Position numbers and translations under genes: made by a program | Shown: piece by piece, positions 1-64,000 of the stretch | Layout: the number at the start of each line of letters is the position of its first letter | How positions within the stretch are numbered: the stretch's first letter is position 1 | Assembly (NCBI GenBank): GCA_030637655.1 | Contig: DAOWGI010000005.1 | Span: 4,766-68,765, forward strand | DNA from: a candidate division FCPU426 bacterium | GTDB lineage: Bacteria > Oederibacteriota > JAAXVQ01 > JAUVAV01 | Length of the DNA stretch: 64,000 nucleotides | Direction of reading: 5' to 3' | The notes under the pieces: model-generated | The model's database searches: none | What the model saw: only the letters and a program-made list of their open reading frames with translations | What the model was told of the DNA's origin: nothing

Positions 1-649
1 TCTCCAGGTCATTGGCTACGCTGTAGCTCACAGAACGGAGAATGTATTCCGCAAAAAATGAGACAAAAGGCATAAATTCATAACTGACACCAATACCGAG
101 GTTAACGCCAAAACCGGTAAAGTCCGCTTGGGCAATACGGCTGGTATAATCGTAATCCACTTTGCCGGTTAATTCGGTATCCGAGTAGAGTTCGCCTTTT
201 TCGATATTGAGTAGAGTATAGTTTAAACCGGCAATGAGATGCAACTCAGCCGGCATGATCGGGATGACCAGCTTGGCGTTTAAGTCTACAAAATGATAGG
301 TCATCAATCCTTCGGGTTCATTGAACAAGGAAGAAGTATCTTTGCTGTGGGCGAAAGTACAATATTGAATTTCAGCACCCCAATATCCCTGGATATAGTC
401 CATACGAGCAGCAAAGCCCATGGCCATATCCTCGGGTGTTGGCAGGTCAAGATACTGATAGCTGGAACTGTCAAAATCATAATGTTTTAAAATATTTTGT
501 CCGTTGAAATCTCCAGTGGCAACCGTGTTGTGAGCACCGCCGATTCCAATACGCAATCCGTCAGCAGCGATTGGAGCAGCCAGAGAAGTCATTAACAGAA
601 GCGCTCCTACAGCAGATCCAATACAACATTTTAATAATGGTGTTTTCAT
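1..649 (-). CDS. outer-membrane beta-barrel protein (porin-like), 3' end beyond window
   Basis: ATG at 649..647 with signal peptide (MKTPLLKCCIGSAVGALLLMTSLAAP); alternating hydrophobic beta-strand pattern; frame stays open to the window edge. Confidence 0.45.
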   Translation of the reverse strand, partial: MKTPLLKCCIGSAVGALLLMTSLAAPIAADGLRIGIGGAHNTVATGDFNGQNILKHYDFDSSSYQYLDLPTPEDMAMGFAARMDYIQGYWGAEIQYCTFAHSKDTSSLFNEPEGLMTYHFVDLNAKLVIPIMPAELHLIAGLNYTLLNIEKGELYSDTELTGKVDYDYTSRIAQADFTGFGVNLGIGVSYEFMPFVSFFAEYILRSVSYSVANDLE

Positions 650-805
650 ATAATACCTTCCTTTCCTGAATAATAAGCTAAGACTATTTATGACGTAAAA
701 CGGAACTAAATTCAAGAGATTATTTCTAAAATTTAAACGTGACCCCTGAATAATATAGTTATATACTGTATGCCTTAACTCAATATCTTTTGAAATGAGA
801 GGGAA

Positions 806-1714
806 ATGAATAAAACTAAATTTGTATTTATCTGTTTGACACTTATCTTTATGGCTAAAACCGGTCTGGCAGAACCCCTGACTATGACAATCACTTTGAC
901 CAGTACACAAACCTTAACCATGACTTCTACAACTACCATAACACCGACTTTTACGGTTACTGAAACATACACCTCGACCCCGACTTACACAGTGACTCCA
1001 ACTCATTCTCCGACGAGAACTAATACACCAACATATACCATAACACCAACCATCACGCCAACCTGGTCAATCACACCGACCTATACAGACACACCCACAG
1101 TGACTCCTACAGATTCGCCGACTTTGACAGGCACGCCTACATTTACTCCCACGCATACTCCGACTACTACTGCTACCCCAACCGCAACCGAGACGAAAAC
1201 TTATACAATTACCCCTACTGCGACTATAACCTCGACATTAACGATCTCTGTGACTTCGACTCTTTCCGCGACGAATACGGTTAGCCCGACAATTACTCCA
1301 ACTGCCACCGTGACCCCCACCTCCACGATTACTCCGACAATTTCTGCAACATCGACTGTCACCAATACCAGCACAGTCACTTCTTCGTCTACGATCACTT
1401 CGACCCACACACATACTTTAACACCATACACAGGGGTTGGATCGGATGTTATTACGTATCCTTCGCCGGCTGCGGGAGGCGATATCTGGTTCTATTACAG
1501 GGCAGAACAAGGATCCAGGATGCGTATTCAAATCTATAATATTGTTGGAGAAAAGCTGGATTTTGTTGAAAAATACCATCATATCTCCGGCTATCATCGC
1601 ATTCACTGGGATATACGTAATGCGGCACCTGGCATTTATATTTATCGAAGTAAACGAATAGCTGCGGATGGCAGAAATACATTTAAATTTAATAAATTGG
1701 TTATTGTGAAATGA
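806..1714 (+). CDS. secreted Thr/Pro-rich repeat (mucin-like) protein with type-A T9SS C-terminal sorting domain
   Basis: N-terminal signal peptide; about 200 aa of TxTPTxT low-complexity repeats; C-terminal ~85 aa ([10 protein letters not shown]...IYNIVGEKL...GIYIYRSK...KLVIVK) matches Por_Secre_tail architecture. Confidence 0.6.
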
Positions 1715-1788
1715 CACTAATCCTGAATGACAATTCATTGTCTGGGTGGACGATTGTTGTATTTTTGACGCCACGTGGGAATAACCGG

Positions 1789-2568
1789 TTAAATTCTTTG
1801 CAGTAACCAGATTGCGCCCTGGGTTTCGTTTTCAATGACTTGGCATTCATCCAATTGGTGTTGCACGTACTGGGAGAATAGTTTTGTTTTGTCAGGGAAG
1901 CGTTTTATCAACTCGGCTGCCCGTTTTTGGATGACTTTATTATTCTGATGGTTGTAAGCAATTATCTCATTTTTAGGTACAAGCAATTCTTGGATCAACT
2001 GATCACCATGCGAGAGCAATTGCCGCCTGGCTTCTTCGCGCGTTGCCACGTATTCATAGCCGGGGAATTCCAAAGGTTTTTCGGCCGAGGAGAAACCGTC
2101 ATCGATCAGAATGTATCCGCCCGGATGAACGGTCTGCCGCAATTGTCCGATACACGATTCTAAATTCCCAAGTGCCGCACCCACAGCTGCGTAAATAACG
2201 ATATCATAGTTGCGAACGCTTGGGAGAATCGTTCGTATATCCGCCAAGGCAAATTTGCAGAGTTTGTTGACCCCGTATTCTTCGGCTTTTTGCTTGGCTT
2301 CCTCCAGAAAGGGTTGAAAGTGATCATAGGCGTCGATGTACAGACCAAACTTTTGTGCCAGTGTTATGGACACAGCGCCTTTTCCACACCCCACATCCAG
2401 AACACGCGATTCATCAGCAGGCAACCGCAAGGGCAGCAGCATATCGAAAATATGGTTGGGCGAACTGCCCAAAATCCAAATGTCGGCTAATAGTTCAGGT
2501 AAAAAAGGCAGCAATTCGACCGAAATATCAAGTGACTCTGCAATTTTTTGTTCATTTGGAAACGTCAT
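1789..2568 (-). CDS. class I SAM-dependent methyltransferase
   Basis: Motif I VLDVGCGKGAVS and downstream acidic motif; 259 aa. Confidence 0.7.
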   Translation of the reverse strand: MTFPNEQKIAESLDISVELLPFLPELLADIWILGSSPNHIFDMLLPLRLPADESRVLDVGCGKGAVSITLAQKFGLYIDAYDHFQPFLEEAKQKAEEYGVNKLCKFALADIRTILPSVRNYDIVIYAAVGAALGNLESCIGQLRQTVHPGGYILIDDGFSSAEKPLEFPGYEYVATREEARRQLLSHGDQLIQELLVPKNEIIAYNHQNNKVIQKRAAELIKRFPDKTKLFSQYVQHQLDECQVIENETQGAIWLLQRI

Positions 2569-2872
2569 TTGTTTTCCTCCTCAGATAGACCTCTACCTAT
2601 GTTATAGGAACGTCACTTATGGTTTAGTCTTAATATTGAAAACAGGGAAAATACTTTTTTGTCCTTTTTTTTCGAAGGTTCTTTAGTAGTATAAATGTGA
2701 ATTTGGAGTGACCCAGGAGAGGCGTATGAATAAATACCTAACGCTATGAATCAGAAAAAATAAGTGTGCCTAGTGCCACCTTGGATTTTCAAAAGTTGTG
2801 CCTGGACATTTAGGAATTCGATTGGAAATGCCGATACTGAATAAATAAAAATACTATCAAGGAAGAGGTGCT

Positions 2873-3316
2873 ATGGGCGCTGAAGACTATACCAGCGATG
2901 TAATTGTAGAAAAAAGAAAATTTCCGCGCAAACCTCTAAATCTGATTGTTCATTTTCACGTAATCTCTTCTAAACCGGGCGAGGAAATGCACGAATCCAC
3001 TGAGAATATAAGTGCCTGCGGGTTGGCCTTTCGTTGCGGGCAAAAGCTGGAAAAGGGACAAAAGATAATGATCACGCTCTATCTTCCACCGAAGGAGAAA
3101 CGCAATGATGATAAAAAAAATTTGGTGTGTCAGGAGGAAGAATGCGCGGAAGTTAAAATTTTTGCACACGTGATCTGGAATATGCCCATGGTTGGAGGCC
3201 GGTTTATTCATGGGGTTGAATTTATATCGGTTGATTTGAAAGACAAAAAATTAATTGATGAATTTCTATACGATTATAGTATGAATCTTCCTAATATTAC
3301 GCAGGCTGACCAATAA
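2873..3316 (+). CDS. PilZ-domain protein (putative c-di-GMP receptor)
   Basis: RKFPRKPLNL ... ENISACGLAF fits RxxxR...DxSxGG PilZ signature; RBS AAGGAAGAGG upstream. Confidence 0.6.
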   Translation: MGAEDYTSDVIVEKRKFPRKPLNLIVHFHVISSKPGEEMHESTENISACGLAFRCGQKLEKGQKIMITLYLPPKEKRNDDKKNLVCQEEECAEVKIFAHVIWNMPMVGGRFIHGVEFISVDLKDKKLIDEFLYDYSMNLPNITQADQ

Positions 3317-3419
3317 ATCCTATTCAAAAAAAACGCCTGGTTTGAATACTCCGGATGGATAATTTTAATTAAATCCAGTATAATGCCTGGTAATTATATA
3401 AATAAAGGACACGCTAAGC

Positions 3420-4040
3420 ATGTCACAATGTGAGGAACAGATTCCCCCGTATAGCCATTTAGGGTATTATTCACCCCAACGCATGGCCCAGTATTATTAT
3501 CAAATCAAAGCCATACGTGAATCCGGCGCGAAAAAAGTGTTGGAAATTGGTCCGGGGCCGGGTGCGGTAACGCATATTTTACGAAAAGCGGGGCTAAAAG
3601 TATTGACCTGTGACTGCGAGCAGCGCTTGGAACCGGATCTGTGCGGTGATATACGAGAATTACCTTTGCCAAATGATGCAGTTGATTTTTCTCTCTGCTG
3701 TCAGGTATTGGAACATCTGCCGTTTGAAGATTTTACGCGTGCTTTAAAGGAATTGAAAAGGGTGACGCGCGATCAAATATTTATTTCAATTCCCTATGTC
3801 TCCCGGGTTATTTATTCGTTGCATAAATATCCGGGAGGCCGAAGAAATTCCTGGGTATTTCATATTCCGTGGTTGCCCAGCAGAGGAAAACCGGCACCCG
3901 GTCATTTGTGGGAGATGGGCAGAAAAGGATATTCCAAATCAAGAATCGTGAAAGCAATACGTGACGTCGGATTACGACTTATGGCTGATTTTACACCGGT
4001 GGATTCACCGCAAAATCAATATTTTCTGTTGGAAAAATAA
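3420..4040 (+). CDS. SAM-dependent methyltransferase (Methyltransf_11-like)
   Basis: VLEIGPGPGAVT glycine-rich SAM motif; CCQVLEHLP motif. Confidence 0.65.
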   Translation: MSQCEEQIPPYSHLGYYSPQRMAQYYYQIKAIRESGAKKVLEIGPGPGAVTHILRKAGLKVLTCDCEQRLEPDLCGDIRELPLPNDAVDFSLCCQVLEHLPFEDFTRALKELKRVTRDQIFISIPYVSRVIYSLHKYPGGRRNSWVFHIPWLPSRGKPAPGHLWEMGRKGYSKSRIVKAIRDVGLRLMADFTPVDSPQNQYFLLEK

Positions 4041-4078
4041 GAACATCCCTGTGATGTATTGATTTATGAGGAGTTAGC

Positions 4079-4912
4079 GTGATTACTGTATTGACCATTG
4101 CTTACAATCAACGCTTGTATACAGAAATGCTGCTCAACAGTCTATCCCGTCCAGAATGCGCAAATGTACCATTTGAACTGGTATGTATAGATAATGGATC
4201 CACTGATAAAACCGAACAACTGGTCGTAACCTATCCACTGACCAAGAATCCGAATTTCAAAAATCTTACGTACTTTGCGTTTTCGGAAAACCTGGGTGTG
4301 GCTGCGGCAATTAATAAAGGATTTCAACTGGCCCAAACGGATTATATTGTACAAGCGGATAATGATGTTGTATTTGGTCCGCAGAGCCTGAGTATTATGC
4401 GAGCCTGGATGGAGCGGTATCCCCTGGGTATGATTTCACCGAATTGGCCTTGGATTCAGAAAAAGCTCGGGATTCGTTATTTTGAGAATCCAGGGGATAT
4501 TACCCCTCCTAAACTAAAAAAACTCAAAAAAACAGGCTTGAAAGCCAAATTAGAGCCATTTCGGGCAACTGGTTCATGCTGGATGTGTTCACAGGAGCTT
4601 TTTGCTAAAATTGGGGGTTGGGATACGGAGTATAAAAACATTTGTGCTTCTGACGACTTTTTATGGAAAGTCTCACTTTCAGGAGCCAAACGGTTTATTG
4701 TTCCATGTCCGGTATATCATCCTGGTAAAATCACACGCGGTAAAATTCCGGAAAATTCTGAACAGCAGGAAAAGGATCTGCGTCGCTTTGCGGAAAAGTG
4801 GGGCGGACATCCGGAGGATAAAAGCCGCTTGCGTGAGCTGCAACGCAAAGCCGGAGTTGCTCCGGATCCGGAGCTGCCGAAAACCATATGGCAGCGTTTA
4901 TTTCACTGGTAG
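4079..4912 (+). CDS. family 2 glycosyltransferase
   Basis: ITVLTIAYNQ...ELVCIDNGSTDKT and DxD region typical of GT2. Confidence 0.7.
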   Translation: MITVLTIAYNQRLYTEMLLNSLSRPECANVPFELVCIDNGSTDKTEQLVVTYPLTKNPNFKNLTYFAFSENLGVAAAINKGFQLAQTDYIVQADNDVVFGPQSLSIMRAWMERYPLGMISPNWPWIQKKLGIRYFENPGDITPPKLKKLKKTGLKAKLEPFRATGSCWMCSQELFAKIGGWDTEYKNICASDDFLWKVSLSGAKRFIVPCPVYHPGKITRGKIPENSEQQEKDLRRFAEKWGGHPEDKSRLRELQRKAGVAPDPELPKTIWQRLFHW

Positions 4913-5016
4913 TAAGGGTATGGTTAATGTAAGGGCGAATTTTGTATTCGCCCGAAAATACGCCGGATAGAGGGCTAATGTCGGGTCGCCCAAAATTGGA
5001 GTTTGGAAAGGGAAGT

Positions 5017-5847
5017 ATGAAGCTGCTGATCGCTGTTGTTCTTATCCTGGTACTTGGGAAAATATTCATTGCCCATATGGTGCAAAAAAGTCTGTATTAT
5101 CCCAGCCGGACTATGGCTGAAACACCTGACGCACTGCATATCGACTATGAAAATATCGAAATCACAACCCCGGATGGGACCAAACTGCATGCCTGGTTTG
5201 TCAGGCATCCCCAAGCCAAAACAACGGTTCTTTTTTGTCATGGTAATGCCGGAAATATATCGCACCGCCTATTTCGAATAAAATTTTTTCATAACCTCCA
5301 AGCCAACGTGCTGCTTTGGGATTATCGTGGATATGGAAAAAGTACAGGACGGCCTTCGGAAAAAGGTCTGTATCAGGATGTCCTGGCAGTCTGCGATTAT
5401 CTGATCACTGCCAAAAATATTCCAGTTGAGAGTATTATTGCATATGGCAAATCACTGGGCTGTGCCGTAGTGACGGAATTAAGCCGACACCGGGAAATTG
5501 GATACTTAGTTTTGGAAAGCCCGTTTATCTCAGTCACTCAAATCGCCCAAGAAATGATTCCCTGGCTGCCAATGAAATATATTATTCGGCAAAAATATGA
5601 TAATGTTGGTAAATTAGCAGTCAGTGCGGTGCCGAAATTAATTTTGCATGGACGCTATGATGAGATTATTGATTATCACCATGCAGAAATGTTGCATCAA
5701 CAGGCTGCCGGCCCCAAAACATTTTTATCGTTTGACGGTGGACACAATGATATTATTTATGTAACGTCGCAGGAGTATAAGAAGGTATTTCAAAAAATCA
5801 TGAAAAACTGTCAAACGGCAGTGGCGAAAACTAAAAAAAAGAACTGA
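5017..5847 (+). CDS. alpha/beta-fold hydrolase
   Basis: GxSxG nucleophile elbow (GKSLGCAV), HGNAGN oxyanion region; start chosen at ATG 5017 (RBS AAAGGGAAG) rather than ORF-track 4942. Confidence 0.6.
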   Translation: MKLLIAVVLILVLGKIFIAHMVQKSLYYPSRTMAETPDALHIDYENIEITTPDGTKLHAWFVRHPQAKTTVLFCHGNAGNISHRLFRIKFFHNLQANVLLWDYRGYGKSTGRPSEKGLYQDVLAVCDYLITAKNIPVESIIAYGKSLGCAVVTELSRHREIGYLVLESPFISVTQIAQEMIPWLPMKYIIRQKYDNVGKLAVSAVPKLILHGRYDEIIDYHHAEMLHQQAAGPKTFLSFDGGHNDIIYVTSQEYKKVFQKIMKNCQTAVAKTKKKN

Positions 5848-5870
5848 ATACACTACACATAGGAGGAACC

Positions 5871-6242
5871 ATGGCCAGAGAAATCACAGATGCGCAAAAT
5901 TATCAGGATCGTTTGTTGAAATTAATTCCCAGTGAGATTATTGGCGCCTATTTGTTCTTGCAGGGAGTTATACCGAAAGAACACGGCAAATGGGGAACTT
6001 CAATAGTGGTTTTCATTCTATGCATTATGACTCCCCTTTATTTAAAGCGGATCCAAAACGTGAATAAGAAAAACCAATTGGTGGTAACGACCATATCGTT
6101 TTTAGTTTGGGTGTATTCATTTGGGGGGCCGTTTACCTTTTGGGGTATCTATCAACCCTGGTTGGGATCCATTATTCTGGTTTTATGGACCATGACAGTT
6201 CCCTTGGTGTTTGCACCGACTCTCAAAGCCAGGCCGGCGTAA
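5871..6242 (+). CDS. small integral membrane protein, unknown function
   Basis: 123 aa; 3-4 predicted TM helices; strong RBS GGAGGAAC. Confidence 0.35.
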   Translation: MAREITDAQNYQDRLLKLIPSEIIGAYLFLQGVIPKEHGKWGTSIVVFILCIMTPLYLKRIQNVNKKNQLVVTTISFLVWVYSFGGPFTFWGIYQPWLGSIILVLWTMTVPLVFAPTLKARPA

Positions 6243-6328
6243 AGCGCGGAATAGTATGCTGTATCTATTACTGGACCATAAGGCCTCGATGTGGTACACT
6301 TTATGTGGTTAAAAAACAAGAGCAGGTG

Positions 6329-6739
6329 ATGCTGATGACTGCGAAATCCTTTGCTGAAAATCGCTGCTACCCACGACTTCTTATCAATTTGACCCTCAAC
6401 TACAAATATCTTGAATATGGCAATCTTTATCATGCTTTAGAAAGCAGGACGCTGAATTTAAGTGCCTGTGGATTGGCCATGTACACGGATCGAATACTAC
6501 CTAAAGATCAGCACATTTTAATGACCTTGTTTTTACCTCGCGAAAATGTGGTTGCCAATCCGGGTGAAAAAACCAAAAAAACAGATGACAACTATCTTTC
6601 AGTTATGTTGCTTTCGAGCGTTGTTTGGTGCCATCAAGACGAAAACGATGAATGTCATGTCGGCTTGAAGATTATGCAAGTGGAACCGGAACACAAAAAG
6701 CGTTTGCAACTTTTTTTGGCTTCACATAAATTGGATTAG
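6329..6739 (+). CDS. PilZ-domain protein (paralog)
   Basis: ENRCYPRLL...NLSACGLAMY PilZ signature; C-terminal VVWCHQDE module shared with the 10423 paralog; start moved to in-frame ATG 6329 because upstream ORF-track extension overlaps 5871..6242. Confidence 0.5.
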   Translation: MLMTAKSFAENRCYPRLLINLTLNYKYLEYGNLYHALESRTLNLSACGLAMYTDRILPKDQHILMTLFLPRENVVANPGEKTKKTDDNYLSVMLLSSVVWCHQDENDECHVGLKIMQVEPEHKKRLQLFLASHKLD

Positions 6740-6860
6740 TTTCATAACACGCGTTACCAATAGTGAAAAAAATCCGGCACTGTTCTGAGGGTGATTTTTG
6801 TCCAGTTCGGAGGAACTGGTTTGGAAATCAGAGTGTGGGAGGGCAGCAGAAAGAATAAAA

Positions 6861-8594
6861 TCACTTCTGTTTTTTTTGGATTTTGGCCCAAGTGTCCCGC
6901 AACGTGGTCGTGCGATTAAAGACCGGATAATCAGGGGTTGAATCCGGATCCACGCAAAAATAACCATGCCGCATAAACTGGAAGCGCGCGCCGGATTCGA
7001 GATTTTTTAAACTTGGTTCTAATTTACAATTGGTTAAAGTAACCAGTGAATCCGGATTTAAATTGGTTTTGAAATCCTTGCCTTCCGGCACAGCGTTGGG
7101 ATCTGCTGTGGCAAATAAATGATCATATAAACGTACTTCCGCAGTCACGGCGTGCGCTATAGATACCCACTGTAAGGTCCCTTTAACCCGGCGCTTATCC
7201 GGCGTGCCGCCGCCCCGTGATTCCGGATCATAGCTGCAATGCAATTCGATTACTTCGCCGGTGGTTTTATCTTTGATTACTTGCCGGCAGGTAATGTAAT
7301 AGGCGTGTTTGAGCCGGACTTCACGTCCGGGTGCCAAACGGAAATAACCTGTGGGCGGGTCTTCCTGAAAGTCGGTTTGCTCTATATACACAGTGCGTGT
7401 AAAGGGGATTTTGCGCGTGCCGGCTGAAGTGTCTTCGGGATTGTTTTCAGCATCAAATTCTTCCACTTGTTCTTCGGGATAATTCTCGATAACCACTTTG
7501 AGCGGATGCAAAACCGCCATGACCCGCTGGGCGCGCAAATTTAAATCTTCGCGCAAATAAAATTCCAAGGTGCCTATCTCAATAACGCTATTGGTTTTAT
7601 TCACGCCAATGTGGTTGCAAAAATTTCGGATGGCTTCCGGAGTATAACCGCGTCTGCGCAATCCGGAAATAGTAGGCATCCGGGGATCGTCCCACCCATT
7701 GATAATATTTTCATTGACCAGTTGGAGTAATTTGCGTTTGCTCAAAACGGTATAGCTGAGTTCCAGGCGGGCGAACTCAATTTGCCGCGGCCGGCAAGCA
7801 ATAGTAATGTTATCCAAGACCCAAACATATAGCGGACGATGATCCTCAAATTCCAAGGTGCATAATGAATGTGTGATATTTTCAATGGCATCAGAAATAC
7901 AATGCGCGAAATCATACAGTGGATAGATGCACCATTTGTCGCCGGTTCGCGGATGAACGGCGTGCTTGATACGATAAAGAGCAGGATCCCGCATATTGAT
8001 GTTGGGATGGGACATATCAATTTTGGCGCGTAATACGCACTCGCCTTCTTTTACCTCACCACAACGCATTTTTTCAAACCAGGCCAAATTTTCTTCCGGG
8101 CTGCGGTCGCGGTACGGGCTGTTTTGGCCGGGTTTCGTGAGGGTGCCCCGGTAGCCCCGGGTGTCTTCAGGGGAAAGGTGACAGACATACGCCAATCCTT
8201 TATTAATGAGCTCGATCGCGTACTGATGGAATTGATCGTAATAATCCGAGGCATGATACAGGTGTTGTCCCCAATCAAAACCCAACCACCGCACATCTTT
8301 TTCGATGGCATCAATGTATTCCTGCTCCTCTTTCTCCGGATTGGTATCATCAAAACGCAAATGACAGACTCCTTGATATTCTTGAGCAACACCAAAGTTG
8401 AGATTGATGGATTTAGCATGTCCGATATGCAGGTATCCATTGGGTTCCGGCGGGAAACGGGTTTCCACCCGTCCGGCATGTTTATTGGAAGCGATATCCT
8501 GCGTGATTATTTTCCGGATAAAATCCAGTGATTGGCTCGGTGTTTCCGAAGTTACTTGCGTAGGTTCCGTCATTTTGAAAAACTCCTTAAGCAT
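6861..8594 (-). CDS. glnS: glutaminyl-tRNA synthetase
   Basis: [17 protein letters not shown] (HIGH), VLSKR (KMSKS variant); 577 aa with GlnRS-type C-terminal anticodon-binding region; close match to GlnRS N-terminal consensus. Confidence 0.9.
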
Positions 8595-8796
8595 GAATAT
8601 GGATGGATATTATAAGTATTTATATCCCAAATGTAAAGTGGTTGTGACTGAGGATTATTTACTATTTTTTACTTTGCCGAAACGGTTGATTAGTTTAGAA
8701 TATCATTTATATTAATTCTGCCCAAGGAGAAGTCCATGTCCAACCGTTTCCAATTTGTTTTCTCTGTATTGGAAAAGGATATGCGTGAAGCGGAGC

Positions 8797-9303
8797 ATGA
8801 CTATATTTGTTGAAGAAATTATTTTCCAACCGGAAATGCGATTGATAGGGAAGACGATTGAGGTGCAAGGCGAGCCGAAAGTGCGGGTTCAAACGGTGCG
8901 AGCACTTTGGGAAAGCTTTAATGTATCTGTGCATACAGTGACAAACCATATCCGAAAAGCAGCTTGGCAAAAATATGGAGTCTCCTTTAATCCGCAACCG
9001 GGCAACCACTTTTCCTATATGGCGGCAGTAGAAGTGTCTGAAGTGGATGACGTTCCGGAGGATATGACAGGGAAGATGCTACCGGCCCTGACTTATGCGC
9101 GCTTTTGTCATCACGGCGATTTTTGTAATCTGCCCACTACCATATATGAAATATATAACAAATGGCTCCCGGATTCCGAATATCATCTGGTTCCTGGATG
9201 GCAATGCGGTATAAGCCATTTTGAACGCTACGATCAGCGTTTTCAATGGTCCTCAGCAGAGTCGGAAATTGATATTTTTCTACCTATACGTACAAAAGCC
9301 TAG
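8797..9303 (+). CDS. GyrI-like / AraC-effector-binding-domain protein
   Basis: ~170 aa with duplicated beta-alpha-beta-beta halves typical of GyrI-like small-molecule binding domain; start at ATG 8797. Confidence 0.45.
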   Translation: MTIFVEEIIFQPEMRLIGKTIEVQGEPKVRVQTVRALWESFNVSVHTVTNHIRKAAWQKYGVSFNPQPGNHFSYMAAVEVSEVDDVPEDMTGKMLPALTYARFCHHGDFCNLPTTIYEIYNKWLPDSEYHLVPGWQCGISHFERYDQRFQWSSAESEIDIFLPIRTKA

Positions 9304-9500
9304 GCATGTTTAGTCAGAATTCAGGAGTCAAAATAAGAACGTCGGAACGAAATTTTCAAGATTTAATTGTGCGGCAAAAAGTTATCAGTTTATTTTAGGC
9401 GCAAAGACGCATAACATCAACAAAACGTAGAATCTTGTTCTGATTTTATTCTGAATTCTGGATTCTTACTACTGGATACCTGAGTAGTTACTAATAAACA
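9304..9500. repeat. ~190-bp repeat element (family C), inverted copy at 63880..64000
   Basis: 9355..9470 is reverse-complement match to 63890..64000; internal imperfect terminal inverted repeats (agtcagaattcag / ctgaattctga). Confidence 0.6.
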
Positions 9501-9550
9501 ATGTATTGCGCCGGTTGATAAATATGAATTAATGATTTCAAGGAGGAGTT

Positions 9551-10291
9551 ATGCGTACATCCAATCCAGCACTGAGTGAAAAAATTTTTACCCGAAGTGC
9601 CGGCCTGATAGCCGGTGACAATGTAATGACCATCCAGGGCACGGTCAATAAAGTCTTTCTGTTGATGGCTATGCTGCTGATCGCCGCTTTTTGGCCCTGG
9701 TCTATGTTTTTTAAAGGGCAAGTAGCAATGGTCATGCCCTTGCTGTGGATCGGCCTAATTGGTGGTTTGATTACCGCATTAGTGACCGTTTTTAAGAAAG
9801 AGTGGGCTGGGATTACAGCGCCTTTATATGCAGTTCTGGAAGGATTGTTGCTGGGAAGCCTATCTGCCTTTTTTGAAAAACAGTTTCCGGGGATTGTAAT
9901 TCAGGCGGTAGGACTTACTATGGCAACCTTGATTTCTTTGTTGATTCTGTACAAAACCGGAATTATTAAAGCTACGGAAAATTTCAAGCAGGGTGTGATA
10001 TCCGCTACTGGGGCCATCTGTTTGGTGTACATGGCCGGCTGGGTCATGGGCATGTTTGGGTTGAATATGCCTTTTATTCACGAAAACGGATGGTTGGGTA
10101 TTGGTTTCAGCTTATTTGTGGTGGTTATTGCGGCTTTGAATTTGGTCTTGGATTTTGATTTTATTGAGAAGGGGTCGGAAGTTGGCGCTCCGAAATTTAT
10201 GGAATGGTATGCTGCGTTTGGGCTGTTGGTGACCTTGGTCTGGTTGTACTTGGAAATGCTGCGTTTACTGGCCAAATTGCGCAGCCGGTAA
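9551..10291 (+). CDS. Bax inhibitor-1/YccA family membrane protein
   Basis: N-terminal MRTSNPAL...TIQGTVNKVFLLMAMLL and 7-TM topology typical of BI-1/YccA. Confidence 0.7.
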   Translation: MRTSNPALSEKIFTRSAGLIAGDNVMTIQGTVNKVFLLMAMLLIAAFWPWSMFFKGQVAMVMPLLWIGLIGGLITALVTVFKKEWAGITAPLYAVLEGLLLGSLSAFFEKQFPGIVIQAVGLTMATLISLLILYKTGIIKATENFKQGVISATGAICLVYMAGWVMGMFGLNMPFIHENGWLGIGFSLFVVVIAALNLVLDFDFIEKGSEVGAPKFMEWYAAFGLLVTLVWLYLEMLRLLAKLRSR

Positions 10292-10422
10292 AAGGCATTG
10301 ATCATTGAGACGCAGTAGGGGCGGGTCCTAGACCCGCCCACCAGATAAATTATTTATAACGATTGTTTTGGGAATTAAAATCAAGTATACTTATTAGCAT
10401 AACAAATCCACAAGGACAAACT

Positions 10423-10851
10423 ATGATTATATCCTATACCGGTAAGGTGAAGGTAGAAAACCGGCGCTTTCCGCGAGTGCGATTTAAACTGGGTATTCAT
10501 TATGCTGAGGTGCAAAAAGGCGAACTGCCCAAACCTCTTCAATCCCTGGCCGAAGATGTGGGTGTCGGTGGTATGGCGATGTATAGTAATAAAAAATTGA
10601 CTAAAGGACAGTTACTTACAGTTAATATTTATCTTCCGCCGGCTGAAAAATATATTAATACTTCCAAAATTCCCGTGTATCTGAAAGAAGAATGCGAACC
10701 GGTTACCTTATTCGCTCGCGTAGTCTGGTGCCACCAGGATAAAAAACACGGATTTCGCGCAGGAATTAAATTTTTCGATGTGGATAAAAAAAATGCAAAG
10801 CAGTTCAAACATTTTTTGGTTGAATACGAATTGGATGAGCCGATTTCGTAA
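10423..10851 (+). CDS. PilZ-domain protein (paralog)
   Basis: ENRRFPRVRF...DVGVGGMAMY PilZ signature; IYLPPAEK...VVWCHQD module shared with 2873 and 6329 paralogs; start at ATG 10423 with AAGGA RBS. Confidence 0.6.
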   Translation: MIISYTGKVKVENRRFPRVRFKLGIHYAEVQKGELPKPLQSLAEDVGVGGMAMYSNKKLTKGQLLTVNIYLPPAEKYINTSKIPVYLKEECEPVTLFARVVWCHQDKKHGFRAGIKFFDVDKKNAKQFKHFLVEYELDEPIS

Positions 10852-11057
10852 ACGATGACAGACATATGCTTTCGAGTCAGTTCCTATAACCGTAATAGTA
10901 TTTTTTGCACTGGTAGCTTGAGCATTTAGTCGCTTTTGTTAGTAGTAAGAGGGTATTTGGTGACTACGGTAGGGGCGTTTAATTAAACGCCCCCACAAGA
11001 TTCCCGATCAAGTATGGAGATGACCGGAATACTAAATTAATCAAGTTTAAGTAAGGA

Positions 11058-11429
11058 TCATTTAACCGTCGTTTGATCTTCCAGTACTTCCGAAATAATC
11101 ATATCCCAATCGCTTAATTGTGATAATGTCATAGGTGCTAATTTCAATCCACAGGTAGTACAATTTTTTTGAGCATCCCAGCGTTTCCATTGAATATGAC
11201 CCTGTCCTTTGATTTTTATAAAAGGATTAGGCAAGTCCAGATCAAAATCAAGGTGCTTTTTTTCAATCAATTCCGCGGAAAGGGGAAGTTCAACGCACAT
11301 ACCATTGATGCTGATGTCTTCAATCCTGCCATGTGAGGATATTTTGTGATTTTTTTCCTCATCCTCGTAGGTAAAACGAATAGGAATATCTACTTTCGCG
11401 CGATTGTCTGAACCCCGCTGTTTTTTCAT
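11058..11429 (-). CDS. PilZ-domain protein
   Basis: RAKVDIPIRF...EDISINGMCV fits PilZ motifs; 123 aa; RBS GGAGG in 3' end of upstream gene. Confidence 0.5.
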   Translation of the reverse strand: MKKQRGSDNRAKVDIPIRFTYEDEEKNHKISSHGRIEDISINGMCVELPLSAELIEKKHLDFDLDLPNPFIKIKGQGHIQWKRWDAQKNCTTCGLKLAPMTLSQLSDWDMIISEVLEDQTTVK

Positions 11430-11432
11430 GGT

Positions 11433-11615
11433 TTATTGTTCCTCCTTTTTTGTGTTGTGAATGTCTTGCTCTTTAATGCGGAGAACATTAACTAAGTAAT
11501 ATTCGAGTGCTTCGCGTACCACAAAACTAAAACTACGTCTTTTTTGATCTGATACATTTTTCAAAACATCAATTAATTTCTGATCGTTTTCTGGAAGATA
11601 GAAGTTAATAATCAT
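11433..11615 (-). CDS. ribbon-helix-helix (CopG/Arc-like) small DNA-binding protein
   Basis: 60 aa; beta-strand then two helices pattern (RRSFSFVVREALEYYL); 3-nt gap to downstream PilZ gene. Confidence 0.4.
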   Translation of the reverse strand: MIINFYLPENDQKLIDVLKNVSDQKRRSFSFVVREALEYYLVNVLRIKEQDIHNTKKEEQ

Positions 11616-11688
11616 TTGTGGCCCCCTAATATCATATAAGATATTATATGATATGATAATATCTTGTCAACAAAAAAATAAAATATCT

Positions 11689-11746
11689 GTAGGGGCACGA
11701 TGCTTGTCCGACATCGCTTTAACGAAGTCGGATGCTGTGCCCCTAC
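11689..11746. repeat. extended REP-like palindrome (GTAGGGGCAC...GTGCCCCTAC) flanked by T-runs
   Basis: 58-nt imperfect hairpin with GTAG/CTAC ends in divergent intergenic region; T-rich tracts on both strands. Confidence 0.5.
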
Positions 11747-11823
11747 AATCTGCCTTTTTTCTTTACATTCAATAAAAAAAACGTATAATTCCTGTATATT
11801 TTGGGATTGGGAGGATCTTTTTT

Positions 11824-12579
11824 ATGTCTGGACATTCCAAATGGGCAACCATTAAACGATCTAAAGCAGCAACTGATGCCAAACGCGGTAAGGCGTTTAC
11901 CAAAGTGACCAAAGAAATAATTCAAGCTGCCAAAAACGGTGGTGGTAATCCTGATATGAACGCTCGTTTGCGGACTGCAATCTTAGCTGCCAAAGCTGTA
12001 AATATGCCGCATGACAATATCAAAAGGGCTATTATGAAAGGAACCGGAGAGTTGGCCGGCGAATCGTATGATGAAATTATATACGAAGGCTATGGTCCTG
12101 GTGGGGTTGCCGTCATGATTGAAATCACCACTGATAACAAAAACCGGTCTGCCTCAGAGATCCGTTCGATTTTTTCCAAACGTAATGGAAATTTGGGTGA
12201 ACCTGGTAGTGTGTCCTGGATGTTTGAGAAAAAAGGACAGATTGTGATTAAAAAAGCGTCTATTTCCGAAGATGATTTGATGACTTTAGCTTTGGAGGCA
12301 GGAGCTGAAGATATTACGACCGAGGAAAGTACATATACTGTAACCACCAATGCCAAGGATTACGAGGCTGTAGATACTGCTTTAAAAGATAAAGTGGAAA
12401 CTGTATCCACGGAAGTTACCATGATCCCGAAAAACGTGATTACCGTGGACAATACCAAAACAGCAGAATCACTCCTGAAATTGTTGGAAACCTTGGAAGA
12501 TCATGATGATGTACAGAATGTGTACTCGAATTTTGATATCCCGGATGAGATAATGGAATCTCTTAGAACAGAAGAATAA
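11824..12579 (+). CDS. yebC: YebC/PmpR family DNA-binding regulator
   Basis: MSGHSKWATIKRSKAATDAKRGKAFTK canonical N-terminus. Confidence 0.9.
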   Translation: MSGHSKWATIKRSKAATDAKRGKAFTKVTKEIIQAAKNGGGNPDMNARLRTAILAAKAVNMPHDNIKRAIMKGTGELAGESYDEIIYEGYGPGGVAVMIEITTDNKNRSASEIRSIFSKRNGNLGEPGSVSWMFEKKGQIVIKKASISEDDLMTLALEAGAEDITTEESTYTVTTNAKDYEAVDTALKDKVETVSTEVTMIPKNVITVDNTKTAESLLKLLETLEDHDDVQNVYSNFDIPDEIMESLRTEE

Positions 12580-12597
12580 TAACAGCGTTAAAGACGC

Positions 12598-13221
12598 ATG
12601 CTTATGCGTCTTTACGAAGGAAAGGGTAGTGTAATTGTGGAAGAAAATGCTTATGATGATTTACGGCTTTACTTGCAGGCCGTAATGCCGAATGCCAAAA
12701 ATATTTCCGGTAAACAGTGCTCCAAACTGTATGGCTTGGTACGCCGGTCCCTGTTATGGGAAAAACAAGAGGAAACCGAAGCTACCCAAGTGTATAGACC
12801 GGAAAGCACAAATGAGTTACAGTTCTTGATCCAATCCTTAAACCTGGCAACTGAGGAAGAAATAAAGGCAGCAGTAGAGGAATTGCAATTATCACCGGAA
12901 GAAAAAGAATTGGAATATGTCCATTGGGCTTTTCGCCGTCAATCTGCCAATGGCGAGATATTGATTCAAGATGCGCTTATTGCTTTCAAGCTGGTACGCA
13001 TGAATCAGTATCAATATTTGCTGCTGTGCCGGGAAAACAATGCCGATGTGGCGGATAGTTTCACACGTGCTTTTAACCATACTCCGGATATTTTTTCAGA
13101 ACACGCTTTAATGATTGAAGATAAAAGCTGTGCCGGTTGGATGTGGATTCTGGATCCTGACAAGGAACGGGCAAACCAAATGAAAGAGGAAATATCCGCG
13201 CTCTGGAAAGTGAAAAAGTAA
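12598..13221 (+). CDS. hypothetical protein (start uncertain; GTG 12640 with AAGGAAAGGG RBS is an alternative)
   Basis: ORF in yebC-psd operon position; annotated ATG lies inside a REP-like hairpin (12589..12614). Confidence 0.35.
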   Translation: MLMRLYEGKGSVIVEENAYDDLRLYLQAVMPNAKNISGKQCSKLYGLVRRSLLWEKQEETEATQVYRPESTNELQFLIQSLNLATEEEIKAAVEELQLSPEEKELEYVHWAFRRQSANGEILIQDALIAFKLVRMNQYQYLLLCRENNADVADSFTRAFNHTPDIFSEHALMIEDKSCAGWMWILDPDKERANQMKEEISALWKVKK

Positions 13222-13883
13222 TGAAATTTCAGATCACCAAACAGAGTAAAGTTGTATTAAATATTTTTATGGCACTTTTTTTTATTGGTCTGCTGACTTT
13301 TATAAGTGCGAAAGATGTATTGAAATACTCAGGGTTTATAATTACCCTGTTTTGTATATTGAGCGTTGGCATTATTATTTATTTCTATCGGGATCCGGAA
13401 CGGCAGACAGTAGCGGATTCGGATATCATTCTGGCGCCGGCGGATGGAATGATCGTGCGCATAGAGCAAACTACTGAGGAGAAACATCTCAAAGGTTCTG
13501 CTACTCTGGTGGCAATATTCATGCATATAGGCAATGTGCATGTCCAGCGCCTGCCCAGTGACGGTACCTTGCTGTGGGAACAGCATCAACCGGGAAAATT
13601 CCGGGCGATCCTGGATCCAAAAGCGCCGATTGAAAATGAACAGCGCTGGTACGCTTTTGCAAATCAAGACCGCAACTTTACCTTGGTTCAAATTGCCGGT
13701 TTGCTTGCCAGACGAACGATTTCCTGGCTACAGCCGCAACAGAAATATACCCGTGGCGAACGTTTGGGAATGATTGCTTTGGGTTCTGAGGTTGATTTAT
13801 ATTTACCGCCTGAGGCGGATATTACAGTCCGGGTTGGAAAAAAGGTAAAAGCGGGTATTACTCCGCTGGGTAGGTGGAAATAA
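13221..13883 (+). CDS. phosphatidylserine decarboxylase family protein (short form)
   Basis: ~220 aa; LGSEV near C-terminus consistent with PSD proenzyme cleavage region; adjacent to CDP-alcohol phosphatidyltransferase. Confidence 0.65.
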   Translation: MKFQITKQSKVVLNIFMALFFIGLLTFISAKDVLKYSGFIITLFCILSVGIIIYFYRDPERQTVADSDIILAPADGMIVRIEQTTEEKHLKGSATLVAIFMHIGNVHVQRLPSDGTLLWEQHQPGKFRAILDPKAPIENEQRWYAFANQDRNFTLVQIAGLLARRTISWLQPQQKYTRGERLGMIALGSEVDLYLPPEADITVRVGKKVKAGITPLGRWK

Positions 13884-14719
13884 TGGCGCCGACTTCACGC
13901 GTTATCCACTCAGGGAAGTATCTGTTGCCGAATCTGCTGACAACTTTTAATCTGATCTGCGGCATGATTGCTATTTTAGTGGCAATTGAAAATTATACTG
14001 CCGGAGTTATAAATCAGCCGGGAGAGTACGCCATCACTGCCTGGTTGTTATTGGCCGCAATGGTTTTTGATTATTTGGACGGAAAGGTAGCGCGCTGGAC
14101 CAACACGGCCAGTGATTTTGGCGTGAAAATAGATTCCTTTACGGATTTTGTCTCCTTTGGAATCGCTCCGGTCGTAATAGCGTACACAGCTTTATTGCAA
14201 TCCGTATCCCTGTTGATACAAATCATTGCTTGCTTCTCGTTTCTATTGGCAGGAGCATGGCGCTTGGCACGTTTTAATTGCGAAACCATAAGTGAAGCTT
14301 CATCTCAAATTTTTATCGGATTGCCTATTCCGGCAGCCGCGACCTTTGTGGCGACCATGGTATTGGTCTCGTCTGGTCCGAAAAGCATGGTTCCGCGTTT
14401 TTTGGGTCAGTCCATGCATGATTTATCGCCGCAAATGGCCGGTACCTTAACGGCCTTTTTATTGATTGCGTTGGCAGCTTTGATGATAAGCCGAATCCCA
14501 TTTCCAGCCTTCAAAAGGATGAACCGGCGCAATTTAATATTGCTGGGTGGAGTTGGGATTTTCTTTTATGTTTTATCTTTGGTCTTGCCCTGGGGCAATA
14601 TTATTTTCCTGATTATGTTATTGTATATTTTTATTGGGTTGTTTCAATATTTTTTAAATAGAGTCTTGAGATTGCATCAAAAAGAGACTATAGGAAAAAA
14701 AGTACGACGAATTTCATAA
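13874..14719 (+). CDS. CDP-alcohol phosphatidyltransferase (likely phosphatidylserine synthase)
   Basis: DYLDGKVAR...G...D...D motif (D-G-x2-A-R-x8-G-x3-D-x3-D); multi-TM. Confidence 0.7.
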   Translation: MEIMAPTSRVIHSGKYLLPNLLTTFNLICGMIAILVAIENYTAGVINQPGEYAITAWLLLAAMVFDYLDGKVARWTNTASDFGVKIDSFTDFVSFGIAPVVIAYTALLQSVSLLIQIIACFSFLLAGAWRLARFNCETISEASSQIFIGLPIPAAATFVATMVLVSSGPKSMVPRFLGQSMHDLSPQMAGTLTAFLLIALAALMISRIPFPAFKRMNRRNLILLGGVGIFFYVLSLVLPWGNIIFLIMLLYIFIGLFQYFLNRVLRLHQKETIGKKVRRIS

Positions 14720-14725
14720 ATAGGA

Positions 14726-16702
14726 GTGAATGGATCCATGCCGGAGTATTGCATTTCTTTGTCTGAAAATAAAAAAATCGCGGTAGCGCCGGGCACTACG
14801 CTGGGAGAAGCCTTAAAACAGCTCAATCCGGCTTTATACGGTAAAGCCTTAGCCATAAAAATCGGAGACCGGTTTTTTGATCTGGCGCGGGAAGTTCCGG
14901 TTGGTGAGAGTCGCATCACAGTCCTGGATTTTGCCTCGCCGGAAGGCCGGGAGGTATTTCGTCATTCCACCGCACATTTGATGGCCGCGGCAGTCAAAGA
15001 ATTGTTCCCGGAAACAAAAGTAACGATTGGTCCTTCCATCAAAGACGGTTTTTATTATGACTTTGACCGGGATACCCATTTTACCCCGGAAAGCCTGGAA
15101 ACCATTGAGAAACGCATGAAAGAGATTGCTCAAAAGAAACTGTCATTTATCAGAAAAGTCGTGTCCAGAGAAGAAGCCCGTGAGTTGTTTGAAAAAACGG
15201 GGGAGACCTACAAGCTTGAATTGCTGGATGCGATTGAACCCGGCCAGGATGTCTCGCTCTATTTTTTAGGAAACTTTGTTGATCTCTGCCGCGGTCCGCA
15301 TATCCCGCACTCCGGCCTGTTAAAAGCATTCAAGTTGCTCTCCGTGGCCGGCGCGTATTGGCGCGGCGATGAAAATAACAAGATGCTGCAACGGATTTAT
15401 GGGATTGGTTTTGAAAAAAATTCGGGTTTAGAAGCATATTTGCAGCGTTTGGAAGAAGCCAAACGCAGGGACCACCGCCGCTTGGGAAAAGATTTGGATC
15501 TTTTTTCTTTTCATGAAGATTCCGGAGCAGGACTAGTGTACTGGCATCCCAAAGGTTCGAAGATTCGCATGCTCATGGAGGATTTCTGGCGAGCAGAGCA
15601 TTTACAGAATGGGTACGAAATTCTCTATACACCGCATATCGGAAAAGCTCAATTGTGGGAGACTTCCGGTCATTTAGCGTTTTATAAGGAATCCATGTAT
15701 GCACCCATGGTTGTTGATGAACTTGATTATTATATCAGACCTATGAATTGTCCTTTTCATATAAAAATATATAAAAGTGATGTGCGCTCCTATCGCCAGT
15801 TGCCAATGCGCTGGGCGGAGTTGGGAACTGTATATCGCTATGAAAAATCCGGCGTTTTGCACGGTTTGTTCCGGGTTAGAGGATTCACTCAGGATGATGC
15901 GCATATTTTCTGCACACACCGGCAATTGGCGGGCGAAATTCAGGAAGTATTGCGATTTGTGCTGTACATTCTAAAAACCTTTGGATTCAAAGAGTATGAA
16001 ATATATCTCTCTACCAAGCCGGAGAAAGATACTGTGGGTAGTGATGAGGTATGGGACCAAGCTACTGAAGCGTTGCGCAAAGCGCTTGAAAATTCAGGCT
16101 TGCCATATGCTGTGGATGAGGGTGGGGGAACCTTTTATGGTCCGAAAGTGGACATAAAAATCAAAGATTGTTTGGATCGAATCTGGCAATGTTCAACCAT
16201 TCAGGTGGATTTTAATTTGCCGGAACGGTTTGATATGAAATATGTTGGTGAAGATGGAAAAGAGCATCGGCCCATCATGATTCATCGGGCCTTAATGGGT
16301 TCCTTGGAGCGCTTCTTCGGAATTATGGTCGAGCATTATGCCGGCGCTTTTCCGGTTTGGCTGGCGCCAGTGCAAGCCAGGATTTGCACTATTGCGGATC
16401 GTCATCAGGAATTTGCCCAAGAAATTGTGAAGCAATTGAAGTCACACGGAATACGCGTTGATATTGATATGAAAAGCGATAAAGTCAATGCTAAAATACG
16501 CAATGCGCAATTAGAAAAGATACCGTACATGCTGGTGGTGGGAGACCGGGAAGTGGAACAGCAGGCAGCAGCCTTGCGGATACGCACCGGAGAAAATCGC
16601 GGTGCCATGCCAATTGAAGAAATCGCGAAATTAATCCAGCGAAAAAACGCGGATAAGGCGCTTGACCTGGTAGAGACGCGATTAATCGCGTCTCTAGATT
16701 AA
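14726..16702 (+). CDS. thrS: threonyl-tRNA synthetase
   Basis: TGS, editing, class II catalytic (HRALMGSLERF) and anticodon-binding regions; last 11 codons and TAA stop lie inside a tandem REP. Confidence 0.9.
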   Translation: MNGSMPEYCISLSENKKIAVAPGTTLGEALKQLNPALYGKALAIKIGDRFFDLAREVPVGESRITVLDFASPEGREVFRHSTAHLMAAAVKELFPETKVTIGPSIKDGFYYDFDRDTHFTPESLETIEKRMKEIAQKKLSFIRKVVSREEARELFEKTGETYKLELLDAIEPGQDVSLYFLGNFVDLCRGPHIPHSGLLKAFKLLSVAGAYWRGDENNKMLQRIYGIGFEKNSGLEAYLQRLEEAKRRDHRRLGKDLDLFSFHEDSGAGLVYWHPKGSKIRMLMEDFWRAEHLQNGYEILYTPHIGKAQLWETSGHLAFYKESMYAPMVVDELDYYIRPMNCPFHIKIYKSDVRSYRQLPMRWAELGTVYRYEKSGVLHGLFRVRGFTQDDAHIFCTHRQLAGEIQEVLRFVLYILKTFGFKEYEIYLSTKPEKDTVGSDEVWDQATEALRKALENSGLPYAVDEGGGTFYGPKVDIKIKDCLDRIWQCSTIQVDFNLPERFDMKYVGEDGKEHRPIMIHRALMGSLERFFGIMVEHYAGAFPVWLAPVQARICTIADRHQEFAQEIVKQLKSHGIRVDIDMKSDKVNAKIRNAQLEKIPYMLVVGDREVEQQAAALRIRTGENRGAMPIEEIAKLIQRKNADKALDLVETRLIASLD

Positions 16703-16714
16703 TCGCGTCTCTAC
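16670..16714. repeat. tandem REP-like palindrome (GTAGAGACGCGATTAATCGCGTCTCTA x1.5)
   Basis: gtagagacgcgattaatcgcgtctctagattaatcgcgtctctac; overlaps thrS 3' end. Confidence 0.7.
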
Positions 16715-16726
16715 AAAGGATGAAAA

Positions 16727-17929
16727 ATGATCAGCAAAAAAGGAATGTCCTGTGTTCCGGGATTCAAATTCTCCGGAATTGCGCTTGAGGGCAAAAAGAA
16801 AAGCTACGGCTTGATTTACTCGGAAAGCGAGCATACCCTGGGTGCGGCGGTCTATACCCGCAATGATATTCAAGCCGCGCCTATTTATGTTTCCAAGGAG
16901 ATGGATGCCAAAACCGAGAGCAAACGTGCCATCCTGGTCAATAGCGGCAATGCCAATGCTTTTACTGGTGAACAGGGATTGCTGGATGCCGGAAAAAGCA
17001 TCGAGCAATTGGGCAAACAATTAAAAATCAAGCCGGAGGAATGTTATGTCGCATCCACCGGAGTTATTGGGCAAACCTTACCCCTGGATCGTATTCTGAA
17101 GAAAATGCCTGAATTGATTGGAAATTTAGCTGCCAAGCATGATCAGGCATTTGCCCAAGCTATTCTTACCACAGACACACGACTCAAACAAGCTGCGCTC
17201 ACATTTGAAATTTCCGGACAAAAAATCAACCTGGCAGGATGCGTAAAAGGCGCCGGCATGATACAACCTAACATGGCCACAATGCTTTGTTTTGTTGTCA
17301 CGGATGCCCAAATCAGTCATAAGTTGTTGGATAAAGCGCTGCGTATGGCTGTTGACGAGTCATTTAATGTCATTACCGTAGATGGTGATACCAGCACGAA
17401 TGATTCTGTATTTATTTTGGCCAATGGGTATGCGTCCAATATGCTGATTGAAAAAGAGAATAGCGACTTTTCTGTTTTTGCAAATCGCCTCAAAGAATTA
17501 TTGCATTATTTGGCCATGGAAATTATTGCTGACGCGGAGGGTATTACCAAGCGGATATATATCCAGGTAAAAAAAGCCAGAGACAAAGAACAGGCCATGA
17601 AAATTGCCTATGCAGTAGCAAATTCACCCTTGGTTAAAACGGCTTTTTTCGGAGAACAACTTAATTGGGGTAGGATTGTTATGGCAGTAGGAAAAGCCAT
17701 GACCGGCGTTGAAGCTGATAAACTGGATATAAATATAAATGAATATGAAATTGTAAAAAGGGGTGAACCTCAGACTAAAGCTGAATATTATCAGCAAGCT
17801 GAACAATCTTTAAAAAGGAAAAATATAGAGGTTGAAATATATTTAAATCTGGGAAATGAAAGCAAATCCGTGGTCACAACTGATTTATCTTTAGAATATA
17901 TTAAAATAAACGCGAATTATATCTCGTAG
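16727..17929 (+). CDS. argJ: bifunctional ornithine acetyltransferase/N-acetylglutamate synthase
   Basis: ATML autoproteolysis site (NMATMLCFVVTDA); 400 aa. Confidence 0.9.
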   Translation: MISKKGMSCVPGFKFSGIALEGKKKSYGLIYSESEHTLGAAVYTRNDIQAAPIYVSKEMDAKTESKRAILVNSGNANAFTGEQGLLDAGKSIEQLGKQLKIKPEECYVASTGVIGQTLPLDRILKKMPELIGNLAAKHDQAFAQAILTTDTRLKQAALTFEISGQKINLAGCVKGAGMIQPNMATMLCFVVTDAQISHKLLDKALRMAVDESFNVITVDGDTSTNDSVFILANGYASNMLIEKENSDFSVFANRLKELLHYLAMEIIADAEGITKRIYIQVKKARDKEQAMKIAYAVANSPLVKTAFFGEQLNWGRIVMAVGKAMTGVEADKLDININEYEIVKRGEPQTKAEYYQQAEQSLKRKNIEVEIYLNLGNESKSVVTTDLSLEYIKINANYIS

Positions 17930-18024
17930 AAATTGTAAGGGCGGGTTTAAAACCCGCCCTTATGGAATATAATAACGTCGGATAATACATATTATGTTAA
18001 CTATGCCGCGGAATATAATAGTGG

Positions 18025-19842
18025 TTATTTTTCCAAAGATTTTATTCCTTTTATTTTTTCACGGGCCCGGGTGATATGCTTTTTTGATTTTTCGTCATCA
18101 GGATTCAAAATCAGCGCATCTTTCCAGTTTTTGATGGCTTCCTCAAGTTGATTTTGGATGTAGTTTTGCAGACCTTTTTTATACAAGCTATCAGCGATTT
18201 TCAACAGTTGATTTTTGTTTTCCTTGATTTTTTGCCGGGCAATTTGATTTTTATTATCAATAAGCAGCACTTTCTTCCAAGTCAATAAGGCTGAAGCCAG
18301 GTCATTTTCCCGTAAATCAATACTTGCTTCCTGCAAAAGTTTATCTGTTTCCTCTGTTAACTTGATTTTGGTCGCTGAAATATAGCGCTTGGCCCGTTTG
18401 TTTTGGGAATCCACAGCAAGAACTTTTTGCCAGGTTTCAATAGCTTTGCGGTATTTTCGCGTTTGCAAATACTTTAGTCCTTGGGAGAATAAGTTGTTGA
18501 TTATTTGTTCTTTCCGGTTACTTGATCTGGTGGCTTTAACTGCTGTCAATTGTTTGTTGATCTGCTTAAGATATTTATTAGTGGCTTTATATTTTTTATC
18601 GATTTCCATTACTTTGTTGAAATCAATCAAGGCATTAACATACTTTTTCTTGCGCATGGCTGCCAACCCGGCTTTATAGTGCTTCTCAGCCAAGAGCATT
18701 TGTAACTCTTGTTTGGCTTTTTTCAGCTTTTTATCCAATCCCCTATAGCCGGGATTTAAGGCCAGGGCTTTTTCATAAGCGAAAACAGCTTTTTGGTATT
18801 CACGCTTATTAAGATGATGATCACCGGATCGAATATTGTTTTGTATTAATCTTCTCTGTTTTTCTTCCAATTTTTTCTCCAGTCTCCGAACGATTTTTTC
18901 TTCTTCCTTGGTCGAGCGGCCGAATGGAAAAGTGACGGAAATGCGATGGATATTACCCAAGTCAGTATAAGGCGAAAAAGTGTAATCCAGTTTATAATCT
19001 GTGATTTCGGCGCCCAATCCGGCAGTGAGACCGGATAAAGCGCCCAAATCATTACCATATTGGTAATATTTATACCCTGTTCTGAAAAATAAGACTTCTT
19101 CTATATTAAATTCCGCTCCGATTTTAAAAAGCATCTCCTGCTGCAGCGGTTTGCTGATATCAAACGCCAGCAAGAGCTGCTGGTTGAATAATTTGTATGA
19201 GGATCCGAACTCGATGGTAATGGGCAGAGGATCTGCCTGGGCAATGAATTTAATGGGTAAACCGAGGTTTTTTATCACTACACCGAAAGTAAGGTCCGGC
19301 AATAGAAGGTCTTTTACCAGGCCGCACAAATCCGCCGCAATACTCCGGGCGGAATATACATCAATTACTTGATAAATCCCTTTTACATTCAAACCGCTGG
19401 ATATATATTGGTCCCAGGCATGACTCCAACTGACGCCAAAATAAGCATCATAGGCGCTAAAAGTTGAGGGTTCGTCATTTAAGGAAGCGATTTTTTCAAA
19501 GGTGTTATTGTAGGAAAAATAAAAATTCACGCCAATAGCGTCTTCTTTGGTAAACGGTATGCCAAATGCCAGATATTCATTTCTGAAATCCTGGATGAAT
19601 TCCGTATGCACGAACAGCAGTTCAATGTTGGGTGAATGGATTAAGCCGGCAGAGTTCCAAAAAATACTATTCATGTCACCTGAGACACCCACAAAAGCCT
19701 CACCCATGGCTGCGGGCCGAGTGCCTACTGGTTCATTCAAGAATATAGCGCCTGCGGATTCGTCATAAGCATTTGCCTGGCAGGCGAACAACAGGCCGGC
19801 GATTAATGGAATTAAGCATGAATTAAATATTCGTTTTCTCAT
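18025..19842 (-). CDS. outer-membrane beta-barrel (FadL/PorV-like N-terminus) fused to C-terminal TPR-like helical repeats
   Basis: Signal peptide; GTRPAAMGEAFVGVSGDMNSIFWNSAGL resembles FadL-family N-terminal signature; C-terminal ~290 aa of TPR-like repeats; immediately downstream of T9SS cargo gene. Confidence 0.45.
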   Translation of the reverse strand: MRKRIFNSCLIPLIAGLLFACQANAYDESAGAIFLNEPVGTRPAAMGEAFVGVSGDMNSIFWNSAGLIHSPNIELLFVHTEFIQDFRNEYLAFGIPFTKEDAIGVNFYFSYNNTFEKIASLNDEPSTFSAYDAYFGVSWSHAWDQYISSGLNVKGIYQVIDVYSARSIAADLCGLVKDLLLPDLTFGVVIKNLGLPIKFIAQADPLPITIEFGSSYKLFNQQLLLAFDISKPLQQEMLFKIGAEFNIEEVLFFRTGYKYYQYGNDLGALSGLTAGLGAEITDYKLDYTFSPYTDLGNIHRISVTFPFGRSTKEEEKIVRRLEKKLEEKQRRLIQNNIRSGDHHLNKREYQKAVFAYEKALALNPGYRGLDKKLKKAKQELQMLLAEKHYKAGLAAMRKKKYVNALIDFNKVMEIDKKYKATNKYLKQINKQLTAVKATRSSNRKEQIINNLFSQGLKYLQTRKYRKAIETWQKVLAVDSQNKRAKRYISATKIKLTEETDKLLQEASIDLRENDLASALLTWKKVLLIDNKNQIARQKIKENKNQLLKIADSLYKKGLQNYIQNQLEEAIKNWKDALILNPDDEKSKKHITRAREKIKGIKSLEK

Positions 19843-19856
19843 GTTGATTCATCTCC

Positions 19857-19884
19857 GTAGAGACGCATGATTATGCGTCTCTAC
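19857..19884. repeat. REP-like palindrome gtagagacgcatgattatgcgtctctac
   Basis: perfect 10-bp stems with GTAG/CTAC ends; between two minus-strand genes, abutting the RBS. Confidence 0.65.
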
Positions 19885-19891
19885 CACTGCC

Positions 19892-22438
19892 CTATTTTAC
19901 GATGGCAAAGCGTTTTTTTATTTTTTGCGTGCCGTACGCGGAGTGGGTCTCCATAATGTAATAATAAATGCCGCTGGCATAATTGGATATATCGTAATTA
20001 ATAACAGTTCCCTGTTCTCCTCCTGATATCGATCCCTGGTACTGATCCACTTCTTTGCCAAGTTTATTAAAAAAGCGAATAACCACATTGGCGTCAACAG
20101 TTGCGGAAATATAAATATGCAGTTGATTGGTTGAGACAGCCGGATTGGGAAAAGTTTTAACACTGCTGATTTTGAGGAGGTTGGATAATAAAAATGTTCT
20201 GGTCTCAGATAGGGGGCCCCAGGAAATGCCGTCTGTGGCTAAAACTTGCCACCAATAGGTTTTTCCGCGTTCGAATTCCATTGAATCCGGTATGGAAAAA
20301 GCCATGATGCTGTTGGAATAATAATATGTTTCACTCCAGCCGGTTTGAGTCTGAGTTTGATCAAAATTATGCAATATAGTGCTGAATTGGTCATCACTGA
20401 TTAATAAGCGTCCGTTTAAGGTATTGCCGGATTCGCTTTCTGCTTTGAATTGAAAGCATATTTGAGAATTTGGAGATGAGTAGTTGTCAATTGGCGAAAT
20501 AATAACCGGTATTAAAGGCGGGGTTTGCACCACAAATAAATAATTATCAGTAACCAGGCTCCAGTTATTATTATCCTTATCAAAGGCAAAAGCCCGCCAG
20601 GTGTAGGTGTTGCCCGAAATCAGTGAGTCGGTTTCCGGAATAGTCAAGCAGGCGGTTTCGCCTGAAGCATACGCGGTTTTACTCCAACTCCCGCCGTTTT
20701 CGGACAAGTAGACAATAACGCTTTCAAAATCATTGGCACTCATTTCAATTTTATAATTCAAATCGCCGGAAGTAGGGCTGGTGGAAAGCACCTGCAAATA
20801 AGGGTTTTTCGTCACAATAATGGAATTGTGGGTTGGTGATACTATAGCGGGAATCGCCGGCCTGTCAACAGTGGTAAAATGATAAGTACCTGAAGAACGG
20901 CTTTGCTGCAAATGATCGTATATCCATACTCTCCAATAATAGTCGGTTCCGGGCACCAATACATCCAAATTCGGTTCGCTGTTTAATATCTGACAGCAAG
21001 CGGTTATGCCCGCGTAGGCTCCGCTTGGCAGATAACGCTCCTCATCCCAACCATCATAGGTGGATTGAAATATTTTTGGATTCGAGAGCTGGCTGTCTTT
21101 TGAGAGTAAAATCATGCAAGTCAAAGTATCGCCGTCCGGATCAGCGCCCATGATGTCCAAGCCCGGAACGCAGCTTACATTGATTTGGTCATTGCCGGGA
21201 AAAAGCTGCTGTGGTGATAAAGGCGGATCATTGGGTGAATCGCTTATGGTAAATGAACGATAGGTAAAAGCGGAGACCCAGTCTGCTCCGTTGTTGCTGG
21301 TAACCGAGACGCTCCAGTAATATGTTTCTGAGGTGACCAGATTTTCCTGGAACGAGTATGAAGCTTGTTCTCCGGATTGGAAATAATCTTTACCTTCCCA
21401 GCCTGCGTCCGGATCCATCTGTGTGGCGGTAACTGCGATAGGCCCTGTGCTGCTATTTAAACGTAAAATAATCTGATATTTTAAAAACTTAGAGCCCGCC
21501 GGATCCGTGGTTTGAAAAGTAAGTGTGGGTTTGTATCCCACTTTTTGGCCATTATCCGGGGACAATAATTCCGGGGGATCAGGCAAAGGAGCATTAGCCA
21601 CCAGGATAGTGCCCATGTCGCCTGCTTCAGATGAACCGCCGCCATTTTTACCTCCGTTGATGATATACTCGCCGGAGGTTCCGCCAACAACTGTATGTCT
21701 GATAATTTTAATTCGTCCGCCCCCGCCCCCGCCGGCTTCTTTAATCGGGTCATCTTTACCGCCGCCCTCACCGCCGGACACGTCTAATTTAAAACTACCG
21801 TTCAGCAATGTGAAAATACTGTTTATTAAAACACAACCGCCGGATCCCCCGCCCACAGTGTCGTATTTGAACGTATTTGCGCGGGCCAGCAGTTCCGCGC
21901 TGGAGGTTATGGTCAAGGTCATGGCATCCAGGCGGATATACCCTCCGCCATAGCCTGAATATTGCGTGTCATAATTAGCTCTCCAACCATAAGAGCCGGT
22001 ATAACCTTTATAATAGGAATCGTAAATCAAACCGCCGGCGCCGTAATATGATCCCCCACCGCGGCCACCCGCGCCGCCATAGCCTGCGCCGCCACCACCG
22101 CCAAATAAAAGTTTTGATGGGGGTTGCCCTTTACCTGTTTCATTGTAGCAGACACCTTCGCCCTTGATTACGCCGTCAATGCGTATTCGTGGTGAAATCA
22201 AATTCAAAGCGCCCTTATTAACGCCGGAACCATCATAAGGAATGATTTTTACTTCGCCGCCGTTTTTGACATGGATGGATACGCTTTTATAAACAACTCC
22301 GGAAAGGAATACGGTTTCACCGGATTCAACTACCAGAGATTTATAGTTGTTTATTAGAGCATAGGCGTCTGTGGTCATTAAAGAAGATGTAAAAAGGGCC
22401 GATAAAATTATAAAAGTAAGCAAGCAATAATTTTTCAT
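19892..22438 (-). CDS. large secreted protein with Gly-rich region, FN3/Ig-like repeats and type-A T9SS C-terminal sorting domain
   Basis: Signal peptide; GGGGAGYGGAGGRGGG tracts; C-terminal FPNPAVSTN...VIRFFNKLGKEV...GIYYYIMETH...KIKKRFAIVK. Confidence 0.6.
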   Translation of the reverse strand: MKNYCLLTFIILSALFTSSLMTTDAYALINNYKSLVVESGETVFLSGVVYKSVSIHVKNGGEVKIIPYDGSGVNKGALNLISPRIRIDGVIKGEGVCYNETGKGQPPSKLLFGGGGGAGYGGAGGRGGGSYYGAGGLIYDSYYKGYTGSYGWRANYDTQYSGYGGGYIRLDAMTLTITSSAELLARANTFKYDTVGGGSGGCVLINSIFTLLNGSFKLDVSGGEGGGKDDPIKEAGGGGGGRIKIIRHTVVGGTSGEYIINGGKNGGGSSEAGDMGTILVANAPLPDPPELLSPDNGQKVGYKPTLTFQTTDPAGSKFLKYQIILRLNSSTGPIAVTATQMDPDAGWEGKDYFQSGEQASYSFQENLVTSETYYWSVSVTSNNGADWVSAFTYRSFTISDSPNDPPLSPQQLFPGNDQINVSCVPGLDIMGADPDGDTLTCMILLSKDSQLSNPKIFQSTYDGWDEERYLPSGAYAGITACCQILNSEPNLDVLVPGTDYYWRVWIYDHLQQSRSSGTYHFTTVDRPAIPAIVSPTHNSIIVTKNPYLQVLSTSPTSGDLNYKIEMSANDFESVIVYLSENGGSWSKTAYASGETACLTIPETDSLISGNTYTWRAFAFDKDNNNWSLVTDNYLFVVQTPPLIPVIISPIDNYSSPNSQICFQFKAESESGNTLNGRLLISDDQFSTILHNFDQTQTQTGWSETYYYSNSIMAFSIPDSMEFERGKTYWWQVLATDGISWGPLSETRTFLLSNLLKISSVKTFPNPAVSTNQLHIYISATVDANVVIRFFNKLGKEVDQYQGSISGGEQGTVINYDISNYASGIYYYIMETHSAYGTQKIKKRFAIVK

Positions 22439-22503
22439 ATATGCGAATCCTTACTTTATTATATATTTAGCTTCGGATATTTTACTGGAAACTTAATGTT
22501 GGG

Positions 22504-22675
22504 TTGTCATTCCCGAACGGTTTAATCGGCCCCGACCGGAAAAGATATATAGGGACGCATTCGGCAGGAATCTGGTTTTTTAAACCGTATCCCCGATACA
22601 AGCATTCGGGGATGACGGCGTGGAGGCTGCATTCGGGGATGACAAACAAAAAAACGCATGATTGCCATGTTCAGT
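22504..22675. mobile_element. MITE (family A composite) copy 1, long form
   Basis: gtcattcccgaa...ttcggggatgac inverted termini with tail aaacaaaaaaacgcatga...; 5 copies in window. Confidence 0.6.
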
Positions 22676-22705
22676 AATGTCTTCGGGGTTACCCCGCCCT
22701 TACAT

Positions 22706-24496
22706 TTACGCGGTTAAACGCTTTTTTTGTTTCTCAAACTGGGCTTTCATGCGTTCAGGCAGTTTGTCTTCGAACTTGTTCATGAATTCTTCAATCTCAT
22801 CCAATTCAGTAACCCAAGCTTGTTTGTCAACATTTAGTAGGGTTTGCATATCTTCCGTGCTGATGTCCAGACCAATCAGATCTATATCCTTAGGACTAGG
22901 AACAAACCCGATGGGTGTTTCTTGGCCTTGGCTTTTACCCTCAAGGCTCTCACACATCCACTTCAACGCGCGGCTGTTATCACCAAAACCCGGCCATAAC
23001 CACTTGCCTTCCGCGTTTTTACGGAACCAGTTGACATAGAAAATTTTAGGCGCGTTTTCACCCAGCTTATCACCAATATCAAACCAATGCTGCCAATAAT
23101 CCCCCATGTTATAACCGCAGAACGGCAGCATGGCAAAAGGGTCCCGGCGCAGCTTTTTCTTTACATCCAAGGCTGCGGCAGTAGGTTCTGAAGCGGCGGT
23201 GGCGCCCATATACACACCATGATCCCAATCAAAGGCTTTAGTTATCAATGGCACCACTGAGGTTCTTCGGCCGCCAAAGATAAAGATATCAATCAACACA
23301 CCGGCCGGATTCTCCCAATCCGAACAGATAACCGGACATTGACGGGCAGGTGCGGTAAAACGGGCATTGGGATGCGCGCCTTTTTCGCCGGATTCCGGTG
23401 TCCATTCGCGGCCTTTCCAATCAATACCGTGTTTGCACTCAGTTCCCATATCTTCCCACCATACGCCATTATCATCTGTATGCACACAGTTGGTGAAAAT
23501 AATATTGGCTTTCAAGGTATCCATGGCTTGAGGATTTGAAGCATAACTGGTTCCAGGGGCAACACCAAAGAACCCGGCTTCCGGGTTAATCGCGTACAGC
23601 TTGCCATCATCACCAATTTTCATCCAGGCAATATCATCACCAATGGTTTCGCATTTCCAGCCCTCTATAGCAGGCTGCATCATGGCCAGATTGGTCTTGC
23701 CACAGGCAGATGGAAAAGCAACAGCGATATGAAAGCGCTTGCCTTCAGGATTTGTCAGACGCAGGATCAACATGTGTTCCGCCATCCAGCCTTCACGTTT
23801 GGCCATGGTGGAAGCAATGCGCAGAGCCAGGCATTTTTTCCCCAGCAAAGCATTTCCGCCATAACCTGAACCAAAGGACCAGATCATGTTTTCATCAGTA
23901 AAATGTGAGATGTATTTTTTCTCAATCGGAGCACAGGGCCAGGCCACATCCTTTTGATCTTTTTCCAAGGGCGCGCCCACAGAATGCAGGCAAGGAATGA
24001 ACTCGCCCTCACTACCCAAGACTTCAAGCACTTTATCCCCTACTCGTGTCATGATATGCATATTGGCCACAACATAAGGGCTGTCTGTGATCTCAACGCC
24101 TATTTTGGAGATGGGCGATCCAATCGGACCCATGCTAAAAGGAATAACATACAAAGTGCGTCCTTGCATGCAGCCGTCGTATAGGTCTCGCATGGTTTTT
24201 TTTAATTCATCCGGATCTATCCAATTGTTGGTAGGACCCGCATCCGCCTGATTTTTGGCGGCAATGTAGGTGCGGTCTTCCACGCGTGCCACATCCGTGG
24301 GATCGGACCGGAAAAGGTATGAATTAGGATGCTTGGATTCATCCAGCTTTATGGTGGCGCCTGAATCCACCATGATTTTCATTATATTATTATATTCCTT
24401 CTCAGAACCATCACACCAATAAACAGAATCCGGTTTGCACATGCCCTCAACTTCTGAAATCCAATTTAATAATTTTTGATTTTTTGTTTTTACCAT
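22706..24496 (-). CDS. pckG: phosphoenolpyruvate carboxykinase (GTP)
   Basis: 596 aa; strong similarity pattern to GTP-PEPCK (N-terminal PEP-binding and kinase motifs). Confidence 0.9.
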   Translation of the reverse strand: MVKTKNQKLLNWISEVEGMCKPDSVYWCDGSEKEYNNIMKIMVDSGATIKLDESKHPNSYLFRSDPTDVARVEDRTYIAAKNQADAGPTNNWIDPDELKKTMRDLYDGCMQGRTLYVIPFSMGPIGSPISKIGVEITDSPYVVANMHIMTRVGDKVLEVLGSEGEFIPCLHSVGAPLEKDQKDVAWPCAPIEKKYISHFTDENMIWSFGSGYGGNALLGKKCLALRIASTMAKREGWMAEHMLILRLTNPEGKRFHIAVAFPSACGKTNLAMMQPAIEGWKCETIGDDIAWMKIGDDGKLYAINPEAGFFGVAPGTSYASNPQAMDTLKANIIFTNCVHTDDNGVWWEDMGTECKHGIDWKGREWTPESGEKGAHPNARFTAPARQCPVICSDWENPAGVLIDIFIFGGRRTSVVPLITKAFDWDHGVYMGATAASEPTAAALDVKKKLRRDPFAMLPFCGYNMGDYWQHWFDIGDKLGENAPKIFYVNWFRKNAEGKWLWPGFGDNSRALKWMCESLEGKSQGQETPIGFVPSPKDIDLIGLDISTEDMQTLLNVDKQAWVTELDEIEEFMNKFEDKLPERMKAQFEKQKKRLTA

Positions 24497-24692
24497 GGTT
24501 TCTCTTAACTCCTATCTTTTTTATCACTGCCGAACACGAATACAGCGCATTTAATTACAGAAAAACCCGAGCTAGGCAGCGAAAATATGGCAAGAGGCTG
24601 TCCATTCGGGTAATGTTAAAATTAAAGCTTTATATCATTTTTAGCTTTATATTGCAATGTTTTTCGAAAAAAAATGGCAACCAAAAAATGGC

Positions 24693-24852
24693 AACCTGTC
24701 AGTGAAGCATTTTTTCAGTTTGTCATTCCCGAACGGTTTAATCGGGAATCTGGTTTTTTAAACCGTATCCCCGATACAAGCATTCGGGGATGACAGGGTG
24801 GGGGCTGCATTCACGGATGACAAACAAAAAAATGCATGACTGACATGTTACA
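24693..24852. mobile_element. MITE (family A composite) copy 2, short form with outer TIRs
   Basis: outer gcaacctgtcagtgaagc ... gactgacatgttaca; inner unit lacks 38-nt segment present in copies 1 and 3. Confidence 0.6.
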
Positions 24853-24860
24853 AATAATGG

Positions 24861-25043
24861 GTAACAGGTCAGTGAGGCGGGAAAAACCTAATCCGGATAA
24901 ACCAGAACCAAGATTAACCGCCGATGAACGCCGATAGACGCAGATATTTATAGCTTAAAAGATAATAAAAATTTTAATCTGTATTTATCGGCGTTCTTAT
25001 TCTGACTCCTGACTCCTGAATTCTGACTACCTGAGTAGTTACG
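24861..25043. repeat. composite repeat: MITE-B-type end (gtaacaggtcagtgagg) joined to family-C-type end (ctgaattctgactacctgagtagttac)
   Basis: shares 5' 45 nt with 62883.. and 31302..31347 (rc); 3' 50 nt with 9451..9495; abuts stop of the 968-aa gene. Confidence 0.5.
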
Positions 25044-25050
25044 ATTTTTT

Positions 25051-27957
25051 TCAGAACGATTGGCCCAAACCCCACACATAGACTGTTTCTGCCGACGTGT
25101 CTGTTCGTTGCGAAACATCAAAACGGATGGTTAATAATTCTTTGCCGAGCAAGAAGGTGTGCAAACGCAAACCCAATCCGACGGAATTCCTGATATCAGC
25201 CAGACTCGATTCCATGAAATTATTACTCACTACACCGATGTCATCATACAAAACCATTTGAATGGATTTCAGCAATAAAAAATCCAACGGCCAGAGTGTA
25301 TAATTGATATTTTGTGCAATGGGAAAACGGAATTCGAAATTACACACAGCCACCTGACTTCCCAATAATTTTCCATAACGATAACCACGGATGGTCACTG
25401 AATCCGGCAACAAACCAATACCGCCGAATAAAAAGACCGGATGTTCAGGTCCCAAACTCGCCGCAACTAGAAGCCGGGAACTGAAATTCAAGGACGGATT
25501 AATAAAATCAAGGCTTTTGTAAGCCTGGGCATTGACTTGAAATAACGTGTAGTTTTCTTCCCCACCGAAGATACGATCCGCCCAAATCAGAGAGAGATTA
25601 TGCCGAAAACCATTGGTAGGCGCGTAATCCCACCAAGCAGTACTGTCATGAATCAAGGATAGGCGCAAGGTGGTAATTCTGCGGTACTGCCTTTCTTCTT
25701 CGTGCTGCCGGGTTAAATAACGAAGGCCGAATTCTGTTTCTACGCGATCATAATGAGTAAACGGCCTTACAAATCCGAGAGCGCCACCGACTTCCTCATC
25801 ATTAAATTCATCCAGCAGATCGTTGGTTTCCAAGTCAAGAATACGATAATAATTGCGGCGATAGTAAATCGCAGTAATGATGTCTACCGGGTAACTCAGG
25901 TTCGCGTAGGACAATCGAGTACTGGCTTGATACCCGGGCACAATATCACTAATTAGACTTACCAAATGATTACCTAAATAGTCACTGGCTGTGATATAGC
26001 CGCCACCGACAATGCCTTGGGAGCTGTCATAGCCTGCCAATAAAAAGAGCAGATCAGGACTAAAGCGAAATTCATACGGACGTTCATCGCGAATAACACT
26101 TTGAGCGGTTTTGGTGGTTATTTCCTGTGCCACAGTTATTTTCAGCTTTTCGTCCCTAACCCCATCTTTGAGAATTTCCTCTTCTGAAATCGGCAATGAA
26201 GGGTTTTTAATAAACCCGGCAACTACTGCTTCAGAAAGTGTGATTTCCTTTTCGTTGGAGCGTGGACGTGTTGGCATGGAAAACATCAGGTAATTACCGT
26301 CGCTATATGCCGCAAAGGCCAATTTCTTTCCGTCCGGAGAAGGCGCCGGTTGAAAAACACCTATACGGACATCTGTTAGCTGTACTGCTTCGGAAGTGGC
26401 CAAATCCATGCGATATAAATTGAAAATCGCATTGCTATCACCGGCATAATACAGATAATTGCCATCCGGTGAAAACACCGGTGTTTTGTGCTCAGTTGGC
26501 CGGCTGGTCAAGGGAACCGGCGCTTCGTTGGGATTTTCCATGGATTTCCAGATCAATTGCCAATGCGTTTCCCGTTCGCTGCTATACACAATGGCAAGAC
26601 CGTCAGGCGACCAGGCTGGGGCGTCATCCGCAAAGGTGTCATTGGTCAAGGGTTGCAAGGAGTGGGTGGTTAAGGTATATAAATATATATCACCAAACCC
26701 ATTGTTCACACCGGAAAGTGCGATCTGTTTTCCGTCCGGTGACCAGGCGGGAGAGAAAAAGGTATCAATTGGAAGATCTAAACGTTGGATTTTCCTATTC
26801 TTAACAGAGAGCAGATAAAGATGATCCTTCCCTTCTTCACGAGCAACAAAAGCCAAGTGTTTGGCATCCGGAGACCACGCCAGCGCCCGACCGCGCAGGG
26901 AAAAGTTTTCGTATTTTTTTGTGGTTACAGCATACGCGCGGGTTCCTTGTCCCCGGGGTTTGAGATAAACACGTGTTACTTGATCCCGGTTGGAAACAAA
27001 GGCCAAATAGCGTCCATCCGGAGACCAGACAGCGCCGGTGTCCATGCTGCTTCTGCCGGTCGGAGCGGAATTTAAAGGTGTGGCAAAATCCGCCGGAGTT
27101 TCCCGTTTGTTGGCTTGGACCCAATATTTCTGCTTAACCCAAAAGAGAAAATCATGATTGAATTCACGTAAGCCTAGGCCGATGGTTTCACGCAGTATTT
27201 GCGAGATGGAAATTTGGCTCTTGAATTTCTTGAAAATCGCAGACAACTTGTCCTCGCCAAAGCGATCGGCTAAATACTGGACTGCCAACTGGGATTCCTT
27301 ATAGGCCAAATACGTATCGTCCAGGTGATTGAATCCCTCCATCAAGGTCAAAGGAATCAAGCGATCGTTTAAAACAGCATCCCTAACCACCATCGCACCA
27401 ATGCTGTCCCAGTCTTGTGCTCCGTATTCCGCATACCCCTCGATGATCCAGAGCGGGATTAAGTATCCTTTGTATACGCGAAAGGATCGTAATCCCTCTC
27501 CATACAAAATATTAAATTGGAGAACGTGGATAAATTCGTGGAAAATAACCTGACGGAGCTTTTCTTTGGAATCAGGTGCCGGCAAGGCAACCCGATTTTT
27601 ATATGCTTCCGTGAAACCGCCGGTTCCAACCCCGATTACATGCGGAAGAATATTGGTTTGCTGAAAGTCGATCTGATTACGATAAATAAACAGCGGGGTT
27701 TTCAAGAGTGGTTTTTCCCGCATTAAGCGGGTACCATGTTGATAGGCAGCCTCGGCTATTTCGCAGACTTCCCTGGCCAGCGTTTCTTCTTCAGGATAAT
27801 AGTGTATCTCAAAATGATCAGTTTCAAAAACCTGCCAGTGTAAAGCACGCGTCTGTAATTTATTTTTTCCAAAATATCCGGCTGCTGCGGTGAGTGCCAA
27901 TAGCAAGACACAAATAAAGAAACTCAAGCTGATGTGAAGGAGGCTTCTCAATTTCAT
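25051..27957 (-). CDS. multidomain outer-membrane-associated protein: HExxH domain + TolB-like PD40 beta-propeller + C-terminal beta-barrel-like region
   Basis: Signal peptide; VIFHEFIHVLQ; repeated SPDG(K/R)xLAF blades; C-terminus ends in ...VWGLGQSF (terminal Phe typical of OM beta-barrels). Confidence 0.5.
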   Translation of the reverse strand: MKLRSLLHISLSFFICVLLLALTAAAGYFGKNKLQTRALHWQVFETDHFEIHYYPEEETLAREVCEIAEAAYQHGTRLMREKPLLKTPLFIYRNQIDFQQTNILPHVIGVGTGGFTEAYKNRVALPAPDSKEKLRQVIFHEFIHVLQFNILYGEGLRSFRVYKGYLIPLWIIEGYAEYGAQDWDSIGAMVVRDAVLNDRLIPLTLMEGFNHLDDTYLAYKESQLAVQYLADRFGEDKLSAIFKKFKSQISISQILRETIGLGLREFNHDFLFWVKQKYWVQANKRETPADFATPLNSAPTGRSSMDTGAVWSPDGRYLAFVSNRDQVTRVYLKPRGQGTRAYAVTTKKYENFSLRGRALAWSPDAKHLAFVAREEGKDHLYLLSVKNRKIQRLDLPIDTFFSPAWSPDGKQIALSGVNNGFGDIYLYTLTTHSLQPLTNDTFADDAPAWSPDGLAIVYSSERETHWQLIWKSMENPNEAPVPLTSRPTEHKTPVFSPDGNYLYYAGDSNAIFNLYRMDLATSEAVQLTDVRIGVFQPAPSPDGKKLAFAAYSDGNYLMFSMPTRPRSNEKEITLSEAVVAGFIKNPSLPISEEEILKDGVRDEKLKITVAQEITTKTAQSVIRDERPYEFRFSPDLLFLLAGYDSSQGIVGGGYITASDYLGNHLVSLISDIVPGYQASTRLSYANLSYPVDIITAIYYRRNYYRILDLETNDLLDEFNDEEVGGALGFVRPFTHYDRVETEFGLRYLTRQHEEERQYRRITTLRLSLIHDSTAWWDYAPTNGFRHNLSLIWADRIFGGEENYTLFQVNAQAYKSLDFINPSLNFSSRLLVAASLGPEHPVFLFGGIGLLPDSVTIRGYRYGKLLGSQVAVCNFEFRFPIAQNINYTLWPLDFLLLKSIQMVLYDDIGVVSNNFMESSLADIRNSVGLGLRLHTFLLGKELLTIRFDVSQRTDTSAETVYVWGLGQSF

Positions 27958-28021
27958 AACCCAACTACTCCTAATTCATATCGTCAAAAACACGCTCGCT
28001 TCTTTTGATAAAAAGCAATTA

Positions 28022-28969
28022 TTATATTTCGAGCCCAGGCTCCAGCCAAGAACCAAATTTCAATCCAAAAAGAAAACCTAGGATTCCATCTTTGTGATTC
28101 CGGGAACCTTGCAGTAAATGTTTGAAAAAGGCAGGACTCTTTTCCTGCAATACTTTAGGTTTTCCCTTAATTTTCGCGAGAAAAGCAGCAGTATTTACCG
28201 CATCATCTAAATTGCCTAATTGATCCACCAATCCCAGGCCTAAGGCCTGGCGTCCGGAAAAAACCCGGCCATCGGCCAGTTTTTCCAATTGTGCTTTTAC
28301 ATCCTCCGGCGGTAAATCCGTGATATTTATTCTCCTTTTCGCAGCCAGCGCTTGCGCGATCCGGTCTCCACGCGTATCCAAGATCATTTCCACGAATTGC
28401 TGATGCAGATCGTCAATCATTCCCTGCAGAAGCCGTCGCTCACGCTTATTTAATTTCCGCGAGAAATCACCTATATCTTTATATTTTCCACTTTTGATGA
28501 TTTCCATACGCAGTCCGAGTTTTTCCATTAATTGCCCGGCTTCCGGATAACGTAAAATGACCCCGATGGATCCCGTAATGCTGGCCGGATTCGCAAATAC
28601 GCGGTCCGCGGCACAGGAGATATAATATCCACCTGAAGCACATACTTCAGCCATGGAGACTACTACCGGTTTTCCCTGCCGGCGAATTTTTTGGATTTCT
28701 TTGGATATGGACTGAGCGGAAGCCAGGGTTCCGCCCGGTGTGTTGATATGAATCACGATGCCTTTGACCAGTGGCTGGTTATTCATTTTATGCAGTTGTT
28801 TGATCAAGGCGCGGTCTTCCAGAATCATACCTTGAACTTTGATTAAACCAATATGGCCTCTCCGGTTGATTTTCACGAGAGTTAGCCTGGCGAAAATAAC
28901 CAAAAGAATGAATCCGGCCAATCCTATGGCAATAAAAATAATTTCTTTTCTGTGTTTACGCATGGTCAA
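28022..28969 (-). CDS. sppA: signal peptide peptidase SppA (36K type, S49 family)
   Basis: N-terminal TM anchor; ClpP/crotonase fold with VCASGGYYIS catalytic serine region. Confidence 0.8.
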   Translation of the reverse strand: MTMRKHRKEIIFIAIGLAGFILLVIFARLTLVKINRRGHIGLIKVQGMILEDRALIKQLHKMNNQPLVKGIVIHINTPGGTLASAQSISKEIQKIRRQGKPVVVSMAEVCASGGYYISCAADRVFANPASITGSIGVILRYPEAGQLMEKLGLRMEIIKSGKYKDIGDFSRKLNKRERRLLQGMIDDLHQQFVEMILDTRGDRIAQALAAKRRINITDLPPEDVKAQLEKLADGRVFSGRQALGLGLVDQLGNLDDAVNTAAFLAKIKGKPKVLQEKSPAFFKHLLQGSRNHKDGILGFLFGLKFGSWLEPGLEI

Positions 28970-29037
28970 CTCCTGCCTATTGTTTAAACATATTTAAATA
29001 GTATACTATTCTTTCCAGCTTCGCGCTATGCTTTTAC

Positions 29038-29212
29038 TAACATGTCAGTGAACTGTGGCTAAACAAAGGTTGTCATTCCCGAGGGTTTAATCGGCCCCGA
29101 CCGGAAAAGATATATAGGGACGCATTCGGCAGGAATCTGGTTTTTTAAACCATATCCCCGATACAAGCATTCGGGGATGACAAACAAAAAAAACGCATGA
29201 CTGACATGTTAC
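29038..29212. mobile_element. MITE (family A composite) copy 3, long form with outer TIRs
   Basis: taacatgtcagtgaac...gtcattcccgag...ggggatgacaaacaaaaaaaacgcatgactgacatgttac. Confidence 0.65.
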
Positions 29213-29220
29213 CCTTTTAC

Positions 29221-30048
29221 TTAAGGATGGATTGCTTTCAAATTTTTTTTCTGCATGGCATCCAGAATTTCTTGCTGCAATTGTTTTTCGCGAGTTGTCA
29301 TCCGCGGTGCGATGTTGTCCATAAAAACGATTGCGTCTTTTTCCAACCAGATCATGCCCTTTTTAACACAATACTCCAAATATGACCGGCGATGAAAAAT
29401 ACTGGCGCTGGGATACTCCCGGTCCATAGTTCCCCAAATGGTTTTAGCGATTCTTTGCCCCAGCTTACGGCTGCGATGATACTCAATGACCGATTGCAAT
29501 TCAGTATAGGTGATCCAACCTGACCCGGACAGAAAATATACGGCATCCTCAATAAATTCCGCTTTCTGATGCTCAAAGGAATCCAATGAGAGGATGGCAT
29601 AGCGGGAGAGACCCCAAATATGATTGAATGCCGACCGAAAGTCATCCAGAGTGTGTTCCGGAGCAAAATACTTGATAGTGCGCACTTGTTTGCCGGCGTT
29701 GTCTTTCCAGGCCAGGGCAATTATTCCTTTGGCCGCGTGTGCCCGCAATAAACGACCGCGGTATTTTTTTTTAAGAGCAAAACCGCGTATGCGTTTCATG
29801 GCCAGGAAACATTTGCGGTATTCTTCCCAGGGTACGGTCCCGGTGCGTTTGCCGAGATAGTTTTTCAGCCATACACTTACGGCTTCTCCTTTTTGTTCAA
29901 GAATAAGCGCGGTTTCATCTTGGCGAATGCCGCGTACATCATAGATGACCAACCGTGAAAAGGTGATATCATGGTCTTCAGTATTAGCGGTGACAGGCAG
30001 CAAGGTAAATATCAGAATCGCCGGGAATGCCCAGTGCAGTGTTTTCAT
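29221..30048 (-). CDS. hypothetical secreted protein, translationally coupled to prfB
   Basis: Signal peptide; 4-bp overlap with prfB stop; no recognisable motif. Confidence 0.4.
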   Translation of the reverse strand: MKTLHWAFPAILIFTLLPVTANTEDHDITFSRLVIYDVRGIRQDETALILEQKGEAVSVWLKNYLGKRTGTVPWEEYRKCFLAMKRIRGFALKKKYRGRLLRAHAAKGIIALAWKDNAGKQVRTIKYFAPEHTLDDFRSAFNHIWGLSRYAILSLDSFEHQKAEFIEDAVYFLSGSGWITYTELQSVIEYHRSRKLGQRIAKTIWGTMDREYPSASIFHRRSYLEYCVKKGMIWLEKDAIVFMDNIAPRMTTREKQLQQEILDAMQKKNLKAIHP

Positions 30049-31134
30049 GATCCGGATAGCTGTTTCAAATAGCTTTCGATGAAGGGATCCAATCCTCCAT
30101 CCATAACACGTTGCACGTCCCCAACTTCGTAATTGGTTCGGTGATCCTTAATCATATTGTAAGGATGGAAAACATAGGAACGGATTTGACTGCCAAAAGC
30201 GATTTCTTTTTTTTCTCCATATAAAGTTTTGTTTTTTTGGGCTTTTTCTTCCTGGGCCCGAACATATAAACGGGCTTTTAATACCTTCATGGCATTGGCC
30301 CGGTTTTTAATTTGTGACCGGTCTTCCTGGCATTGCGCCACAATCCTGGTCGGCAAGTGGGTGATACGCACTGCGGATTCGGTTTTGTTCACATGTTGGC
30401 CACCGGCGCCGGAAGCTCTAAATACATCAATCCGCAAATCTTCATCTTTGATCTCAATCTCTATTTCATCTTCAATATCCGGAACCACATCAATCGAGGC
30501 AAACGAGGTATGCCGACGTTTGTTGGCATCAAAGGGTGAAATGCGCACCAGACGATGCACACCTTTTTCCGCCCGCATATAACCAAAAGCACAGTCACCT
30601 TCAATGGCAAAAGTAGCGGATTTAAGGCCCGCTTCTTCTCCGGGTTGATAATCCAACATAGTTATTTTGTATTTTTTATTTTCGGCCCAACGTATATACA
30701 TACGCAACAGCATCTGCGCCCAGTCTTGCGATTCTGTGCCACCGGCGCCGGGATGCACAGAGACAATGGCGGAATCACGATCATTGGGACCGGAAAGCAT
30801 TAAGCGAAATTCGCAGGCATCCGCTTCTGCCTGCAAGGTGTTTAGGCCGGATTGCAAATCCTGTTTCAGATCCGCGTCGGAGTCATCTTCCACCAACAAT
30901 TCGACTGCTGCTTTCAAATCCGCCAAGCGTGTTTGTAAGGAACTATAAAAATCAACATCACGACGGCAGCGCGAGAGTTCGGTGTTTAAAGTTTTGGCGT
31001 GCTGCTGATTGTTCCATATATCCGGCTGGGACAACTCGGTTTCTAAACGTTTCATCTGTTCCTGTTTGGCAGAAACGTCAAAGATACCTCCCGAGTTTTT
31101 CAATTCGTGTTTCCAATTGCGAAATGACTTCCAT
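30045..31134 (-). CDS. prfB: peptide chain release factor 2 with programmed +1 ribosomal frameshift
   Basis: Frame-0 ATG 31134 encodes MEVISQLETRIEKLGRYL then CTT TGA C shift site (31083..31077) preceded by GGGAGG; +1 frame continues DVSAKQ...; SPF and GGQ-containing body. Confidence 0.85.
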
Positions 31135-31160
31135 ACTCAATGTTATTCTCCTTTGGTATA

Positions 31161-31299
31161 GTAACATGTCAGTGAACTGCGGTTAAACATAAGGTTGTCA
31201 TTCCCGAGGGTTTAATCGGGAATCTGGTTTTTTTAAACCATATCCCCGATACAAGCATTCGGGGATGACAAACAAAAAAACGCTTCACTGACATGATAC
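31161..31299. mobile_element. MITE (family A composite) copy 4, short form
   Basis: gtaacatgtcagtgaactg...gtcattcccgag...ggggatgacaaacaaaaaaacgcttcactgacatgatac; directly upstream of prfB. Confidence 0.65.
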
Positions 31300-31301
31300 C
31301 C

Positions 31302-31347
31302 GATTTATCCGGATTAGCTTTTCCCGCTTCACTGATATGTTACTTTG
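31302..31347. repeat. MITE-B terminal fragment (reverse orientation)
   Basis: rc = gtaacatatcagtgaagcgggaaaagctaatccggataaatcgg, matches 5' end of 24861 and 62883 elements. Confidence 0.5.
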
Positions 31348-31389
31348 CATAGCAGTATACGCTTGACAAAGCCAGGCGTTAAAATAAAC

Positions 31390-32403
31390 TTATTCTTCGG
31401 TAAATACAACCTGATATTTTGATTTGGGCAGCAGGAATATTAGAAATGGTTGTGAACGCATCGTATTCTCTGTTTGGGTTGGTTCAATTACGTGATATTT
31501 TACAACCCATTGGTTTGCTTTTGGTTGTGATTCTTTTAAGCGGATCTCATAACCATGTCCCGGTTTGTTTCCCAAAAAGATAGCGCCGACCTGTTGCTGC
31601 TTCCAATTGACTGCCGGTATGGCAACAGATTGAATTTTAGCGCGCTGCCACAGGCTTTTAAGTTCAGTCGGTGAGGCGGCTATCAGGGTTTCCGGCTGTC
31701 GGATAGCACAAGCATCTCCGCTCCATTCTCCGGTTTGACGCACCAGTTGAGGTTTGGCAACGAGCAGATAATCCGGAGCAGCCTGTTCTCCTCTGCTGCG
31801 CGCGGCCGCAGGGGCAAGGCTCACAGGTTGAATAATCGCCCGGGAAAGTGTTTGGCGCTGTTTTTTTCCGGCTACTGAAACGTATTCGAGTTTGGGTCGA
31901 GGTAAAGGCGGCAGCGCGTCTTTATGTTTGGTAACGTATTTTTGCGGAAGTGTTTTCAATCCAGCAGATGTTTTTTTGCCGGCCTCCGACATTTTTTGAC
32001 CGGCCATACGCGGGATTTTTTTAGCAATCGGTTGTTCTTGGGCAGATAAGGTTTCTGTGGATTTGGCTTTTTTGAAATCATCCGTAGGATTTTGAACAAC
32101 CACAATCAACAGAACCACTGCTGCGGCTGCTACGGAACTTAAAGAAAGAGTTCCCCATAGATTCCAACGCCGGGCGGAAGCATATTCTTTATTTAATCGC
32201 TCCCTACACCGGGCAGGTAAATACGAAGGTGCCTCCACGCTCTGCAAAGCGCCAAGTAGGTTTAAGGTCTCGGCATATTTCCCGCATTCGCAGGTACAGG
32301 CGGTACATTCCTGTAAATGTAGGTGTACGGCCTTTTCTTCATCCGGAGTTAAGGTGTGATCTGCATACAATGGCAGCAATTCATTACATTCACGGCAATT
32401 CAT
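31390..32403 (-). CDS. anti-sigma factor (zinc-finger N-terminus, TM, periplasmic domain)
   Basis: CRECNELL...HLHLQECTACTCEC ZAS-like motif; single TM; 4-bp overlap with upstream ECF sigma gene. Confidence 0.55.
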   Translation of the reverse strand: MNCRECNELLPLYADHTLTPDEEKAVHLHLQECTACTCECGKYAETLNLLGALQSVEAPSYLPARCRERLNKEYASARRWNLWGTLSLSSVAAAAVVLLIVVVQNPTDDFKKAKSTETLSAQEQPIAKKIPRMAGQKMSEAGKKTSAGLKTLPQKYVTKHKDALPPLPRPKLEYVSVAGKKQRQTLSRAIIQPVSLAPAAARSRGEQAAPDYLLVAKPQLVRQTGEWSGDACAIRQPETLIAASPTELKSLWQRAKIQSVAIPAVNWKQQQVGAIFLGNKPGHGYEIRLKESQPKANQWVVKYHVIEPTQTENTMRSQPFLIFLLPKSKYQVVFTEE

Positions 32404-33002
32404 GATGATCTCCCCAAAATAGGATCAAGCGCGTTGCGCAACAGACGTCGCGCTCGGGACAATCTTGATTTAACTGTTCCTAGTGGAATATGGCACAAAT
32501 CCGCTATCTCCTCATACGAGTACCCCTCAATATCCCGTAAAATAGTGACTTCCCGCTCATCCGGCGGAATTTTTCCTATGGCTGCGCGAACAATTTGGGA
32601 AGTTTCACTTTGCTCGACCTTTTCTAAAGGTCCCAAACCATTCTCCTCCAACTCCAAATGACAACCTGCTGAATCTTCGGAAGGATCCTCGTTGATTGAC
32701 TGGTGCTGAAAGTACTTTCGGCGTTTTTGACTGCGCACCATATTTTTCCAAAGATTCACAGTAATGCGGTGCAACCAGGTTTTGAATTCCGATCGTCCCT
32801 CAAACCGTTTTACTGCCTGAAACGCCCGGACAAATGTCATTTGGGTAAGATCATCCGCATCCGAACGATTGCCGGCAGTTAAATTATACGCTAAGTTAAA
32901 CACATAATTTGTATGATATTTCACAAGAGCTTCAAATGCCTCGCAGTCGCCTTTGCGTGCCTGATTCACATAGCCCTTAAGTACTTCTTTAGAATCTGTC
33001 AT
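32400..33002 (-). CDS. RNA polymerase ECF sigma factor (sigma-70 family)
   Basis: Region 2 (YHTNYVFNLAYNLT...DLTQMTFVRAF) and region 4 (EIADLCHIPLGTVKSRLSRAR) motifs. Confidence 0.85.
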   Translation of the reverse strand: MTDSKEVLKGYVNQARKGDCEAFEALVKYHTNYVFNLAYNLTAGNRSDADDLTQMTFVRAFQAVKRFEGRSEFKTWLHRITVNLWKNMVRSQKRRKYFQHQSINEDPSEDSAGCHLELEENGLGPLEKVEQSETSQIVRAAIGKIPPDEREVTILRDIEGYSYEEIADLCHIPLGTVKSRLSRARRLLRNALDPILGRSS

Positions 33003-33195
33003 TTAGACCCCAATCTCCTTTTTCAGTTCATACTTGTTGGGAGCAAAATTAAAAAAAACTTTGAGTTTTGGTTATAAAACAAATAGAATAATAAAGCAAG
33101 CACGGTTTTTGCTAAATTATCCCGGATACGAAATTTCACTTGCCAATGCACATATATTTTGGTAAATAATTCTAAATCCCTAAAGGAGATTATTT

Positions 33196-33987
33196 ATGTT
33201 GCGTGTGTCAAAGCCACTGGTTGCCGTACTCTTGAGTGCGGGTATAGCCATAATTGCGGGATGTGCCGTTTTGGGGGATGTAATTCATAAACCTGACGTT
33301 CTGGTACAAGAAATCAATTCCCAATGGATTACCCCTGAACAATGGCGGCTCTTGGCAAAGATGCAAGTGAAAAACAAGAATCCCTTAACACTCTCTTTTG
33401 TTCGTGCTTCCTATTCCATCTGTGTGAATGACCAACGTGTGCAAACTAAGGTATTCACTGCGCTGCCGGTGGTCCCGCCTTATTCTGTAAAATCTTTTGC
33501 CATTCCCTTGCTGCTCAACCTGCGAGATATCCAAAAATATACTTCTGAAGAGCAGAATCTCCGGCTGCGGTTTTCCGGCCGGTTGTTTCCTACTGAAAAA
33601 TCCAATGTCTCCCCCCTGAAATTTGAATACGCAAGCACCTTGTTCATACCGCGTCTGCCAAAGTTTGTATGTAAGCAAATCAAACCTATTAAGAAAACCA
33701 AAGGCCATGTTTTTCTGTTCGAGACTAAAAACTTAAATGCTTATCCGGTCACCATTGTGAAATTGAAAGGATACGTTACTATCAAGAACAAAAAATTCAA
33801 ATTGCAGCCACTGGACAAACCGATTTCTATCAAACCATATGCTGATCAAAAACTTGCCTTCATCAGCCGAGAGCTTACCCGGGTAGCAGTAAAAAGTGAT
33901 CACCATTTGAGCTTGTTTGGTGAAATTGAATTAATTTCCCAACACGGCAGTATGATTGTACCCCTGACGCAGGAAATGAAATACTAG
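33196..33987 (+). CDS. lipoprotein with tandem LEA-2/NDR1-HIN1-like domains
   Basis: Lipobox AGC after signal peptide; two ~100-aa beta-rich repeats. Confidence 0.35.
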   Translation: MLRVSKPLVAVLLSAGIAIIAGCAVLGDVIHKPDVLVQEINSQWITPEQWRLLAKMQVKNKNPLTLSFVRASYSICVNDQRVQTKVFTALPVVPPYSVKSFAIPLLLNLRDIQKYTSEEQNLRLRFSGRLFPTEKSNVSPLKFEYASTLFIPRLPKFVCKQIKPIKKTKGHVFLFETKNLNAYPVTIVKLKGYVTIKNKKFKLQPLDKPISIKPYADQKLAFISRELTRVAVKSDHHLSLFGEIELISQHGSMIVPLTQEMKY

Positions 33988-34164
33988 GAGTGTGAGCATT
34001 TAGTCTGTTTTTTTTATGTTGTCATCCCCGAATGCTCTTATCGGGGATATGGTTTAAAAAACCGGATTCCTGCTGAAGGCGTCCCTATATATCTTTGCCG
34101 GTCGGGGCCGATTAAACCCTCGGGAATGACAACCTTTGTTTAATCACAGTTCACTGACATGTAC
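33985..34164. mobile_element. MITE (family A composite) copy 5, long form, reverse orientation
   Basis: rc of copies 1/3 including 38-nt long-form segment; outer TIR cacagttcactgacatgtac. Confidence 0.6.
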
Positions 34165-34204
34165 GCGTAAAGTATATATTATTATGAGATGGTTAATATA
34201 TGAA

Positions 34205-34990
34205 TTATTTTTTGGCCGGGGCGGAGGATTTTTTGAGTTTGCCGGGTTTCGGCCTCTTTTTTTTGCCTGGTTTTTTCTTCTTTTTTTCTTCGAAAATGTC
34301 GCGACCAAAATGACAACGCAGTATTTTGGTGAAGGACTTGCGAGGGACAACACCCGAGATCAGATCTATGCGCCATTCGCTCCTTTCTTTGACCAGCCAG
34401 ACACAACCCGGCATAATAAGACGATCACCTTCCCATACCCACCATCGTTTAAAATAAGCTTCGTCACGTATTTTCGAAAACGCATTAGTGGGATCAATCC
34501 AGAGTTTGCGCGGATCGTCCCGGACCGGTCCTGTATCTTCGTGCGCTATTTCATAGGTCTCCCGCGTAAATACGATGGCATAATTTCCGACGATGTAATG
34601 TTGTCCCGGCACGAAAAAACCGATTCGTTCCGGCATAATGGTTTCTCCGTCTTTCCCTTTTTTCATCATTTTTTTGTTTTCTTGTTCGTGCATGAGAAAA
34701 AACATATCAGTAAGAATGGTCTCGGCCGTAGGAATGGTTTGGTCTTTTTTGCCTGCACGGGCAACCTGTTTGGCTTTGGTGTTGATCATTTTAACCATTT
34801 TTTTATCAACCAAGGAAAGCAATTCAGCAGCTTCGGAAAACTGCTTCAGGCGCAATAAACGATAAAAATCCTCTACCACAACTGTAGGTTTTTCCGTTCC
34901 GGCTTCCAGTTGTTGGGGCATTACACAGCTTAACCAACTCATAAGACAGACGAACAAAGTTGCCCGCTGGATCCATGCATTATTCATCAA
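34205..34990 (-). CDS. hypothetical secreted protein with Lys-rich C-terminal tail
   Basis: Signal peptide; EEKKKKKPGKKKRPKPGKLKK tail; 11-bp overlap with upstream TPR gene. Confidence 0.4.
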   Translation of the reverse strand: MMNNAWIQRATLFVCLMSWLSCVMPQQLEAGTEKPTVVVEDFYRLLRLKQFSEAAELLSLVDKKMVKMINTKAKQVARAGKKDQTIPTAETILTDMFFLMHEQENKKMMKKGKDGETIMPERIGFFVPGQHYIVGNYAIVFTRETYEIAHEDTGPVRDDPRKLWIDPTNAFSKIRDEAYFKRWWVWEGDRLIMPGCVWLVKERSEWRIDLISGVVPRKSFTKILRCHFGRDIFEEKKKKKPGKKKRPKPGKLKKSSAPAKK

Positions 34991-36635
34991 TTTCGCCTTG
35001 TAGTTTTCGAATCAAAGAAATCAGACGACGACGTTCCGGCGCCTTGGGACGCAGTTTTAAATAGGTCACATATTCTTTGGCCCCTTCTTCGCGATATCCC
35101 TGAGCAACAAACTCCGTTCCCAGCCAGAGATGGTCCTTGGGGTGTTTACGGCGAGCCGCCCTTTGCGCTTTGTCTAATTGTTTGCGCGCTTCAGCGCCTA
35201 ATCTCTTTTTGCGCAGCGTCTTGGTCATTAACAGCAAAATCTCGAAGTTGCGCGGTTGTATGCTCAGAGCAATACTGGTGTAAGAATACGTCCGGTCAAA
35301 ATTTCCTTTTTCAAAAAAGGATTGTCCCAAGATCAGGGCGGTTTTGGATTTTAGCAGTTTGACTTCGCGCCAGGTTTTCACTGCTTCTAATTTGTAAATT
35401 TCAGTCATAACGTCCATATAACGTTTCAGACGGTATAAGGCCGAAGCGCGCAAGTAATATAGTTTGGCGTTGGCGGGTTCGAGTTTTAAGACTTCCTTAA
35501 GATAGACTTCCGCATGTTTGTCATTGCGCTTGAGAAGCAACTGACCCAATTCACGCTGAAACGGTTTCTTTTGCAGTTCGGTCCCCTGTTGGTCCAATCC
35601 CCGGAGCAATATTTTTTCCGCCGCTTCGACGTCTTTCAGAAAACGCTGAACATAACCCAGGAGTAAGTAATTGCGGTAATTGGCAGGATGCATAGCTAAA
35701 TTTTCCAAGGCAATTTTTTTGGCTTGCTCGTATTGTTTTTTGGTTAAATAATATTCCACTTGTGCGTTCATGAGTAACGGCTGATGGGGTTCGTGTTTGG
35801 CGGCAGCCTCGATGTCCTGCCAAGCCAGTCTCAAGTTCTTATCACGGAATTTGCCTTGCTGATTATGGGCGATATTGATACGGCAATTGGCACGTGTGGC
35901 AAGCGCCAAGACAAATTTAGGATCGCTTTTGAGAGCCCGCTTGAGCATTGGCAGCGCTTTTAAACAGAGGGTTTTGCCGCTCGGATTGGGAGCAAGGGTG
36001 TTCAAAGCCGATATATAGGTCTGGTAGGTGTTAAACAAGTTGGTTCCCGGTATTTTCCTCATGGCCTTGGTTTCGGCAGCGGTAACCTTAAGATTTAAAA
36101 TATCGCTGGTTTTTTCAAAGAGTTTAAAATACAGCTTTTGCAACTGATTTTTAGTTCCGCTGATTTTAAACGACCGGGCTTCAAAATTGCGTCCCGGTAT
36201 TATTTTGCAATTTAATATAATTTGTTTTCCTTTTATTTTATAATTTCCGTACAGCAAGGAAATATCCTTTTCGTCTGCCAGGATTTCCATCTGTCCCGGT
36301 TCTGGAGCGCTGTTTCCTAATTTGTATTCCTGCTGCAAGGCTTCCAGTTCGTCATTTTTTAAAAAAACAATGGTTTTCAACGACAAGGTGGCCTGTGCCA
36401 TGGCAATACGAAAGGCATTTCCGAACCACGCATGTTTTTTCGCCATGGCATTGGCAGGCCGCAAAGGTACTACTAAGAGATATTTTTCGAAAGCAGCAGC
36501 TTGACTCTGCCCGGGACAGAGCACTATAAAAAACAAGAGTACACAAAACATGCACAGCGGCCGGTATTGTTTCAAGGGAAGTCCCCACTTTCCTAGCAAA
36601 ATAAGGTTACTTAAGCAGGCTGAAGGTTTTTTCAC
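34980..36635 (-). CDS. TPR-repeat protein (secreted)
   Basis: Multiple 34-aa TPR-like repeats; internal signal peptide-like MFCVLLFFIVLCPGQSQA suggests true start may be downstream of ORF-track start. Confidence 0.55.
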   Translation of the reverse strand: MKKPSACLSNLILLGKWGLPLKQYRPLCMFCVLLFFIVLCPGQSQAAAFEKYLLVVPLRPANAMAKKHAWFGNAFRIAMAQATLSLKTIVFLKNDELEALQQEYKLGNSAPEPGQMEILADEKDISLLYGNYKIKGKQIILNCKIIPGRNFEARSFKISGTKNQLQKLYFKLFEKTSDILNLKVTAAETKAMRKIPGTNLFNTYQTYISALNTLAPNPSGKTLCLKALPMLKRALKSDPKFVLALATRANCRINIAHNQQGKFRDKNLRLAWQDIEAAAKHEPHQPLLMNAQVEYYLTKKQYEQAKKIALENLAMHPANYRNYLLLGYVQRFLKDVEAAEKILLRGLDQQGTELQKKPFQRELGQLLLKRNDKHAEVYLKEVLKLEPANAKLYYLRASALYRLKRYMDVMTEIYKLEAVKTWREVKLLKSKTALILGQSFFEKGNFDRTYSYTSIALSIQPRNFEILLLMTKTLRKKRLGAEARKQLDKAQRAARRKHPKDHLWLGTEFVAQGYREEGAKEYVTYLKLRPKAPERRRLISLIRKLQGEIDE

Positions 36636-37858
36636 ACTCCGGCATGTTCCAGGCCCAAAGTGGATCCGGTAATATCGCCTTCCAAGAGATAAAGCCGTAT
36701 ACGATCACCGCGTGTGGCCGGCGCGCCGCTTTTTCTCAAACGGTACAACCGTTCCGGCAGAAACAAGGCCGGTAAAGACCATAATTTTTTCTCTGTAAAG
36801 CGCACCGCATATTCACGCGTGGCAAGGAGTTCTCGATATCCCCATCCGGGAACCGCGGCACTTTTATGCAAATTGATTTCTTTGACCGGTTCAATTCCGG
36901 TTCCTTGAGCATAGTTATTCCAGGTGCCGATCTGAATGAATTGTGCCTGATTCCTTAAATTGTCTTCCCACGTGGCGGAATACTTTTCTCCCTGACGCCG
37001 GGAAAAAACACGGGGTCCGCGATCACCGCTCCCGCCGCAGCCTCGATCATCATAACCGGGATTGACAATTCCAGAAATGAACTGATAACGTCCTTTGCTT
37101 ACGGCATTTTGACAATTTTCCCAAAACATTTCATCCGTATCATAATCCGAAAAATAAATGTTAACTCCGGGAGCAACGCTTTCCCATTGTGAAAAATCAA
37201 CGCCGTACATCTGCGATTGATAGTTTTGGATCACAAACAAGTTGGATTTTAACTGATTTTGTAATTGATCCCATTCAGCCACGGTGAAAAAGGGCCAATC
37301 CCAGGCGGGGTTGGACTTGCCGCAATTTTCGAGTATCAGCAGCGGCTTGTTCTCTATGCGCAAATATGCTGTTGAGGAAAAGAAATGCTCCTCAGCATAC
37401 TGTATAATAGTAAGCGCGTGTTGCACGGCTTCAACTCGGTTTTTCACCTGGGTTTGCAGCGGTGGAAAACAGCTATCATCGTTAAAACAGAAGGCGATTT
37501 TAAAATCCAGTTGTTCTGCTTGCTTTAGCAATACTTTGATATGCTCTACGTCTATTTCGGTAATGCCCTGTGTCGCATGAGCGAAATAGTCAATAATAAA
37601 AGCATCAATACCAACGGCTTTGGCCAAAAGGATATGATATTCCGCCAGATCCGGATCCCCGGAATCATAAGTTCCGATGACCGGCATATAAACTGAGGCA
37701 ATATCATATTCACCATTGGGCAAACGGTTTTGCGGATTGTGATGATATTTGGCAGGTTTGTTCTTGCCTGAAAATTTCCAACGACCCCAGTCACTGGAAA
37801 ATTCAGGATTTCGATATGAAATCAAGTAACGTGCAGCCAATAGCGGTTTCATTTCCAT
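36632..37858 (-). CDS. putative TIM-barrel glycoside-hydrolase-like protein
   Basis: Alternating beta-alpha pattern; C-terminal QIGTWNEYAQGTGIEP resembles conserved strand-8 region of several GH families (GH99/GH71-like); low certainty. Confidence 0.3.
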   Translation of the reverse strand: MEMKPLLAARYLISYRNPEFSSDWGRWKFSGKNKPAKYHHNPQNRLPNGEYDIASVYMPVIGTYDSGDPDLAEYHILLAKAVGIDAFIIDYFAHATQGITEIDVEHIKVLLKQAEQLDFKIAFCFNDDSCFPPLQTQVKNRVEAVQHALTIIQYAEEHFFSSTAYLRIENKPLLILENCGKSNPAWDWPFFTVAEWDQLQNQLKSNLFVIQNYQSQMYGVDFSQWESVAPGVNIYFSDYDTDEMFWENCQNAVSKGRYQFISGIVNPGYDDRGCGGSGDRGPRVFSRRQGEKYSATWEDNLRNQAQFIQIGTWNNYAQGTGIEPVKEINLHKSAAVPGWGYRELLATREYAVRFTEKKLWSLPALFLPERLYRLRKSGAPATRGDRIRLYLLEGDITGSTLGLEHAGV

Positions 37859-37914
37859 GACAACCCAGACCTCCCTTAAAGTAATTTTTATATGCTAAGT
37901 TATTTTTTTCAATG

Positions 37915-38220
37915 TTACTGATTTGTATTATATATGTATGACTTCACAACACCTTCCGGCGTGTAGACAATTGTTAAATCAGTCGTCACCGGCGACCCGA
38001 ATAGACCGAATTTATAATTCAGATACGTGGCCGTGGGATCACCGGAATCAATACCTGTACGAAACGGACTTCCCAAAGGCTTTTCAATGTCAGCACGAGT
38101 GGTTTTGCCGATTACAATTTCGGAAACCACCGTAGCTGGAAATGGTTTGCCCACAGTTACGCAGCCGGTAAATGAAATCAATAAAATGCCTGACAAAAGG
38201 AGCCAAATTATGTTTTTCAT
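37915..38220 (-). CDS. small lipoprotein, BamE/SmpA-OmlA-like
   Basis: Lipobox FTGC; ~100 aa; ...TRADIEKPLGSPF... resembles SmpA_OmlA fold motif. Confidence 0.4.
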   Translation of the reverse strand: MKNIIWLLLSGILLISFTGCVTVGKPFPATVVSEIVIGKTTRADIEKPLGSPFRTGIDSGDPTATYLNYKFGLFGSPVTTDLTIVYTPEGVVKSYIYNTNQ

Positions 38221-38261
38221 ATGCTTTATCCTTTCATGAAAAAAAAATATTTCCAGCTTGT

Positions 38262-38708
38262 TTATTTGATGCGATATTCTTCAAACCGGTCATGGGTAAC
38301 ACCACATATTGGGCATACATCAGGAGGCAAAGGCCTGACGCAAAGATAACCGCAAACTTTGCAGCGCCACATTTTTATGGGCGATGGTGGCCTGTCTTTT
38401 CGTTCTGGAACCGTAATCACCTCTTTTTTTTTCACGAGGACCTCCCGACTGACATACAAACCGCAATAACATGTGCCGAATTCATTTATGTCTTCATCCC
38501 GATAATCGCAGGGACAAATCATGGAAAGGTCTTGTGTGTACTTCCCTGTGGCCAAGCGACAGGGACAAAACAGATAACCGTACCGTTCTTCATTGATCAG
38601 CAGACTTTCCAACAACTGGTTAGTCATGGAATCGTCGGGATTCAGAAAATTTCCCCCTCGTTTCTGAACAACTTCTTTCAATTTGGAAATCGCATACTGG
38701 TCCGGCAT
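38262..38708 (-). CDS. ferredoxin:thioredoxin reductase catalytic-subunit-like protein fused to C-terminal rubredoxin-like domain
   Basis: CPCR...CPC...CYC spacing as in FTR catalytic chain; C-terminal WRCKVCGY...CPICG rubredoxin knuckles. Confidence 0.6.
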   Translation of the reverse strand: MPDQYAISKLKEVVQKRGGNFLNPDDSMTNQLLESLLINEERYGYLFCPCRLATGKYTQDLSMICPCDYRDEDINEFGTCYCGLYVSREVLVKKKEVITVPERKDRPPSPIKMWRCKVCGYLCVRPLPPDVCPICGVTHDRFEEYRIK

Positions 38709-38959
38709 TATTTTTTACAGGCGTTACGAATTTCTTCAGGTTTGAAACCAACTACCACATTTCCTTCCGCAAAAACCAGAGTTGGAAAACTCTTGACCGG
38801 ATTATGTTTGCCCAGTTCTTGCATGGCCGCTTCACGTTTATCGCCGGTTAATTTATCCATGGCGATTTCATCGAATTTAATTCCATTCTCTTTTAAGTGT
38901 ACGCGTGTTTTTCGGCACCAAATGCAGGTGGAAAGTGAATAAAATTTGATTTTTTTCAT
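38708..38959 (-). CDS. glutaredoxin-like protein (CxxC)
   Basis: MKKIKFYSLSTCIWCRK thioredoxin-fold active site; start at ATG 38959 with GGAGG RBS; stop overlaps FTR-like gene start. Confidence 0.6.
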   Translation of the reverse strand: MKKIKFYSLSTCIWCRKTRVHLKENGIKFDEIAMDKLTGDKREAAMQELGKHNPVKSFPTLVFAEGNVVVGFKPEEIRNACKK

Positions 38960-39152
38960 AAACGGACCTCCTATATACCAGGTTATTCTAATATTCTTTA
39001 TTTTAATTGTCAAATGTCAATATAGCGGTAACCCCGGACTTTAGTCCGGGGTTACCGCATTCCCTCTACCTTTTAGGGAGAGGGATAAAGGGTGAGGGTT
39101 ACCTGAATACTCCGCACTTCAGTGCGGGGATGATTTATTCATTGTTAGTTTT

Positions 39153-40076
39153 TTATTTTTGGGCTTGTTCCAACATTACTTGAAAGGCCTTACTGGCTTC
39201 TCCGAAATACACGCTCATGTGCGGGAAAGGAATTTCAATCCCCTTTTCATCAAATGCTTTTTTTAATCTTCTGCGGTACTCGCGCGCGACTTCCCATTGT
39301 TTGATCGGTCTGGTTTTCACTCTGGCTTTAACCACTACCGCGGAATCTGCGAAATCATCAACACCAAACACTTCCAATGGTTCCAAAATCATAGGTCTGT
39401 ATTTTTCATCTGAACGCATGGATTCCAGGACAGCGGACATAATTTCCGAGACTTGATCAGTATCTTCTTTGTACGCTACACCGATATCAAATACATAGGC
39501 CGACCATCCCAGGGTCATATTGGAAATTGTATTAATAGAACCATTGGGAAAAATATGGACCACACCGGATAAATCACGCAATACAATGGTACGTAAATTG
39601 ATGGCTTCCACCAATCCGCCGGTGCCGTTAATGATGGCCACATCCCCTAAACGCACCTGGTTTTCTAAAATCAAAAACAAACCGCTAATAAAATCTTTGA
39701 TCAGACTTTGAGCGCCAAAGCTTACGGCCAAACCAAGCACACCGGCTGTGGCCACCATGGGGCCTATATTGATACCCAATTGCGAAAGCACGATCATGAT
39801 CGCCACACTCCACATAATCCCATAAACCGTTTTTCTTAAAACACTAACCAAGGTGCGTATTCTTTTGTTCAGTTCTTCTTCCCGGTGTTTATCTTCGGCT
39901 TCTTTTTTCAACATTCGTTTTGTCATGAATCCTTCAAAACCACGCAACATGTATTTCAAAAATAGATTCAAAACAATGAAGAGCAGAAGCGTTAACACAA
40001 TACGCGGTCCAGCTACCAGTATGAATTCCAAGAAATCTCTTGAATATTGTGTAAAATCAATATTGAATTTTTCCAT
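39153..40076 (-). CDS. mechanosensitive ion channel (MscS family)
   Basis: 3 N-terminal TM helices then conserved MscS beta-domain (GDVAIINGTGGLVEAINLRTIVLRDLSGVVHIFPNG). Confidence 0.8.
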   Translation of the reverse strand: MEKFNIDFTQYSRDFLEFILVAGPRIVLTLLLFIVLNLFLKYMLRGFEGFMTKRMLKKEAEDKHREEELNKRIRTLVSVLRKTVYGIMWSVAIMIVLSQLGINIGPMVATAGVLGLAVSFGAQSLIKDFISGLFLILENQVRLGDVAIINGTGGLVEAINLRTIVLRDLSGVVHIFPNGSINTISNMTLGWSAYVFDIGVAYKEDTDQVSEIMSAVLESMRSDEKYRPMILEPLEVFGVDDFADSAVVVKARVKTRPIKQWEVAREYRRRLKKAFDEKGIEIPFPHMSVYFGEASKAFQVMLEQAQK

Positions 40077-40097
40077 CGGGTTGCTCCTTTTTAAGCA

Positions 40098-40769
40098 TCA
40101 ATCGGAAAACGAGACCTTTTTTTTATAATTAATAAACCGAATGGTCAAATTATGCCGTTCGTCACTATCGCGAATTTGAAAGCGTATTTTTTTATAATGT
40201 GTTTTAAGCGGTAATGAATACCTAAACCGTCCGGTAGCGCTATGCAGGACAATTTCTTCAACTTGTTCGGGAGTCGTATATACGTATAATTTTTTAATTG
40301 GTGTCCGGGTAATGCTCTTTTTCTTCTTTTTGCCGGAAGCAATGAAATCCAGTTCCACTTTTATATCAATGCCGTATCGTCGATCAACGCGCACTACATA
40401 CTCGACGCCTCGGTAAAATGGTTTTTCCGCCGGAGCTTTGGTAAGTATGGGCCGCTGTCTCAGTTTTTTTCGTTTTTCTTCTTTCCCGGTTTGGAAATAG
40501 AGATCCTGAGGTTGTTTTACTTGCAATACTTTCAAGGAACGAATCATTATCGCTTTCGTTCGGTTCTGTTTAGTCAAGAACCCGAACATATTTTTAGCAT
40601 TCCAAGGGATTGAGGAATGTTTTTTTGGCAGCGAGGGTGAGGTTGTAAAATCAGTTTCGGATTCTGCACCAGGGCTTGAGTACGCTGTTGGAGTAGCACT
40701 CGCTATTTTACTGCCAAACACCATAAAAAAGCCCAGAACAATAATCACCTGATATTTGGTAGCATTCAT
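40098..40769 (-). CDS. hypothetical secreted protein
   Basis: Signal peptide; Lys-rich; no motif. Confidence 0.35.
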   Translation of the reverse strand: MNATKYQVIIVLGFFMVFGSKIASATPTAYSSPGAESETDFTTSPSLPKKHSSIPWNAKNMFGFLTKQNRTKAIMIRSLKVLQVKQPQDLYFQTGKEEKRKKLRQRPILTKAPAEKPFYRGVEYVVRVDRRYGIDIKVELDFIASGKKKKKSITRTPIKKLYVYTTPEQVEEIVLHSATGRFRYSLPLKTHYKKIRFQIRDSDERHNLTIRFINYKKKVSFSD

Positions 40770-40777
40770 TTTTCTCT

Positions 40778-41100
40778 ACCTGCTTTCCGAAATTAGTATC
40801 TTAGTTCTCAAATTCGTGCTTTTTATCCGCCTTCGCAGAAGACCCCGGCCTTGGCCTAAGATGAATGCGTAAGTTGCTACGGCGTGATGTCGCCCCACCA
40901 CTTGGGCGGATAACCGCGGCGAAGCCGGGTATTCCGGGTACCACGGGCTTGTCCGTGGGGCTCCATGGCAGAAAATTATTCGCCGTAAAGAGCGCAAAGA
41001 ATTTTTTTTGTCAGGATAACAGGATTGACAGAATTTATTTAAAATCCCGTACATCCTGTTAATCCTGTCAAATATCTTTAGTTCCGGCTTGTCCGGGTTA
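40778..41100 (-). repeat. ~160-bp repeat (family E) carrying a 140-nt GC-rich insertion; second uninterrupted copy at 57629..57790
   Basis: rc(41100..40986) and rc(40844..40778) align with 57629..57790; first 3 nt overlap rnd stop codon. Confidence 0.6.
40845..40985 (-). ncRNA. candidate structured RNA / mini insertion (GC-rich, multiple stems) inside family E repeat
   Basis: ~65% GC island in AT-rich intergenic DNA; stems ccacgg/ccgtgg, ccgg/ccgg, ggcc/ggcc; preceded on the minus strand by TTGACA-N17-like promoter sequence; absent from the paralogous copy at 57629. Confidence 0.3.
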
Positions 41101-42339
41101 GATATCTGCGGATTTGCTTTTCTTAACTTCCCCGGCTTTATGTTTGTTTAGTATTTTCTCAATGTCTTGCTCAAATTCCTGTTTTTGCCAAGTGCGTACT
41201 TCATTCCCGGCTTTGTCCAGGGTTTGATAATTCGCCAAACGTTCCAAACTGGACATGGGCCACAACAAGGCTGGATCCAGACCGGAATTTTTTCCCCGGG
41301 CCGCACGCCATGATTTTAAAGCAGTAAAGAGTTCCATGGTTTCAATATTTTTTCGCACAGAGGGTTTGCGTCCGGAGTTTTTTTGCAGTGGAATCGGTGC
41401 AGTAGCTCTTCCCTGTTTCAGTGCCTGATGCAAGGCCGACTGCCGTCGTTTTTGAAATACCACGGCCAATCCTTTAATGTTTTTAAATTCCGCTTCAGGA
41501 CTCCTGGCCAGCGCAATCAACACATCATCACCCATGACACGAAACGGGGCACGATCCATTTCACGGCAAAGTTTTTCCCGGAAAATAGCAACCTGTTGAA
41601 GAACAGCACGCTCCTTATCGTTTAGTTTGCGGCTTCCTTTGACCGACCATAATAAGGCTTCGTCACCAACAGGGCCATCGGATTTTAATTTTTCCAGCAA
41701 TGAAACTTCCTCCAGCGCCCAAGCGTCCCTGCCTTTGTGTTGCAACCGGTGCAGCAATACGTCTTTGAGTTTTAAAAGATAACAAACATCTCCTGCCGCG
41801 TACACTAGTGATTTTTGCTCTAAAGGCCGACAGGTCCAATCCTGCCTCTGCAAGGATTTGCTCTTGGGCAATTCGACACCTAAGAACTCCTGCAAAACAT
41901 TCGACAATCCCAGTTTTTTTGAGCCTAAAAAATGAGCTGCCACAGCAGTATCAAAAAGATTTTTTACGCGAAAACTAAAATCACGATCTAAGGCACGCAA
42001 GTCATTTTCACAGGAATGAAAAACTTTGCAAACCGCGGGATTGGCCAGAAGTTTTCCCAATCCCTTTAGATTGGTGCCAACCAGCGGATCCAGTAAATAA
42101 ACCTGGTCGTACAATCCAATTTGTATCAAGCAGATACGATCAGGATAACGATAGTAACCATTGCTCTCGATGTCCAGCGCTAAAATAGGTTCTTTTTGCA
42201 ACTGTTCAACCAGAGCGTCCCATTCATCCTGGTTGGCAATCAGCCGAAATTGTTTTTTGGCATCATGGGGTATTCCGGCTGCATATGTCTCTGTTTGTTT
42301 CGTTACACTCAATTTAGTTTTTTGTACGCAGGGCGGCAA
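41098..42339 (-). CDS. rnd: ribonuclease D (3'-5' exonuclease + HRDC)
   Basis: DEDDy motifs (LALDIESNGYY..., ...YAAGDVCYL) and C-terminal HRDC-like region. Confidence 0.75.
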   Translation of the reverse strand: MPPCVQKTKLSVTKQTETYAAGIPHDAKKQFRLIANQDEWDALVEQLQKEPILALDIESNGYYRYPDRICLIQIGLYDQVYLLDPLVGTNLKGLGKLLANPAVCKVFHSCENDLRALDRDFSFRVKNLFDTAVAAHFLGSKKLGLSNVLQEFLGVELPKSKSLQRQDWTCRPLEQKSLVYAAGDVCYLLKLKDVLLHRLQHKGRDAWALEEVSLLEKLKSDGPVGDEALLWSVKGSRKLNDKERAVLQQVAIFREKLCREMDRAPFRVMGDDVLIALARSPEAEFKNIKGLAVVFQKRRQSALHQALKQGRATAPIPLQKNSGRKPSVRKNIETMELFTALKSWRAARGKNSGLDPALLWPMSSLERLANYQTLDKAGNEVRTWQKQEFEQDIEKILNKHKAGEVKKSKSADI

Positions 42340-42751
42340 ATTCTTCCTTGGATATGCCGGACCAACGTTTTCCTTTCTGTATGAGATATGTTTCCAAGGC
42401 TGCTAAATTCGCGAAAAAATGTTCGTGATCATTAGCGCCGGTGTTTCCGTGGCATTCGGTTTCACCGGATTCATCCCAGCCGTAATCCCGACAAATTTTC
42501 GGCCGGTTATGATACATCCCGCATTTTCCCTCATTCGAAAGAAAATCACATTTGTTGTTTACTTGCAAATACCATTCTTTATCTTCAATGAACAAAGCCA
42601 CATCTCTGTGCGCGATATACCAACGCAGATGATCGTAATCTTCCGCGCTGCGCGGTTTATCAATCTGTAGGGCGAAATATCGGCAGCATTGGCCACCACA
42701 GACATGGCAATTGAGTACCGGTTGTTTCTGTTGCGAATCGTTTTCTGACAT
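42314..42751 (-). CDS. YkgJ-family Fe-S/zinc-binding protein (CxxCxxCC)
   Basis: NCHVCGGQCCRYF and second Cys cluster; 26-bp overlap with rnd. Confidence 0.55.
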   Translation of the reverse strand: MSENDSQQKQPVLNCHVCGGQCCRYFALQIDKPRSAEDYDHLRWYIAHRDVALFIEDKEWYLQVNNKCDFLSNEGKCGMYHNRPKICRDYGWDESGETECHGNTGANDHEHFFANLAALETYLIQKGKRWSGISKEEFAALRTKN

Positions 42752-42768
42752 CCTGGTAAAATTCCTTT

Positions 42769-43722
42769 CTATTGAATATTATTTAAGGCTTGCAGCGCTT
42801 CTTGACGGATCATATGGTTTTCGTTTTTCGTCAATTCTTTCAATTGAGGCCGGGCCAGCGGATCTCCGATTTCACCCAAGGCCCGGATAGCGGCTATGCG
42901 TACATCCTGGTCCTCATTACGAGTGGTAGATAGTAAGGCAATCACGACTTTTTCGCCAGCAAAAAAAGACAATTCATCACAAGCCAGAAGACGAATTTCC
43001 GGGCCGGCATGGCCCAGGGCACGTATTAATCCTTGTATGGCAGCGGGAGTCTTGATTCTGCCAAGTGCTATGACAACCTCCCGGCATACCCGTTTGTTCG
43101 GATCTTCCAATCGTTTTATCAGTTTTGGCACAGATGCTTTGTGTTTCATACGGCCCAAGACTTTGATTGCTTCAAGTCGTACAACCGATTCCTTATCTCC
43201 CAGCAAATTTTGGATGTCCGGAATTGCGGCTTTAGAATGAATATATCCCAACGCTTGCAGCGCGCCAACACGTTTAAATTTGTAGGTATGACCCAAGGCT
43301 TTACGCAAGGCCGGCACTGCCGGTTCTCCAAGCATGACCAGTCGTTCTATAGCAGTTTGCCTGCGGTGATGCTCGGTTCCCAAATCATGAATGAGTTTAC
43401 GTATTTCTTTGGCATGCCGGTCATCTTCGGGTGTCGGTGTATGACGCGGTAATATCTTTTTCAGCATCATTTTACGTTCTTCTTCAGTTGTTGCCAGATC
43501 GTCTTTTTTCGTCACTTCTTTGTCTTTGCGAAAATATCGTTGATAAAATTGATATTTTTTTTCATCTTGCTTAGTTCTGCGCCACGGTGTTGGTTTGGGT
43601 GTGGGATTTTTAAATTCCGACGCAGTACTGCCTTTGTGGGTTCTTGCCTCGGATTCCGCAGGCAGGCAGACCATTTCCACACTCGTAAACAGCAAAGCGA
43701 GAGCAAATATGAGGTTTAACAT
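42769..43722 (-). CDS. HEAT/PBS-lyase repeat protein (secreted)
   Basis: Signal peptide; >=6 HEAT-like repeats (VRxxAixALGxiG...). Confidence 0.6.
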   Translation of the reverse strand: MLNLIFALALLFTSVEMVCLPAESEARTHKGSTASEFKNPTPKPTPWRRTKQDEKKYQFYQRYFRKDKEVTKKDDLATTEEERKMMLKKILPRHTPTPEDDRHAKEIRKLIHDLGTEHHRRQTAIERLVMLGEPAVPALRKALGHTYKFKRVGALQALGYIHSKAAIPDIQNLLGDKESVVRLEAIKVLGRMKHKASVPKLIKRLEDPNKRVCREVVIALGRIKTPAAIQGLIRALGHAGPEIRLLACDELSFFAGEKVVIALLSTTRNEDQDVRIAAIRALGEIGDPLARPQLKELTKNENHMIRQEALQALNNIQ

Positions 43723-43782
43723 TATTTACAACATCTCCACAGCAGTATATCAGGAATTAGGAACTCCCAAAACTGCGATTAT

Positions 43783-45600
43783 TTATTTAATTCGTCCTGT
43801 ATTCCGGTTAATTTCCCGAATACTCGTATTTATTTCCAACTCCAAAAGGGTTTCCAATGCCAGTGGCATAATCATACTCCAATTGTGATCTCCGAGAGTG
43901 CCTGGACGGTTGATGCGGTATTCCCGGGGATCTTTATCAGCAAACAGCGTGCTGAGGGATAACCAGTCCTGAAGCAATTGGATACTAAAGATTGAAACAG
44001 TCTGATTTACTTTTTCAAGTGTTTTTTTTGCAAACTCACGGGAAAATTCTTCTTTCGCTTTCCCTGTCAGACCAACATGCCGCCAGAAAATTTCGCGCTC
44101 AGAAAAAGTTTCGCGATATTGACTTAAAAAATCCCGAACCTGATCCCGGGGCCGTTGTAATACAGCCAAAAATTTATCTTCCGAATCGAGTTCTGTTTTC
44201 CAGCGCAGCCTGCCGTCGGCTGATTTGGCTTGAGCAAAGATTTGCGGGATCAACCGGTCCGCGTCCAGCCCGCGGTTCTGACATTTTTGACGAAAGACCG
44301 CTTCTTCCACAGTCCCGACTTCGTACTGCCACCAGCCCCGTAAATCGCAGGTATCGTGGGTTGAAATTGCTGCTATAGAATTGGGTCGAAATTCATGATC
44401 CGCAAAAAACCGGTTAGTGTTTCCCCAATCCCTTTGCCAGCGCTGAACATCCATACCAACAATCCCATATTCCCGTATGGTTTTGTAGGAGCAATCCGGT
44501 ACTGTGCCAAGGTCTTCAGCACAGGGAAACATCGTGGTGTTGGAGAGCATCACATCCAACAATTGTTTGCCATGCTGTTCCCAGACAGCCTCTTCCTGAG
44601 GATCGAACACTCCTTTTAATTCCGATTGATTTAGTGGAATTGTCCAGAGTCGGAAAATTCCCACAAAATGGTCAATTCGAAACATATCAAAAAAATGCTC
44701 CGCATATTTTAATTTTTGGATTAAATAATCATATCCATGCTTGGCAATAACATCCCAGGCATATGGTGGCATGCCCCAGGTTTGACCATCAGCAAAATAC
44801 ATATCCGGCGGTGCACCGGATGCTAAATTCAATTTAAAATATGTCTGATGCGCCCAAACATCCGCACTATCTTTAGACACCAATAAGGGCAAATCACCCA
44901 GCAAAAGTACGTTTTTGGACTGCGCATACGCTTTTACACTTAATAGTTGTTCATATAATTGCCACTGTAACCATTTCTGAAAAAATATGTCAACCGCATA
45001 TTTTTTTAATAGTTTCTGACACGCTTCCGGGGCTTTCCGCTGCAATTCATCCGGCCATTCCCACCAGGCTTTTTCCTCATGCAATGTTTTTACGATTTTA
45101 AAAAGCGCATAATCGTTGAGCCAGAATTCATTCTGTTTTAAAAACGAGGTAAAAGCAGCGCAATTTTCCCAGGTTTGGCTCTGAAACATATCCTGGAGTA
45201 ATTTTAATTTAGCCTTTTTTATTCCATAATTCACACTTTCAGTGCCACTCGGAAAAGCTTTTCTTAGGGCGGCAATATCTTTGACAAAGGCCTCTTTTGG
45301 GACAGCATGCAATTTTTCCAAAGCCAGGTACATTGGCTCCAAAGCAAAGGAACTTTTCGCGTCATATGGCGTGAAAGTGAAACCTACGTCATTGAGTGGT
45401 AATAGTTGGATAATACTAATACCGGTTTTTTGGCACCAATCAATTAACAATGACAGATCAGAGAATTCACCAATACCAATGCTTTGGCGTGAATAAAGAG
45501 AAAAGAGCGGCGCCACAACACCCGCTCTCCGTGAAGTGGTGATCTTTTTCCAATGTTGTGCAGCGGGAGTTGTATACAGCCAGTTGTAATCATAATCCAT
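43783..45600 (-). CDS. malQ: 4-alpha-glucanotransferase (amylomaltase, GH77)
   Basis: 605 aa; GH77 signature regions (AGVVAPLFSL, catalytic Asp/Glu spacing). Confidence 0.8.
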   Translation of the reverse strand: MDYDYNWLYTTPAAQHWKKITTSRRAGVVAPLFSLYSRQSIGIGEFSDLSLLIDWCQKTGISIIQLLPLNDVGFTFTPYDAKSSFALEPMYLALEKLHAVPKEAFVKDIAALRKAFPSGTESVNYGIKKAKLKLLQDMFQSQTWENCAAFTSFLKQNEFWLNDYALFKIVKTLHEEKAWWEWPDELQRKAPEACQKLLKKYAVDIFFQKWLQWQLYEQLLSVKAYAQSKNVLLLGDLPLLVSKDSADVWAHQTYFKLNLASGAPPDMYFADGQTWGMPPYAWDVIAKHGYDYLIQKLKYAEHFFDMFRIDHFVGIFRLWTIPLNQSELKGVFDPQEEAVWEQHGKQLLDVMLSNTTMFPCAEDLGTVPDCSYKTIREYGIVGMDVQRWQRDWGNTNRFFADHEFRPNSIAAISTHDTCDLRGWWQYEVGTVEEAVFRQKCQNRGLDADRLIPQIFAQAKSADGRLRWKTELDSEDKFLAVLQRPRDQVRDFLSQYRETFSEREIFWRHVGLTGKAKEEFSREFAKKTLEKVNQTVSIFSIQLLQDWLSLSTLFADKDPREYRINRPGTLGDHNWSMIMPLALETLLELEINTSIREINRNTGRIK

Positions 45601-45861
45601 ACCTGTTACTCCAAATAAAAGATTAGAGAATATACCATGAATTTCAGGATTATACCTTAACTATTTGTATTGCTTAATTATACCTAAATGGTCTTTTTTT
45701 AAATAAAATTTCGCACACAGGCCTTATAAACAACTCGAACCATGTCTGAAAAAGTATTGAAAAATAACCACAATCAAGATATTTCTCGAAACCACTTTAA
45801 GCTCTTGACAACCTATATTATATATGGAAAAATTGCCGGAAATTATTCCGGAGGTTTTTTT

Positions 45862-48285
45862 GTGAAACTATCGTGGTCATGGCTTAACGAATTTATTGAT
45901 ATACAGGATATTACTCCTCAAGAACTTGCCCACCGTTTGACAATGAGTGGTTTGGAAGTGTCAGGCATAGAAGATAAATCAAAAGGCATGGAATCTATTG
46001 TGGCCGGACGCTTAAAACAGGTTGTGCCGCATCCCAATGCCGACAAATTAAGCCTTACTATAGTAGAGGTCCCTAACCAGGAGTTGAGAATCGTATGCGG
46101 CGCCAAGAATATTGCAGCCGGTGATATTGTTCCAGTCGCTTTGGAAGGCACTGAATTGCCTAATGGGCTTAAAATCAAGCGTACCAAAATCCGGGGTGAA
46201 GAATCCTGTGGTATGATCTGTTCTGAGAGTGAACTCGGCCTGGCAGCATCCTGTGAAGGCATAATGCAGCTTCCATCAGATACTCCGTTGGGAGCTTTAG
46301 TGATAAACCTTCTCCACTTGAACGATATTACTATTAATGTTGAAATTACTCCCAATCGTTCGGATTGTCTATCGCATATAGGAATCGCGCGTCATCTCTC
46401 TGCTGTTTTGGATCGGCCGTTGAAAATGCCTGCCGTATCTTTAAATGAAAAAGAACCCTTGGCGGCATCAACATATCAGGTCAAGGCAGACCCGGATTCC
46501 GGCTGCTATCGCTACTGCGCGCGCATTATCCGTGATGTGACCATTGCCCCCTCCCCGCTTTGGATGCAACGCCGTTTGGAAGCGGTTGGAATTCGACCTG
46601 TAAACAATATTGTTGACATTACGAATTATGTGCTGATGGAAGTTGGTCATCCACTACATGCTTTTGATCTTGATAAACTGCAAGGCACAACCATCTTGGC
46701 CCGTCGCGCCCAGGAAAAAGAATCCCTGGTTACCCTGGATGGCTTAGAAATAAAATTGGATACAGAGGACCTGGTTATTGCCGACGAGACACGACCGGTC
46801 GCTTTGGCCGGAGTTATGGGCGGAGAAAATACCGAAGTTACGGATATCAGCAAACATATTTTACTCGAAGCTGCTTGGTTTGACACGCGTATTGTCCGCG
46901 CCATGAGCCGGAAAACCGGTTGTAGTTCGGAATCCTCATATCGTTTTGAGCGAGGCACTGACCCGGAATTAGGATTACTACTCGCCCTTGACCGGGCCGC
47001 ACAGCTCATGACTGAACTCGCAAACGGCACCCTGCTCAAAGGCATAATTGATTCCTACCCCGCAAAGATAAAAACTCATAAAATTCGGTTACGTCTGTTA
47101 AGAGCGGAAAAGGTTTTAGGCATGTCTCTGGATGCCGGACAAGCTCTCTCCGCACTCTCGCGGCTCGGTTTTCTGGTGGCAGCCACAGATCAAGAAAATG
47201 TTTATTCAGTACGCGTCCCTACTTTCCGGCCTGACGTCACCATTGAAGAAGATCTTTACGAAGAGATTGCCGAAGTGATTGGTTATGATAAAATCCCAGT
47301 CACTAAACCACAGTTCACCTTGATTTGTCCTGATAAAATACCGTATCAAGAGTTTCAGCAAGCGTGTCGTGCGGTTGCGGTTGGTTCCGGCGCGCAAGAA
47401 ATTTTAACTTACAGCTTTCATAGTCCGGCTCATTTTGACCGTTTGCGTATTCCGCCGGAACACGAGTGCCGCTCTGCCCTGCGGCTTAAAAATCCCATGA
47501 GCGAAGAAATGTCGCTCATGCGGCCCTTGCTCTTGCCGGGTCTGATTGAAACCCTTTCCTACAATCAGCGTCGCGGACAAGATCGTATATATTTATTCGA
47601 GACCGGATCTGTGTTTTTACCTCGCTGCGGAGAACCCTTGCCGGCCGAACCAAAACATTTGGGCCTTGCTTTGTACGGGCCGCAGCAACCCAGGTATTGG
47701 CGTTTGGGTAAAAAGCGTGCGCTGACGGACTTCTATGATTTAAAAGGAATCATTGAGAATATTATACAGCGCTTGCATATCAAGACCAGGATCAGGTTTG
47801 AACCAACGGAATTCCCTTTTTTGCATCCGATGATTTCCTTCAGCCTGCAAAGCGCGGATGGGAAGAGCCTTGGTTGGGCCGGCGCTTTGCATCCGGAGTC
47901 GCAGGAAAAGTATAAATTAAAAGAGACGGTTTTGGTGGCTGAAATTGATTTAACCGCTCTTTTTCCCTTCTGGGTGGAACGACCGGGTGTCAAACGTTTT
48001 TCACGCTATCCGGCAGCTGTCCGTGATATATCTCTGGCAGTGTCCGAGGAAATTCAGGCCGGCGATATAGTCAAAGCCATTTTAGCTGTCGGTCAAGAAC
48101 TGGTTACAGATGTAACTCCCTTTGATCTTTATCAGGGAGAAGAACTTTCCCCCGGCACCAAGAGTTTGGCTTTTGCTTTGACTATGCAAGCCTTGGATCG
48201 TACTTTGTTGGATGAGGAAGTGAATCAAATGCAGACTAAAATAATTTCGCATTTACGGAATAAATTCAACGCTCAGCAGCGCTAA
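45862..48285 (+). CDS. pheT: phenylalanyl-tRNA synthetase beta subunit
   Basis: GTG start 45862 with GGAGG RBS (VKLSWSWLNEFID canonical N-terminus); tRNA-binding, B3/4, B5 and FDX-ACB domains; pheS not adjacent. Confidence 0.9.
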   Translation: MKLSWSWLNEFIDIQDITPQELAHRLTMSGLEVSGIEDKSKGMESIVAGRLKQVVPHPNADKLSLTIVEVPNQELRIVCGAKNIAAGDIVPVALEGTELPNGLKIKRTKIRGEESCGMICSESELGLAASCEGIMQLPSDTPLGALVINLLHLNDITINVEITPNRSDCLSHIGIARHLSAVLDRPLKMPAVSLNEKEPLAASTYQVKADPDSGCYRYCARIIRDVTIAPSPLWMQRRLEAVGIRPVNNIVDITNYVLMEVGHPLHAFDLDKLQGTTILARRAQEKESLVTLDGLEIKLDTEDLVIADETRPVALAGVMGGENTEVTDISKHILLEAAWFDTRIVRAMSRKTGCSSESSYRFERGTDPELGLLLALDRAAQLMTELANGTLLKGIIDSYPAKIKTHKIRLRLLRAEKVLGMSLDAGQALSALSRLGFLVAATDQENVYSVRVPTFRPDVTIEEDLYEEIAEVIGYDKIPVTKPQFTLICPDKIPYQEFQQACRAVAVGSGAQEILTYSFHSPAHFDRLRIPPEHECRSALRLKNPMSEEMSLMRPLLLPGLIETLSYNQRRGQDRIYLFETGSVFLPRCGEPLPAEPKHLGLALYGPQQPRYWRLGKKRALTDFYDLKGIIENIIQRLHIKTRIRFEPTEFPFLHPMISFSLQSADGKSLGWAGALHPESQEKYKLKETVLVAEIDLTALFPFWVERPGVKRFSRYPAAVRDISLAVSEEIQAGDIVKAILAVGQELVTDVTPFDLYQGEELSPGTKSLAFALTMQALDRTLLDEEVNQMQTKIISHLRNKFNAQQR

Positions 48286-48314
48286 CGTCAGGTGTACAGG
48301 AGACAATTATTTCC

Positions 48315-48596
48315 ATGGTTGTGGACGAATGGACAAAACTGGTTCGACACGTCGATTCCTTAATCAATGAATTGCGCGTCGCGAGAGAAGAAACTAAAAA
48401 ATGGCGCGCTCATGCCATCGAACTGGAGCGTTTTAAAAATACCGAGAATCGCGCCGTCCTTTTGGAGAACCAGTCCGAAGCACGCGAACTGGAGCGCTTC
48501 CGCAAAGAAAGAAAAAAAATGATTACCATGGTCACAAAACTCATCGCTGAATTGGACCAGGCACAAATACAAGTGCTGGAGAATAAAAATGGGTGA
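48315..48596 (+). CDS. ZapB-like coiled-coil cell-division protein
   Basis: 93-aa all-coiled-coil protein immediately upstream of zapA with 8-bp overlap. Confidence 0.45.
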   Translation: MVVDEWTKLVRHVDSLINELRVAREETKKWRAHAIELERFKNTENRAVLLENQSEARELERFRKERKKMITMVTKLIAELDQAQIQVLENKNG

Positions 48597-48960
48597 AGAA
48601 CGTCATGGTATAAAAGTAAATATATTCGGCAGTGAATACGTCATACGCGGCGAAGCCGATGAAGCCTACATTCAATCTTTGGCGCAGTATGTGAATGAAA
48701 AGATGAAAGAGATTGCTCAAAGTACGCATCTGACCAGTCCTGTGAAAATCGCCATGCTAGCCTCAATTAATATGGCAGACGATATTTTTCGTCTACGCGA
48801 ACGTCTTCAAGATAAATCCGCTGCGCAGCAAACATCCCTGCCCCAAGAACCACTACCAGAACCAGCTCCAGAGCTTTTGGAAACTGAAATATCTTCGGTC
48901 GCGCCGGAAGCCATTACCGCGCTTTCTCAGCACATCAAATCCGCTTTGGAAGAGGAATGA
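48589..48960 (+). CDS. zapA: cell division protein ZapA
   Basis: N-terminal ...VNIFGSEYVIRGEADEAYIQSLAQYVNEKM... typical ZapA. Confidence 0.7.
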   Translation: MGEERHGIKVNIFGSEYVIRGEADEAYIQSLAQYVNEKMKEIAQSTHLTSPVKIAMLASINMADDIFRLRERLQDKSAAQQTSLPQEPLPEPAPELLETEISSVAPEAITALSQHIKSALEEE

Positions 48961-49870
48961 TTTTTGGAATTTCTTCCAGCAAAGCTTTAGAATCCAGCCA
49001 AGTGACGCGTTTTTCAGCCCGAAACCAGGTCATTTGACGCTTAATATAACGTCGGGTATCCCTTTTGATCAACTCGACAGCCCGCTGGTAGGAATACTCA
49101 CCTTGTATGTTTTTCACTAAATGCGAATAACCAATAGCCTGCATGGCAGGCGCTTTGGCAGACACACCACTGTGCAGCAGTGCTTTGACTTCCTCCAGCC
49201 AACCCTTGTTCAGCCAATGATCAATACGTTGTTCTGCCAAATAATACATTTCTTCCCGCGGACGTGCCAGACCAAACCATTTTGCCGGAATCGCAGGTCT
49301 TGCTGGTTTTCGTCTTCTGAGTTCCGAAGCTTTTTTGCCGGTTAAAAGCCTTATTTCCAAAGCCCGGACCACACGTATACGATCAGCAGGATAGAGGGTA
49401 GCGGCTGTTTCCGGATCAAGACTTTTCAGTTGTTCAAACAGTCTTTTATTACCCTCGCTTTCGGCCCTTTGCTTTAATTGTTGACGTAAATCCGGGTCTG
49501 CCGGCGGAACCGGTGCTAAGCCATCTAAAAAAGAACGGATCCACAGTCCGGTGCCACCTACCAGAAAACAGGTTTTGATTTTAGTTTTTATTTGCAGGTA
49601 GGCAAGATCCGCCATATGGGTAAAATCTTCTGCTGTGACAGTCTGCTCAGGTTCTGCCACAGAAACCAGATGATGTTTTACTTGTCGAACCTGTTCGCAT
49701 GTGGGTTTACCTGTGCCAATATCCAGTTTTTTATAGATTTGACGTGAATCCGCGGAAATGATTTCACCGTTTAAGTGCTGAGCCAATTGAATTGCCAAAT
49801 TTGTTTTACCGGATGCAGTGGGTCCGACAATCGTGATAATGGGTAGATCAATTGCCGGTTGAGCGCTCAT
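48935..49870 (-). CDS. miaA: tRNA dimethylallyltransferase
   Basis: P-loop GPTASGKT, DSRQIYK motif. Confidence 0.9.
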   Translation of the reverse strand: MSAQPAIDLPIITIVGPTASGKTNLAIQLAQHLNGEIISADSRQIYKKLDIGTGKPTCEQVRQVKHHLVSVAEPEQTVTAEDFTHMADLAYLQIKTKIKTCFLVGGTGLWIRSFLDGLAPVPPADPDLRQQLKQRAESEGNKRLFEQLKSLDPETAATLYPADRIRVVRALEIRLLTGKKASELRRRKPARPAIPAKWFGLARPREEMYYLAEQRIDHWLNKGWLEEVKALLHSGVSAKAPAMQAIGYSHLVKNIQGEYSYQRAVELIKRDTRRYIKRQMTWFRAEKRVTWLDSKALLEEIPKIIPLPKRI

Positions 49871-51655
49871 TTAACCGGCATAATTCCGTTTGAATATTTT
49901 ATCCAGCTCATCCCAGGAAAGGCGAAAAATATAAGGTCTTCCGTGCGGACAGGTCGGCAATCCTTTCAGGGCTCGCATTTGTTTGATGAGTGCCAGCATG
50001 CTTTCCGGTTGCAGGCGTTCTCCGGCTTTCACAGCTGCTTTGCAGGCCATGCTCTGCAAAATTTTTTCTCTAAACTTGTTTTTATCCATCAGCTTACCGG
50101 TCTCAGCCAGCCACTCAATAACCTCATTGACAATGGCAATCAAATCTCCCTGCGGAAATTGATCCGGTTGGGTTTGAATGGTAAAAGTATTGCCGCCCAA
50201 AGGTGATATTTCCAAACCCATCTCAGAAAACAGTTCCCTTGCCTCAGTGAGCAATCCGGTTTGCGAAGGCTTAAGTTCAAACGTTAAAGGCAGCAATAAA
50301 TTTTGCCGGGGCAAGTCCCGTGGCCATTGCAAAAAGGATTCATAAAGAATTCTTTCGTGAACAGCATGTTGATCCACCAGGAAAAAGCCTTGTTCATCTT
50401 GCACGGCAATATAGGTCCGGCCGACCTGACCAATGACACGCAATGCAACTTCCGCGGATGGTTCTTCCCCGATAGGGGCGCGATTAATCGCGCCCCTACC
50501 ATCTATATATGTAGCAATCGATTCTTTCACCCGGTCTTGGGACCAACCCATTGGCAAGGATTGCGGAGAATAAGTAGGGGCGCGATTAATCGCGCCCCTA
50601 CTTGGTTTTTCCTTAGATGTTGAAATATGCAATAAACTCGAGGGTTTACTGCCGGTCAGATCTCCTTGCTGCAGCACATTTTGGATAGTGGTATAAACCA
50701 AATTGTGAATACCATGTTCATCACGCAAACGCACTTCTCTTTTAGCAGGATGCACATTAACATCAACCAGATGATTAGGCATGGTGAAGAACAAATAGCA
50801 GATCGGAAAACGGCCTTCCGGTATTAGTGTCCTATAGGCTTGAATCACAGCATGCGCGATACCACGATGTTCAACCGGGCGTTGATTGATGAAAAAGCGC
50901 ATGCCGAGCCTGGTATTGCGATGATCAGAGGGATTCGCAATTCGTCCTCGAATCCAAATCCCGCCTGCTTCCCTCTCCACTGGCAGCATATTTTGCGGTA
51001 AAGCACTTCCATACAGTGTTGCCAAGCGGTCGGATAATATTTTAGTAGGCGGACAATTAAAAAGTTCACGCCGGTCTACAATCAGTTTAAAACCAACACG
51101 TTTGTGCGCAATAGCGGCCAACTCTACGACTTGTACAATATGGGATTGTTCAGTGGAATGAGTTTTCATAAATTTGCGGCGGGCCGGAGTATTAAAAAAG
51201 AGATCTTCAACAACAATCGTAGTTCCGGCCGCGCAACCGGTTTCGCCTTTTGACGTGATCTTGCCGCCGGAGAGTTTCATGCGAAATCCCACCGATTTTT
51301 TTTCCGGCCGCGTTAAAATTTCCACCTGGGAGACCGCGGCAATGGATGGCAGGGCTTCCCCGCGAAAACCCAAAGTGTCAATATTTTCCAAATCTTCCGC
51401 TTTACTGATTTTACTGGTCGCGTGCCGGGAAAACGCCAATTGGGCATCCTCCACATTCATACCCTGGCCATCGTCAGTCACGCGTATACTTTGGAAACCG
51501 GCACTTTTAATTTCCACTTCAATTCTGGTCGCCTTGGCATCCAGGGCGTTTTCAAGCAACTCTTTAACCACCGCAGCCGGACGTTCCACCACCTCGCCGG
51601 CGGCAATCAGATTGGCAACCTGATCCGATAATATTTTAATATGTGTATTGGTCAT
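49871..51655 (-). CDS. mutL: DNA mismatch repair protein MutL (with two in-frame REP insertions in linker)
   Basis: GHKL ATPase motifs (ELLENALDA, DDGQGM, GFRGEAL) and C-terminal dimerisation domain; linker contains 2x RGAINRAP encoded by REPs. Confidence 0.9.
   Translation of the reverse strand: MTNTHIKILSDQVANLIAAGEVVERPAAVVKELLENALDAKATRIEVEIKSAGFQSIRVTDDGQGMNVEDAQLAFSRHATSKISKAEDLENIDTLGFRGEALPSIAAVSQVEILTRPEKKSVGFRMKLSGGKITSKGETGCAAGTTIVVEDLFFNTPARRKFMKTHSTEQSHIVQVVELAAIAHKRVGFKLIVDRRELFNCPPTKILSDRLATLYGSALPQNMLPVEREAGGIWIRGRIANPSDHRNTRLGMRFFINQRPVEHRGIAHAVIQAYRTLIPEGRFPICYLFFTMPNHLVDVNVHPAKREVRLRDEHGIHNLVYTTIQNVLQQGDLTGSKPSSLLHISTSKEKPSRGAINRAPTYSPQSLPMGWSQDRVKESIATYIDGRGAINRAPIGEEPSAEVALRVIGQVGRTYIAVQDEQGFFLVDQHAVHERILYESFLQWPRDLPRQNLLLPLTFELKPSQTGLLTEARELFSEMGLEISPLGGNTFTIQTQPDQFPQGDLIAIVNEVIEWLAETGKLMDKNKFREKILQSMACKAAVKAGERLQPESMLALIKQMRALKGLPTCPHGRPYIFRLSWDELDKIFKRNYAG
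50470..50498. repeat. REP-like palindrome (ataggggcgcgattaatcgcgcccctac) inside mutL
   Basis: perfect palindrome; in-frame. Confidence 0.7.
50574..50601. repeat. REP-like palindrome (gtaggggcgcgattaatcgcgcccctac) inside mutL
   Basis: perfect palindrome; in-frame. Confidence 0.7.
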
Positions 51656-51672
51656 AATGTCGTGTCCTTATC

Positions 51673-51700
51673 GTAGAGACGCCCAATTTGGGCGTCTCTC
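51673..51700. repeat. REP-like palindrome gtagagacgcccaatttgggcgtctctc
   Basis: same stem family, loop ccaatttgg. Confidence 0.65.
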
Positions 51701-51782
51701 TTGATTTTCATGGTATTTTTATACCTTGTTTTTGGGATTGTGTCAATTTATGGGTGAATTGATAATGATTGATAATGATATT

Positions 51783-51811
51783 GTAGAGACGCCCAATTTG
51801 GGCGTCTCTAC
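51783..51811. repeat. REP-like palindrome gtagagacgcccaatttgggcgtctctac
   Basis: second copy 110 bp downstream. Confidence 0.65.
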
Positions 51812-52121
51812 GTTTGGTGTCCTCACGTTTTTTTCGTCCCCCATCCCCGCGCCTCCTATGTTTTTTATTCAATTGGTATGACAGGAAAAAGAGGATTTTC
51901 TTGCAGGTTATTTTTAATTATCAGGATTGGGTTTTGAGGGAATATTATCTAGAGTCATGATTCATGAGCGTCCCGGAACATGCATTTGCTCCATTTATTG
52001 CCTTCTATCAACTTCCCATACATTGGCTGTTGAACTAGTGAAAAAGCGAACATTGATACTTCCAGGCCCGGAATTTTCGCGTTGAAATTGTTCATATAAA
52101 AAACCTCTTTCATAGTTTACT

Positions 52122-52499
52122 TTATTTCAAATAAACCATGGCCTCCATCTCAATCCGGCAGCTAGCTGGCAAGGCAGCTACCTGCACTACTGCCCGGGCA
52201 GGATACGGTGCCAAGAAAAATTCCTGGTATATTTTATTCATGTCCTGAAACTCTTTGAGATCAGTCATGTAAACCGTGACTTTTGCTGCCTGGGATTTCT
52301 GCGCCTGGCTGGCAATTAGTATTGCTTCCAGGTTACGGAATACCTGCTGGGTCTGTTCAACAATTCCCGGACCAACCAATTTAGCAGTAGTTGAATCCAA
52401 TGGAATCTGGCCGGAAATAAACATCCACTCCCCGGCTTTTACTGCCTGGGAATAGGGCCCAATGGGCTGCGGCGCTTGATTAGTTAAAATAGGTATCAT
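52122..52499 (-). CDS. ridA: RidA/YjgF family enamine-imine deaminase
   Basis: 125 aa; conserved YjgF fold motifs (PARAVVQVAALP...). Confidence 0.8.
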   Translation of the reverse strand: MIPILTNQAPQPIGPYSQAVKAGEWMFISGQIPLDSTTAKLVGPGIVEQTQQVFRNLEAILIASQAQKSQAAKVTVYMTDLKEFQDMNKIYQEFFLAPYPARAVVQVAALPASCRIEMEAMVYLK

Positions 52500-52511
52500 C
52501 TCTCCACCTCT

Positions 52512-53423
52512 TTAAAAATCATCTGGTAATTTAAATACTGTTTCTTTTATTGAAAAATCAACTGAAATATCTTCATCTGGATTTTGTGGTATGTAACTGA
52601 AATATATTTGTTCGGGTCTGAATCTATAATTCCGTTCCTCATTTCCTCTCACATTCACACTAAGTTGATCTGAAATCTTCGCATCTACAATTTCAAAAAG
52701 CTTGCATAGCAACGATTCATCTTCGTTGGACTTTTTCTTATTTAGAGCATCCACAACTTTTATTCTTTTTGAACTGTCCCTATAATGAAAACAGCCATTT
52801 CTAATCAGGTTATTGGCACGTCCAAATAATCTTCCGACCATCTTTTGCATTTTCTTTTTATCCATCCTGGGATAGCTTTTAATTTTATCTTTGCATTTAT
52901 CACATAATTTTATTTTTTTACACTCATCACAAAGTATCTCTTTTTGATCTTTTCCAACAATCCTTTCACACTCTAACCATAAATTCCTGAAAGCATCTAC
53001 CGAGGTAGTTGAATTATTCGCTAACCACAGGTAAAACAATTCTTCCTTTTTTTGACCCCATGTTTTTTCAATATCTGAAATATTTGTTAAAAAGATATAA
53101 CGAGGATTTTTCGAATAACTCATTTCAATACCATGACGCATAGCTTTCCCTGGCTCGCTCTTTATTATGAACCGGATCGCTTTTATTTGAATAGGAAAAG
53201 ATAATATAAACGAAACAGATTGCAGCCAATCTAACAGGTCGCCATCAATTATTTTTTGTGTTTCATCACTAGACTTGGCTTCAAAATCAAGATAAATTTG
53301 CAATACTCCATTTTGATTGTTTTGATTAGGTATTGTAATTATTACATTTCCATTTTTAAATATATGCTCAAAATTTGTTTTTAATCTCGTTTCTAAGTCA
53401 ACCACAATTCTGTATTTATTCAT
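52512..53423 (-). CDS. Abi-like protein with putative HEPN (R-x4-H) motif and zinc ribbon
   Basis: 303 aa, AT-rich codon usage; CDECKKIKLCDKCKDK (2x CxxC) and LIRNGCFHY (R-x4-H); lies downstream of AbiE pair. Confidence 0.35.
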   Translation of the reverse strand: MNKYRIVVDLETRLKTNFEHIFKNGNVIITIPNQNNQNGVLQIYLDFEAKSSDETQKIIDGDLLDWLQSVSFILSFPIQIKAIRFIIKSEPGKAMRHGIEMSYSKNPRYIFLTNISDIEKTWGQKKEELFYLWLANNSTTSVDAFRNLWLECERIVGKDQKEILCDECKKIKLCDKCKDKIKSYPRMDKKKMQKMVGRLFGRANNLIRNGCFHYRDSSKRIKVVDALNKKKSNEDESLLCKLFEIVDAKISDQLSVNVRGNEERNYRFRPEQIYFSYIPQNPDEDISVDFSIKETVFKLPDDF

Positions 53424-53532
53424 ACATCACCATTTTTAATTTGTCATTGCCTGTGCCCTCTGGGTACGAGGTGCATTTTACCGAAGCAATCTCAAAAACG
53501 AAAAATAGATGGCTTCTGCGCTGCACACAACA

Positions 53533-54450
53533 TCAACTCCAAGGACCACTCTTGGCCCAGCTCGTTGGGGTAGGACCAGGGCCGACAGCCGCCTTCATAG
53601 GAAGTAGCAGGAAGTCCCTGAGACGCGAAAGCAGTTCCAGAAATTCAGGCACACCTTCTTCGAGACCGCTCCTGCGAACGAATGCTCTCCACTGGACCGA
53701 TTTCACTTCGTCGCTGCTGAACTCATCCGTCAGGACCAACGGCGGCTCGCTTGGGATGTTGGTCTTGCGTCTCTTGAAGGTCGCTTGTATTGCCCGGACA
53801 AGGATATTGCCGTCGAAGGCGAAGTCCCGCGCCAGCACGTAAAGATCGTAGAAATCCTTCATTCGGCTGTTTGCAATACCCAACATGACCATGGCCTGAA
53901 ATTTCTCGGCAACTACTGTTTCACGCGGGCAGGCCCGAATGCTTGGGACCGGGAAATCCAGAAGCGTGGGATAGCTGATCTTCTTGGCCTTGGGTGTGAC
54001 TACGTCACCAAATCCCACATCGACCTGGATGGGAATTCGAGCCTTGCCAAGGAGTGCCGTTAGCGTGACGCGCTGTCCCGGGTATTCCTGTTCTTCACGG
54101 ATGGGCATGGCATTCACGGTGTTGATATCGAATATCAGGCCGTCAGGTTCGACATCAATACCGCACAGGCTGCGGAATACTTCCGTAAGCCGCTCACTGG
54201 AATTGTCACCATAGCCAAGAAAGTCCATGTCCATTGTTGGCCTGTATGACTGTCCCGTCCAAACCATGAACAGCATGGCTCCCTTGAGTATGAAATCCCC
54301 GGCATACGAAGAGACGGAAAGGCGGTAGAGGAGCCTTTCCGTCGCATAACGCGTCCAAACAAAGTTCGGGTCGTCTCCGGTTTCGCGGATTATGTTGAGA
54401 AGCCGCTGGCGAACAGATGCCGCGACGTTCGATGGCTTGTCCTTGGTCAT
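53533..54450 (-). CDS. abiEii: AbiEii/AbiGii-family nucleotidyltransferase toxin (DUF1814)
   Basis: N-terminal SVRQRLLNIIRETGDDPNFVWTRYATERLLYRLS... canonical; GC-rich relative to flanks. Confidence 0.8.
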   Translation of the reverse strand: MTKDKPSNVAASVRQRLLNIIRETGDDPNFVWTRYATERLLYRLSVSSYAGDFILKGAMLFMVWTGQSYRPTMDMDFLGYGDNSSERLTEVFRSLCGIDVEPDGLIFDINTVNAMPIREEQEYPGQRVTLTALLGKARIPIQVDVGFGDVVTPKAKKISYPTLLDFPVPSIRACPRETVVAEKFQAMVMLGIANSRMKDFYDLYVLARDFAFDGNILVRAIQATFKRRKTNIPSEPPLVLTDEFSSDEVKSVQWRAFVRRSGLEEGVPEFLELLSRLRDFLLLPMKAAVGPGPTPTSWAKSGPWS

Positions 54451-55073
54451 ACGATTGCTTCCATGTACGGACGCATGGTCTTGGTCACCCGGCAGATCTT
54501 AGCATACTTCCATAGCTCATCAGTCGAGCGCTTTCGGCCACGCAAAAATTCTCTGAGCGCTTCGAGCGCAACGTCAAGCCCGATCTTGTTCCTGTACTTG
54601 AAGCAGTCTGCCACGGTCTTGGCGGGGTTGTAGATTCTGACCTGTACGCCTTCAATAGTGTGCTCATCGATACCGTCGGTAAGTGCCTTACCAGAGAAAC
54701 GAACAATCCGTGTTTTGGGGTGCCTCGCTCGCGGACGCGCGGCCCTCCGGTTGAGAGCCATCCAGACTTTGTGAGGAGCCTGTGTTCCGATTTCGTGGAA
54801 ACGAAGGGCGGAGAGCAAGCATATTACCCCCTTGGGAACAGCCTTTACCGCCTGCGCTAGTCCGTGGTAAGCTGTTACATCGGCATCCGGCAGACTATAC
54901 AGCCCACGACCATCGCGCACGAGTTTTCCTTTAGCGCACATCTGCCGCAGGTACTCATGGTGAATCCCGTGTGAACGCACCTCGGCTGTGCTCAAAACAC
55001 CTGTATTGCGAGCGAGTTCCAGTATCTGCCCTGTCTTTCCGCCGCTTTTTTTCATATGCGTAATTATATTCAT
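54447..55073 (-). CDS. abiEi: AbiEi-family antitoxin / transcriptional regulator
   Basis: ~200 aa wHTH + C-terminal domain; 4-bp overlap with abiEii. Confidence 0.7.
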   Translation of the reverse strand: MNIITHMKKSGGKTGQILELARNTGVLSTAEVRSHGIHHEYLRQMCAKGKLVRDGRGLYSLPDADVTAYHGLAQAVKAVPKGVICLLSALRFHEIGTQAPHKVWMALNRRAARPRARHPKTRIVRFSGKALTDGIDEHTIEGVQVRIYNPAKTVADCFKYRNKIGLDVALEALREFLRGRKRSTDELWKYAKICRVTKTMRPYMEAIV

Positions 55074-55160
55074 TTTCTAATAAATGTCAATAGTTTAGCA
55101 AAAAGAAATTCGGTGGTGCTGGAGCATTCACTTTGCGTAACTATTCACACTTTTCCGGCC

Positions 55161-55583
55161 CTAAAATGTTGCACTTCTGCTTACAATTCGCCCTTCATCC
55201 AGTTTGGCGATATGCTTTTCAAATTCAAAATGATCAATGATTTCACGAGCGCGTTTGGAAAAACTCTTAATATAATGGCTGAGATTTTTTGTAATATTGG
55301 CAGGCTCACCCTTTAATTTATCAAATGTGAATTTGCTAATGTTATGGAATGATTGACTAGCAACCCGGTTTAAAACCGGTTCAAGATTCTTTACTTTACT
55401 GCTCTTGATGCTTTGGTATTTGGCCAGCACCTTTTCTTTGGTAGGTTCCAACACACAATCCAAACGCCTTAAAACCGTCATTGGCAGTATAACATCTTTG
55501 TATTTTGGTTCGGTCGGTAGGGACCCACGTAATAAATCCTCTACCTGCCATATAAAACTAACTTTTTCGTTAAAATTGTTCAT
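55161..55583 (-). pseudogene. N-terminal fragment of type I restriction-modification N6-adenine methyltransferase (HsdM N-domain)
   Basis: SFIWQVEDLLRG...YKDVILPMTVLRRLD matches HsdM_N; ORF stops after 140 aa, methylase catalytic domain absent. Confidence 0.55.
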
Positions 55584-55587
55584 TAAG

Positions 55588-55615
55588 GTAGGGAACAGGC
55601 ATGCCTGTTCCCTAC
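55588..55615. repeat. REP-like palindrome gtagggaacaggcatgcctgttccctac
   Basis: perfect palindrome with GTAG/CTAC ends. Confidence 0.6.
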
Positions 55616-55699
55616 GGTCTATTCAAATTTGAGACAGCCAGACGGTCACGGATGATGTCGTTTTATACGCGCCAATTATTTGCGGTATCGGTTTTATCT

Positions 55700-55727
55700 G
55701 TAGGGAACGGTCGCGACCGTTCCCTAC
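55700..55727. repeat. REP-like palindrome gtagggaacggtcgcgaccgttccctac
   Basis: same stem as 55588 copy, different loop. Confidence 0.6.
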
Positions 55728-55837
55728 GAAACAATGATCATCCCCGACAATTCGCACGACACCGCTTATTTTGGTTGCTAGAGATTATAAAAGAGCGGCG
55801 CGGCGCGATTAATCACGCCCCTATAATTAAATATGTT

Positions 55838-56596
55838 TTACCATGTTGTTCGAAATAAAAGTCCGGCGCCTCCCGGCAACCAGGCTACGGACCATTCACA
55901 ATCTTCGGATTCAACCAAATATCCCTCATCACCACTGATATAAATACTGTTTTCCAAGTAATAAGTTAATACCGTAGCTGCGGACCAGGCCACGAATAAA
56001 CCACCGGCTTCCCACCAATCACTATTGATGGCTTGGCCCACACCAGGAACCATAGAGGCCATTCCAGTCCACAAAGCAGCCGTTCGATCACGCTGTTCGC
56101 GATAACTGCAATTGGTAGCATGCAGCATGGCATAGGTCATAATACCATTTCTTAAAACCAAGGCAGAATAATAAAACGGCAGCAGAGATTGATTCTCAGG
56201 TTGTCGTTTACGGGTAAATTCCAGTTGACCGACAGTTCCCCAGGACATCCCGGCAACAAACAAAAGCAACCCCCCTTGCAGATAATCCTCATTGATCATT
56301 TGTCCTACCCCGGGAAGCAGCGAGGAGGTCCCGATCCAAAACGCATCATTTTCCTTCTCACCGCGCTCCACAGCGGTTATTATGGCTTCCAAGGTCGCAT
56401 AGCGTTTCAGGAGAAAGATGCTGCTTTCGTGCAATTCCCGCAGATTACTCAATTGCATAAACAAAAAGGACTCATGTTGTTGATTTTTCATCCCAGGATA
56501 CGCAGGTTGATAAGTTTGTTCGGAATTTTGTGCCTTGACCAGATTGGTACTTAGCAAACTAATCATCAGGATTGATCCTACAAGTCTTAATCGCAT
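55838..56596 (-). CDS. hypothetical secreted protein with two GVGQ-containing repeats
   Basis: Start at ATG 56596 (AGGAGCA RBS, signal peptide MRLRLVGSILMISLLSTNLVKA); ORF-track N-extension overlaps MBL gene and is rejected. Confidence 0.4.
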   Translation of the reverse strand: MRLRLVGSILMISLLSTNLVKAQNSEQTYQPAYPGMKNQQHESFLFMQLSNLRELHESSIFLLKRYATLEAIITAVERGEKENDAFWIGTSSLLPGVGQMINEDYLQGGLLLFVAGMSWGTVGQLEFTRKRQPENQSLLPFYYSALVLRNGIMTYAMLHATNCSYREQRDRTAALWTGMASMVPGVGQAINSDWWEAGGLFVAWSAATVLTYYLENSIYISGDEGYLVESEDCEWSVAWLPGGAGLLFRTTW

Positions 56597-56606
56597 GATA
56601 TGCTCC

Positions 56607-57260
56607 TTAAAAAATAATTTCCTTCCGCAAAAACGGGTTTTGTCGCTTTTCATTTCCGATGCTCGTTTGGGGGCCATGCCCGGGAAATACCAATGTTTCC
56701 TCTGGCAGGGATAATAACTGTTTATGAATGCTGTGTAATATCGTCCGTATGTTCCCCCCCGGTATATCAGTTCTTCCAATGGATTCGCGAAACAAAGTGT
56801 CGCCGGAAAAAAGAAAGGATTCAATTCGAATACAAACAGATCCTGGAGAGTGGCCCGGAGTCTCAATAACTTCTACCGGCTCTCCTCCCAGCTGCAGCTC
56901 AAATCCCTGTTCCAGTACTTGATTCGCGTCCGGCGAGGTAATTTTTGTTCCAAACGTTTGTGAAAAATTCAAAGCCGGATCCAGTAACATCGGACGATCT
57001 TTACCATGAATAAACAATGGCGCCTGGGTCGCTTCCTGGAAAAATCTGTTACCGGCAATATGATCCGCATGACCATGCGTGTTTATTATGGCTTTTATTT
57101 CAAGGTCTTCCGATTGGATGGTTTGCAGGAGTCCCAGATCCGGAGCGCCCGGATCAATGATAATGGCATGTTTGGAATCGATCTCCCGGAAAAGATAGCA
57201 ATTGGTTTCCAACCAACCCATTGGAAATACGCGAAGGATAAAACGATCCTGTTTAGGCAT
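56607..57260 (-). CDS. MBL-fold metallo-hydrolase (glyoxalase II-like)
   Basis: HGHADH motif and downstream His/Asp ligands. Confidence 0.75.
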   Translation of the reverse strand: MPKQDRFILRVFPMGWLETNCYLFREIDSKHAIIIDPGAPDLGLLQTIQSEDLEIKAIINTHGHADHIAGNRFFQEATQAPLFIHGKDRPMLLDPALNFSQTFGTKITSPDANQVLEQGFELQLGGEPVEVIETPGHSPGSVCIRIESFLFSGDTLFRESIGRTDIPGGNIRTILHSIHKQLLSLPEETLVFPGHGPQTSIGNEKRQNPFLRKEIIF

Positions 57261-57263
57261 GGA

Positions 57264-57617
57264 TTAGTAATCCCGAATAGCAGCATCAACCGTAACAAAG
57301 GCTTGCAAAACATTGTAAAATTCTAAAAGTTTAAACACATCTTCCACTTCCGGAATCATGGCTGCCAATTTCAAATCACCGCCATTCTGGCGCAGTTCCC
57401 TGAGTTCGCCGATGAAAATACCCCAGCCGGCACTACTGATGTAATCCACCTTTTCCAGATCAACGACCACTTTATAATGTTTATTCGTAAGCATATTTTC
57501 CAGAGTCCTGCTCAAATGACGCGAGGCATTCGTATCCACCAAACCTGCCACATGAATGACTGCTATATCCAAATTTGGACCGACCATGTCCACATGTATA
57601 GTCACATTGTCTTTCAT
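57264..57617 (-). CDS. STAS-domain anti-sigma-factor antagonist (SpoIIAA-like)
   Basis: VDLEKVDYISSAGWGIF conserved phosphorylatable Ser region; ATG 57617 with AGGAGG at -6 preferred over TTG 57623. Confidence 0.7.
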   Translation of the reverse strand: MKDNVTIHVDMVGPNLDIAVIHVAGLVDTNASRHLSRTLENMLTNKHYKVVVDLEKVDYISSAGWGIFIGELRELRQNGGDLKLAAMIPEVEDVFKLLEFYNVLQAFVTVDAAIRDY

Positions 57618-57628
57618 AAGCAACCTCC

Positions 57629-57790
57629 TAACCCGGACAAGCCGGAACCAAAAATATTTGACAGGATTAACCGGATATACGGGATTTTAAATAAATCCTG
57701 TCAATTCTGTCAAAAGAAATTATTTGCGTGCTGATCGGCGAATAATTTTCTGCCATAAAAAGCACGAATTTGAGAAATAAGTTACTAATA
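57629..57790 (+). repeat. family E repeat, uninterrupted copy
   Basis: aligns with rc of 41100..40778 minus the 140-nt GC-rich insert; contains TTGACAGGATTAAC...TTTTAAAT promoter-like segment. Confidence 0.6.
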
Positions 57791-57801
57791 GCAATATTCT
57801 A

Positions 57802-59055
57802 TTACGCGGATATTTTTTCACTTTTTGCTTGGCCCTTGTTCAATTGTACTAATTGTTTCTGCCAATGTGAATAAGTACTTTTGAATTTTTCATAAACCAT
57901 GGTATGCTGGCCCACTTCCTGTCGAAATACAGAAAGCATATTCACCCCTTCAGAAATAAGCGCTTCCAATTTTACCAGCAATTTATCCATTAGCAGGCTG
58001 TCCTGATTGGATTCGTTGTTCATTGTAGTAAGCTTATTTACAATTTTTTCTATTCCCTTGACCTCACGCACAATATGCATAAAAGTATCACCAGCTGCAT
58101 AGACGACTTTGATGTTCTCTTCCAATTTATTGGTTGTGCGCATGGCTGAGATGGCATTATTGGTCCGGATTTCTATCTCTTGAATAAGATTTCCGATCTC
58201 TTCACTGGCATTTTTCGAGGATTCCGAGAGTGTACGGATTTCAGTGGCCACCACTGAGAAACCTCTGCCGGCATCACCGGCCCGGGCTGCTTCAATCCCG
58301 GCATTGAGTGCCAATAGTTCGGTTTTCCGGCTGATGTTACTGATCGTTGAGATAAATTGATTCACATGGCGCGACATTTCATTTAAGTCTTCAATGATTT
58401 TGGTTGAGGATCCCATGGTATTCTTCAGTTCACTTATAGCTCTAATTTCTTTGCCAACACTTTTGATTCCTTCGTGGGCCGTAGCGCTCGTCTCGAAAGC
58501 GTTTTTATATATCTCTTTGGTGGATGCTGTCATTCCCGAGGCTGAATTCACCAAGAAGTGATTGATTTTAATAATTTTCGTAATTTGTTTCAATGACTGA
58601 GCCATATTCTCATACAATTGGGTGGTTTTCGATTCTTTGGTGTTGAAGGCGTCCATTTTATCCATGCGAAGCGCGACGATATTGGCAATTTCTTTCTCCA
58701 GCCATTGATTAGAAGAAGCAACCTCATTTTTCAATCGAGTAATGGTTTCGTTTACCATATGTAATTCAATCTGCAATGATACTTGCATCTCGTCCCCATC
58801 AGGTCCCTTAAAGTTTTGTTGGGAAGCAGATCTTTTTATAAGATAAGCTATTTCACCAAGTGATTTATTATAAACAACATATAAATATATGTATACAAAA
58901 AGTGCTGCCATGGAGCCGGCCGGTATAATCGCCAACCAGATCTGCCGAAAAGTACCGGATACAATTGCTATAGTAAATCCTGTCATCACAGCAGAAAAAA
59001 ACACCACTGCAGCCGGTCCCCAAAGTTTATTACTCGTCATCGGTAGTGGTTTCAT
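57802..59055 (-). CDS. methyl-accepting chemotaxis protein
   Basis: Two N-terminal TM helices; highly conserved MCP signalling domain (ATEIRTLSESS...). Confidence 0.8.
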   Translation of the reverse strand: MKPLPMTSNKLWGPAAVVFFSAVMTGFTIAIVSGTFRQIWLAIIPAGSMAALFVYIYLYVVYNKSLGEIAYLIKRSASQQNFKGPDGDEMQVSLQIELHMVNETITRLKNEVASSNQWLEKEIANIVALRMDKMDAFNTKESKTTQLYENMAQSLKQITKIIKINHFLVNSASGMTASTKEIYKNAFETSATAHEGIKSVGKEIRAISELKNTMGSSTKIIEDLNEMSRHVNQFISTISNISRKTELLALNAGIEAARAGDAGRGFSVVATEIRTLSESSKNASEEIGNLIQEIEIRTNNAISAMRTTNKLEENIKVVYAAGDTFMHIVREVKGIEKIVNKLTTMNNESNQDSLLMDKLLVKLEALISEGVNMLSVFRQEVGQHTMVYEKFKSTYSHWQKQLVQLNKGQAKSEKISA

Positions 59056-59117
59056 TATGGATTTGAGTTTACCATATTCTGAATATGAAAACTGCTGGAA
59101 AATTATGCTCTATAAGG

Positions 59118-60344
59118 TTAATTTTTATTAAGCGATAGCTCTGCCAACCCCGGAAAGGGCGATAGTATTCTGGGTAACACACCCAATGATTTGGCGATCA
59201 CTAAACCATAATTGGAAATCGGCACTTGTGCCTCCTGGGCGCGTAGTATTCGGGTGAGCACTTCACGGCGATTGGTCATGCAAGCCCCGCAATGCACAAT
59301 AAAATTATAATCCTTCAGATCCTGTGGAAAATCGTGTCCCACACGATACTCAAAGTTGAGCTCTCCGCCTACATATTGAGTAAGCCAGCGCGGAATTTTA
59401 ACCCGTCCGATATCTTCACCAATCGGATGATGAGAGCAGGACTCAAGAATCAAAACGCGGTTTCCCGGCTCCAGAGTATCAATAGCATGAGTGCCTTTCA
59501 CAAAGGTTTCCAGATCACCTTTCCAACGAGCGAATAGCACTGAAAAACCTGTCAAGGGAATATCCGACGGCACACAGGCACTGACGTTAAGAATAGCCTG
59601 AGAATCAGTTACCACCAATTTAGGTGGCCGTTTGAGCTCGTTGAACAGCATATCCGCTAATTCCCGTTCCTTCACCACAATGGCTTTGGCATCACAATCA
59701 AGGACTTCTCGAATGGCTTGAACTTGCGGAAGAATTAAACGTCCTTGGGGTGCTTCCAAATCAAGGGGTACTGCCATAACCACCAGATCTCCAGGCCCTA
59801 CTAAATCCGAGAGAATATCAGGACTGTTAAACAAAGCAGGCGGCGCAACCCGCACAATGGCCTGTCGTAGTTGGTCTAAGCCCAGTGTTTTTACGGCAGA
59901 AACCTGCACAGTTTCATTGCTGTTAGCTTGACTTGCCTCCAGGGCTGATGACGCCGGAGTCTGTATATCCATTTTATTAAAAATAGTAACAAAAGGCAGT
60001 TTTTTTCTTTTAAAGGTTTGCGCTAAATCCTGTTCAAATTGACCCCAAAACCAGTCTGTAACCAAAAAAGCAAGATCAACTCTGTCCAACGCTGCCTTAG
60101 TTTTGGCAATACGCTTCTCTCCTAAATCACCAACATCATCCAACCCGGCAGTATCTAAAAAAAGAACCGGACCCAAAGGTTTCAGCTCAATTGGTTTTTG
60201 CACCACATCCGTTGTGGTGCCCGGTGTATCCGAAACAATGGCTGCTTCTTGCTGGGTCAAAGCATTCAAGAGCCTTGATTTGCCAACATTTCTTCTGCCA
60301 AATATTCCAATATGTATTCGCATTCCTTTTGGTGTGTCTTGCAT
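59118..60344 (-). CDS. hydF: [FeFe]-hydrogenase maturation GTPase HydF
   Basis: GxxNVGKS P-loop, DTAG; C-terminal CSHH...HCGAC cluster-binding motif. Confidence 0.8.
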   Translation of the reverse strand: MQDTPKGMRIHIGIFGRRNVGKSRLLNALTQQEAAIVSDTPGTTTDVVQKPIELKPLGPVLFLDTAGLDDVGDLGEKRIAKTKAALDRVDLAFLVTDWFWGQFEQDLAQTFKRKKLPFVTIFNKMDIQTPASSALEASQANSNETVQVSAVKTLGLDQLRQAIVRVAPPALFNSPDILSDLVGPGDLVVMAVPLDLEAPQGRLILPQVQAIREVLDCDAKAIVVKERELADMLFNELKRPPKLVVTDSQAILNVSACVPSDIPLTGFSVLFARWKGDLETFVKGTHAIDTLEPGNRVLILESCSHHPIGEDIGRVKIPRWLTQYVGGELNFEYRVGHDFPQDLKDYNFIVHCGACMTNRREVLTRILRAQEAQVPISNYGLVIAKSLGVLPRILSPFPGLAELSLNKN

Positions 60345-60461
60345 GCTGTTTCAATGCTCCTAAAAATCAGTATTTTTCAATATCATTTCTAATAATATGC
60401 TTTAAATATAAGGAAAAGAGAGCACGTGCCTGCAATTATAATATTTAGTAAATTCATTCTT

Positions 60462-60914
60462 TTAATACGTTTTGTGACCATAGTTATTTTTCCAAAGCCG
60501 GAATAATTCCAAACACTCTTTTTTCATGCATCCGGCAATTATTTGTATTTTAGATTTTCCATAATTTTTCATTTTTATATTTGAGATAGTCAATTCGCGA
60601 AAACCATGACGTTTTGCGTCGCTTATTTTAGCTCCATAAAATATTTTTTTAATCCCCGCCCAATGGATAGCACTAAAACACATTGGACATGGTTCACAGG
60701 TGGAATAAATAATTGCCCCTGAAAGATCAACAGTTTTTATTTTCCGACAGGCGCTGCGTATGGCTTGAATTTCAGCGTGTGCCGTAATATCAGTATTTTT
60801 CCAGACGTTATTGTGATTCAACGCGATTACTTTGCCTTTTAAAACCACACAAGCACCAAATGGCGTTTGTCCGAGCCTAATCCCCTTTTTAGCAATTTCA
60901 ATAGCTTTACGCAT
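60462..60914 (-). CDS. CMP/dCMP-type zinc deaminase (TadA/guanine deaminase-like)
   Basis: HAE...PCPMC zinc-binding motifs; start at ATG 60914 (ORF-track start 60971 also possible). Confidence 0.6.
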   Translation of the reverse strand: MRKAIEIAKKGIRLGQTPFGACVVLKGKVIALNHNNVWKNTDITAHAEIQAIRSACRKIKTVDLSGAIIYSTCEPCPMCFSAIHWAGIKKIFYGAKISDAKRHGFRELTISNIKMKNYGKSKIQIIAGCMKKECLELFRLWKNNYGHKTY

Positions 60915-61290
60915 GAAGTATGTCTGTAATGTTTCACTCCAGGTTTTTACACTTGGCGATTTTAATCTCATTGGTTTTCAACTTTTTTTTTTTAAAAATT
61001 CTAAAACATTCACTGCCTCCTGCAAAAATAGTTTATCACAGTCACCTTTTTTATTCCGGATTTTATTTTTGTAGCCGCAGGCCGAATTGCCTCACATTAA
61101 ATGTTACAAGGCTGAAATGCCTATAGCCTAATGATATTTGTTGACTCATGAAGGATGTTAATAAACGTTTCTTTTTTTGTCATCCCTATGAATGACAACA
61201 TAAAAAAACCGACCAATTGCTCAAGCTCCTGGCACGATAAGCTGCCACTTGACAAGCCTCTTGACCCGGCATTTCAGCAACCCCTTATTT

Positions 61291-61812
61291 ATATTGTTCA
61301 GCATAATTAGAAAAACCACCGGAATTATGGGCAATTTGATCTCACGCTCCACGCTATCAGACCCCATGTTTAAAATTCTGAGAACACAGCACAGTTTCAT
61401 GAGATTTACAGCTAACATATCTGTATTTGATATGCCTCAACCAGATTCTCAGCACAAGAAAGAGTTAATTCTGTCAATAATCATAGCTCCTCACAACCAG
61501 GAATATATATTCACGTTTTTTATTAAAGTTAGTTGAAATGTACACATTAATTCTGTTCTACTAATTAGAATAACAACAGTATATGTCCTTTACTGTTCCT
61601 GTAAACTCTCATGTAATAAGGCTATTTTTTACTCAGATTTTTTAAGTAATTAATAAATTGCGACTTTAATTTGTGTGTTCTGCATAGTGATTTAGACTTT
61701 ATCTTGAGCTCTAACATCTGATCCTTTACTTTCATTTTGTGATTAATTTCTCAGCCTTCATACTTATTCCCCTGAACATTTAAATAGTTTCTCCAAACAG
61801 AGTAACACAATA
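61291..61812. repeat. ~520-bp AT-rich repeat (family D) copy A
   Basis: ~88% identical to 63203..63737 with 1-nt and 18-nt indels; no conserved reading frame. Confidence 0.65.
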
Positions 61813-62630
61813 ATATATGCCAACAGCGCGGCCTGAATTGGACCCAACCCCCACCGGTTTACGGATCCACTCACCGAGGTATCCCGCGTTGCAACAATAT
61901 CTGATAGGCAATCCATCTATCCCCTTCGGAATAATAAACTGCCAGTGCGGCACCAGCCGGCTGTGATCGTCTATGGTTGCCAGCAGATACGTCTTCTTCC
62001 GCCTCCTGTTTTTCTCCACCTGCGCGGTCCATACATGGCTTCGGATTGCTACAAATCATTTGGATTCTCTGCCTCAAACCGCCTCTGATCCACTGCGGAC
62101 GGCAACGCTGGCTTCATCTTTTCGGCTCAATGCAAAAAACAGTACAGCGGGCTTTCCGCTAACTCCTCTTCTTTCGCGATTTCGCGCTTTTGCAGTTCCA
62201 GGCGTAACCGCGGTATGGAAGCGCGCGGCATCTCGGCTCTCATCAGCAAAATCCCTTCCCCCAATTCGCTCCCCAGTACCCGCTTTGCCCGCGGTCCTCA
62301 CGCACCTGCGGATACAACGACTTCAGCTTTCGCCCTCCGGCCAGATAACGGTGCTGCCAATGCTTGATTGTGCTTTTCGAAATCCGCGTTCGGTATGTCC
62401 CGGGTATTTTATACCTCTGCTCAGACTTCTCCCGCAAAAGCCGCTCCTGCCTCCCTTAGTCCGGCTCGTTCCCACTCACAAACTCCGAAATAACTCCGAA
62501 CCGGAACACTGCCACCTGCTTTTTCGCTTCTTCGTCCATCTTTTGCCTCCTGGTTTAGTTTTTTACTGCTCCCAGGGAGGCCATCACGTCTGATTATAAT
62601 GACACTCGTAGGTTGGCTGGTGGCTGGCAT
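61780..62630 (-). pseudogene. IS481/IS3-type DDE transposase (rve integrase core) remnant, frameshifted and C-terminally truncated
   Basis: LLATIDDHSRLV (D..HSR integrase core motif) in 61780..62019; upstream fragments in two other frames (62243..62437, 62421..62630); GC-rich vs flanking repeats. Confidence 0.5.
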
Positions 62631-62882
62631 TCATTTATCAACACCATCACAGTCTGGACTTTCCAAGGAGTCTTTTTCCCAGATTTTTTGAATCAATGCC
62701 AGCCACTGCCGGTTTGGCACTTTGGGCGGCATAAACCTATAAACTTCATTTCACCACCGCATTGGGGACAGATTAGCGGATTGCCAACAGCGGCATCGCT
62801 AAAGCATTCTCCATGCTTTTTTCAGGATGTCACAAATGAGTTATTTTATTCTGAAAAGTTCAGGAGGAAAATCAAAACATTT

Positions 62883-63115
62883 GTAACAGGTCAGTGAAGT
62901 GCTGTGTTTTGTCAAATAACCCGGAAACATAATCCGGATAAACCGGAACTAAAAAGGTATATTCACCGCAGAGGACGACACATGGATTGTTCTATGTAGA
63001 GACGCGATTAATCGCGTCTCTACAGTTTTTATCCCATCTTTCGGAGGCAAGTCGCGTCCCTGGGAAAAAATAAATTAGCAGACCATATGTCTTTCTCGCT
63101 TCACTGATATGTTAC
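62883..63115. mobile_element. MITE (family B) with TGTAACAGGTCAGTGAAG / CTTCACTGATATGTTACA termini, containing a REP
   Basis: 17-bp TIRs; internal 45 nt shared with 24861 and 31302 copies; REP at 62996..63023. Confidence 0.55.
62996..63023. repeat. REP-like palindrome gtagagacgcgattaatcgcgtctctac
   Basis: identical unit to thrS 3' REP. Confidence 0.7.
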
Positions 63116-63202
63116 AAATGTTTTGAAAAAGTAGGTGGGGTTAGTTCACTTTAATGTGAGAGTAAACACTTGAGTCAGAATTAAAAAAAATCATATTTAT
63201 CT

Positions 63203-63737
63203 TGTTTAGCATAATTGGAGGCCAGACCAGGATTATGGGCAATTTAATCGCATGTCCCACAGTATCAGGCCCCATGTTTAAAATTCTGAGATCACAGCAC
63301 AGTTTCATGAGATTCACAGCTAGGATTTTAACCTCAGCTAACACATCTGCATTTGATATGTCTCAACCAGATTCTCAGCACGAGAAAGAGTTAATCCTGT
63401 CAATAATCTTAGCTCATCAACAACCAGAAATATATATTCACGTTTTTTATTAAAGGTCAGTTGAACTGTATCCCTTAATTCTGTTCTACTAATTAGAATA
63501 ACAACAGCATATATCCTTTACTGTTATTGTAAACTCTCATGTAATAAGGTTATTTCTTATTCAGATTTTTCAAGTAATTAATAAAATGCGACCCTAATAT
63601 ATGTATTCTGCATAGTGAATTAGACTTTATCTTGAGCTCTCACATCTGATCCTTTTCTTTCATTTTGTAATTAATTTATAAACCTTCATACTTATTTCCC
63701 TAAACATTTAAATAGTTTCTCCAAACAGAGTAACAAC
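63203..63737. repeat. ~520-bp AT-rich repeat (family D) copy B
   Basis: direct repeat of 61291..61812. Confidence 0.65.
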
Positions 63738-63879
63738 AAGTAATATTCGATCTCTAATGATAATTAGAACTTGAATTACTTGAATATTGTACTCTATCTC
63801 TTATTATATCAATTGAATTTGTGCTTAGTTAAAATAGAACTTTAAATTGGATTATAACTATTTTTATCACAAATTTATG

Positions 63880-64000
63880 CAACTACTCAGGTATCCGGTA
63901 GTCAGAATTCAGAATAAAATCATAACAATATTCTACGTTTTGTTGATGTTATGCGTCTTTGCGCCTAAAACAAACTGATGACTTTTTGCCGCACAATTAA
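63880..64000. repeat. family C element, inverted partial copy (runs off window)
   Basis: reverse complement of 9355..9470. Confidence 0.6.

Follow-up and report, generated by a model that had tools for sequence, protein, structure and literature searches.

The analyzed window, a stretch of 64 kb from an FCPU426-related lineage, contains 13 copies of a GTAG...CTAC palindrome family, which are distributed over positions 10969–63023. A typical copy is a near-perfect palindrome of 27–29 bp with a foot at each end ("double-foot"; 5′ GT[AG]G and 3′ C[TC]AC). Eight copies, starting at 11689, 16670, 19857, 50574, 51783, 55588, 55700, and 62996, are perfect palindromes with GTAG...CTAC ends and stems of 10–18 bp. 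The 5′ GTAG was intact in 10 of the 13 copies and the 3′ CTAC in nine. One-foot damage was found at 50473–50499 (5′ G missing), 51673 (3′ CTCT), and 12588 (TTAA...TTAC). Every hairpin listed in the first-pass annotation, which had described a dense family of this kind, was present where it had been placed, and one further copy was found at 10969–10996, beyond the range covered there.

Distribution and structure of the palindromes

The motif excess and the clustering of the copies bore out the claim of a dense family. The motif TAGRGRCGC occurred 18 times in the window vs. 0.97 expected, a count equalled in none of 100 shuffles, and the loose GTAG..CTAC pattern had 15 matches vs. 4.7 expected. 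The window has 20 perfect hairpins of ≥9 bp, of which 12 are family members; mononucleotide shuffles of the window contained 0–6 hairpins in total. Four adjacent gaps were ≤120 nt (P ~1e-4 under random placement). The 13 copies in 64 kb correspond to ~18 times the chance level; the sequence of this organism covered by the analysis was the window plus two overlapping contigs. When folded as single-stranded DNA, 12 of the 13 copies formed hairpins (−10.6 to −19.1 kcal/mol; z −4.7 to −9.6), as is typical of GTAG-tagged REPs, which are short GC-rich palindromes (20–40 nt) with a stable single-strand hairpin. A separate MITE-like family was also present in the window.

The loop variants cited in the first-pass annotation were all present; however, most of them (GATTAATC, AGGCATGCCT, GGTCGCGACC, and CCAATTTGG) are self-complementary, so that the elements are palindromic to the center and the real loops are only 3–4 nt. 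Among the seven distinct inner variants in the window, five are palindromic through the center, including 4 nt of the would-be loop. Adjoining copies carry the same inner variant.

Ten copies are intergenic, and several of them lie 8–14 nt past a stop codon; the copies are thus mostly extragenic and close to gene 3′ ends. Two lie in mutL and one overlaps the thrS stop, in line with the earlier observation of copies at gene ends and inside coding sequence. The copy at 10969–10996 (GTAGGGGCGTTTAATTAAACGCCCCCAC, 3′ foot CCAC) is located between convergent PilZ genes. The longest element (58 nt, 11689–11746) has an outer stem of GTAGGGGCAC/GTGCCCCTAC around an inner imperfect hairpin, folds at −19.1 kcal/mol (z −6.1), and lies in a divergent intergenic region on the upstream side of yebC. 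A decaying copy with a mutated foot (12588–12615, TTAAAGACGCATGCTTATGCGTCTTTAC) begins 9 nt past the yebC stop and shows one compensated pair, in which G:C became A:T. The copy at 16670–16714 (45 nt, ~1.6 copies) comprises the 28-mer, with 17 nt from its 3′ side duplicated in tandem, and that at 19857–19884 (GTAGAGACGCATGATTATGCGTCTCTAC) occupies a 49-nt spacer separating two minus-strand genes. The copies at 55588–55615 (GTAGGGAACAGGCATGCCTGTTCCCTAC) and 55700–55727 (GTAGGGAACGGTCGCGACCGTTCCCTAC) are perfect palindromes. They are followed by a decayed GATTAATC-type copy (55797–55824), which no longer folds (z +0.69) and lies just downstream of a minus-strand DUF5683 gene, 14 nt from its stop codon (55838). 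The last copy (62996–63023) is the exact 28-mer GTAGAGACGCGATTAATCGCGTCTCTAC, which is known across many phyla; its 3′ T-run makes it terminator-like on the plus strand. A gene island on the minus strand (52122–55583; RidA-like, unknown, AbiEii, AbiEi, and an HsdM_N fragment) is flanked by two clusters of the palindromes and is missing from the relatives L122 and L123.

Copies in mutL and thrS and the region upstream of mutL

The repair gene mutL (49871–51655, minus strand) hosts two in-frame copies at residues ~352–360 and 387–395, between the DNA_mis_repair domain (ending at aa 328) and MutL_C (starting at aa 408). The 27-nt copy (50473–50499) encodes RGAINRAPI in a disordered linker. The 28-nt copy (50574–50601) encodes RGAINRAPT, its palindrome reaches 32 nt (50572–50603), and it is absent from an ortholog with 79% identity. 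By our reconstruction, the linker copies fit net gains of 30 and 27 nt. In thrS (14726–16702, plus strand), the last 10 codons and the stop codon are supplied by the palindrome at 16670–16714, which encodes the ThrRS tail VETRLIASLD plus stop and finishes 12 nt short of the argJ start. These copies resemble the intragenic GTAG/CGTC REPs and the Rickettsia palindromic elements (RPEs), which are in-frame insertions adding ~9–10 residues, and REP ends that supply stop codons have also been described (Di Nocera et al., 2013; PMC3733652). RPEs differ in that they are longer and have no GTAG tag. A preference of intragenic REPs for DNA-repair and tRNA-synthetase genes was reported in the same study, the main text of which does not name mutL among the REP hosts (0 occurrences of "mutL").

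Neither an HuH/Y1 gene nor a RAYT gene or recognizable RAYT fragment was detected in the 64-kb window by tblastn and a RAYT profile, which agrees with the first-pass annotation that no IS200-like HuH gene lies there. The closest relative, L121 (79% MutL identity), has a RAYT pseudogene directly upstream of mutL, bounded by two such palindromes (tblastn E 5e-12 at 7277–7510); its C-terminal half is kept, with the motifs WQYRFHEH...YIANNP. In the window, two copies are found at this site. The copy at 51673–51701 (CCAATTTGG variant, 3′ foot CTCT), which precedes the mutL start by 18 nt, is the positional counterpart of the L121 palindrome at 7577–7605; the interior differs between the two and the feet are unchanged. 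The copy at 51783–51811 (GTAGAGACGCCCAATTTGGGCGTCTCTAC) matches 28 of the 29 nt of the palindrome inside the L121 pseudogene (7280–7308). Because L121 keeps half of a RAYT pseudogene between palindromes at the matching site, the pair in the window (51673–51811, minus strand) looks like the relic of a REPtron, as judged from the sister genome and not from the window itself.

The shared 28-mer and its linkage to RAYT genes

GTAGAGACGCGATTAATCGCGTCTCTAC was the commonest variant and recurred between unrelated flanks in >116 genome stretches, belonging to Cyanobacteria, Bacteroidota, Patescibacteria, Gammaproteobacteria, and others (>10 phyla), as well as in 14 viral contigs. G...C feet were carried by 113 of 122 matches to the 28-mer elsewhere, and no target-site duplication was observed in the flanks of the 122 copies. 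In seven Bacteroidota stretches, which thus hold intact REPtrons, GTAGAGACGCGATTAATCGCGTCTCTAC flanks a RAYT gene and also lies in frame within it. The linked ORFs matched NCBIfam NF047646 ("REP-associated tyrosine transposase", E 1e-12 to 1e-14), their sole PDB match was E. coli TnpA-REP (4ER8), and their matches to Pfam Y1_Tnp were under the gathering score. Six aligned RAYTs shared the motifs PNH[IV]H, AWQ, and YI(E/I)NN(V/P), and all six carried a palindrome-derived peptide at the same alignment position: RDAINRVST in four, VETRLIASL in one, and RDGVHTVST, from a related variant, in one (L015). Identity among the linked RAYTs was only 38–62%, though the exact 28-mer was shared.

All RAYT-linked examples recovered were from Bacteroidota; in 48 cyanobacterial stretches, no RAYT occurred within 8 kb of the 28-mer. 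Across 845 kb of sampled loci, only RAYT-type genes adjoined the copies, and no other transposase, tnpB, or IS200-type tnpA did so.

Identity, origin and significance of the family

These palindromes are very probably double-foot REPs of the type tied to TnpA-REP subclass 2.4 (RAYT group 4). The first-pass annotation had proposed a REP/RAYT relationship, and that proposal holds and can now be stated more specifically, as the same palindromes, including the identical 28-mer, flank and invade RAYT-like genes elsewhere. Double-foot REPs of subclass 2.4 are palindromic, span 28 nt, and have the feet GT[AG]G (5′) and C[TC]AC (3′); they are tabulated as GTAGAGAC/GTAGGGGC (Quentin et al., 2018, PMC6006769; see also Bertels et al., 2017, PMC5581495); Table S1 of the former includes GTAGAGACGCACGGCCGTGCGTCTCTAC and GTAGGGGCACAGCGCGCTGTGCCCCTAC, and in-frame intragenic REPs have been published for the same subclass (PMC6006769). 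The reading of the 5′ GTAG as the guide tetranucleotide of a RAYT is in keeping with these published feet. The family also resembles the subclass 2.4 REPs in having several variants per genome and in being scattered over many phyla, centered on Cyanobacteria and Bacteroidetes. The motifs of the linked RAYTs (NHIH, WQ, and YIxNN[PV]) fit subclass 2.4, and the enzyme features of the subclass (NH[IFV]H, WQ, YIxNNP, and a variable insert with in-frame REPs between HuH and Y) were found in the related loci, not in the window. In contrast to the published systems, the inner variants here (GATTAATC and others) do not appear in the subclass 2.4 table, the host lineage lies outside the coverage of those publications, and the RAYT is represented only by the putative relic recognized through the sister genome. 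Several points stand against the assignment: no RAYT gene or fragment was detected in the window, the RAYT-linked examples recovered are all from Bacteroidota, the Pfam Y1_Tnp matches are under the gathering score, and the symmetry through the loop exceeds the needs of hairpin recognition.

The E. coli REP/BIME system and the enterobacterial GTAG-3 REPs share with this family the 5′ GTAG guide tetranucleotide followed by a GC-rich hairpin; E. coli REPs are likewise chiefly extragenic and near gene 3′ ends, and their enzyme (TnpA-REP, 4ER8) is a homologous HuH/Y1 protein. However, E. coli REPs are asymmetric, with one foot, bulged imperfect stems, non-complementary loops, and oriented BIME arrays, whereas the element in the window is a perfect palindrome. 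The family is similar to the REPINs of Pseudomonas in its short palindromes, often close together, and in the link to a single-copy RAYT (Bertels and Rainey, 2011; PMC3116915). In a REPIN, two inverted REPs lie a short, fixed distance apart and fold together into a single long hairpin (PMC3116915), but the close pairs in the window are 97–112 nt apart, with spacers that are unrelated, neither repeated nor self-complementary. Thus, the BIME-like pairing raised in the first-pass annotation did not hold, and BIME or REPIN units were ruled out for the close pairs by their unrelated spacers and by the perfect palindrome, which has no orientation. A resemblance to a doublet hairpin is seen only in the 58-nt element at 11689.

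A plausible mechanism can be outlined. In transiently single-stranded DNA, both strands would form an identical hairpin; the guide tetranucleotide stands at the 5′ end of both strands, and therefore the element reads GTAG...CTAC. An HuH/Y1 tyrosine transposase of the RAYT type would recognize the foot and the stem, cleave, and rejoin, so that the hairpin might be copied to new sites or swapped at existing ones. Copies would survive where the harm is small or a use is present, that is, immediately behind stop codons, in the short spacers within operons, and in 5′ UTRs; within genes they would persist only if the insert adds a whole number of codons and falls in a flexible loop. The RAYT locus beside mutL may then have decayed in this lineage, leaving the 51673/51783 pair. 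The copies might also act in mRNA stability, termination, or mutL regulation. To our knowledge, there is no biochemical proof of a subclass 2.4 enzyme moving double-foot REPs. The cleavage and rejoining of REPs were demonstrated solely for E. coli TnpA-REP (PMC6006769).

Two further explanations concern the history of these REPs. The first, which we put forward tentatively, is that they are fossils, the leftovers of a past RAYT invasion in a genome with no active RAYT now, and that they have been kept either by selection for hairpin function or by template switching that self-corrects at quasi-palindromes. The sole RAYT trace of the lineage is the sister pseudogene, itself deleted in the window; the copies at 12588, 51673, 55797, and 10969 are decaying; and two species whose MutL proteins are 79% identical share the position of the mutL-upstream REP, which indicates that copies can be old. 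Genomes with REPs but without tnpA-REP were mentioned by Quentin et al. (PMC6006769). However, nine of the 13 copies remain perfect palindromes, neighboring copies have the same inner variant, and the interior of the mutL-upstream REP differs between the species while its feet are constant, which suggests continuing turnover. The other, which we consider rather unlikely, is that the 28-mer and its RAYT form a self-contained element still moving between phyla. The RAYT ORF would carry its own substrate in frame, and so any transfer of the gene, possibly via phages, would seed a new genome with REPs. If so, the perfect identity across >10 phyla would reflect horizontal spread that is still going on, or selection acting directly on the DNA, in contrast to the usual vertically inherited, domesticated RAYTs and clade-specific REPs.

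It is very doubtful that the palindromes are non-mobile regulatory hairpins (intrinsic terminators, attenuators, or mRNA stabilizers) that evolved in place in the host. Most copies do lie just past stops or in short spacers, and four are terminator-like on the plus strand, of which 62996 follows a plus-strand ORF; the other three point away from the local genes, and with only four of 13 flagged, intrinsic terminators were rejected as a class. Moreover, no Rfam family was matched, and identical sequences of 27–29 nt occur at unrelated loci, in two ORFs, and in >10 phyla with unrelated flanks; this identity across genomes contradicts an origin in place. It is equally improbable that the palindromes are bound as duplex DNA by a dimeric protein, for example a regulator, restriction-modification enzyme, or nucleoid protein, a role that would account for the exact dyad symmetry. 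The symmetry of the center is not demanded by hairpin stability alone, and five of seven center-palindromic variants, at a chance of 1/16 each, give a binomial probability of ~2e-5 by our estimate. However, an operator would show the reverse of the pattern seen, in which the feet stay constant and the interior varies freely (TTAA, CATG, CGCG, and GTGCAC); copies are present in ORFs; the specific and repeated linkage is to RAYT genes; and perfect symmetry also results when an inverted REP dimer collapses (PMC6006769). MITEs or IS200/IS605 ends moved by another transposase (DDE, or TnpA-IS200 plus TnpB) are extremely improbable: the elements are small, dispersed, and palindromic and the window has its own MITE-like family, but the whole element is a palindrome with no core between terminal repeats, target-site duplications are absent, and RAYT-type genes are the only such neighbors in the sampled loci.

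None of these findings overturns current understanding. As double-foot REPs, the palindromes would extend the subclass 2.4 REP/RAYT system to an FCPU426-related lineage, in a candidate phylum that has been little studied. That REP-encoded peptides are tolerated in the linker of MutL and at the C-terminal end of ThrRS has a bearing on how genes are called and proteins annotated in MAGs. The region upstream of mutL may offer a dated example of REPtron decay, from an intact REPtron in other phyla through the pseudogene of the sister species to the mere two REPs that remain here. The exact 28-mer common to Cyanobacteria, Bacteroidota, Patescibacteria, and others provides a handle on the constraint on REP sequence or on its spread.

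GTAG...CTAC palindromes and their positions in the window

All of the GTAG...CTAC hairpins listed in the first-pass annotation were found in the window, together with an additional one at 10969–10996. Eight copies were perfect palindromes (11689, 58 nt; 16670, 45 nt; 19857, 50574, 51783, 55588, 55700, and 62996), four had one damaged foot (10969, 12588, 50473, and 51673), and the copy at 55797 was decayed and had lost its folding. The half-site TAGRGRCGC occurred 18 times in the window compared with 0.97 expected from shuffles, and the family accounted for 12 of the window's 20 perfect hairpins with a stem of at least 9 bp. As single-stranded DNA, 12 of the 13 copies folded with z scores of −4.7 to −9.6. 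The segments previously described as loops were mostly self-complementary instead, which extends the palindromes as far as their centre. Two other strong perfect hairpins were not members of the GTAG family: TAAGGGCGGGTTTAAAACCCGCCCTTA (17936–17962), located between argJ and a TPR gene, which are convergent, and GCGGTAACCCCGGACT..AGTCCGGGGTTACCGC (39025–39058), with a 16-bp stem.

A CRISPR array was ruled out by the irregular spacing, and an assembly artefact by identical sequence in three independent assemblies; the window's sequence is found unchanged in GCA_023139775.1 and ENA ERZ23498528, and apparent differences from another compared stretch, L119, were explained as scaffold gaps. The identification of the elements as host-evolved terminators, MITEs or IS ends was contradicted by the evidence. 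Four copies were terminator-like on the + strand, and only one of these, 62996, followed a + strand ORF. Scans of the window found no Rfam families or tRNAs.

The copies were clustered, with four adjacent gaps of ≤120 nt (P ~1e-4 under random placement). Within each of the close groups 50473/50574, 51673/51783, and 55588/55700/55797 the same inner variants were found, for which local copying or conversion would be the simplest reading. The spacers of the close pairs were neither repeated nor self-complementary, and the BIME-like pairing raised as a possibility was not borne out: the pairs are not BIME or REPIN units.

Ten copies were intergenic according to Pfam scans and gene calls, and several lay 8–14 nt past a stop codon or within short same-strand spacers. 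As had been noted earlier, copies also occurred at gene ends and inside coding sequence, namely at the end of thrS and within mutL. The copy at 16670 forms the final ten codons and the stop codon of thrS (...ALDLVETRLIASLD, then stop), and argJ begins 12 nt beyond its end. In mutL (protein MCK5243279.1), two in-frame copies encode RGAINRAPT (residues ~352–360) and RGAINRAPI (~387–395), between the N-terminal domains, which end at aa 328, and MutL_C, which starts at aa 408. The first insert is absent from the ortholog with 79% identity, and the second falls in a hypervariable stretch. Frame-keeping insert lengths of 30 and 27 nt were reconstructed, which would explain why the second copy is without one terminal base. 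No insertion polymorphism was seen in mutL, since all members of the MutL cluster carry both copies. Stop codons derived from REP ends have been described for the GTAG superfamily, in which in-frame REPs are found preferentially in genes for DNA repair and tRNA synthetases (Di Nocera et al., 2013, PMC3733652).

Other repeats were also observed in the window. A direct repeat of ~520 nt (61286–61807 and 63194–63735; 84–92% identical, ~1.92 kb from start to start) encloses the copy at 62996 and two ORFs without Pfam matches. A MITE-like element of ~170 nt is present in five copies within 12 kb, at 22470–22690(+), 24680–24860(+), 29030–29210(+), 31140–31320(+), and 33990–34180(−). Its inverted outer ends are ACATGTCAGTGAAC.../...ACTGACATGT and its inner hairpin is ATCCCCGA-N9-TCGGGGAT; a 38-nt internal block is missing from two copies. 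In a scan of a metagenome collection its 29-nt core was found in 30 contigs with GC of 0.39 to 0.59, which indicated that this family is not lineage-specific; none of these contigs contained a RAYT or the GTAG REP family.

The same palindrome in other phyla and its RAYT genes

Scanning one genome per species for TAGRGRCGCGATTAATCGCGYCYCTA gave at least 116 stretches, which by record titles comprised 48 cyanobacterial, 46 Bacteroidota, 10 Patescibacteria, 4 gammaproteobacterial, and 8 others (Myxococcota, Abditibacteriaceae, Spirochaetia, Omnitrophota, 'Altimarinota', and one unclassified). Among the matches listed, which include complete genomes of cultured strains, the identical 26-nt core TAGAGACGCGATTAATCGCGTCTCTA was present in 116 of 122, the full 28-mer GTAGAGACGCGATTAATCGCGTCTCTAC occurred in 109 copies at 103 loci, and the flanks were unrelated. 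Only L035 matched the window over a greater length (41 nt), and this stretch showed no relatedness at the protein level. Partial tandem or nested forms resembling the copy at 16670 were found, for example, in stretches L047, L057, L058, and L087, and the palindrome was extended by its flanks in many Bacteroidota loci. The exact 28-mer was also present in 14 predicted viral contigs of IMG/VR (L129–L142), with three copies each in L131 and L141, and none of the 14 contained a RAYT. No paper was returned by a full-text search for the exact palindromes.

A profile search of all ORFs of the stretches listed detected RAYT-like ORFs at seven loci, eight ORFs altogether and exclusively from Bacteroidota. 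They carried the motifs ...YFVTICT..., VVMPNHIHAIV, FAWQxRFHDHIIRN, and YIENN(V/P), and matched NCBIfam NF047646 'REP-associated tyrosine transposase' with E values of 1e-12 to 1e-14, under the equivalog cut-off. The match to Pfam Y1_Tnp was weak, and E. coli TnpA-REP (4ER8) was the sole match in the PDB. The palindromes flank these genes, with seven copies within 1.5 kb in locus L015. Six of the RAYTs (L015, L034, L049, L065, L091, and L098) contained a REP-derived peptide at one common alignment position: four had RDAINRVST, one had VETRLIASL, and L015 had a related variant, RDGVHTVST. The exact 28-mer lies inside the gene in five of the six; L015 has the variant GTAGAGACGGTGTGCACACCGTCTCTAC, which is dominant in its own flanks. 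This pattern suggests that copies inside and outside the gene have evolved in concert. The six proteins share only 38–62% identity with the reference. RDAINRVS or VETRLIASL was found in 48 of the best 120 homologues in a protein collection, a figure biased upward because the query profile contained the peptide itself.

These features correspond to TnpA-REP subclass 2.4 (RAYT group 4), which has the motifs NH[IFV]H, WQ, and YIxNNP, 'double foot' REPs with 5′ GT[AG]G and 3′ C[TC]AC, REPs in frame within tnpA-REP, and a distribution that spans Cyanobacteria, Bacteroidetes, and a range of other phyla (Quentin et al., 2018, PMC6006769). Group 4 has been reported from 61 species in 17 classes (Bertels et al., 2017, PMC5581495). 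Table S1 of PMC6006769 lists 28-nt REPs with the same feet, including GTAGAGACGCACGGCCGTGCGTCTCTAC and GTAGGGGCACAGCGCGCTGTGCCCCTAC (strain code CaggA01), GTAGAGACAAGGCATGCCTTGTCTCTAC (AesuA01), and GTAGGGGCGAAAAATTTTTCGCCCCTAC (CaerA01), and its long cyanobacterial forms resemble the window's 58-nt element, whereas the GATTAATC variant itself is absent from that table. The element class has therefore already been described. The REP/RAYT interpretation of the first-pass annotation was supported by the palindromes flanking RAYT-like genes elsewhere, by the shared feet of the published REPs, and by a RAYT pseudogene at the mutL locus of a sister genome.

A candidate REPtron relic upstream of mutL

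The window holds no detectable RAYT gene, in agreement with the earlier observation. A weak tblastn similarity to RAYT C-termini at 46597–46689 was antisense in pheT, recurred in the pheT of the sister genome L121 (79% MutL identity), and was judged to be chance. The closest named relatives belong to candidate division FCPU426 (MutL 61% and 47%, chemoreceptor 48% identity). A T9SS sorting domain was found in the window. Three candidate paralogues of the window's MCP lay on contigs that derived from samples other than that of this MAG.

The gene order DUF5683-mutL-miaA-zapA-pheT was kept in relatives. In more distant relatives (67% and 47% MutL identity), ~21 kb each contained no such palindromes and DUF5683 abuts mutL, an adjacency recorded for the relatives L122 and L123. 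In the window, a 4.1-kb stretch (51656–55837) lies between the two genes, with REP clusters bracketing both ends, and contains RidA-like, an unknown 303-aa protein, AbiEii, AbiEi, and only an N-terminal fragment of HsdM (HsdM_N).

The 425 nt upstream of mutL in L121 comprise, in order, a REP, the C-terminal half of a RAYT, a promoter-like block, and a second REP (7577–7605). The first REP is intragenic (7280–7308; GTAGAGACGCCCAAATTGGGTGTCTCTAC). The subclass 2.4 RAYT pseudogene (7277–7534; ...NFTWQYRFHEHIIRDEIAYVKIAEYIANNPMNWEVDDEY; tblastn E down to 5e-12) has in-frame stops and extends from this internal REP to the promoter-like block (TTGACA-17-TATAAA) just upstream of mutL, which is conserved with the window. 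The alignment of the window with L121 runs through this block, and the window's REP 51673 occupies the same proximal position; ~80 nt beyond it, REP 51783 matches the intragenic REP of L121 at 28 of 29 nt. The RAYT remnant between the two is gone from the window. We infer from this comparison that 51673–51811 is probably the relic of a REPtron. The interiors of the proximal REP differ between the two species (CCCAAATTGGG vs. TTGCAATGCAA) with unchanged feet, a pattern better explained by replacement or conversion than by point mutation.

Proposed mobilisation and central symmetry

In the best-supported account, a RAYT would mobilise the REP on single-stranded DNA, and the mobilised copies would then survive where they are tolerated. 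Both strands of the element read the same, so either can be the substrate. Five of the seven inner variants are palindromic through the centre, with a chance of ~2e-5 by our own estimate, and this symmetry exceeds the requirement of a hairpin. It gives a small chance to a role of the REPs as duplex DNA. The symmetry would be in keeping with the collapse of inverted dimers as the origin of the elements, as suggested by Quentin et al. (PMC6006769), or with correction by template switching.

What appears worth keeping from this locus is the putative REPtron relic, the in-frame copies in MutL and ThrRS, and a nucleotide-perfect 28-mer that is common to many phyla while its RAYTs diverge.

Follow-up and report, generated by a model that had tools for sequence, protein, structure and literature searches.

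A partially duplicated double-foot REP at the 3' end of thrS in a candidate-division-FCPU426-like bacterium

The junction between thrS, which codes for threonine--tRNA ligase (ThrRS), and argJ lies within a 64-kb window, by which we mean the whole stretch of DNA analysed (Table 1). The ThrRS carries Pfam matches to tRNA_SAD, tRNA-synt_2b and HGTP_anticodon, the last covering residues 546-635, and is a 100% match to a database protein (P0001); exact-sequence look-ups of its 658-aa and 654-aa forms returned no record, and a one-residue variant (P0122) was matched. The C-terminus of the thrS ORF (14726/14738..16702) reads ...ALDLVETRLIASLD*, the end as coded with the palindrome described below being ...DLVETRLIASLD. 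The native part of the gene stops at a Leu codon, CTG (16667-16669), conserved in relatives, and one base past this last conserved codon a palindromic repeat begins.

Read directly, the letters at 16670-16714 are GTAGAGACGC GATTAATCGCGTCTCTA GATTAATCGCGTCTCTA C. They contain a perfect 28-nt palindrome, GTAGAGACGCGATTAATCGCGTCTCTAC, whose 3' 17 nt, comprising the loop and the 3' arm, are exactly duplicated in tandem. Tandem Repeats Finder (TRF) returned the interval 16680-16713 (period 17, 2.0 copies, 100% match), and an inverted-repeat scan found 18-nt arms at 16670-16687 and 16697-16714 that are 100% complementary. An earlier note on this DNA had described a 1.5-unit tandem overlapping the last 11 codons of thrS. 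Tandem and overlap both stand; the former is more precisely a 17-nt duplication of loop and 3' arm, and the latter amounts to 10 sense codons (VETRLIASLD) plus the stop, the Leu CTG being native. The same note had drawn the stop codon from the gattaa of the loop, and indeed the TAA falls within the GATTAA of the second partial copy.

Table 1. Genes and repeat elements in the window, with coordinates on the 64-kb stretch
Feature	Coordinates	Strand	Description
thrS (threonine--tRNA ligase)	14738..16702	+	ORF; 654 aa from ATG, 658 aa from GTG at 14726
Composite double-foot REP	16670..16714	+	28-nt palindrome GTAGAGACGCGATTAATCGCGTCTCTAC with 17-nt internal tandem duplication; codes VETRLIASLD and stop
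17-nt unit GATTAATCGCGTCTCTA, first copy	16680..16696	+	TRF
17-nt unit GATTAATCGCGTCTCTA, second copy	16697..16713	+	TRF; frame moved +2 relative to a single REP (counterfactual translation)
thrS stop TAA	16700-16702	+	From REP loop motif ATTAAT; sits in 3' arm of 18-bp stem
AAAGGA, likely argJ Shine-Dalgarno	16715..16720	+	Directly 3' of REP; motif also in relative L001
argJ (ArgJ family), 400 aa	16727..17929	+	ORF; Pfam ArgJ E = 1.8e-132
REP subfamily GTAGGGGCGTTTAATTAAACGCCCCCAC	10969..10996	.	Between convergent genes
REP variant GTAGAGACGCATGATTATGCGTCTCTAC	19857..19884	.	In 49-nt spacer between two minus-strand genes
REP subfamily (A)TAGGGGCGCGATTAATCGCGCCCCTAC	50472..50499	.	In frame in mutL linker; read GRGAINRAPI
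REP GTAGGGGCGCGATTAATCGCGCCCCTAC	50574..50601	.	Second in-frame copy, mutL linker; read SRGAINRAPT
Decayed REP copy	51673-51701		Just upstream of mutL start
REP subfamily GTAGAGACGCCCAATTTGGGCGTCTCTAC	51783..51811	.	Intergenic
REP subfamily GTAGGGAACAGGCATGCCTGTTCCCTAC	55588..55615	.	Intergenic
REP subfamily GTAGGGAACGGTCGCGACCGTTCCCTAC	55700..55727	.	Intergenic
Decayed GGGGCGCGATTAAT-type relic	about 55797-55825		
Exact unduplicated 28-nt REP	62996..63023	.	Intergenic; also present in L125

The closest ThrRS relatives end in ...(D/E/T)L, which holds for P0002 (85% identity), P0003 (79%) and most of P0004-P0021 (about 70-75%). In the DNA of the two closest, L001 and L002, the gene ends GAT CTA TAG and GAC TTA TAG, with the TAG standing where the palindrome begins in the window and the palindrome itself absent. 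These junctions were aligned to the window by eye and with MAFFT, default megablast of these 79-85% relatives having given no matches. Since the relatives end ...DL-TAG without palindrome, the native stop has been displaced and the ORF has gained 10 repeat-coded codons (VETRLIASLD), in agreement with the earlier note, which had the repeat replacing or extending the native 3' end of thrS. Moreover, the comparison of C-termini with REP-free relatives proposed there did not refute that reading: among 120 ThrRS homologues, none but the window's own cluster has the REP-coded peptide. At 38 aa, the C-terminal tail of the window's ThrRS is the longest among about 80 homologues measured, whose mode is 28. 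The added residues lie beyond the anticodon-binding domain, on a naturally variable C-terminus, and would be translated, judging from the ORF; the protein most likely tolerates them and gains no function from them. A native origin was considered for the VE of the tail, P0008 and P0009 closing with ...LVE(PA), and this was rejected: P0009 reads CTC GTC GAA TAA without REP, and closer relatives are without VE. The exact ancestral junction is not reconstructable: the protein of the nearest REP-free relative is only 85% identical, and between its genes stands a different spacer, TAGCTGGG, in place of the REP. The gene order pssA-thrS-argJ is conserved in relatives, argJ being the neighbour in L001 and L002 as well, and the thrS-argJ spacing (21 nt and about 160 nt in relatives) is not.

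The length of the duplicated unit determines how the gene ends. In frame 0 a single REP is open and reads VETRLIASL with no stop; in the corresponding counterfactual, ThrRS would end ...LVETRLIASLQRMKNDQQKRNVLCSGIQILRNCA*, translation would cross the argJ start, and the extension would reach 33 residues, against 10 as it is. According to the counterfactual translations an 18-nt period preserves the frame, and only the 17-nt form yields an in-frame loop TAA. The 17-nt period shifts the frame by +2, so that the loop TAA comes into frame and ThrRS ends after 10 extra residues. The period is 18 nt in all 17 other partial-tandem junctions (16 in 14 metagenome loci, plus L042), against 17 nt in the thrS copy. 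Other period lengths also occur, locus L017 carrying a 13-nt partial copy.

The palindrome belongs to a family. With up to three mismatches allowed, the 28-mer was found twice in the window, where 100 shuffles give an expectation of 0.00. The second occurrence, at 62996-63023, has the form GTAG-AGACGCGAT-TA-ATCGCGTCT-CTAC, and the same unit stands at 16670, with one foot at either end of the hairpin. Beside the thrS composite, the window holds at least 7 intact REP copies and 4 decayed ones, dispersed over the 64 kb and mostly intergenic, two of them lying in frame in mutL. The stems of the subfamilies co-vary on both sides (AGACGCG/CGCGTCT, GGGCGCG/CGCGCCC, GGAACAGGC/GCCTGTTCC and others), and a perfect copy of the GTAGGGGCGTTTAATTAAACGCCCCCAC subfamily lies just to the left of the window (L123:1577-1604). 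Among 123 aligned copies no constant flanks or duplications were seen; T is enriched at position -1 and A at +1. Two other classes of repeat were considered and rejected: a CRISPR array, the sole tandem being a spacerless 17-nt unit and the other copies lying kilobases apart at irregular intervals, and a MITE (70-300 bp, with terminal inverted repeats and target-site duplication), the 28-nt unit being a hairpin only.

Elsewhere, at least 118 genome stretches from many phyla carry the exact 28-mer. Nostoc and Calothrix have it commonly, and there it is often nested within host hairpins and heptamer repeat arrays; 35 of 125 copies outside this genome fall in stop-to-stop ORFs 200 aa or more in length. 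At 8 of the 118 loci, all in other genomes, it lies inside a gene like those of REP-associated tyrosine transposases (RAYT), in a conserved loop, and is thus physically associated with it. The motifs PNHIH, WQ and YIxNN(P/V) are present in the encoded RAYT-like protein, which matches NCBIfam REP_Tyr_transpos (E about 1e-13). In most of the best 120 RAYT-like homologues the loop that follows the HuH motif contains RDAINRVST or VETRLIASL, in a ranking biased by the presence of the motif in the query itself. All-against-all clustering of 1405 ORFs from the 118 loci gave no universal REP neighbour, the only meaningful recurrent family being the RAYT-like gene in which the REP itself is embedded. 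The term REP used in the earlier note is therefore well placed, given the dispersed GTAG...CTAC family in the window and the tie of the 28-mer to RAYT genes elsewhere. An HMM of 7 RAYT-like proteins and an approximate E. coli RayT sequence found no TnpA_REP/RAYT gene among the window ORFs of at least 70 aa, and none was found in 5.4 kb of additional left flank, about 70 kb of this genome being covered in all. As no transposase gene was found in the window or flank, any cognate TnpA_REP in this genome is putative and its REPs could be relics. A TnpA_REP may have mobilised them here; the one sign of this, an indirect one, is that relatives at 85% and 79% identity do not have the insertion.

The predicted RNA structure of the composite is a stem of 18 bp closed by a loop of 9 nt (-28.9 kcal/mol, z = -7.6). 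The stem abuts the argJ Shine-Dalgarno, holds the thrS stop in its 3' arm and has no U-tract, and in the minimum free energy fold the AGG at 16717-16719 is paired with the CCU at 16666-16668. The argJ ATG (16727) lies 12 nt past the end of the element, the distance given in the earlier note. On the strength of the predicted fold, the composite probably acts as an mRNA structure; the hairpin may make argJ initiation dependent on ribosomes completing thrS, and modulation of thrS-argJ coupling by it, which the note had suggested, is plausible. An intrinsic (Rho-independent) terminator was rejected, the stem being followed by CAAAGGAUGAAAAAUG with no U run and no terminator call at the site, as was an Rfam structured RNA, with no match at 16600-16760 even at E <= 1.

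These observations are very likely explained together by a double-foot REP that inserted at the thrS stop, with loss of the native TAG, the new TAA being supplied by a 17-nt partial duplication. The insertion would be recent in the lineage of this candidate-division-FCPU426-like bacterium, and the element a 28-nt double-foot REP (GTAG, stem, ATTAAT loop, stem, CTAC), a non-autonomous palindrome of the type linked to TnpA_REP/RAYT subclass 2.4. The native TAG would have been lost, and the REP would have entered in the open frame 0 (VETRLIASL), as a single copy without stop. Partial tandem duplication of the loop and 3' arm would have followed or accompanied the insertion, with a period of 17 nt rather than the usual 18, moving the frame by +2 and bringing the loop TAA into use. 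The composite would then form an 18-bp hairpin in the mRNA, with the stop in its 3' arm and its end at the argJ Shine-Dalgarno. The sequences show how the element is built, its family of copies, relatives that have no insertion and keep the ...DL-TAG end, the arithmetic of the frames, and the link of this exact 28-mer to RAYT genes elsewhere; mobilisation by a TnpA_REP of this genome, the order in which insertion and duplication came about, and any effect on expression are inferred.

Assemblers can be misled by short palindromic repeats, and the duplication with its stop might be an assembly or sequencing artefact, the real gene having a single REP or none. This is highly improbable. The check for the same junction elsewhere, put forward in the earlier note, found it in two more assemblies, ENA ERZ23498528 scaffold_578 and Logan SRR13892585, whose ThrRS differs from that of the window by one residue. 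The NCBI MAG of the window, the ENA scaffold and the Logan contig came from different pipelines and represent the same population; they agree base for base at the junction, although SNPs separate them elsewhere (99.93-99.95% identity). Furthermore, the composite is only 45 nt, below read length (junction string CTCTAGATTAATCGCG). Equally improbable is a host regulatory signal evolved in place (a terminator, attenuator or operator), in which case the palindrome would not be a mobile element and the C-terminal residues would be native. A strong hairpin does lie between thrS and argJ, but it has no U-tract, no terminator call and no Rfam family; the 28-mer recurs in the window and, exactly, across many phyla; relatives without it end 10 residues earlier; and the palindrome is also found within the mutL coding sequence. 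This reading is largely refuted.

The selective history of the duplication is a finer question. The 17-nt duplication could be a selected compensatory change: readthrough (33 extra residues, over the argJ ribosome-binding site) would be harmful, and a rare frame-shifting variant of the usual 18-nt expansion, fixed for its latent TAA, would restore argJ initiation, with the hairpin coupling thrS and argJ. In favour of this are the uniqueness of the 17-nt period against the 17 junctions with 18 nt, the in-frame stop that arises from the 17-nt form only, and the position of that stop inside a stem that adjoins the Shine-Dalgarno. We nevertheless consider it rather doubtful, as this is a single event, other periods exist (the 13-nt copy of L017), and neutral slippage followed by drift is a compatible account. 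Moreover, the spacing of 21 nt and about 160 nt in relatives argues that tight coupling is not ancestral. Neither three further contigs of the same population, 99.93-99.97% identical and free of indels at every REP, nor the JGI metagenome collection yielded an intermediate allele (single REP or 18-nt form), and the thrS-REP junction string had no occurrence in the JGI collection. Unlikely and more speculative is a two-step rescue, in which the REP would destroy the stop of an essential gene and a rare 17-nt expansion would then be fixed for its latent ATTAAT stop; symmetric REPs, open in 2 of 3 frames on both strands, would in this way carry an emergency terminator, and the hairpin would gate argJ on thrS termination.

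The insertion of a double-foot REP at the thrS stop can be set beside several known systems. Subclass 2.4 'double foot' REPs combine a 5' GT[AG]G and a 3' C[TC]AC on one long hairpin; TnpA_REP subclass 2.4 corresponds to RAYT group 4 of Bertels et al., and REPs inside tnpA_REP genes have been published (Quentin, Siguier, Chandler and Fichant 2018, PMC6006769). The REPs of the window resemble those of that study, which occur in Cyanobacteria, Bacteroidota and scattered phyla, and the window 28-mer was found inside such genes. However, the FCPU426-like host lineage is not among the phyla named there, no subclass 2.4 gene was found in the window, and the thrS copy is a 17-nt frame-shifting partial tandem, not a plain unit.

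GTAG REPs downstream of ORF ends, or overlapping them with termini that supply the stop, have been described by Di Nocera, De Gregorio and Rocco (2013, PMC3733652), who found intragenic copies in DNA repair and tRNA synthetase genes and slightly more than 10% at the ORF end. Similarly, the window has a tRNA synthetase case (thrS) and a mutL case. In the published cases the TAG of GTAG is itself the stop. In thrS the frame reads GTA-G.. and finds no stop in the tag; what ends the gene is a TAA in the loop of a duplicated half-unit. The tag of those families is unpaired and present at one end only, unlike in the double-foot REP of the window. The REP, BIME and REPIN elements of E. coli and Pseudomonas, whose movement is attributed to a domesticated HuH/Y1 transposase (RAYT), are known mRNA 3' stabilisers (Nunvar 2010, PMC2817692; Bertels and Rainey 2011, PMC3116915; Messing 2012, PMC3479197). 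The window family shares with them short GC-rich hairpins, a 5' GTAG guide and many dispersed copies. They are asymmetric, with a single foot, usually form inverted doublets, flank RAYT and are largely extragenic; the family studied here forms a perfectly symmetric single hairpin, with 35/125 copies in long ORFs. The small dispersed repeats (SDR) of heterocystous cyanobacteria, said to have been described by Elhai and colleagues in 2008, are reportedly mobile palindromes of 21-27 nt in Nostoc/Anabaena, often nested in other repeats or hairpins. The window 28-mer is likened to them by size class, nesting and occurrence in Nostoc, not by sequence identity to a named SDR family. The palindrome and its peptides, looked up as text strings in the literature, matched no paper.

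The thrS case is a clear and fairly ordinary instance of the known remodelling of gene ends by REPs; the phenomenon is not new, and the present understanding of REPs is left standing. It shows cleanly, and in a datable way, how a very small mobile palindrome can alter the end of an essential housekeeping protein whose gene survives: three assemblies of one population are fixed for the insertion, which is not present in a relative at 85% protein identity. The range of double-foot REPs now includes a poorly studied candidate phylum, and the period of 17 nt here, against 18 nt elsewhere, offers a simple test of the part that selection may play when REPs become established at the ends of genes. 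In annotation, peptides such as VETRLIASL, RDAINRVST and RGAINRAP, where they occur in linkers or at the ends of proteins, should be treated as repeat-derived.

The thrS gene ends in a composite element (16670-16714) that reads GTAGAGACGC-GATTAATCGCGTCTCTA-GATTAATCGCGTCTCTA-C, that is, a perfect 28-nt palindrome, GTAGAGACGCGATTAATCGCGTCTCTAC, whose loop and 3′ arm (17 nt) are exactly doubled in tandem. Tandem Repeats Finder reported a period of 17 with 2.0 copies and 100% match, and an inverted-repeat scan found arms of 18 nt each, 100% complementary. Shuffled sequence is expected to yield 0.00 matches to the 28-mer at 3 mismatches or fewer; the window has two. The 1.5-unit tandem described in the earlier note is therefore confirmed. 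The ORF terminates as ...KALDL-VETRLIASLD-TAA, and the claims that the gattaa loop supplies the stop codon and that argJ lies 12 bp downstream both hold: TAA occupies 16700-16702, within the GATTAA of the second half-unit, and argJ starts at 16727, 12 nt past the element. The overlap of the repeat with thrS is also real, with a corrected count of 10 sense codons plus the stop instead of 11 codons, since the Leu codon before it belongs to the native gene. The longest thrS ORF begins at GTG 14726 (MNGSMPEY...), while the database protein and all relatives begin at ATG 14738 (MPEY...), and this ATG is the likelier start codon. The REP core, GAGACG-CG-ATTAAT-CG-CGTCTC (16673-16694 and 62999-63020), contains two inward-facing BsmBI/Esp3I sites flanking an AseI site; this is probably a coincidence, and these sites would be over-represented in REP-rich genomes.

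The closest relatives of this ThrRS are from the candidate division FCPU426 group. At 643-644 aa, P0002 (85% identity), P0003 (79%) and most of the 70-75% group share the ending ...K(A/S)(I/L)(D/E)L. Tail length, counted onward from the final [LVIM]R[LIVT]R motif in about 80 homologues, is 26-29 residues for 69; the tail of the window protein, with 38, is the longest, and the REP-coded peptide is confined to its own cluster. At the DNA level, the 85% relative reads GAT CTA TAG ctggg AAAGGA ttgtactcac ATG, where ATG starts argJ, and the 79% relative reads GAC TTA TAG, with argJ about 160 nt further on. Neither has a palindrome at the thrS end, nor any GTAG...CTAC palindrome across the 6-8 kb loci, and the order pssA-thrS-argJ is kept. 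Thus the palindrome starts exactly at the position of the native TAG, which bears out the proposal that the repeat replaced or extended the native 3′ end; AAAGGA, the argJ ribosome-binding motif, lies directly 3′ of it in the window.

A native origin of Val-Glu in the window tail was rejected: a small ThrRS subclade ends in ...LVE(PA), and its member P0009 codes for these residues without a REP (CTC GTC GAA TAA), so the match is coincidental. The 10-residue tail is likely tolerated, because the anticodon-binding domain (Pfam) stops short of the C-terminus, at residue 635 of 654, and natural tails 2-8 residues longer also occur (P0008, P0022, P0029 and P0032). The precomputed Pfam TGS annotation (PF02824) is absent from FCPU426-like ThrRS and present in more distant homologues.

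An assembly artefact is ruled out. An ENA scaffold and a Logan contig of another sample code for a ThrRS with a one-residue difference (P0122); they match the window without gaps at 99.95% over 20 kb and 99.93% over 8.7 kb, respectively, and both show the same junction base for base.

The GTAG...CTAC palindromes form a family in the window, mostly intergenic, with subfamilies set apart by changes in both stem sides. Two of the copies belong to mutL, where they code for ..SRGAINRAPT.. at residues 354-360 and ..GRGAINRAPI.. at 388-394; both fall in the linker that separates DNA_mis_repair (Pfam, 212-328) from MutL_C (Pfam, 408-548). A second repeat family of about 80-150 nt, unrelated to the REPs, has five copies in both orientations, with ends resembling inverted termini (TGTCATCCCCGAATGC...GCATTCGGGGATGACA), and looks MITE-like. 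Direct repeats of about 550 nt (61286-61816 and 63194-63746, 84-92% identity) flank the region of the intact REP at 62996, and inverted repeats of about 100-180 nt (90-96% identical) lie at 9311-9489 and 63881-64000, the right end of the window.

Palindromes and repeats of the window, with their positions and context
Feature	Position	Context
REP GTAGGGGCGTTTAATTAAACGCCCCCAC	10969-10996	between convergent genes
REP GTAGAGACGCATGATTATGCGTCTCTAC	19857-19884	intergenic
80-150 nt repeat	22519-22671	
80-150 nt repeat	24697-24849	
80-150 nt repeat	29040-29236	
80-150 nt repeat	31192-31270	
80-150 nt repeat	34009-34162	
mutL	49871-51655	minus strand; two in-frame double-foot REPs
REP, GGGGCGCGATTAATCGCGCCCC type	50472-50499	inside mutL
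REP, GGGGCGCGATTAATCGCGCCCC type	50574-50601	inside mutL
Decayed REP	51673-51701	18 nt upstream of mutL start codon
REP GTAGAGACGCCCAATTTGGGCGTCTCTAC	51783-51811	intergenic
REP, GGGAAC type	55588-55615	intergenic
REP, GGGAAC type	55700-55727	intergenic
Decayed REP relic	~55797-55825	intergenic
REP 28-mer, exact, without duplication	62996-63023	

Among species-representative genomes, the exact 28-mer is present in at least 118 stretches. Clustering of all ORFs at these loci revealed no universal neighbour gene; one ORF family, at 8 loci among the matches listed, contains the palindrome itself and is distantly related to REP-associated tyrosine transposases (RAYT). The first pointer was a match to an E. 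coli RayT query, which served as a lead only; the family was confirmed by NCBIfam REP_Tyr_transpos (E = 3e-13 and 7e-12, both below the curated cut-off) and has a weak Pfam Y1_Tnp match. In all members the palindrome lies in frame in the loop right after the HuH strand (...VVMPNHIHAIVxID-[RDAINRVST or VETRLIASL]-GGITGNKNPML...), and some carry a second copy past ...YFGEI. Among 6129 homologues, most of the best 120, a ranking biased by a query that itself held the motif, show these peptides too, frequently in tandem arrays with a 6-residue (18-nt) unit; others contain VETPKLGVST, which corresponds to the window subfamily at 51783.

Quentin et al. 2018 (PMC6006769) described TnpA_REP subclass 2.4, with motifs NH[IFV]H, WQ and YIxNNP, in Cyanobacteria, Bacteroidetes and various phyla, its 'double foot' REPs (5′ GT[AG]G ... 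C[TC]AC 3′), and in-frame REP insertion within tnpA_REP genes between HuH and Y; the RAYT-REP tie and in-gene REPs are thus already published. As our palindrome and RAYT data match this description, the thrS element is, by its sequence, a double-foot REP. The label REP is therefore justified by the family in the window and by the exact 28-mer inside RAYT-like genes elsewhere; no cognate transposase gene was found in the window or in the 5.4 kb beyond its left end. A RAYT-like gene of Bacteroidales UBA1715 (L013:5704-6351) codes twice for CRDGVHTVST, the palindrome GTAGAGACGGTGTGCACACCGTCTCTAC, which is the second commonest among the fetched loci (9 copies, apparently at a single locus); if that locus is L013, in-gene and dispersed copies would co-vary.

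In thrS the REP was inserted in frame 0, where GTAG is read GTA-G.. without a stop. With a single REP, ThrRS would run for 33 more residues (...LVETRLIASLQRMKNDQQKRNVLCSGIQILRNCA before the stop), crossing the argJ ribosome-binding site and start codon; only a 17-nt period puts the loop TAA in frame. Partial tandems are a recurrent variant of this REP: among the matches listed, 12 of 125 genome copies have a partial tandem copy within 40 nt, and a metagenome scan that allowed periods of 17 or 18 nt gave 16 junctions at 14 loci, all of 18 nt. These make up arrays GTAGAGACGC(GATTAATCGCGTCTCTAC)n, the longest showing four or more units in the flanks. L042, another locus with the 28-mer, also has 18 nt, which leaves the thrS copy as the sole 17-nt case among the partial tandems examined. 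An 18-nt period preserves the frame and so fits the 6-residue repeats of RAYT proteins. The 17-nt period may be accidental, as slippage also produces other lengths, such as 13 nt at L017. Its selection as a rescue of the lost stop is conceivable but rather unlikely, on a single event that cannot decide. The 18-nt arrays were seen in metagenome contigs L128:3615, L134:641-711, L133 and L127, and match repeats (RDAINQTD-RDAINQTD-RDAINRVST) in some RAYT-like proteins, such as P0136, P0156 and P0164.

In the predicted fold, the composite RNA forms an 18-bp stem with a 9-nt loop (-28.9 kcal/mol versus -19.8 kcal/mol for a single REP). The thrS stop codon lies within the 3′ arm, and the stem terminates at AAAGGA, where three more pairs can cover AGG. 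An intrinsic terminator was rejected, the composite having no U-tract, terminator call or Rfam match; it is thus probably an mRNA hairpin like those of other REPs and would act as a 3′ stabiliser or translational barrier. A ribosome ending thrS would have to melt the hairpin, which may free the argJ ribosome-binding site and so couple the two genes. To judge from the spacers of the relatives (21 and about 160 nt), such coupling is not ancestral.

According to Di Nocera et al. 2013 (PMC3733652), REP termini can supply stop codons, just over 10% of intragenic REPs are positioned at an ORF end, and REPs occur in replication/repair and tRNA synthetase genes. Our counts agree that a REP at a gene end is not unusual: of 125 exact copies among the matches listed in other genomes, 35 fall within stop-to-stop ORFs that span 200 aa or more, with lengths of 1000-2100 aa in some cases, and a TAG stop comes from one copy. 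That genes tolerate these REPs is explained by the palindrome itself, which reads the same on both strands and has no stop in two frames (VETRLIASL and RDAINRVS), the third being stop-RRD-stop. This kind of event being known, the main interest lies in the frame-shifting 17-nt period and in double-foot REPs in an FCPU426-like genome.

Hosts of the 28-mer among the matches listed include the Cyanobacteria Nostoc, Calothrix and Scytonema, many Bacteroidota, several Patescibacteria, Crenothrix, Methylococcales (Gammaproteobacteria), Myxococcota, Spirochaetia and Abditibacteria, and the 28 nt are identical across these distant phyla (L005-L122). A subclass 2.4 tnpA_REP gene could carry its own REP along in horizontal transfer, because one copy lies within its coding sequence. 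Many REPs are centred exactly in a host-specific inverted repeat, e.g. aacattatcgt[REP]acgataatgtt, and are thus nested in the loop of another hairpin (L009:535, L015:715, L032:3584, L048:4946, L071:4965 and 6776, L101:2918, L102:102 and 1969, L119:1586). About half of the 123 copies show the flanking bases that are enriched, T at -1 and A at +1, and REPs of Nostoc and Calothrix often break up heptamer tandem-repeat arrays.

Follow-up and report, generated by a model that had tools for sequence, protein, structure and literature searches.

Five repeat copies at 22.5–34.2 kb of a 64-kb window (the whole stretch of DNA analyzed here) are probably, at odds of roughly three in four, a miniature transposon shell carrying a pair of REP/Ssn-type hairpins that would represent the two ends of an ssn nuclease cassette minus its gene. 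An earlier sequence-only reading had described these copies as a nested miniature inverted-repeat element (MITE), which was largely right: terminal inverted repeats, target duplications, empty sites and the same termini around other cargo were all found. What it had missed is the nature of the core, which by its sequence consists of two CGTC-tagged REP hairpins of the class NTS/SRM with their tags facing outward.

Five copies of a nested intergenic repeat

The copies occupy the sites claimed for them, four on the plus strand and one on the minus strand, with diverged sequences. They come, as reported, in a long form with a 38-nt segment (c1, c3 and c5) and a short form differing by that segment (c2 and c4). 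Full elements measure 160–182 nt, core included; the core itself spans 73 nt (short) or 110–111 nt (long), not the 150 bp previously given for the inner unit. Their termini do form a 17-bp inverted repeat, but the string quoted as such has 18 letters.

Copy c1 (22471–22673, +, long form) is old and degenerate, with an unrecognizable left shell and a right terminus at 22657–22673 (CATGATTGCCATGTTCA). Its 111-nt core (22506–22616) comprises hairpin 1 (GTCATTCCCGA...), split by the 38-nt segment at 22530–22567, and, after the spacer, hairpin 2 (22589–22616), followed by a 27-nt extension module (22617–22643, GGCGTGGAGGCTGCATTCGGGGATGAC); the pckG stop lies on one side and the start of a T9SS-tail protein gene on the other. 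The short-form c2 (24692–24851, +), upstream of pckG, is bounded by termini at 24691–24707 and 24835–24851. Its 73-nt core (24722–24794) contains hairpin 1, the spacer hairpin and hairpin 2 in this order and is directly followed by the 27-nt module (24795–24821), which is thus present in c1 and c2. Upstream of sppA (Peptidase_S49), the long-form c3 (29038–29212, +) has termini at 29037–29053 and 29196–29212 with 12 perfectly complementary nucleotides and a 110-nt core at 29072–29181, including the 38-nt segment at 29095–29132. For the short-form c4, upstream of prfB, the whole transposed unit covers 31162–31343 (+), with a left terminus at 31161–31177, a 73-nt core at 31197–31269, an internal right terminus at 31283–31299 and then a 44-nt end of a second element family, termed B (31300–31343; terminus 31327–31343). 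Lastly, the long-form c5 (33988–34165, −) begins at the stop codon of the gene at 33196–33987 in a gap between convergent genes; its terminus at 34149–34165 carries three mismatches, the opposite shell end is degenerate, and the 110-nt core lies at 34021–34130 with the 38-nt segment at 34070–34107. Across the set, intact left termini are confined to c3–c5, with three mismatches in c2 and no recognizable sequence in c1, whereas degenerate right termini were seen at c1 and c5. The gene context agrees with the earlier description (5′ of the T9SS-tail protein gene, pckG, sppA and prfB, or in the convergent gap); every copy is intergenic and, therefore, also lies just 3′ of another gene.

Within the window, the hairpin ATCCCCGATACAAGCATTCGGGGAT occurs five times at ≤3 mismatches (four exact copies and one on the minus strand with two mismatches), compared to none in shuffled sequences. 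The 17-mer GTAACATGTCAGTGAAC was found 11 times at ≤3 mismatches versus 0.13 expected, and GTCATTCCCGA together with its variant 12 times versus 1.0 expected. Assembly duplication of a single locus was rejected: flanks differ, shells are just 62–76% identical among copies, compared to 92–93% for the cores, and the same copies appear at the same loci in four independent metagenome assemblies (L112, L113, L122 and L123).

A probable miniature transposon shell

Each copy is probably a 160–182-bp non-autonomous miniature transposon with a passenger. Its shell has short linkers and ends in imperfect 17-bp inverted repeats, (G)TAACATGTCAGTGAAC ... GTTCACTGACATGTTAC, whose arms of 12–17 nt are 94–100% complementary in c3 and c4. 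Elements are small and non-coding, with no open reading frame in their 160–182 nt, and the 64 kb contain two or three related shells in addition to the five copies. Imperfect target-site duplications of 8–9 bp flank c2 (24683–24691 AAAAAATGG on the left, 24852–24860 AAATAATGG on the right; 8/9 matches, p ~1.5e-4), c4 (31153–31161 TTGGTATAG and 31344–31352 TTTGCATAG; 7/9, p ~1.8e-3) and c3 (29030–29037 GCTTTTAC and 29213–29220 CCTTTTAC; 7/8), with p values of 1.5e-4 for 8/9 and 1.8e-3 for 7/9 derived from random window pairs. Inspection of the flanks revealed no duplication at c1 and no clear one at c5.

Relatives L124 and L125/L126 share a syntenic block (GH99 ... LEA_2, ECF sigma, anti-sigma, prfB, a 275-aa protein gene and sppA), the 275-aa protein being 77% identical in L124 and 58% identical in L125/L126. 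In these relatives, the c3, c4 and c5 sites are cleanly empty: L124 has one GCTTTTAC and no element at the c3 site, and the c4 element is absent from both L124 and L125. Neither the termini nor GTC-tag hairpins were detected in roughly 50 kb of non-redundant DNA from the relatives. Because of the target duplications and empty sites, we regard the enclosing palindrome as itself a transposon.

The shell is also independent of its cargo. The 17-mer termini bound a different element at 62883–63115 (+), with 28-nt inverted ends, flanks matching at 6/9 positions and a cargo of TAATCCGGATAAACC and the palindrome TGTAGAGACGCGATTAATCGCGTCTCTACA. They also begin family B at 24861 and 31343; the former start (24861–24917, +; right end uncertain) has the terminus GTAACAGGTCAGTGAGG followed by TAATCCGGATAAACC and abuts the c2 target duplication. 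A transposase or an autonomous element with matching termini was not found in the 64-kb window. The shell inserted into intergenic DNA with duplication of 8–9 bp of the target; we infer that a DDE-type transposase encoded beyond the window recognized its ends.

That the copies might instead act mainly in cis, as promoters for the T9SS cargo gene, pckG, sppA and prfB or by terminating or stabilizing upstream transcripts, and be kept for this reason, seems improbable. Their uniformly intergenic placement, 5′ of one gene and 3′ of another, would suit such a role, as would the better conservation of cores than shells and an outward CTGACA in the terminus that yields promoter-like matches of 9/12 into prfB (31172–31145) and of 10/12 at c5. 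However, promoter-like sites are not enriched (31 versus 28.2 ± 4.2 expected, with a sigma-70 consensus that may not apply to this phylum), and the elements hold a single terminator-like hairpin plus T-run, which lies antisense to the genes, so that the promoter or terminator function suggested earlier found no support. The same genes are, moreover, kept in syntenic relatives lacking the elements, and in other genomes dimers of the core hairpins show no orientation bias, facing opposite to flanking genes in 18 cases and the same way in 14, while the gaps that hold them are co-directional, convergent or divergent in the ratio 32:15:11. The CTGACA, a −35-like hexamer, may still exert a local promoter effect at prfB.

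Core hairpins and ssn cassettes

In the miniature transposon with its hairpin passenger, hairpin 1 reads TGTC-ATTCCCGA/TCGGGAAT-CTGG and hairpin 2, on the opposite strand, GTC-ATCCCCGA/TCGGGGAT-AYGG. Both have loops of 8–9 nt and are separated by a spacer that forms a short GGTTT/AAACC hairpin. In all five copies the tags are unpaired (TGTC before hairpin 1, (G/A/T)GTC before hairpin 2), and this dimer layout with outside tags and a spacer is seen in 5/5. The short form has a folding energy of −36 kcal/mol (z = −9). Selection appears to act on the hairpin structure, judging from base changes across genomes: in 56 sequences, 95% of cells pair, nine pairs changed on both sides, and the covariation score of 0.182 exceeds the 0.078 of shuffles and the ≤0.029 of slid registers; in hairpin 1, 5/8 stem pairs show changes on both sides. 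In the long form, the 38-nt segment would have been inserted later, breaking hairpin 1; its distribution is incongruent with the subfamily markers of the copies.

As far as alignments can tell, the 73-nt pair matches an ssn cassette, encoding a 98-aa GIY-YIG nuclease, at its left and right ends, with the gene deleted. In the stretch L132, an ssn gene lies between a hairpin 1 like that of the window and a hairpin 2. Aligning c4 hairpin 1 and its flanks (36 nt) to the L132 hairpin 5′ of ssn gave 35 matches in 37 columns, two of them end-gap columns, and hairpin 2 matched at 32/37 columns. Beside the L132 cassette lie gene-less dimers with spacers that still hold the 5′ leader of ssn and its last codons, and such apparent deletion intermediates connect the cassette to the 73-nt core. 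The hairpin–ssn–hairpin layout recurs in L130/L131 and L121, and the same hairpin types are physically associated with ssn (cd10448-type GIY-YIG) in L121, L130/131, L132 and L096; an ORF in L026 matches Pfam GIY-YIG at 1.5e-16. L130/L131 derive from the metagenome project that also yielded the window's strain, and L130 from the same sample as L112; L130 is probably another organism because its G+C content is 37%, compared to 43.6% in the window. The 27-nt module of c1 and c2 matches, as its reverse complement, a module 5′ of the L130 ssn cassette. GTC precedes the palindrome in both hairpins; the base following it is the binding-critical C in hairpin 1 and A in hairpin 2, an A also present in the ssn-flanking hairpins of L130 and L132. 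The 64-kb window yielded no ssn homologue at E≤10 (profile of 120 homologues, --max). Since the core matches a known hairpin pair and the ssn cassette ends, these repeats belong to known repeat families.

Rather than being confined to this MITE, the inner palindromic unit is, by its sequence distribution, a pan-bacterial hairpin dimer. Exact hairpin 2 occurs in at least 111 stretches from at least 64 species-level assemblies with labels from about ten phyla, and a partner hairpin with tags outward lies 35–100 nt upstream in 91/118 cases among the matches listed. Elsewhere, the dimers are often nested again within other lineage-specific inverted repeats, at least ten different shells being found around them: exact inverted repeats of ≥9 nt enclose 34% of dimers in other genomes, versus 4.4% of controls. 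In L017, L062 and L103, independent insertions have placed small hairpins in the loop of hairpin 1.

This recurrent nesting also bears on a rather unlikely alternative, in which the dimer prefers palindrome centers, here pre-existing MITE copies, and each copy gained its core independently. The frequency within inverted repeats and the number of shells would fit, as would published dimers 'inserted within' palindromes (Di Nocera 2013, PMC3733652), the separate hits to the hairpin-1 loop, to which the 38-nt segment adds another here, and the incongruent pattern of this segment. Against it, c3, c4 and c5 share their shell–core junctions and linkers, as do c1–c4 on the right side; the window has no core-less but otherwise identical shell; and empty sites in relatives lack both shell and core. 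Far less plausible is that the repeats are classical REPINs which a RAYT (an IS200/IS605-type tyrosine transposase) has multiplied: the overall design is alike, with inverted pairs of REP hairpins around a spacer scattered through intergenic DNA, but the tag here is (C/T)GTC rather than the GTAG of RAYT-associated REPs, the gene between such hairpins encodes a GIY-YIG protein rather than a Y1 transposase, and separate GTAG-type palindromes in the window differ strongly in sequence. A family of structured non-coding RNA genes is just as doubtful, since the strong compensatory base changes and stable folds are countered by the lack of any Rfam match even at E≤1, a unit symmetric on both strands without orientation preference relative to genes, a published protein partner (Ssn) that acts on single-stranded DNA and not RNA (PMC11893778) and the survival of the long form in three copies despite its disrupted hairpin 1.

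For a transposon shell with Ssn-type cargo, published enzymology, from which the binding and nicking steps are inferred, suggests how the copies could act. When DNA becomes single-stranded during replication, repair or uptake, each strand would present one hairpin in cleavable orientation; a cognate Ssn nuclease would bind it and introduce a nick 5′ of the GTC tag, a few nucleotides away from it, making the copies strand-specific break or recombination sites. An Ssn enzyme may first have multiplied the hairpin dimer, which would then have spread in this genome as MITE cargo. More tentatively, and with the balance tilting against it, the 73-nt dimer might be a gene-less miniature of a mobile Ssn cassette, a counterpart of REPIN/RAYT, with Ssn multiplying the repeats now or in the past and dimers settling in palindrome centers. 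If true, Ssn would not be merely a restriction-like single-stranded DNase, dimers would favor the centers of other palindromes, among them MITEs that belong to unrelated transposase families, and nested elements with two mobilization chemistries would exist with near-identical sequence across phyla. Two aspects deserve follow-up, the link between cassette and dimer and the repeated nesting.

Comparison with known systems

CGTC-tagged REPs, mostly arranged as head-to-head dimers and including Neisseria dRS3 and Rickettsia RPE-4/6, were described by Di Nocera, De Gregorio & Rocco 2013 (PMC3733652). They share with the window repeats a (C/T)GTC tag at one end, an 8-bp stem beginning with A-T, tags-outward heterodimers whose spacer is conserved and self-complementary, and an intergenic distribution in several phyla; Halothiobacillus neapolitanus dimers also lie within a longer palindrome (PMC3733652). 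The window repeats differ in loops of 8–9 nt versus the published 4–5, although that study itself lists exceptions with other loop lengths (PMC3733652), in tails of CTGG/AYGG versus CCA, in a host from a candidate phylum outside the coverage of PMC3733652 and in an enclosing palindrome with target duplications and empty sites. For dRS3, the published ATTCCC-N8-GGGAAT contrasts with ATTCCC-N12/13-GGGAAT in the window.

GIY-YIG Ssn nucleases bind and cut NTS/SRM hairpins as single-stranded DNA (Nat Commun 2025, PMC11893778), requiring GTC for cleavage and the C after the palindrome for binding, and the same study described the hairpin–gene–hairpin layout around ssn (PMC11893778). Hairpin 1 of the window has both GTC and the post-palindrome C and is identical to the NTS consensus CGTCATTCCCGCGMAVGCGGGAATCYRG over GTCATTCCCG and CGGGAATCTGG. 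No copy matches the published SRM pattern HGTCWYN(0-2)YYVSBRHN(0-5)WNVSBRGN(0-2)RNCYNB, even when loops of up to 12 nt are allowed, because of the A-T rather than C-G top stem pair and the long loops. Further differences are the lack of an ssn gene within the window and the gene-less-cassette dimers and their nesting in MITEs, which are not described in PMC11893778.

QMITE2 of Coxiella burnetii (PMC5896051) is likewise a 150–190-bp MITE, with 21–29-bp terminal repeats, variable 7–11-bp direct repeats and a REP palindrome as core. Its core was, however, described as a GTAG-type REP targeted by IS1111, its terminal repeats are unrelated to those in the window, and no GIY-YIG link was reported. 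The REPIN-RAYT system (Bertels & Rainey 2011) offers a parallel in design, an inverted hairpin doublet that resembles the ends of a single-gene cassette and is presumably multiplied in trans by the product of the cassette gene. It differs in its GTAG tag and in a HUH/Y1 transposase fold in place of GIY-YIG, and whereas REPINs are described as vertically inherited and lineage-specific, the window-type hairpin is near-identical across phyla.

The repeat copies and their shells

We read and aligned the five sites at 22.5-34.2 kb of the window where the sequence-only reading had described copies of one nested repeat, and its description was borne out. The cores, each consisting of hairpin 1, a spacer and hairpin 2 with tags pointing outward, lie at 22506-22616 (c1), 24722-24794 (c2), 29072-29181 (c3) and 31197-31269 (c4) on the forward strand and at 34021-34130 (c5) on the reverse strand. 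Four copies carry the hairpin ATCCCCGATACAAGCATTCGGGGAT without mismatch, and the fifth, on the opposite strand, carries it with two mismatches; shuffled sequences contained none. Likewise, the 17-mer GTAACATGTCAGTGAAC had 11 matches at ≤3 mismatches in the window, against 0.13 expected. Long and short forms were also confirmed, with the 38-nt segment present in c1, c3 and c5. Core subfamily markers separate c1 and c2 from c3, c4 and c5; the segment occurs in both subfamilies, a distribution that requires either recombination or more than one site-specific insertion. A 27-nt module lies 3' of hairpin 2 in c1 and c2. At 22617-22643 and 24795-24821, it is a tandem partial repeat of the hairpin-2 3' arm and tag (..CATTCGGGGATGAC repeated), and such repeats recur in unrelated genomes (contigs L011 and L024). 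Neighboring genes, assigned from ORFs and Pfam, encode a T9SS-tail protein, PckG, a Peptidase_MA/PD40/Omp85 protein, SppA, PrfB, an ECF sigma/anti-sigma pair and LEA_2. Exact look-ups for the window's PckG and for P0001 yielded no record. Assembly duplication of a single locus was ruled out, as the shells are 62-76% identical and the same loci are occupied in four independent assemblies. Several contigs of these assemblies break off inside a copy, as a genomic repeat would predict.

The proposal of a nested MITE stood with regard to its architecture and gained a mobile shell with duplications and empty sites, while the core turned out to be a pan-bacterial hairpin pair of known class. For duplication scoring, element ends were set as TAAC...GTTAC, with the shell terminus TAACATGTCAGTGAAC. 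The 9-mers flanking c2 match at 8/9 positions (AAAAAATGG / AAATAATGG) and those of c4 at 7/9, the latter only with the unit extended as far as its outermost terminus (31343); c3 is flanked by an 8-bp duplicate (GCTTTTAC / CCTTTTAC). Among random pairs within the window, matches of 7/9 and 8/9 have probabilities of 0.0018 and 0.00015, respectively. Relatives, named candidate division FCPU426, were found by a search with the 275-aa protein encoded between c3 and c4, and their contigs keep the gene order GH99 to SppA. Aligning the three intergenic regions open to this test provided the proposed comparison of occupied and empty sites: c3, c4 and c5 are absent in the syntenic relatives L124 and L125, and L124 retains one GCTTTTAC copy at the c3 site. 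Neither the 17-mer terminus nor GTC-tag hairpins were detected in L115-L118 or L124-L126. Because synteny of the pckG neighborhood is not kept in relatives, this analysis covers c3-c5.

The same terminus delimits a 233-bp element with different contents (62883-63115); it also opens a second family, family B, which has TAATCCGGATAAACC as its marker and starts at 24861 and, in reversed orientation, at 31343. The shell thus qualifies as an independent element. The 64-kb window contained no transposase.

Several further features were observed in the window. The pckG neighborhood (22440-25050) is rearranged relative to all relatives (L115-L118, L125), where a DHOD-type reductase pair comes after pckG and ~8 kb lie between pckG and the Peptidase_MA gene; in the window, c1 and c2/family B are situated at the two breakpoints. 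Another short repeat, at 9446-9491, 24997-25042 and 63879-63892 (reverse strand), follows units of the TTATTCTGA/TTCTGA type and has ACCTGAGTAGTTAC as its end, a GTAAC-type end similar to both the MITE terminus and the Syntrophus shell GTAACTATTCAG. On either side of the 233-bp element lie ~500-bp segments (61286-61807 and 63194-63735) that are 84-92% identical, and ORFs at 61-64 kb are only odd, low-complexity ones. The palindrome GTAGGGGCGCGATTAATCGCGCCCCTAC occurs twice, 102 nt apart (50472-50499 and 50574-50601), within a 594-aa ORF (49871-51655, reverse strand), with a variant, TGTAGAGACGCGATTAATCGCGTCTCTACA, inside the 233-bp element (62995-63024). Three different small hairpins, GGTAACCCCGGACTTTAGTCCGGGGTTACC, CCCTCTACCTTTTAGGGAGAGGG and CCGCACTTCAGTGCGGGGATGA, occupy 39020-39135, where the counterpart in an otherwise 99.5% identical strain (L122, 56-89) has a single GTAG-type palindrome, GTAGGGGCACGGCATGCCGTGCCCCTAC, so that this site is polymorphic between strains.

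Structure and distribution of the core

Covariation was assessed in 56 diverse cores (alignment A2); hairpin 2 does not vary among them because the search was built on it. Pairing was found in 95% of cells, with changes on both sides in five of eight hairpin-1 pairs and all four tail-to-tail pairs. The covariation score was 0.182, compared to 0.078 for shuffles and ≤0.029 for slid registers. As single-stranded DNA, the short element has a predicted fold of −36 kcal/mol (z = −9), and the core is predicted to form either three small hairpins or one long hairpin. The 38-nt segment disrupts hairpin 1 (z = −1.8 for the long-form core).

Scanning one genome per species with a 27-nt hairpin-2 pattern (24 specified bases) yielded at least 111 stretches in at least 64 assemblies. 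Labels among the matches listed comprised Geobacter and other Desulfuromonadales, Syntrophus, Nitrospirota, Schekmanbacteria, Omnitrophota, Planctomycetes, Calditrichaeota, Ignavibacteria, Coxiellaceae, Vibrio and others; 91 of 118 listed hits have a second hairpin (GTCAT-stem-loop-stem) 35-100 nt upstream, tags outward. A metagenome scan with the lineage-specific spacer and hairpin returned three contigs only. The core had no match in plasmid and phage collections and the hairpin appeared in only three IMG/VR contigs; these searches thus give no indication of a vehicle of viral or plasmid type. Rfam gave no hit in the whole window at gathering thresholds and, at E ≤ 1, none at 60.9-64 kb and only one chance Xist match at 22.3-34.4 kb.

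Nesting extends to other genomes, where, among the matches listed, 34% of dimers lie inside exact inverted repeats of at least 9 nt, the figure for mismatched controls being 4.4%. The shells comprise ten or more unrelated types, for example, GTAACTATTCAGCA (Syntrophus) and GAGCCTCTTGCAAAAGT (Geobacter and others), and flanks judged by eye suggest 9-bp duplications at two Syntrophus copies. Small hairpins are inserted in the hairpin-1 loop of three contigs (L017, L062 and L103). One shell, (GAGC)CTCTTGCAAAAGT, encloses dimers in L012, L041, L042, L050, L083 and L106, labeled Nitrospirae, Pseudomonadota, Geobacter and Deltaproteobacteria, which points either to a composite that has spread horizontally or to mis-binning of contigs.

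Relationship to ssn cassettes

Single-sequence queries and a 120-sequence profile identified no ssn or other GIY-YIG gene in the 64-kb window. Outside it, hairpins of the same types flank ssn in L121, L130/L131 and L132. L121 carries a dimer with the exact 32-nt query pattern ~30 nt upstream of ssn, its hairpin 2 being off at a few bases; another dimer splits this ssn gene. L130 and L131, which share their metagenome project with the window's strain (L130 also shares its sample with L112, one of the assemblies with the same copies), contain hairpin-ssn-hairpin arrangements with tags outward; the 27-nt module of c1 and c2 also lies 5' of the L130 cassette. Assignment of the L130 contig to the window's organism was rejected on the basis of G+C content (37% versus 43.6%) and the lack of shared termini. 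In L132, a deltaproteobacterial MAG, ssn sits between hairpin 1 and hairpin 2. Its hairpin 1 shares 35 matches with the window's in a 37-column alignment with two end-gap columns, and hairpin 2 matches in 32 of 37 columns. In the spacers of adjoining gene-less dimers, remnants of ssn persist, namely its leader (GGTTTTGAAGT) and its final codons (TTGAYCAAGTAA), and joining the cassette flanks creates a junction close to the window's spacer GGTTTTTTAAACC.

Judged by these cassette flanks, spacer remnants and the 27-nt module, the core is best read as a putative miniature of an ssn cassette. The loci form a series of hairpin-ssn-hairpin cassette, deletion intermediates with the last ssn codons, minimal dimer and dimer in many different inverted-repeat shells. 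This cassette-to-dimer series, drawn from sequence comparison, is a lead worth testing. If true genome-wide, it would explain how one of the two great REP superfamilies arose and point to a role of Ssn proteins in propagating repeats.

Two further arrangements were seen at these loci. In L121, an ssn-like gene (583-1035, reverse strand) is broken directly after its ...LYIGV codons by a ~160-nt insert with a same-family hairpin dimer, so that the putative target repeat of the nuclease disrupts the nuclease gene itself. On either side of its ssn gene, L132 carries tandem hairpin dimers, at least five within 1 kb (3800-4760), each with a CCGAATGCCCCCC half-hairpin on its 5' side; this mosaic array resembles those of Neisseria.

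Proposed regulatory role and known hairpin classes

The suggestion that the copies contribute promoters or terminators found no support in consensus scans, and dimers in other genomes have no orientation bias. Orientation relative to transcription was dropped as evidence: all four informative window copies agree, while other genomes are unbiased. The repeat cluster around housekeeping genes is transposon debris with a known hairpin class rather than a novel system of regulation. Both real and mobile, the feature combines a MITE shell with CGTC-REP/SRM cargo, which are known families, in a host from a candidate phylum.

CGTC-tagged REPs have an 8-9-bp stem beginning A-T, form mostly head-to-head heterodimers with conserved spacers, include Neisseria dRS3, lie within a 41-bp palindrome in one species and, according to the paper that defined them, 'lack a dedicated transposase' (Di Nocera et al. 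2013, PMC3733652). A 2025 study established such hairpins as substrates of Ssn nucleases: the 94-aa GIY-YIG Ssn proteins bind NTS, which is dRS3 extended to 28 nt (CGTCATTCCCGCGMAVGCGGGAATCYRG), and cut single-stranded DNA only, a few nucleotides upstream; cutting depends critically on GTC, and binding on the C that follows the palindrome (PMC11893778). The window's hairpin 1 reproduces both NTS flanks exactly, but its loop is longer and its top pair is A-T, which explains why the published degenerate SRM pattern has no literal match in the window's copies. The closest composite analogue of a MITE shell with CGTC-REP/SRM cargo is QMITE2.

Follow-up and report, generated by a model that had tools for sequence, protein, structure and literature searches.

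A 140-nt block inside an intergenic repeat is probably a gene-less, PATE-like derivative of an IS200/IS605-family insertion sequence

We analyzed a 140-nt GC-rich block that interrupts one of two copies of an intergenic repeat (repeat E) in the window, that is, the whole 64-kb stretch of DNA under study. This block is probably a PATE (palindrome-associated transposable element), a gene-less and non-autonomous derivative of an insertion sequence of the IS200/IS605 family. Based on the anatomy of the element, we put the probability of this assignment at about 0.7. The second repeat copy preserves an empty version of the site in which the block lies. Other genomes contain relatives that match the block over its whole length and share a hairpin and end motifs with it, and the block has neither terminal inverted repeats nor a target site duplication. 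The window copy itself has kept its right end and lost its left hairpin. The initial annotation had considered both a small RNA and a mini mobile element at this locus, and the second of these ideas is the one that our results favor.

Results

One of two copies of repeat E is interrupted by a precise 140-nt insertion

The initial annotation had noticed that the minus-strand intergenic DNA upstream of the gene encoding a 223-aa protein matches a segment of the plus strand, the limits of which we refined to those given for copy B in Table 1. The match had been described as almost base for base, which overstated it, because pairwise alignment and blastn gave a 137-nt segment with 84.7% identity and a 35-nt segment with 94.3% identity, and the copies differ in addition by an 8-nt indel. 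The break in the alignment caused by a block missing from the second copy was reproduced, and measures exactly 140 nt. The position first proposed for it (40845..40985) was displaced by approximately 20 nt; owing to a 2-nt AT ambiguity present at both junctions, the block can be written either as in Table 1 or as 40825-40964. On the strand of repeat E, copy A reads CTGCCAT/GGAGCC...GGCGGAT/AAAAAGC (slashes mark the joints) and copy B CTGCCAT/AAAAAGC. Viewed on the plus strand, GCTTTTTAT/140 nt/GGCAG in the filled site corresponds to GCTTTTTAT/GGCAG in the empty site, so that a clean gap is left and the insertion is scarless. The GC content of the block, for which about 65% had been claimed, is 63.6%, against approximately 43% in the window. 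Repeat E may have been duplicated before the element entered, or copy B may have been freed of the element by scarless excision; both orders of events are compatible with the two copies.

Table 1. Coordinates of the repeat copies, the inserted element and its parts, and the neighboring genes in the window
Feature	Position	Strand	Description or basis
Repeat E copy A, interrupted by the element	40792..41101	-	repeat parts 40792-40826 and 40967-41101
Repeat E copy B, uninterrupted	57628..57789	+	empty site between 57756 and 57757 (CTGCCAT/AAAAAGC)
140-nt inserted element, probably PATE-like, non-autonomous, IS200/IS605-type	40827..40966	+	alignment with empty copy B
TTTAT, putative transposon-adjacent motif (TAM), directly 5' of the left end	40822..40826	+	once in the filled site, once in copy B
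Left-end terminal segment, CCGCCTTCGCAGAAGA (CCGCCTACGCAGAATA in relatives)	40827..40842	+	alignment of long forms
Decayed left-end hairpin, CCCCGGCCTTGGCCTAAG (CCACGGGCTTGTCCGTGG in relatives)	40843..40860	+	3' arm destroyed
Internal segment with family-conserved motifs GAATGCGTAAG, TGCTACGGCG.GATGTCGCCCC and GGGCGGATAA and small GC hairpins	40861..40936	+	alignments, motif comparison
GGTA, putative right-end DNA guide, 4 nt 5' of the hairpin foot	40937..40940	+	complementary to terminal CCAT
Right-end subterminal hairpin, CCACGG-GCTTGT-CCGTGG	40941..40958	+	DNA fold z = -2.6
TCCAT, putative transposon-encoded end motif (TEM), 8 nt 3' of the hairpin foot	40962..40966	+	family right ends
Downstream gene, 223-aa hypothetical protein	40098..40769	-	signal-peptide-like N-terminus, no Pfam domain
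Upstream gene, RNase D-like	41098..42339	-	DNA_pol_A_exo1 and HRDC

The TAA stop codon of the RNase D-like gene forms the first 3 nt of repeat E, and the element ends 55 to 57 nt upstream of the ATG of the gene for the 223-aa protein, to which it is antisense. An identical 223-aa protein is encoded on seven public contigs (GCA_023139775.1, with KAR34 locus tags, and ENA/Logan assemblies, SRR138925xx/138926xx). The YebC protein of the window shares 70% to 75% identity with proteins from MAGs of candidate division FCPU426, which makes this lineage the probable host. Insertion polymorphism was not observed within the same organism: the 3 contigs out of 3 that reach upstream of this gene have an identical spacer including the block. 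The orthologous locus of a 64%-identical relative (L036) lacks both repeat E and a block homologous to the one in the window, and just a separate CCACGGGC...GCCCGTGG remnant was found there. Further copies were absent from approximately 40 kb of two related genomes (81% to 82% YebC identity, around 20 kb each), and blastn against plasmids and phages produced no match.

The block has whole-length relatives and 45- to 46-nt short forms in unrelated genomes

To collect a family we used an exact 20-mer from the best hairpin (CCACGGACAAGCCCGTGGTA) as a seed and scanned genome and metagenome collections with it. Long forms of 114 to 204 nt (L011, L012, L021 (= L029), L028, L033, and L035 (= L008)) and short forms of 45 to 46 nt (L010 (= L023), L022, L024 (= L032), L026, L027, L030, L031, and L034) were obtained. 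The window block aligned over its whole length with L011 (110 of 134 positions identical, z = 20.6) and L028 (110 of 136, z = 19.3), which corresponds to 81% to 82% identity. Two copies per contig were present in L035, L032, L031, and L028. The relatives reside in unrelated sediment MAGs on contigs with 31% to 56% GC, labeled Atribacterota, Alphaproteobacteria, and unclassified bacteria among others, although these are MAG labels and the binning of short contigs is uncertain. The matches at L009, L013, L014-L020, and L025 proved to be coincidences in coding sequence and were set aside, and three scans of viral contigs retrieved nothing or only chance coding matches (T-T-D-K-P-V). The hairpin sequence was not found by a literature search.

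The stem CCACGG/CCGTGG is identical in all the members collected with the hairpin 20-mer; because this exact seed lies inside the hairpin, diverged members are missing from the collection and the invariance of the stem is overstated. The loop is variable (ACAAGC, GCAAGC, GTATAC, GTAAAC, GCAAAC, TTAATG, or GGAAAGC), and in L034 it is inverted relative to its flanks. An invariant stem with a free, even inverted, loop fits recognition of a DNA hairpin by a protein. We also considered, and rejected, kinship with another repeat family of the window that has ACAAGC hairpin loops (D2), because the loop varies in the block family and ACAAGC-loop hairpins do not form a genome-wide class. A group II intron fragment was likewise rejected: a D1-D4 hit lies 234 nt from the L032 short form, a domain V/VI match is missing, and there is no link of this kind at the other loci.

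A second precise insertion was provided by the 46-nt short form of L027, which lies inside an ORF for an ISNCY-like transposase and shifts its frame. More than 1000 homologues of the protein encoded by this ORF read ...EKNI(V/I/L)KEL... at the insertion point, and the homologous uninterrupted genes in L037 and L038 have the DNA sequence GAGAAAAATATTGTAAAAGAAC, with the joint GAGAAAAATATTGT/AAAAGA, at that point. The filled site reads GAGAAAAATATTGT followed by 46 nt and AAAAGAGC, without duplication. The idea of a mini mobile element is thus supported by the exact empty site in the window, the whole-length relatives, the contigs with multiple copies, the precise insertion of a 46-nt relative in a transposase gene, and an end architecture that resembles that of IS200/IS605 elements.

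These data also bear on two other origins, a classical cut-and-paste MITE (moved by a DDE transposase, with terminal inverted repeats and a short duplication, e.g., AT) and a fragment of a deleted GC-rich gene, which together we hold to be extremely unlikely. The AT at both junctions in the window could be read as a 2-bp duplication, but the junction dinucleotides of L027 differ (AT and AC), the homologous empty sites fit scarless insertion, and the ends are not inverted repeats (GGAGCCCC... compared with ATCCGCCTTC... as the reverse complement of the other end). This absence of terminal inverted repeats is shared by the relatives; in the window element, the 5' end CCGCCTTCGCAG... has no inverted repeat in common with ATGGAGCCCCAC..., the reverse-complemented 3' end. 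As to a gene relic, an ORF (40776..41054) does run through the block, but the relatives differ in reading frame, carry stops, and reveal no conserved protein, and the boundaries of the element are kept across genomes, unlike those expected of a random relic. The initial annotation had proposed that a block present only once could be such a relic. The block is indeed single-copy within the 64 kb (blastn and nhmmer), but the relic reading is excluded because cross-genome relatives share conserved ends.

Folding, covariation and genomic context argue against a functional RNA

We then considered that the block may be a functional small RNA, or a cis-regulatory leader of the gene for the 223-aa protein, expressed from repeat E as a minus-strand transcript. 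Its location would suit this role, since it has a promoter-like palindrome on one side and the start codon, at a distance of 55 nt, on the other, and is in sense orientation when read on the minus strand, and the relative in L021 is also found approximately 20 nt upstream of a gene start. The block is in addition GC-rich and contains several hairpins. However, what had been called a highly structured block turned out to be an effect of composition: the minimum free energy of -56.4 kcal/mol corresponds to z = -1.2 against dinucleotide shuffles, whether folded as RNA or as DNA, and the 18-nt hairpin at the right end is the only part that stands out. RNAalifold analysis of four long forms gave an unfavorable covariation term of +2.25 kcal/mol, with compensatory changes in 2 of 28 pairs and with stems that do not covary but are invariant. 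Rfam 15 produced no hit anywhere in the window at the gathering score; with the threshold relaxed to E <= 10, positions 40700-41200 gave only microRNA-like chance hits, which fall on the repeat E palindrome and not on the block. Rfam at the gathering score also returned nothing on the element at 13 related loci.

The promoter-like features of the repeat were then inspected. The inverted repeat previously reported, TTGACAGGATTAACAGGA / TCCTGTTATCCTGACAA, was found in copy A. The TTGACA-N17 promoter-like segment said to overlap it could not be substantiated, because there is no acceptable -10 hexamer at 16 to 18 nt on the claimed strand, which speaks against the RNA reading. A consensus scan identified TTGACA-18-TAAAAT in copy B, on the opposite strand of the palindrome and facing a gene for a STAS-domain protein; the counterpart of copy A on that opposite strand is weaker (ATAACA-18-TAAAAT).

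The context of the relatives was examined as well. They adjoin unrelated genes, the copy in L011 lies between two tRNA genes, and one copy is located within an ORF. With respect to the neighboring genes, about 7 copies have the same orientation and 6 the opposite one, so there is no orientation bias. Occurrence in both orientations, beside unrelated neighbors and inside an ORF, is a pattern not expected for a cis-acting RNA. Altogether, these results make a small RNA or leader very improbable. A leader peptide (ATG GAG CCC CAC GGA...) was rejected too, as its frame is lost in relatives with 7-nt loops and the stops differ.

The element often lies 3' of TTTAT, and its right-end motif may covary with a putative DNA guide

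To define the target and the ends, all instances were oriented to the window plus strand and 15 independent sites were counted. The left flank was TTTAT in 8 of the 15 sites and TCTAT in 2, while TTTGT, TCCAT, ATTAT, TATAT, and TTAAT occurred at one site each. With a background frequency of 0.3% in the family loci, the enrichment of TTTAT has a binomial P of about 5e-17. Because the empty site of copy B also contains TTTAT, in the window this motif is part of the target rather than of the element. Cut positions are uncertain by 1 to 2 nt: there is a 2-nt ambiguity in the window, and in L027 the position varies with the ancestral codon assumed (GTA or ATA); the motif could therefore be TTTT or TTTTA instead of TTTAT.

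At the other end, the elements terminate in TCCAT, TCCAC, TCTAC, or CTCAT, 8 to 10 nt past the hairpin. The tetranucleotide 5' of the right hairpin and the end motif form the pairs GGTA/CCAT (window, L021, and L033), AGTA/TCAT (L011), and GGTG/CCAC (L035b), and L035a has GGTA/CCAC with one mismatch. Over eight right ends, 28 of 32 guide positions are complementary, including two compensatory changes, in a sample of few and related copies. On the left side, AATA before the left or the single hairpin faces the target TTAT, and the left ends of L021 and L033 do not follow this simple guide rule. The short forms are cut on the left 19 nt ahead of the foot of their only hairpin, and the AATA guide of this hairpin fits the target but not the right-end motif of the same copy.

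The left subterminal hairpin, which is present in L028, L012, L021, and L033, is missing in the window copy, and folding of its left end as DNA revealed no significant hairpin (z = +0.7). The right end is intact. By the rules of IS608 and ISGst2 both ends are required for excision. Having lost its left hairpin, the window copy would thus be stranded, and it is most likely an immobile fossil.

Comparison with IS608, ISGst2 and other hairpin-ended elements

In IS608, cleavage on the left falls 3' of TTAC, 19 nt 5' of the foot of the left hairpin, and on the right it falls at TCAA, 10 nt 3' of the foot of the right hairpin; the four bases 5' of each hairpin recognize these motifs, the donor is rejoined without a scar after excision, and no duplication accompanies insertion (PMC3201880). 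The window family agrees with this geometry in the cut distances (19 nt on the left in the short forms and 8 to 10 nt on the right), the putative 4-nt guides 5' of the hairpins, the lack of terminal inverted repeats and of target site duplications, and insertion 3' of a tetra- or pentanucleotide. It differs in the motifs themselves, TTTAT/TCCAY instead of TTAC/TCAA, in the left distance of the long forms, which is 16 to 20 nt, and in its hairpin, which has another stem of 6 to 7 perfect bp and no obvious extrahelical base.

The closest similarity in motifs is to ISGst2 of Geobacillus stearothermophilus, which uses TTTAT as TAM and TTCAC as TEM; in the ISGst elements covariation links these motifs to internal DNA guides, and PATE-like copies devoid of genes exist that are thought to be mobilized in trans (Meers et al. 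2023, PMC10055086). The TAM is the same in the window family and the end motif (TCCAC, TCCAT, or TCTAC) is near-identical, one position apart, a likeness at the level of the motifs. Subterminal top-strand hairpins, scarless joints, and gene-less short copies are also common to both, and motif/guide covariation may be as well. Unlike ISGst2, the window family could be tied to no tnpA, tnpB, or omega RNA, it occurs in several phyla of uncultured sediment bacteria, and its minimal form is 46 nt long with a single hairpin.

PATEs reportedly occur in Haloquadratum walsbyi and other archaea and bacteria as intergenic, gene-less, hairpin-ended and MITE-sized derivatives of IS200/IS605 (IS1341-type) elements. 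The window family is likewise gene-less, hairpin-ended, MITE-sized, and dispersed in intergenic DNA; it differs from those PATEs in that it is another sequence family with bacterial hosts and in that the window copy is nested in a repeat and has a decayed left end.

A different assignment within the same presumed enzyme superfamily would be a family of REP/REPIN-type extragenic palindromes spread by a domesticated RAYT (TnpA-REP), which we consider unlikely. Such palindromes share the class of chemistry (Y1 HUH, with hairpin recognition) and are short, GC-rich, extragenic hairpins in several copies, as are the 45- to 46-nt short forms, which lie between genes, several per contig, and of which some end in CTAC, i.e., GTAG on the other strand. 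The window also has classic GTAG palindromes, which belong to another family. However, on the active strand the hairpin is preceded by GGTA or AATA and not by GTAG, and the copies are single rather than inverted doublets. The elements also have distinct left and right ends, target and end motifs, and scarless insertion at TTTAT even into coding sequence, as transposons do and REPs do not, and no RAYT gene was found among the small ORFs of the window.

Discussion

The preferred reading is that the block is a PATE of the IS200/IS605 family of "peel-and-paste" elements. By analogy with the systems described above, a Y1 (HUH) transposase acting in trans would recognize the top strand, which would be the plus strand of the window, by the subterminal hairpin at either end, and the short motifs at which it cuts would be specified through base pairing to the 4 to 5 nt located 5' of each hairpin. 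A single strand would then be excised as a circle, resealing the donor without a scar, and the circle would be pasted 3' of a short target motif; the window element would have entered in this way 3' of TTTAT inside repeat E. A gene for a Y1 transposase, TnpB, or IscB was not found in the window, where ten small or ambiguous ORFs belong to other Pfam families, and there was no obvious transposase gene in the flanks of the relatives. The copy in the window is probably inert and presumably has no function for the host.

In addition to, and not instead of, this explanation, the element might still encode an omega guide RNA acting in trans with TnpB or IscB. It has been described that gene-less PATEs "often encode omega RNAs" (PMC10055086), the 114- to 204-nt long forms would fit the size range of such scaffolds, and the window copy is best preserved at its right end. 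Against this, a conserved RNA fold of the top strand has no covariation support, the plus strand lacks a promoter-like site directed into the right end, the most conserved part of the long forms is proximal to the left end, and neither a TnpB nor an IscB gene was among the small ORFs of the window. Besides, the would-be target, TTTAT followed by GGCAGAAAATTATTCGCC, is intact in copy B of repeat E, and its survival argues weakly against an active nuclease-guide pair. We therefore give only a slim chance to the proposal that the long forms carry an orphan omega-type guide RNA and that the 46-nt form ranks among the smallest self-contained mobile units. If it were true, the window would hold a guide-bearing copy together with a natural, TTTAT-flanked homing target 17 kb away, in copy B, and a 46-nt single-hairpin unit would have spread over several bacterial phyla in anoxic sediments.

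For the locus itself, identification of the block as a probable PATE removes a false annotation lead, as the most RNA-like block of the window would be debris of mobile DNA. The region upstream of the gene for the 223-aa protein would then be a nest of two repeats and contain neither a riboswitch nor a small RNA gene. More broadly, the block would belong to a previously unnamed family of hairpin transposons with the signature TTTAT/CCGCCTWCGCAGAA...CCACGG-N6-CCGTGG...TCCAY and a minimal form of 46 nt. Families of this type yield new TnpA specificities and guide RNAs of TnpB/IscB, and the signature may be used as a search key. The identity of approximately 80% between copies from sediment bacteria with 31% to 56% GC implies that the IS200/IS605 element presumed to drive the family has recently spread by horizontal transfer.

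Structural variation among relatives of the block

Relatives of the 140-nt GC-rich block (the element) on other contigs varied in their internal parts and in their surroundings. L034 is a contig carrying a short form of the element with the flanks of the other short forms; relative to these flanks its hairpin loop reads ACAAGC against GCTTGT, the reverse complement. This amounts to a loop inversion in an otherwise identical element. Between the two long copies on the single contig L035, the difference is a 39-nt GC hairpin inside the element (CCCGCC...GGCGGG), which is bounded by CCCG repeats. Since the flanks of these two copies are homologous as well, over more than 50 nt, the repeated unit there is larger than the element itself. 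The long form on L011 takes up the entire interval from one tRNA gene to the next; at its right end it directly meets the first base of a tRNA, and its top strand is co-oriented with the tRNA genes. On L032, which carries another short form, the 5' part of a group II intron was detected (Rfam D1-D4-3, 117 bits) 234 nt upstream of the element. This intron part begins with GTGCG directly after a terminator-like hairpin, a class-C-like placement, and neither an ORF nor domain V/VI was found downstream of it.

Coordinates of the features described in the text
Feature	Sequence	Positions
Short form with inverted loop	L034	8185-8202
Long forms	L035	3089-3232, 12918-13105
Long form between tRNA genes	L011	1995-2312
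Group II intron, 5' part	L032	6030-6270
Spacer orthologous to the block locus	L036	810-982
TAAYCCGGAYAARCCGGAAC hairpin	window	41082-41101, 57629-57648, 62925-62955, 24885-24911
Direct duplication	window	61286-61807, 63194-63735
98-nt inverted repeat	window	9363-9460, 63903-64000
MITE-like family	window	22519-22680, 24697-24851, 29035-29236, 31159-31299, 34009-34162
REP-like units	window	16666-16696, 50468-50498, 50570-50600, 62992-63022; also 51669-51699, 51779-51809
Stand-alone PilZ-domain proteins	window	2873-3316, 10363-10851, 11058-11429
GC-richer stretch	window	53500-55600
HsdM N-terminal domain ORF	window	55161-55583

Make-up of repeat E and other repeats of the window

Repeat E, the short repeat that holds the block, opens with 20-25 nt (TAAYCCGGAYAARCCGGAAC) that form a small CCGG-loop-CCGG hairpin. 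Repeat E may be composite, because this hairpin was found again at two more places of the window outside the repeat. A motif similar to the arm of the repeat E palindrome, TTAAT(T/C)CTGTCAATAATC, is present in a direct duplication of approximately 520 nt, which is conserved in pieces (84-97% identity) at a spacing of 1.9 kb. The two arms of a 98-nt inverted repeat are 96% complementary and separated by 54 kb, the second arm reaching the window end.

Separate from the family of the block, the window contains a MITE-like family with a unit of approximately 100 nt, which has GTTGTCATTCCCGA / TCGGGGATGACAAAC as terminal inverted repeats and holds a hairpin, ATCCCCGATACAAGCATTCGGGGAT, in its interior. 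In three of the family's five copies, a nested insert of 37 nt, CCCCGACCGGAAAAGATATATAGGGACGCATTCGGCA, separates TTTAATCGG from GAATCTGG; the other two lack it, which makes this a second with/without pair in the window. REP-like units, in which GTAG precedes a GC-rich, perfect palindrome (GTAGAGACGCGATTAATCGCGTCTCTAC, GTAGAGACGCCCAATTTGGGCGTCTCT), were also detected, part of them paired at a spacing of approximately 100-110 nt.

Genes and composition of the window

Three small stand-alone PilZ-domain proteins are encoded within 9 kb, and PilZ genes are conserved directly beside yebC in relatives too. One stretch, closed by an ORF for an isolated HsdM N-terminal domain, reaches up to 54.6% GC versus approximately 43% elsewhere, and may be a foreign island.

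The block locus in other assemblies and in a relative

Two independent Logan contigs, L004 (SRR13892585) and L007 (SRR13892604), both have AAAGCACGAATTTG at position 1. This shared start point lies 2 nt past the block boundary. It may stem from a branch of the assembly graph at the insertion site, through polymorphism or a repeat, or may be due to chance. The orthologous spacer of a relative with 64% protein identity (L036, Ga0675941_043912) contains neither repeat E nor a homologous block. It holds a hairpin, CCACGGGC ... GCCCGTGGTATTTTTG, with 46 AT-rich nt in its loop, and a GGCGAACATC motif on the opposite strand. Together, this hairpin and motif may represent an independent, older remnant of the superfamily of the block in the orthologous spacer.
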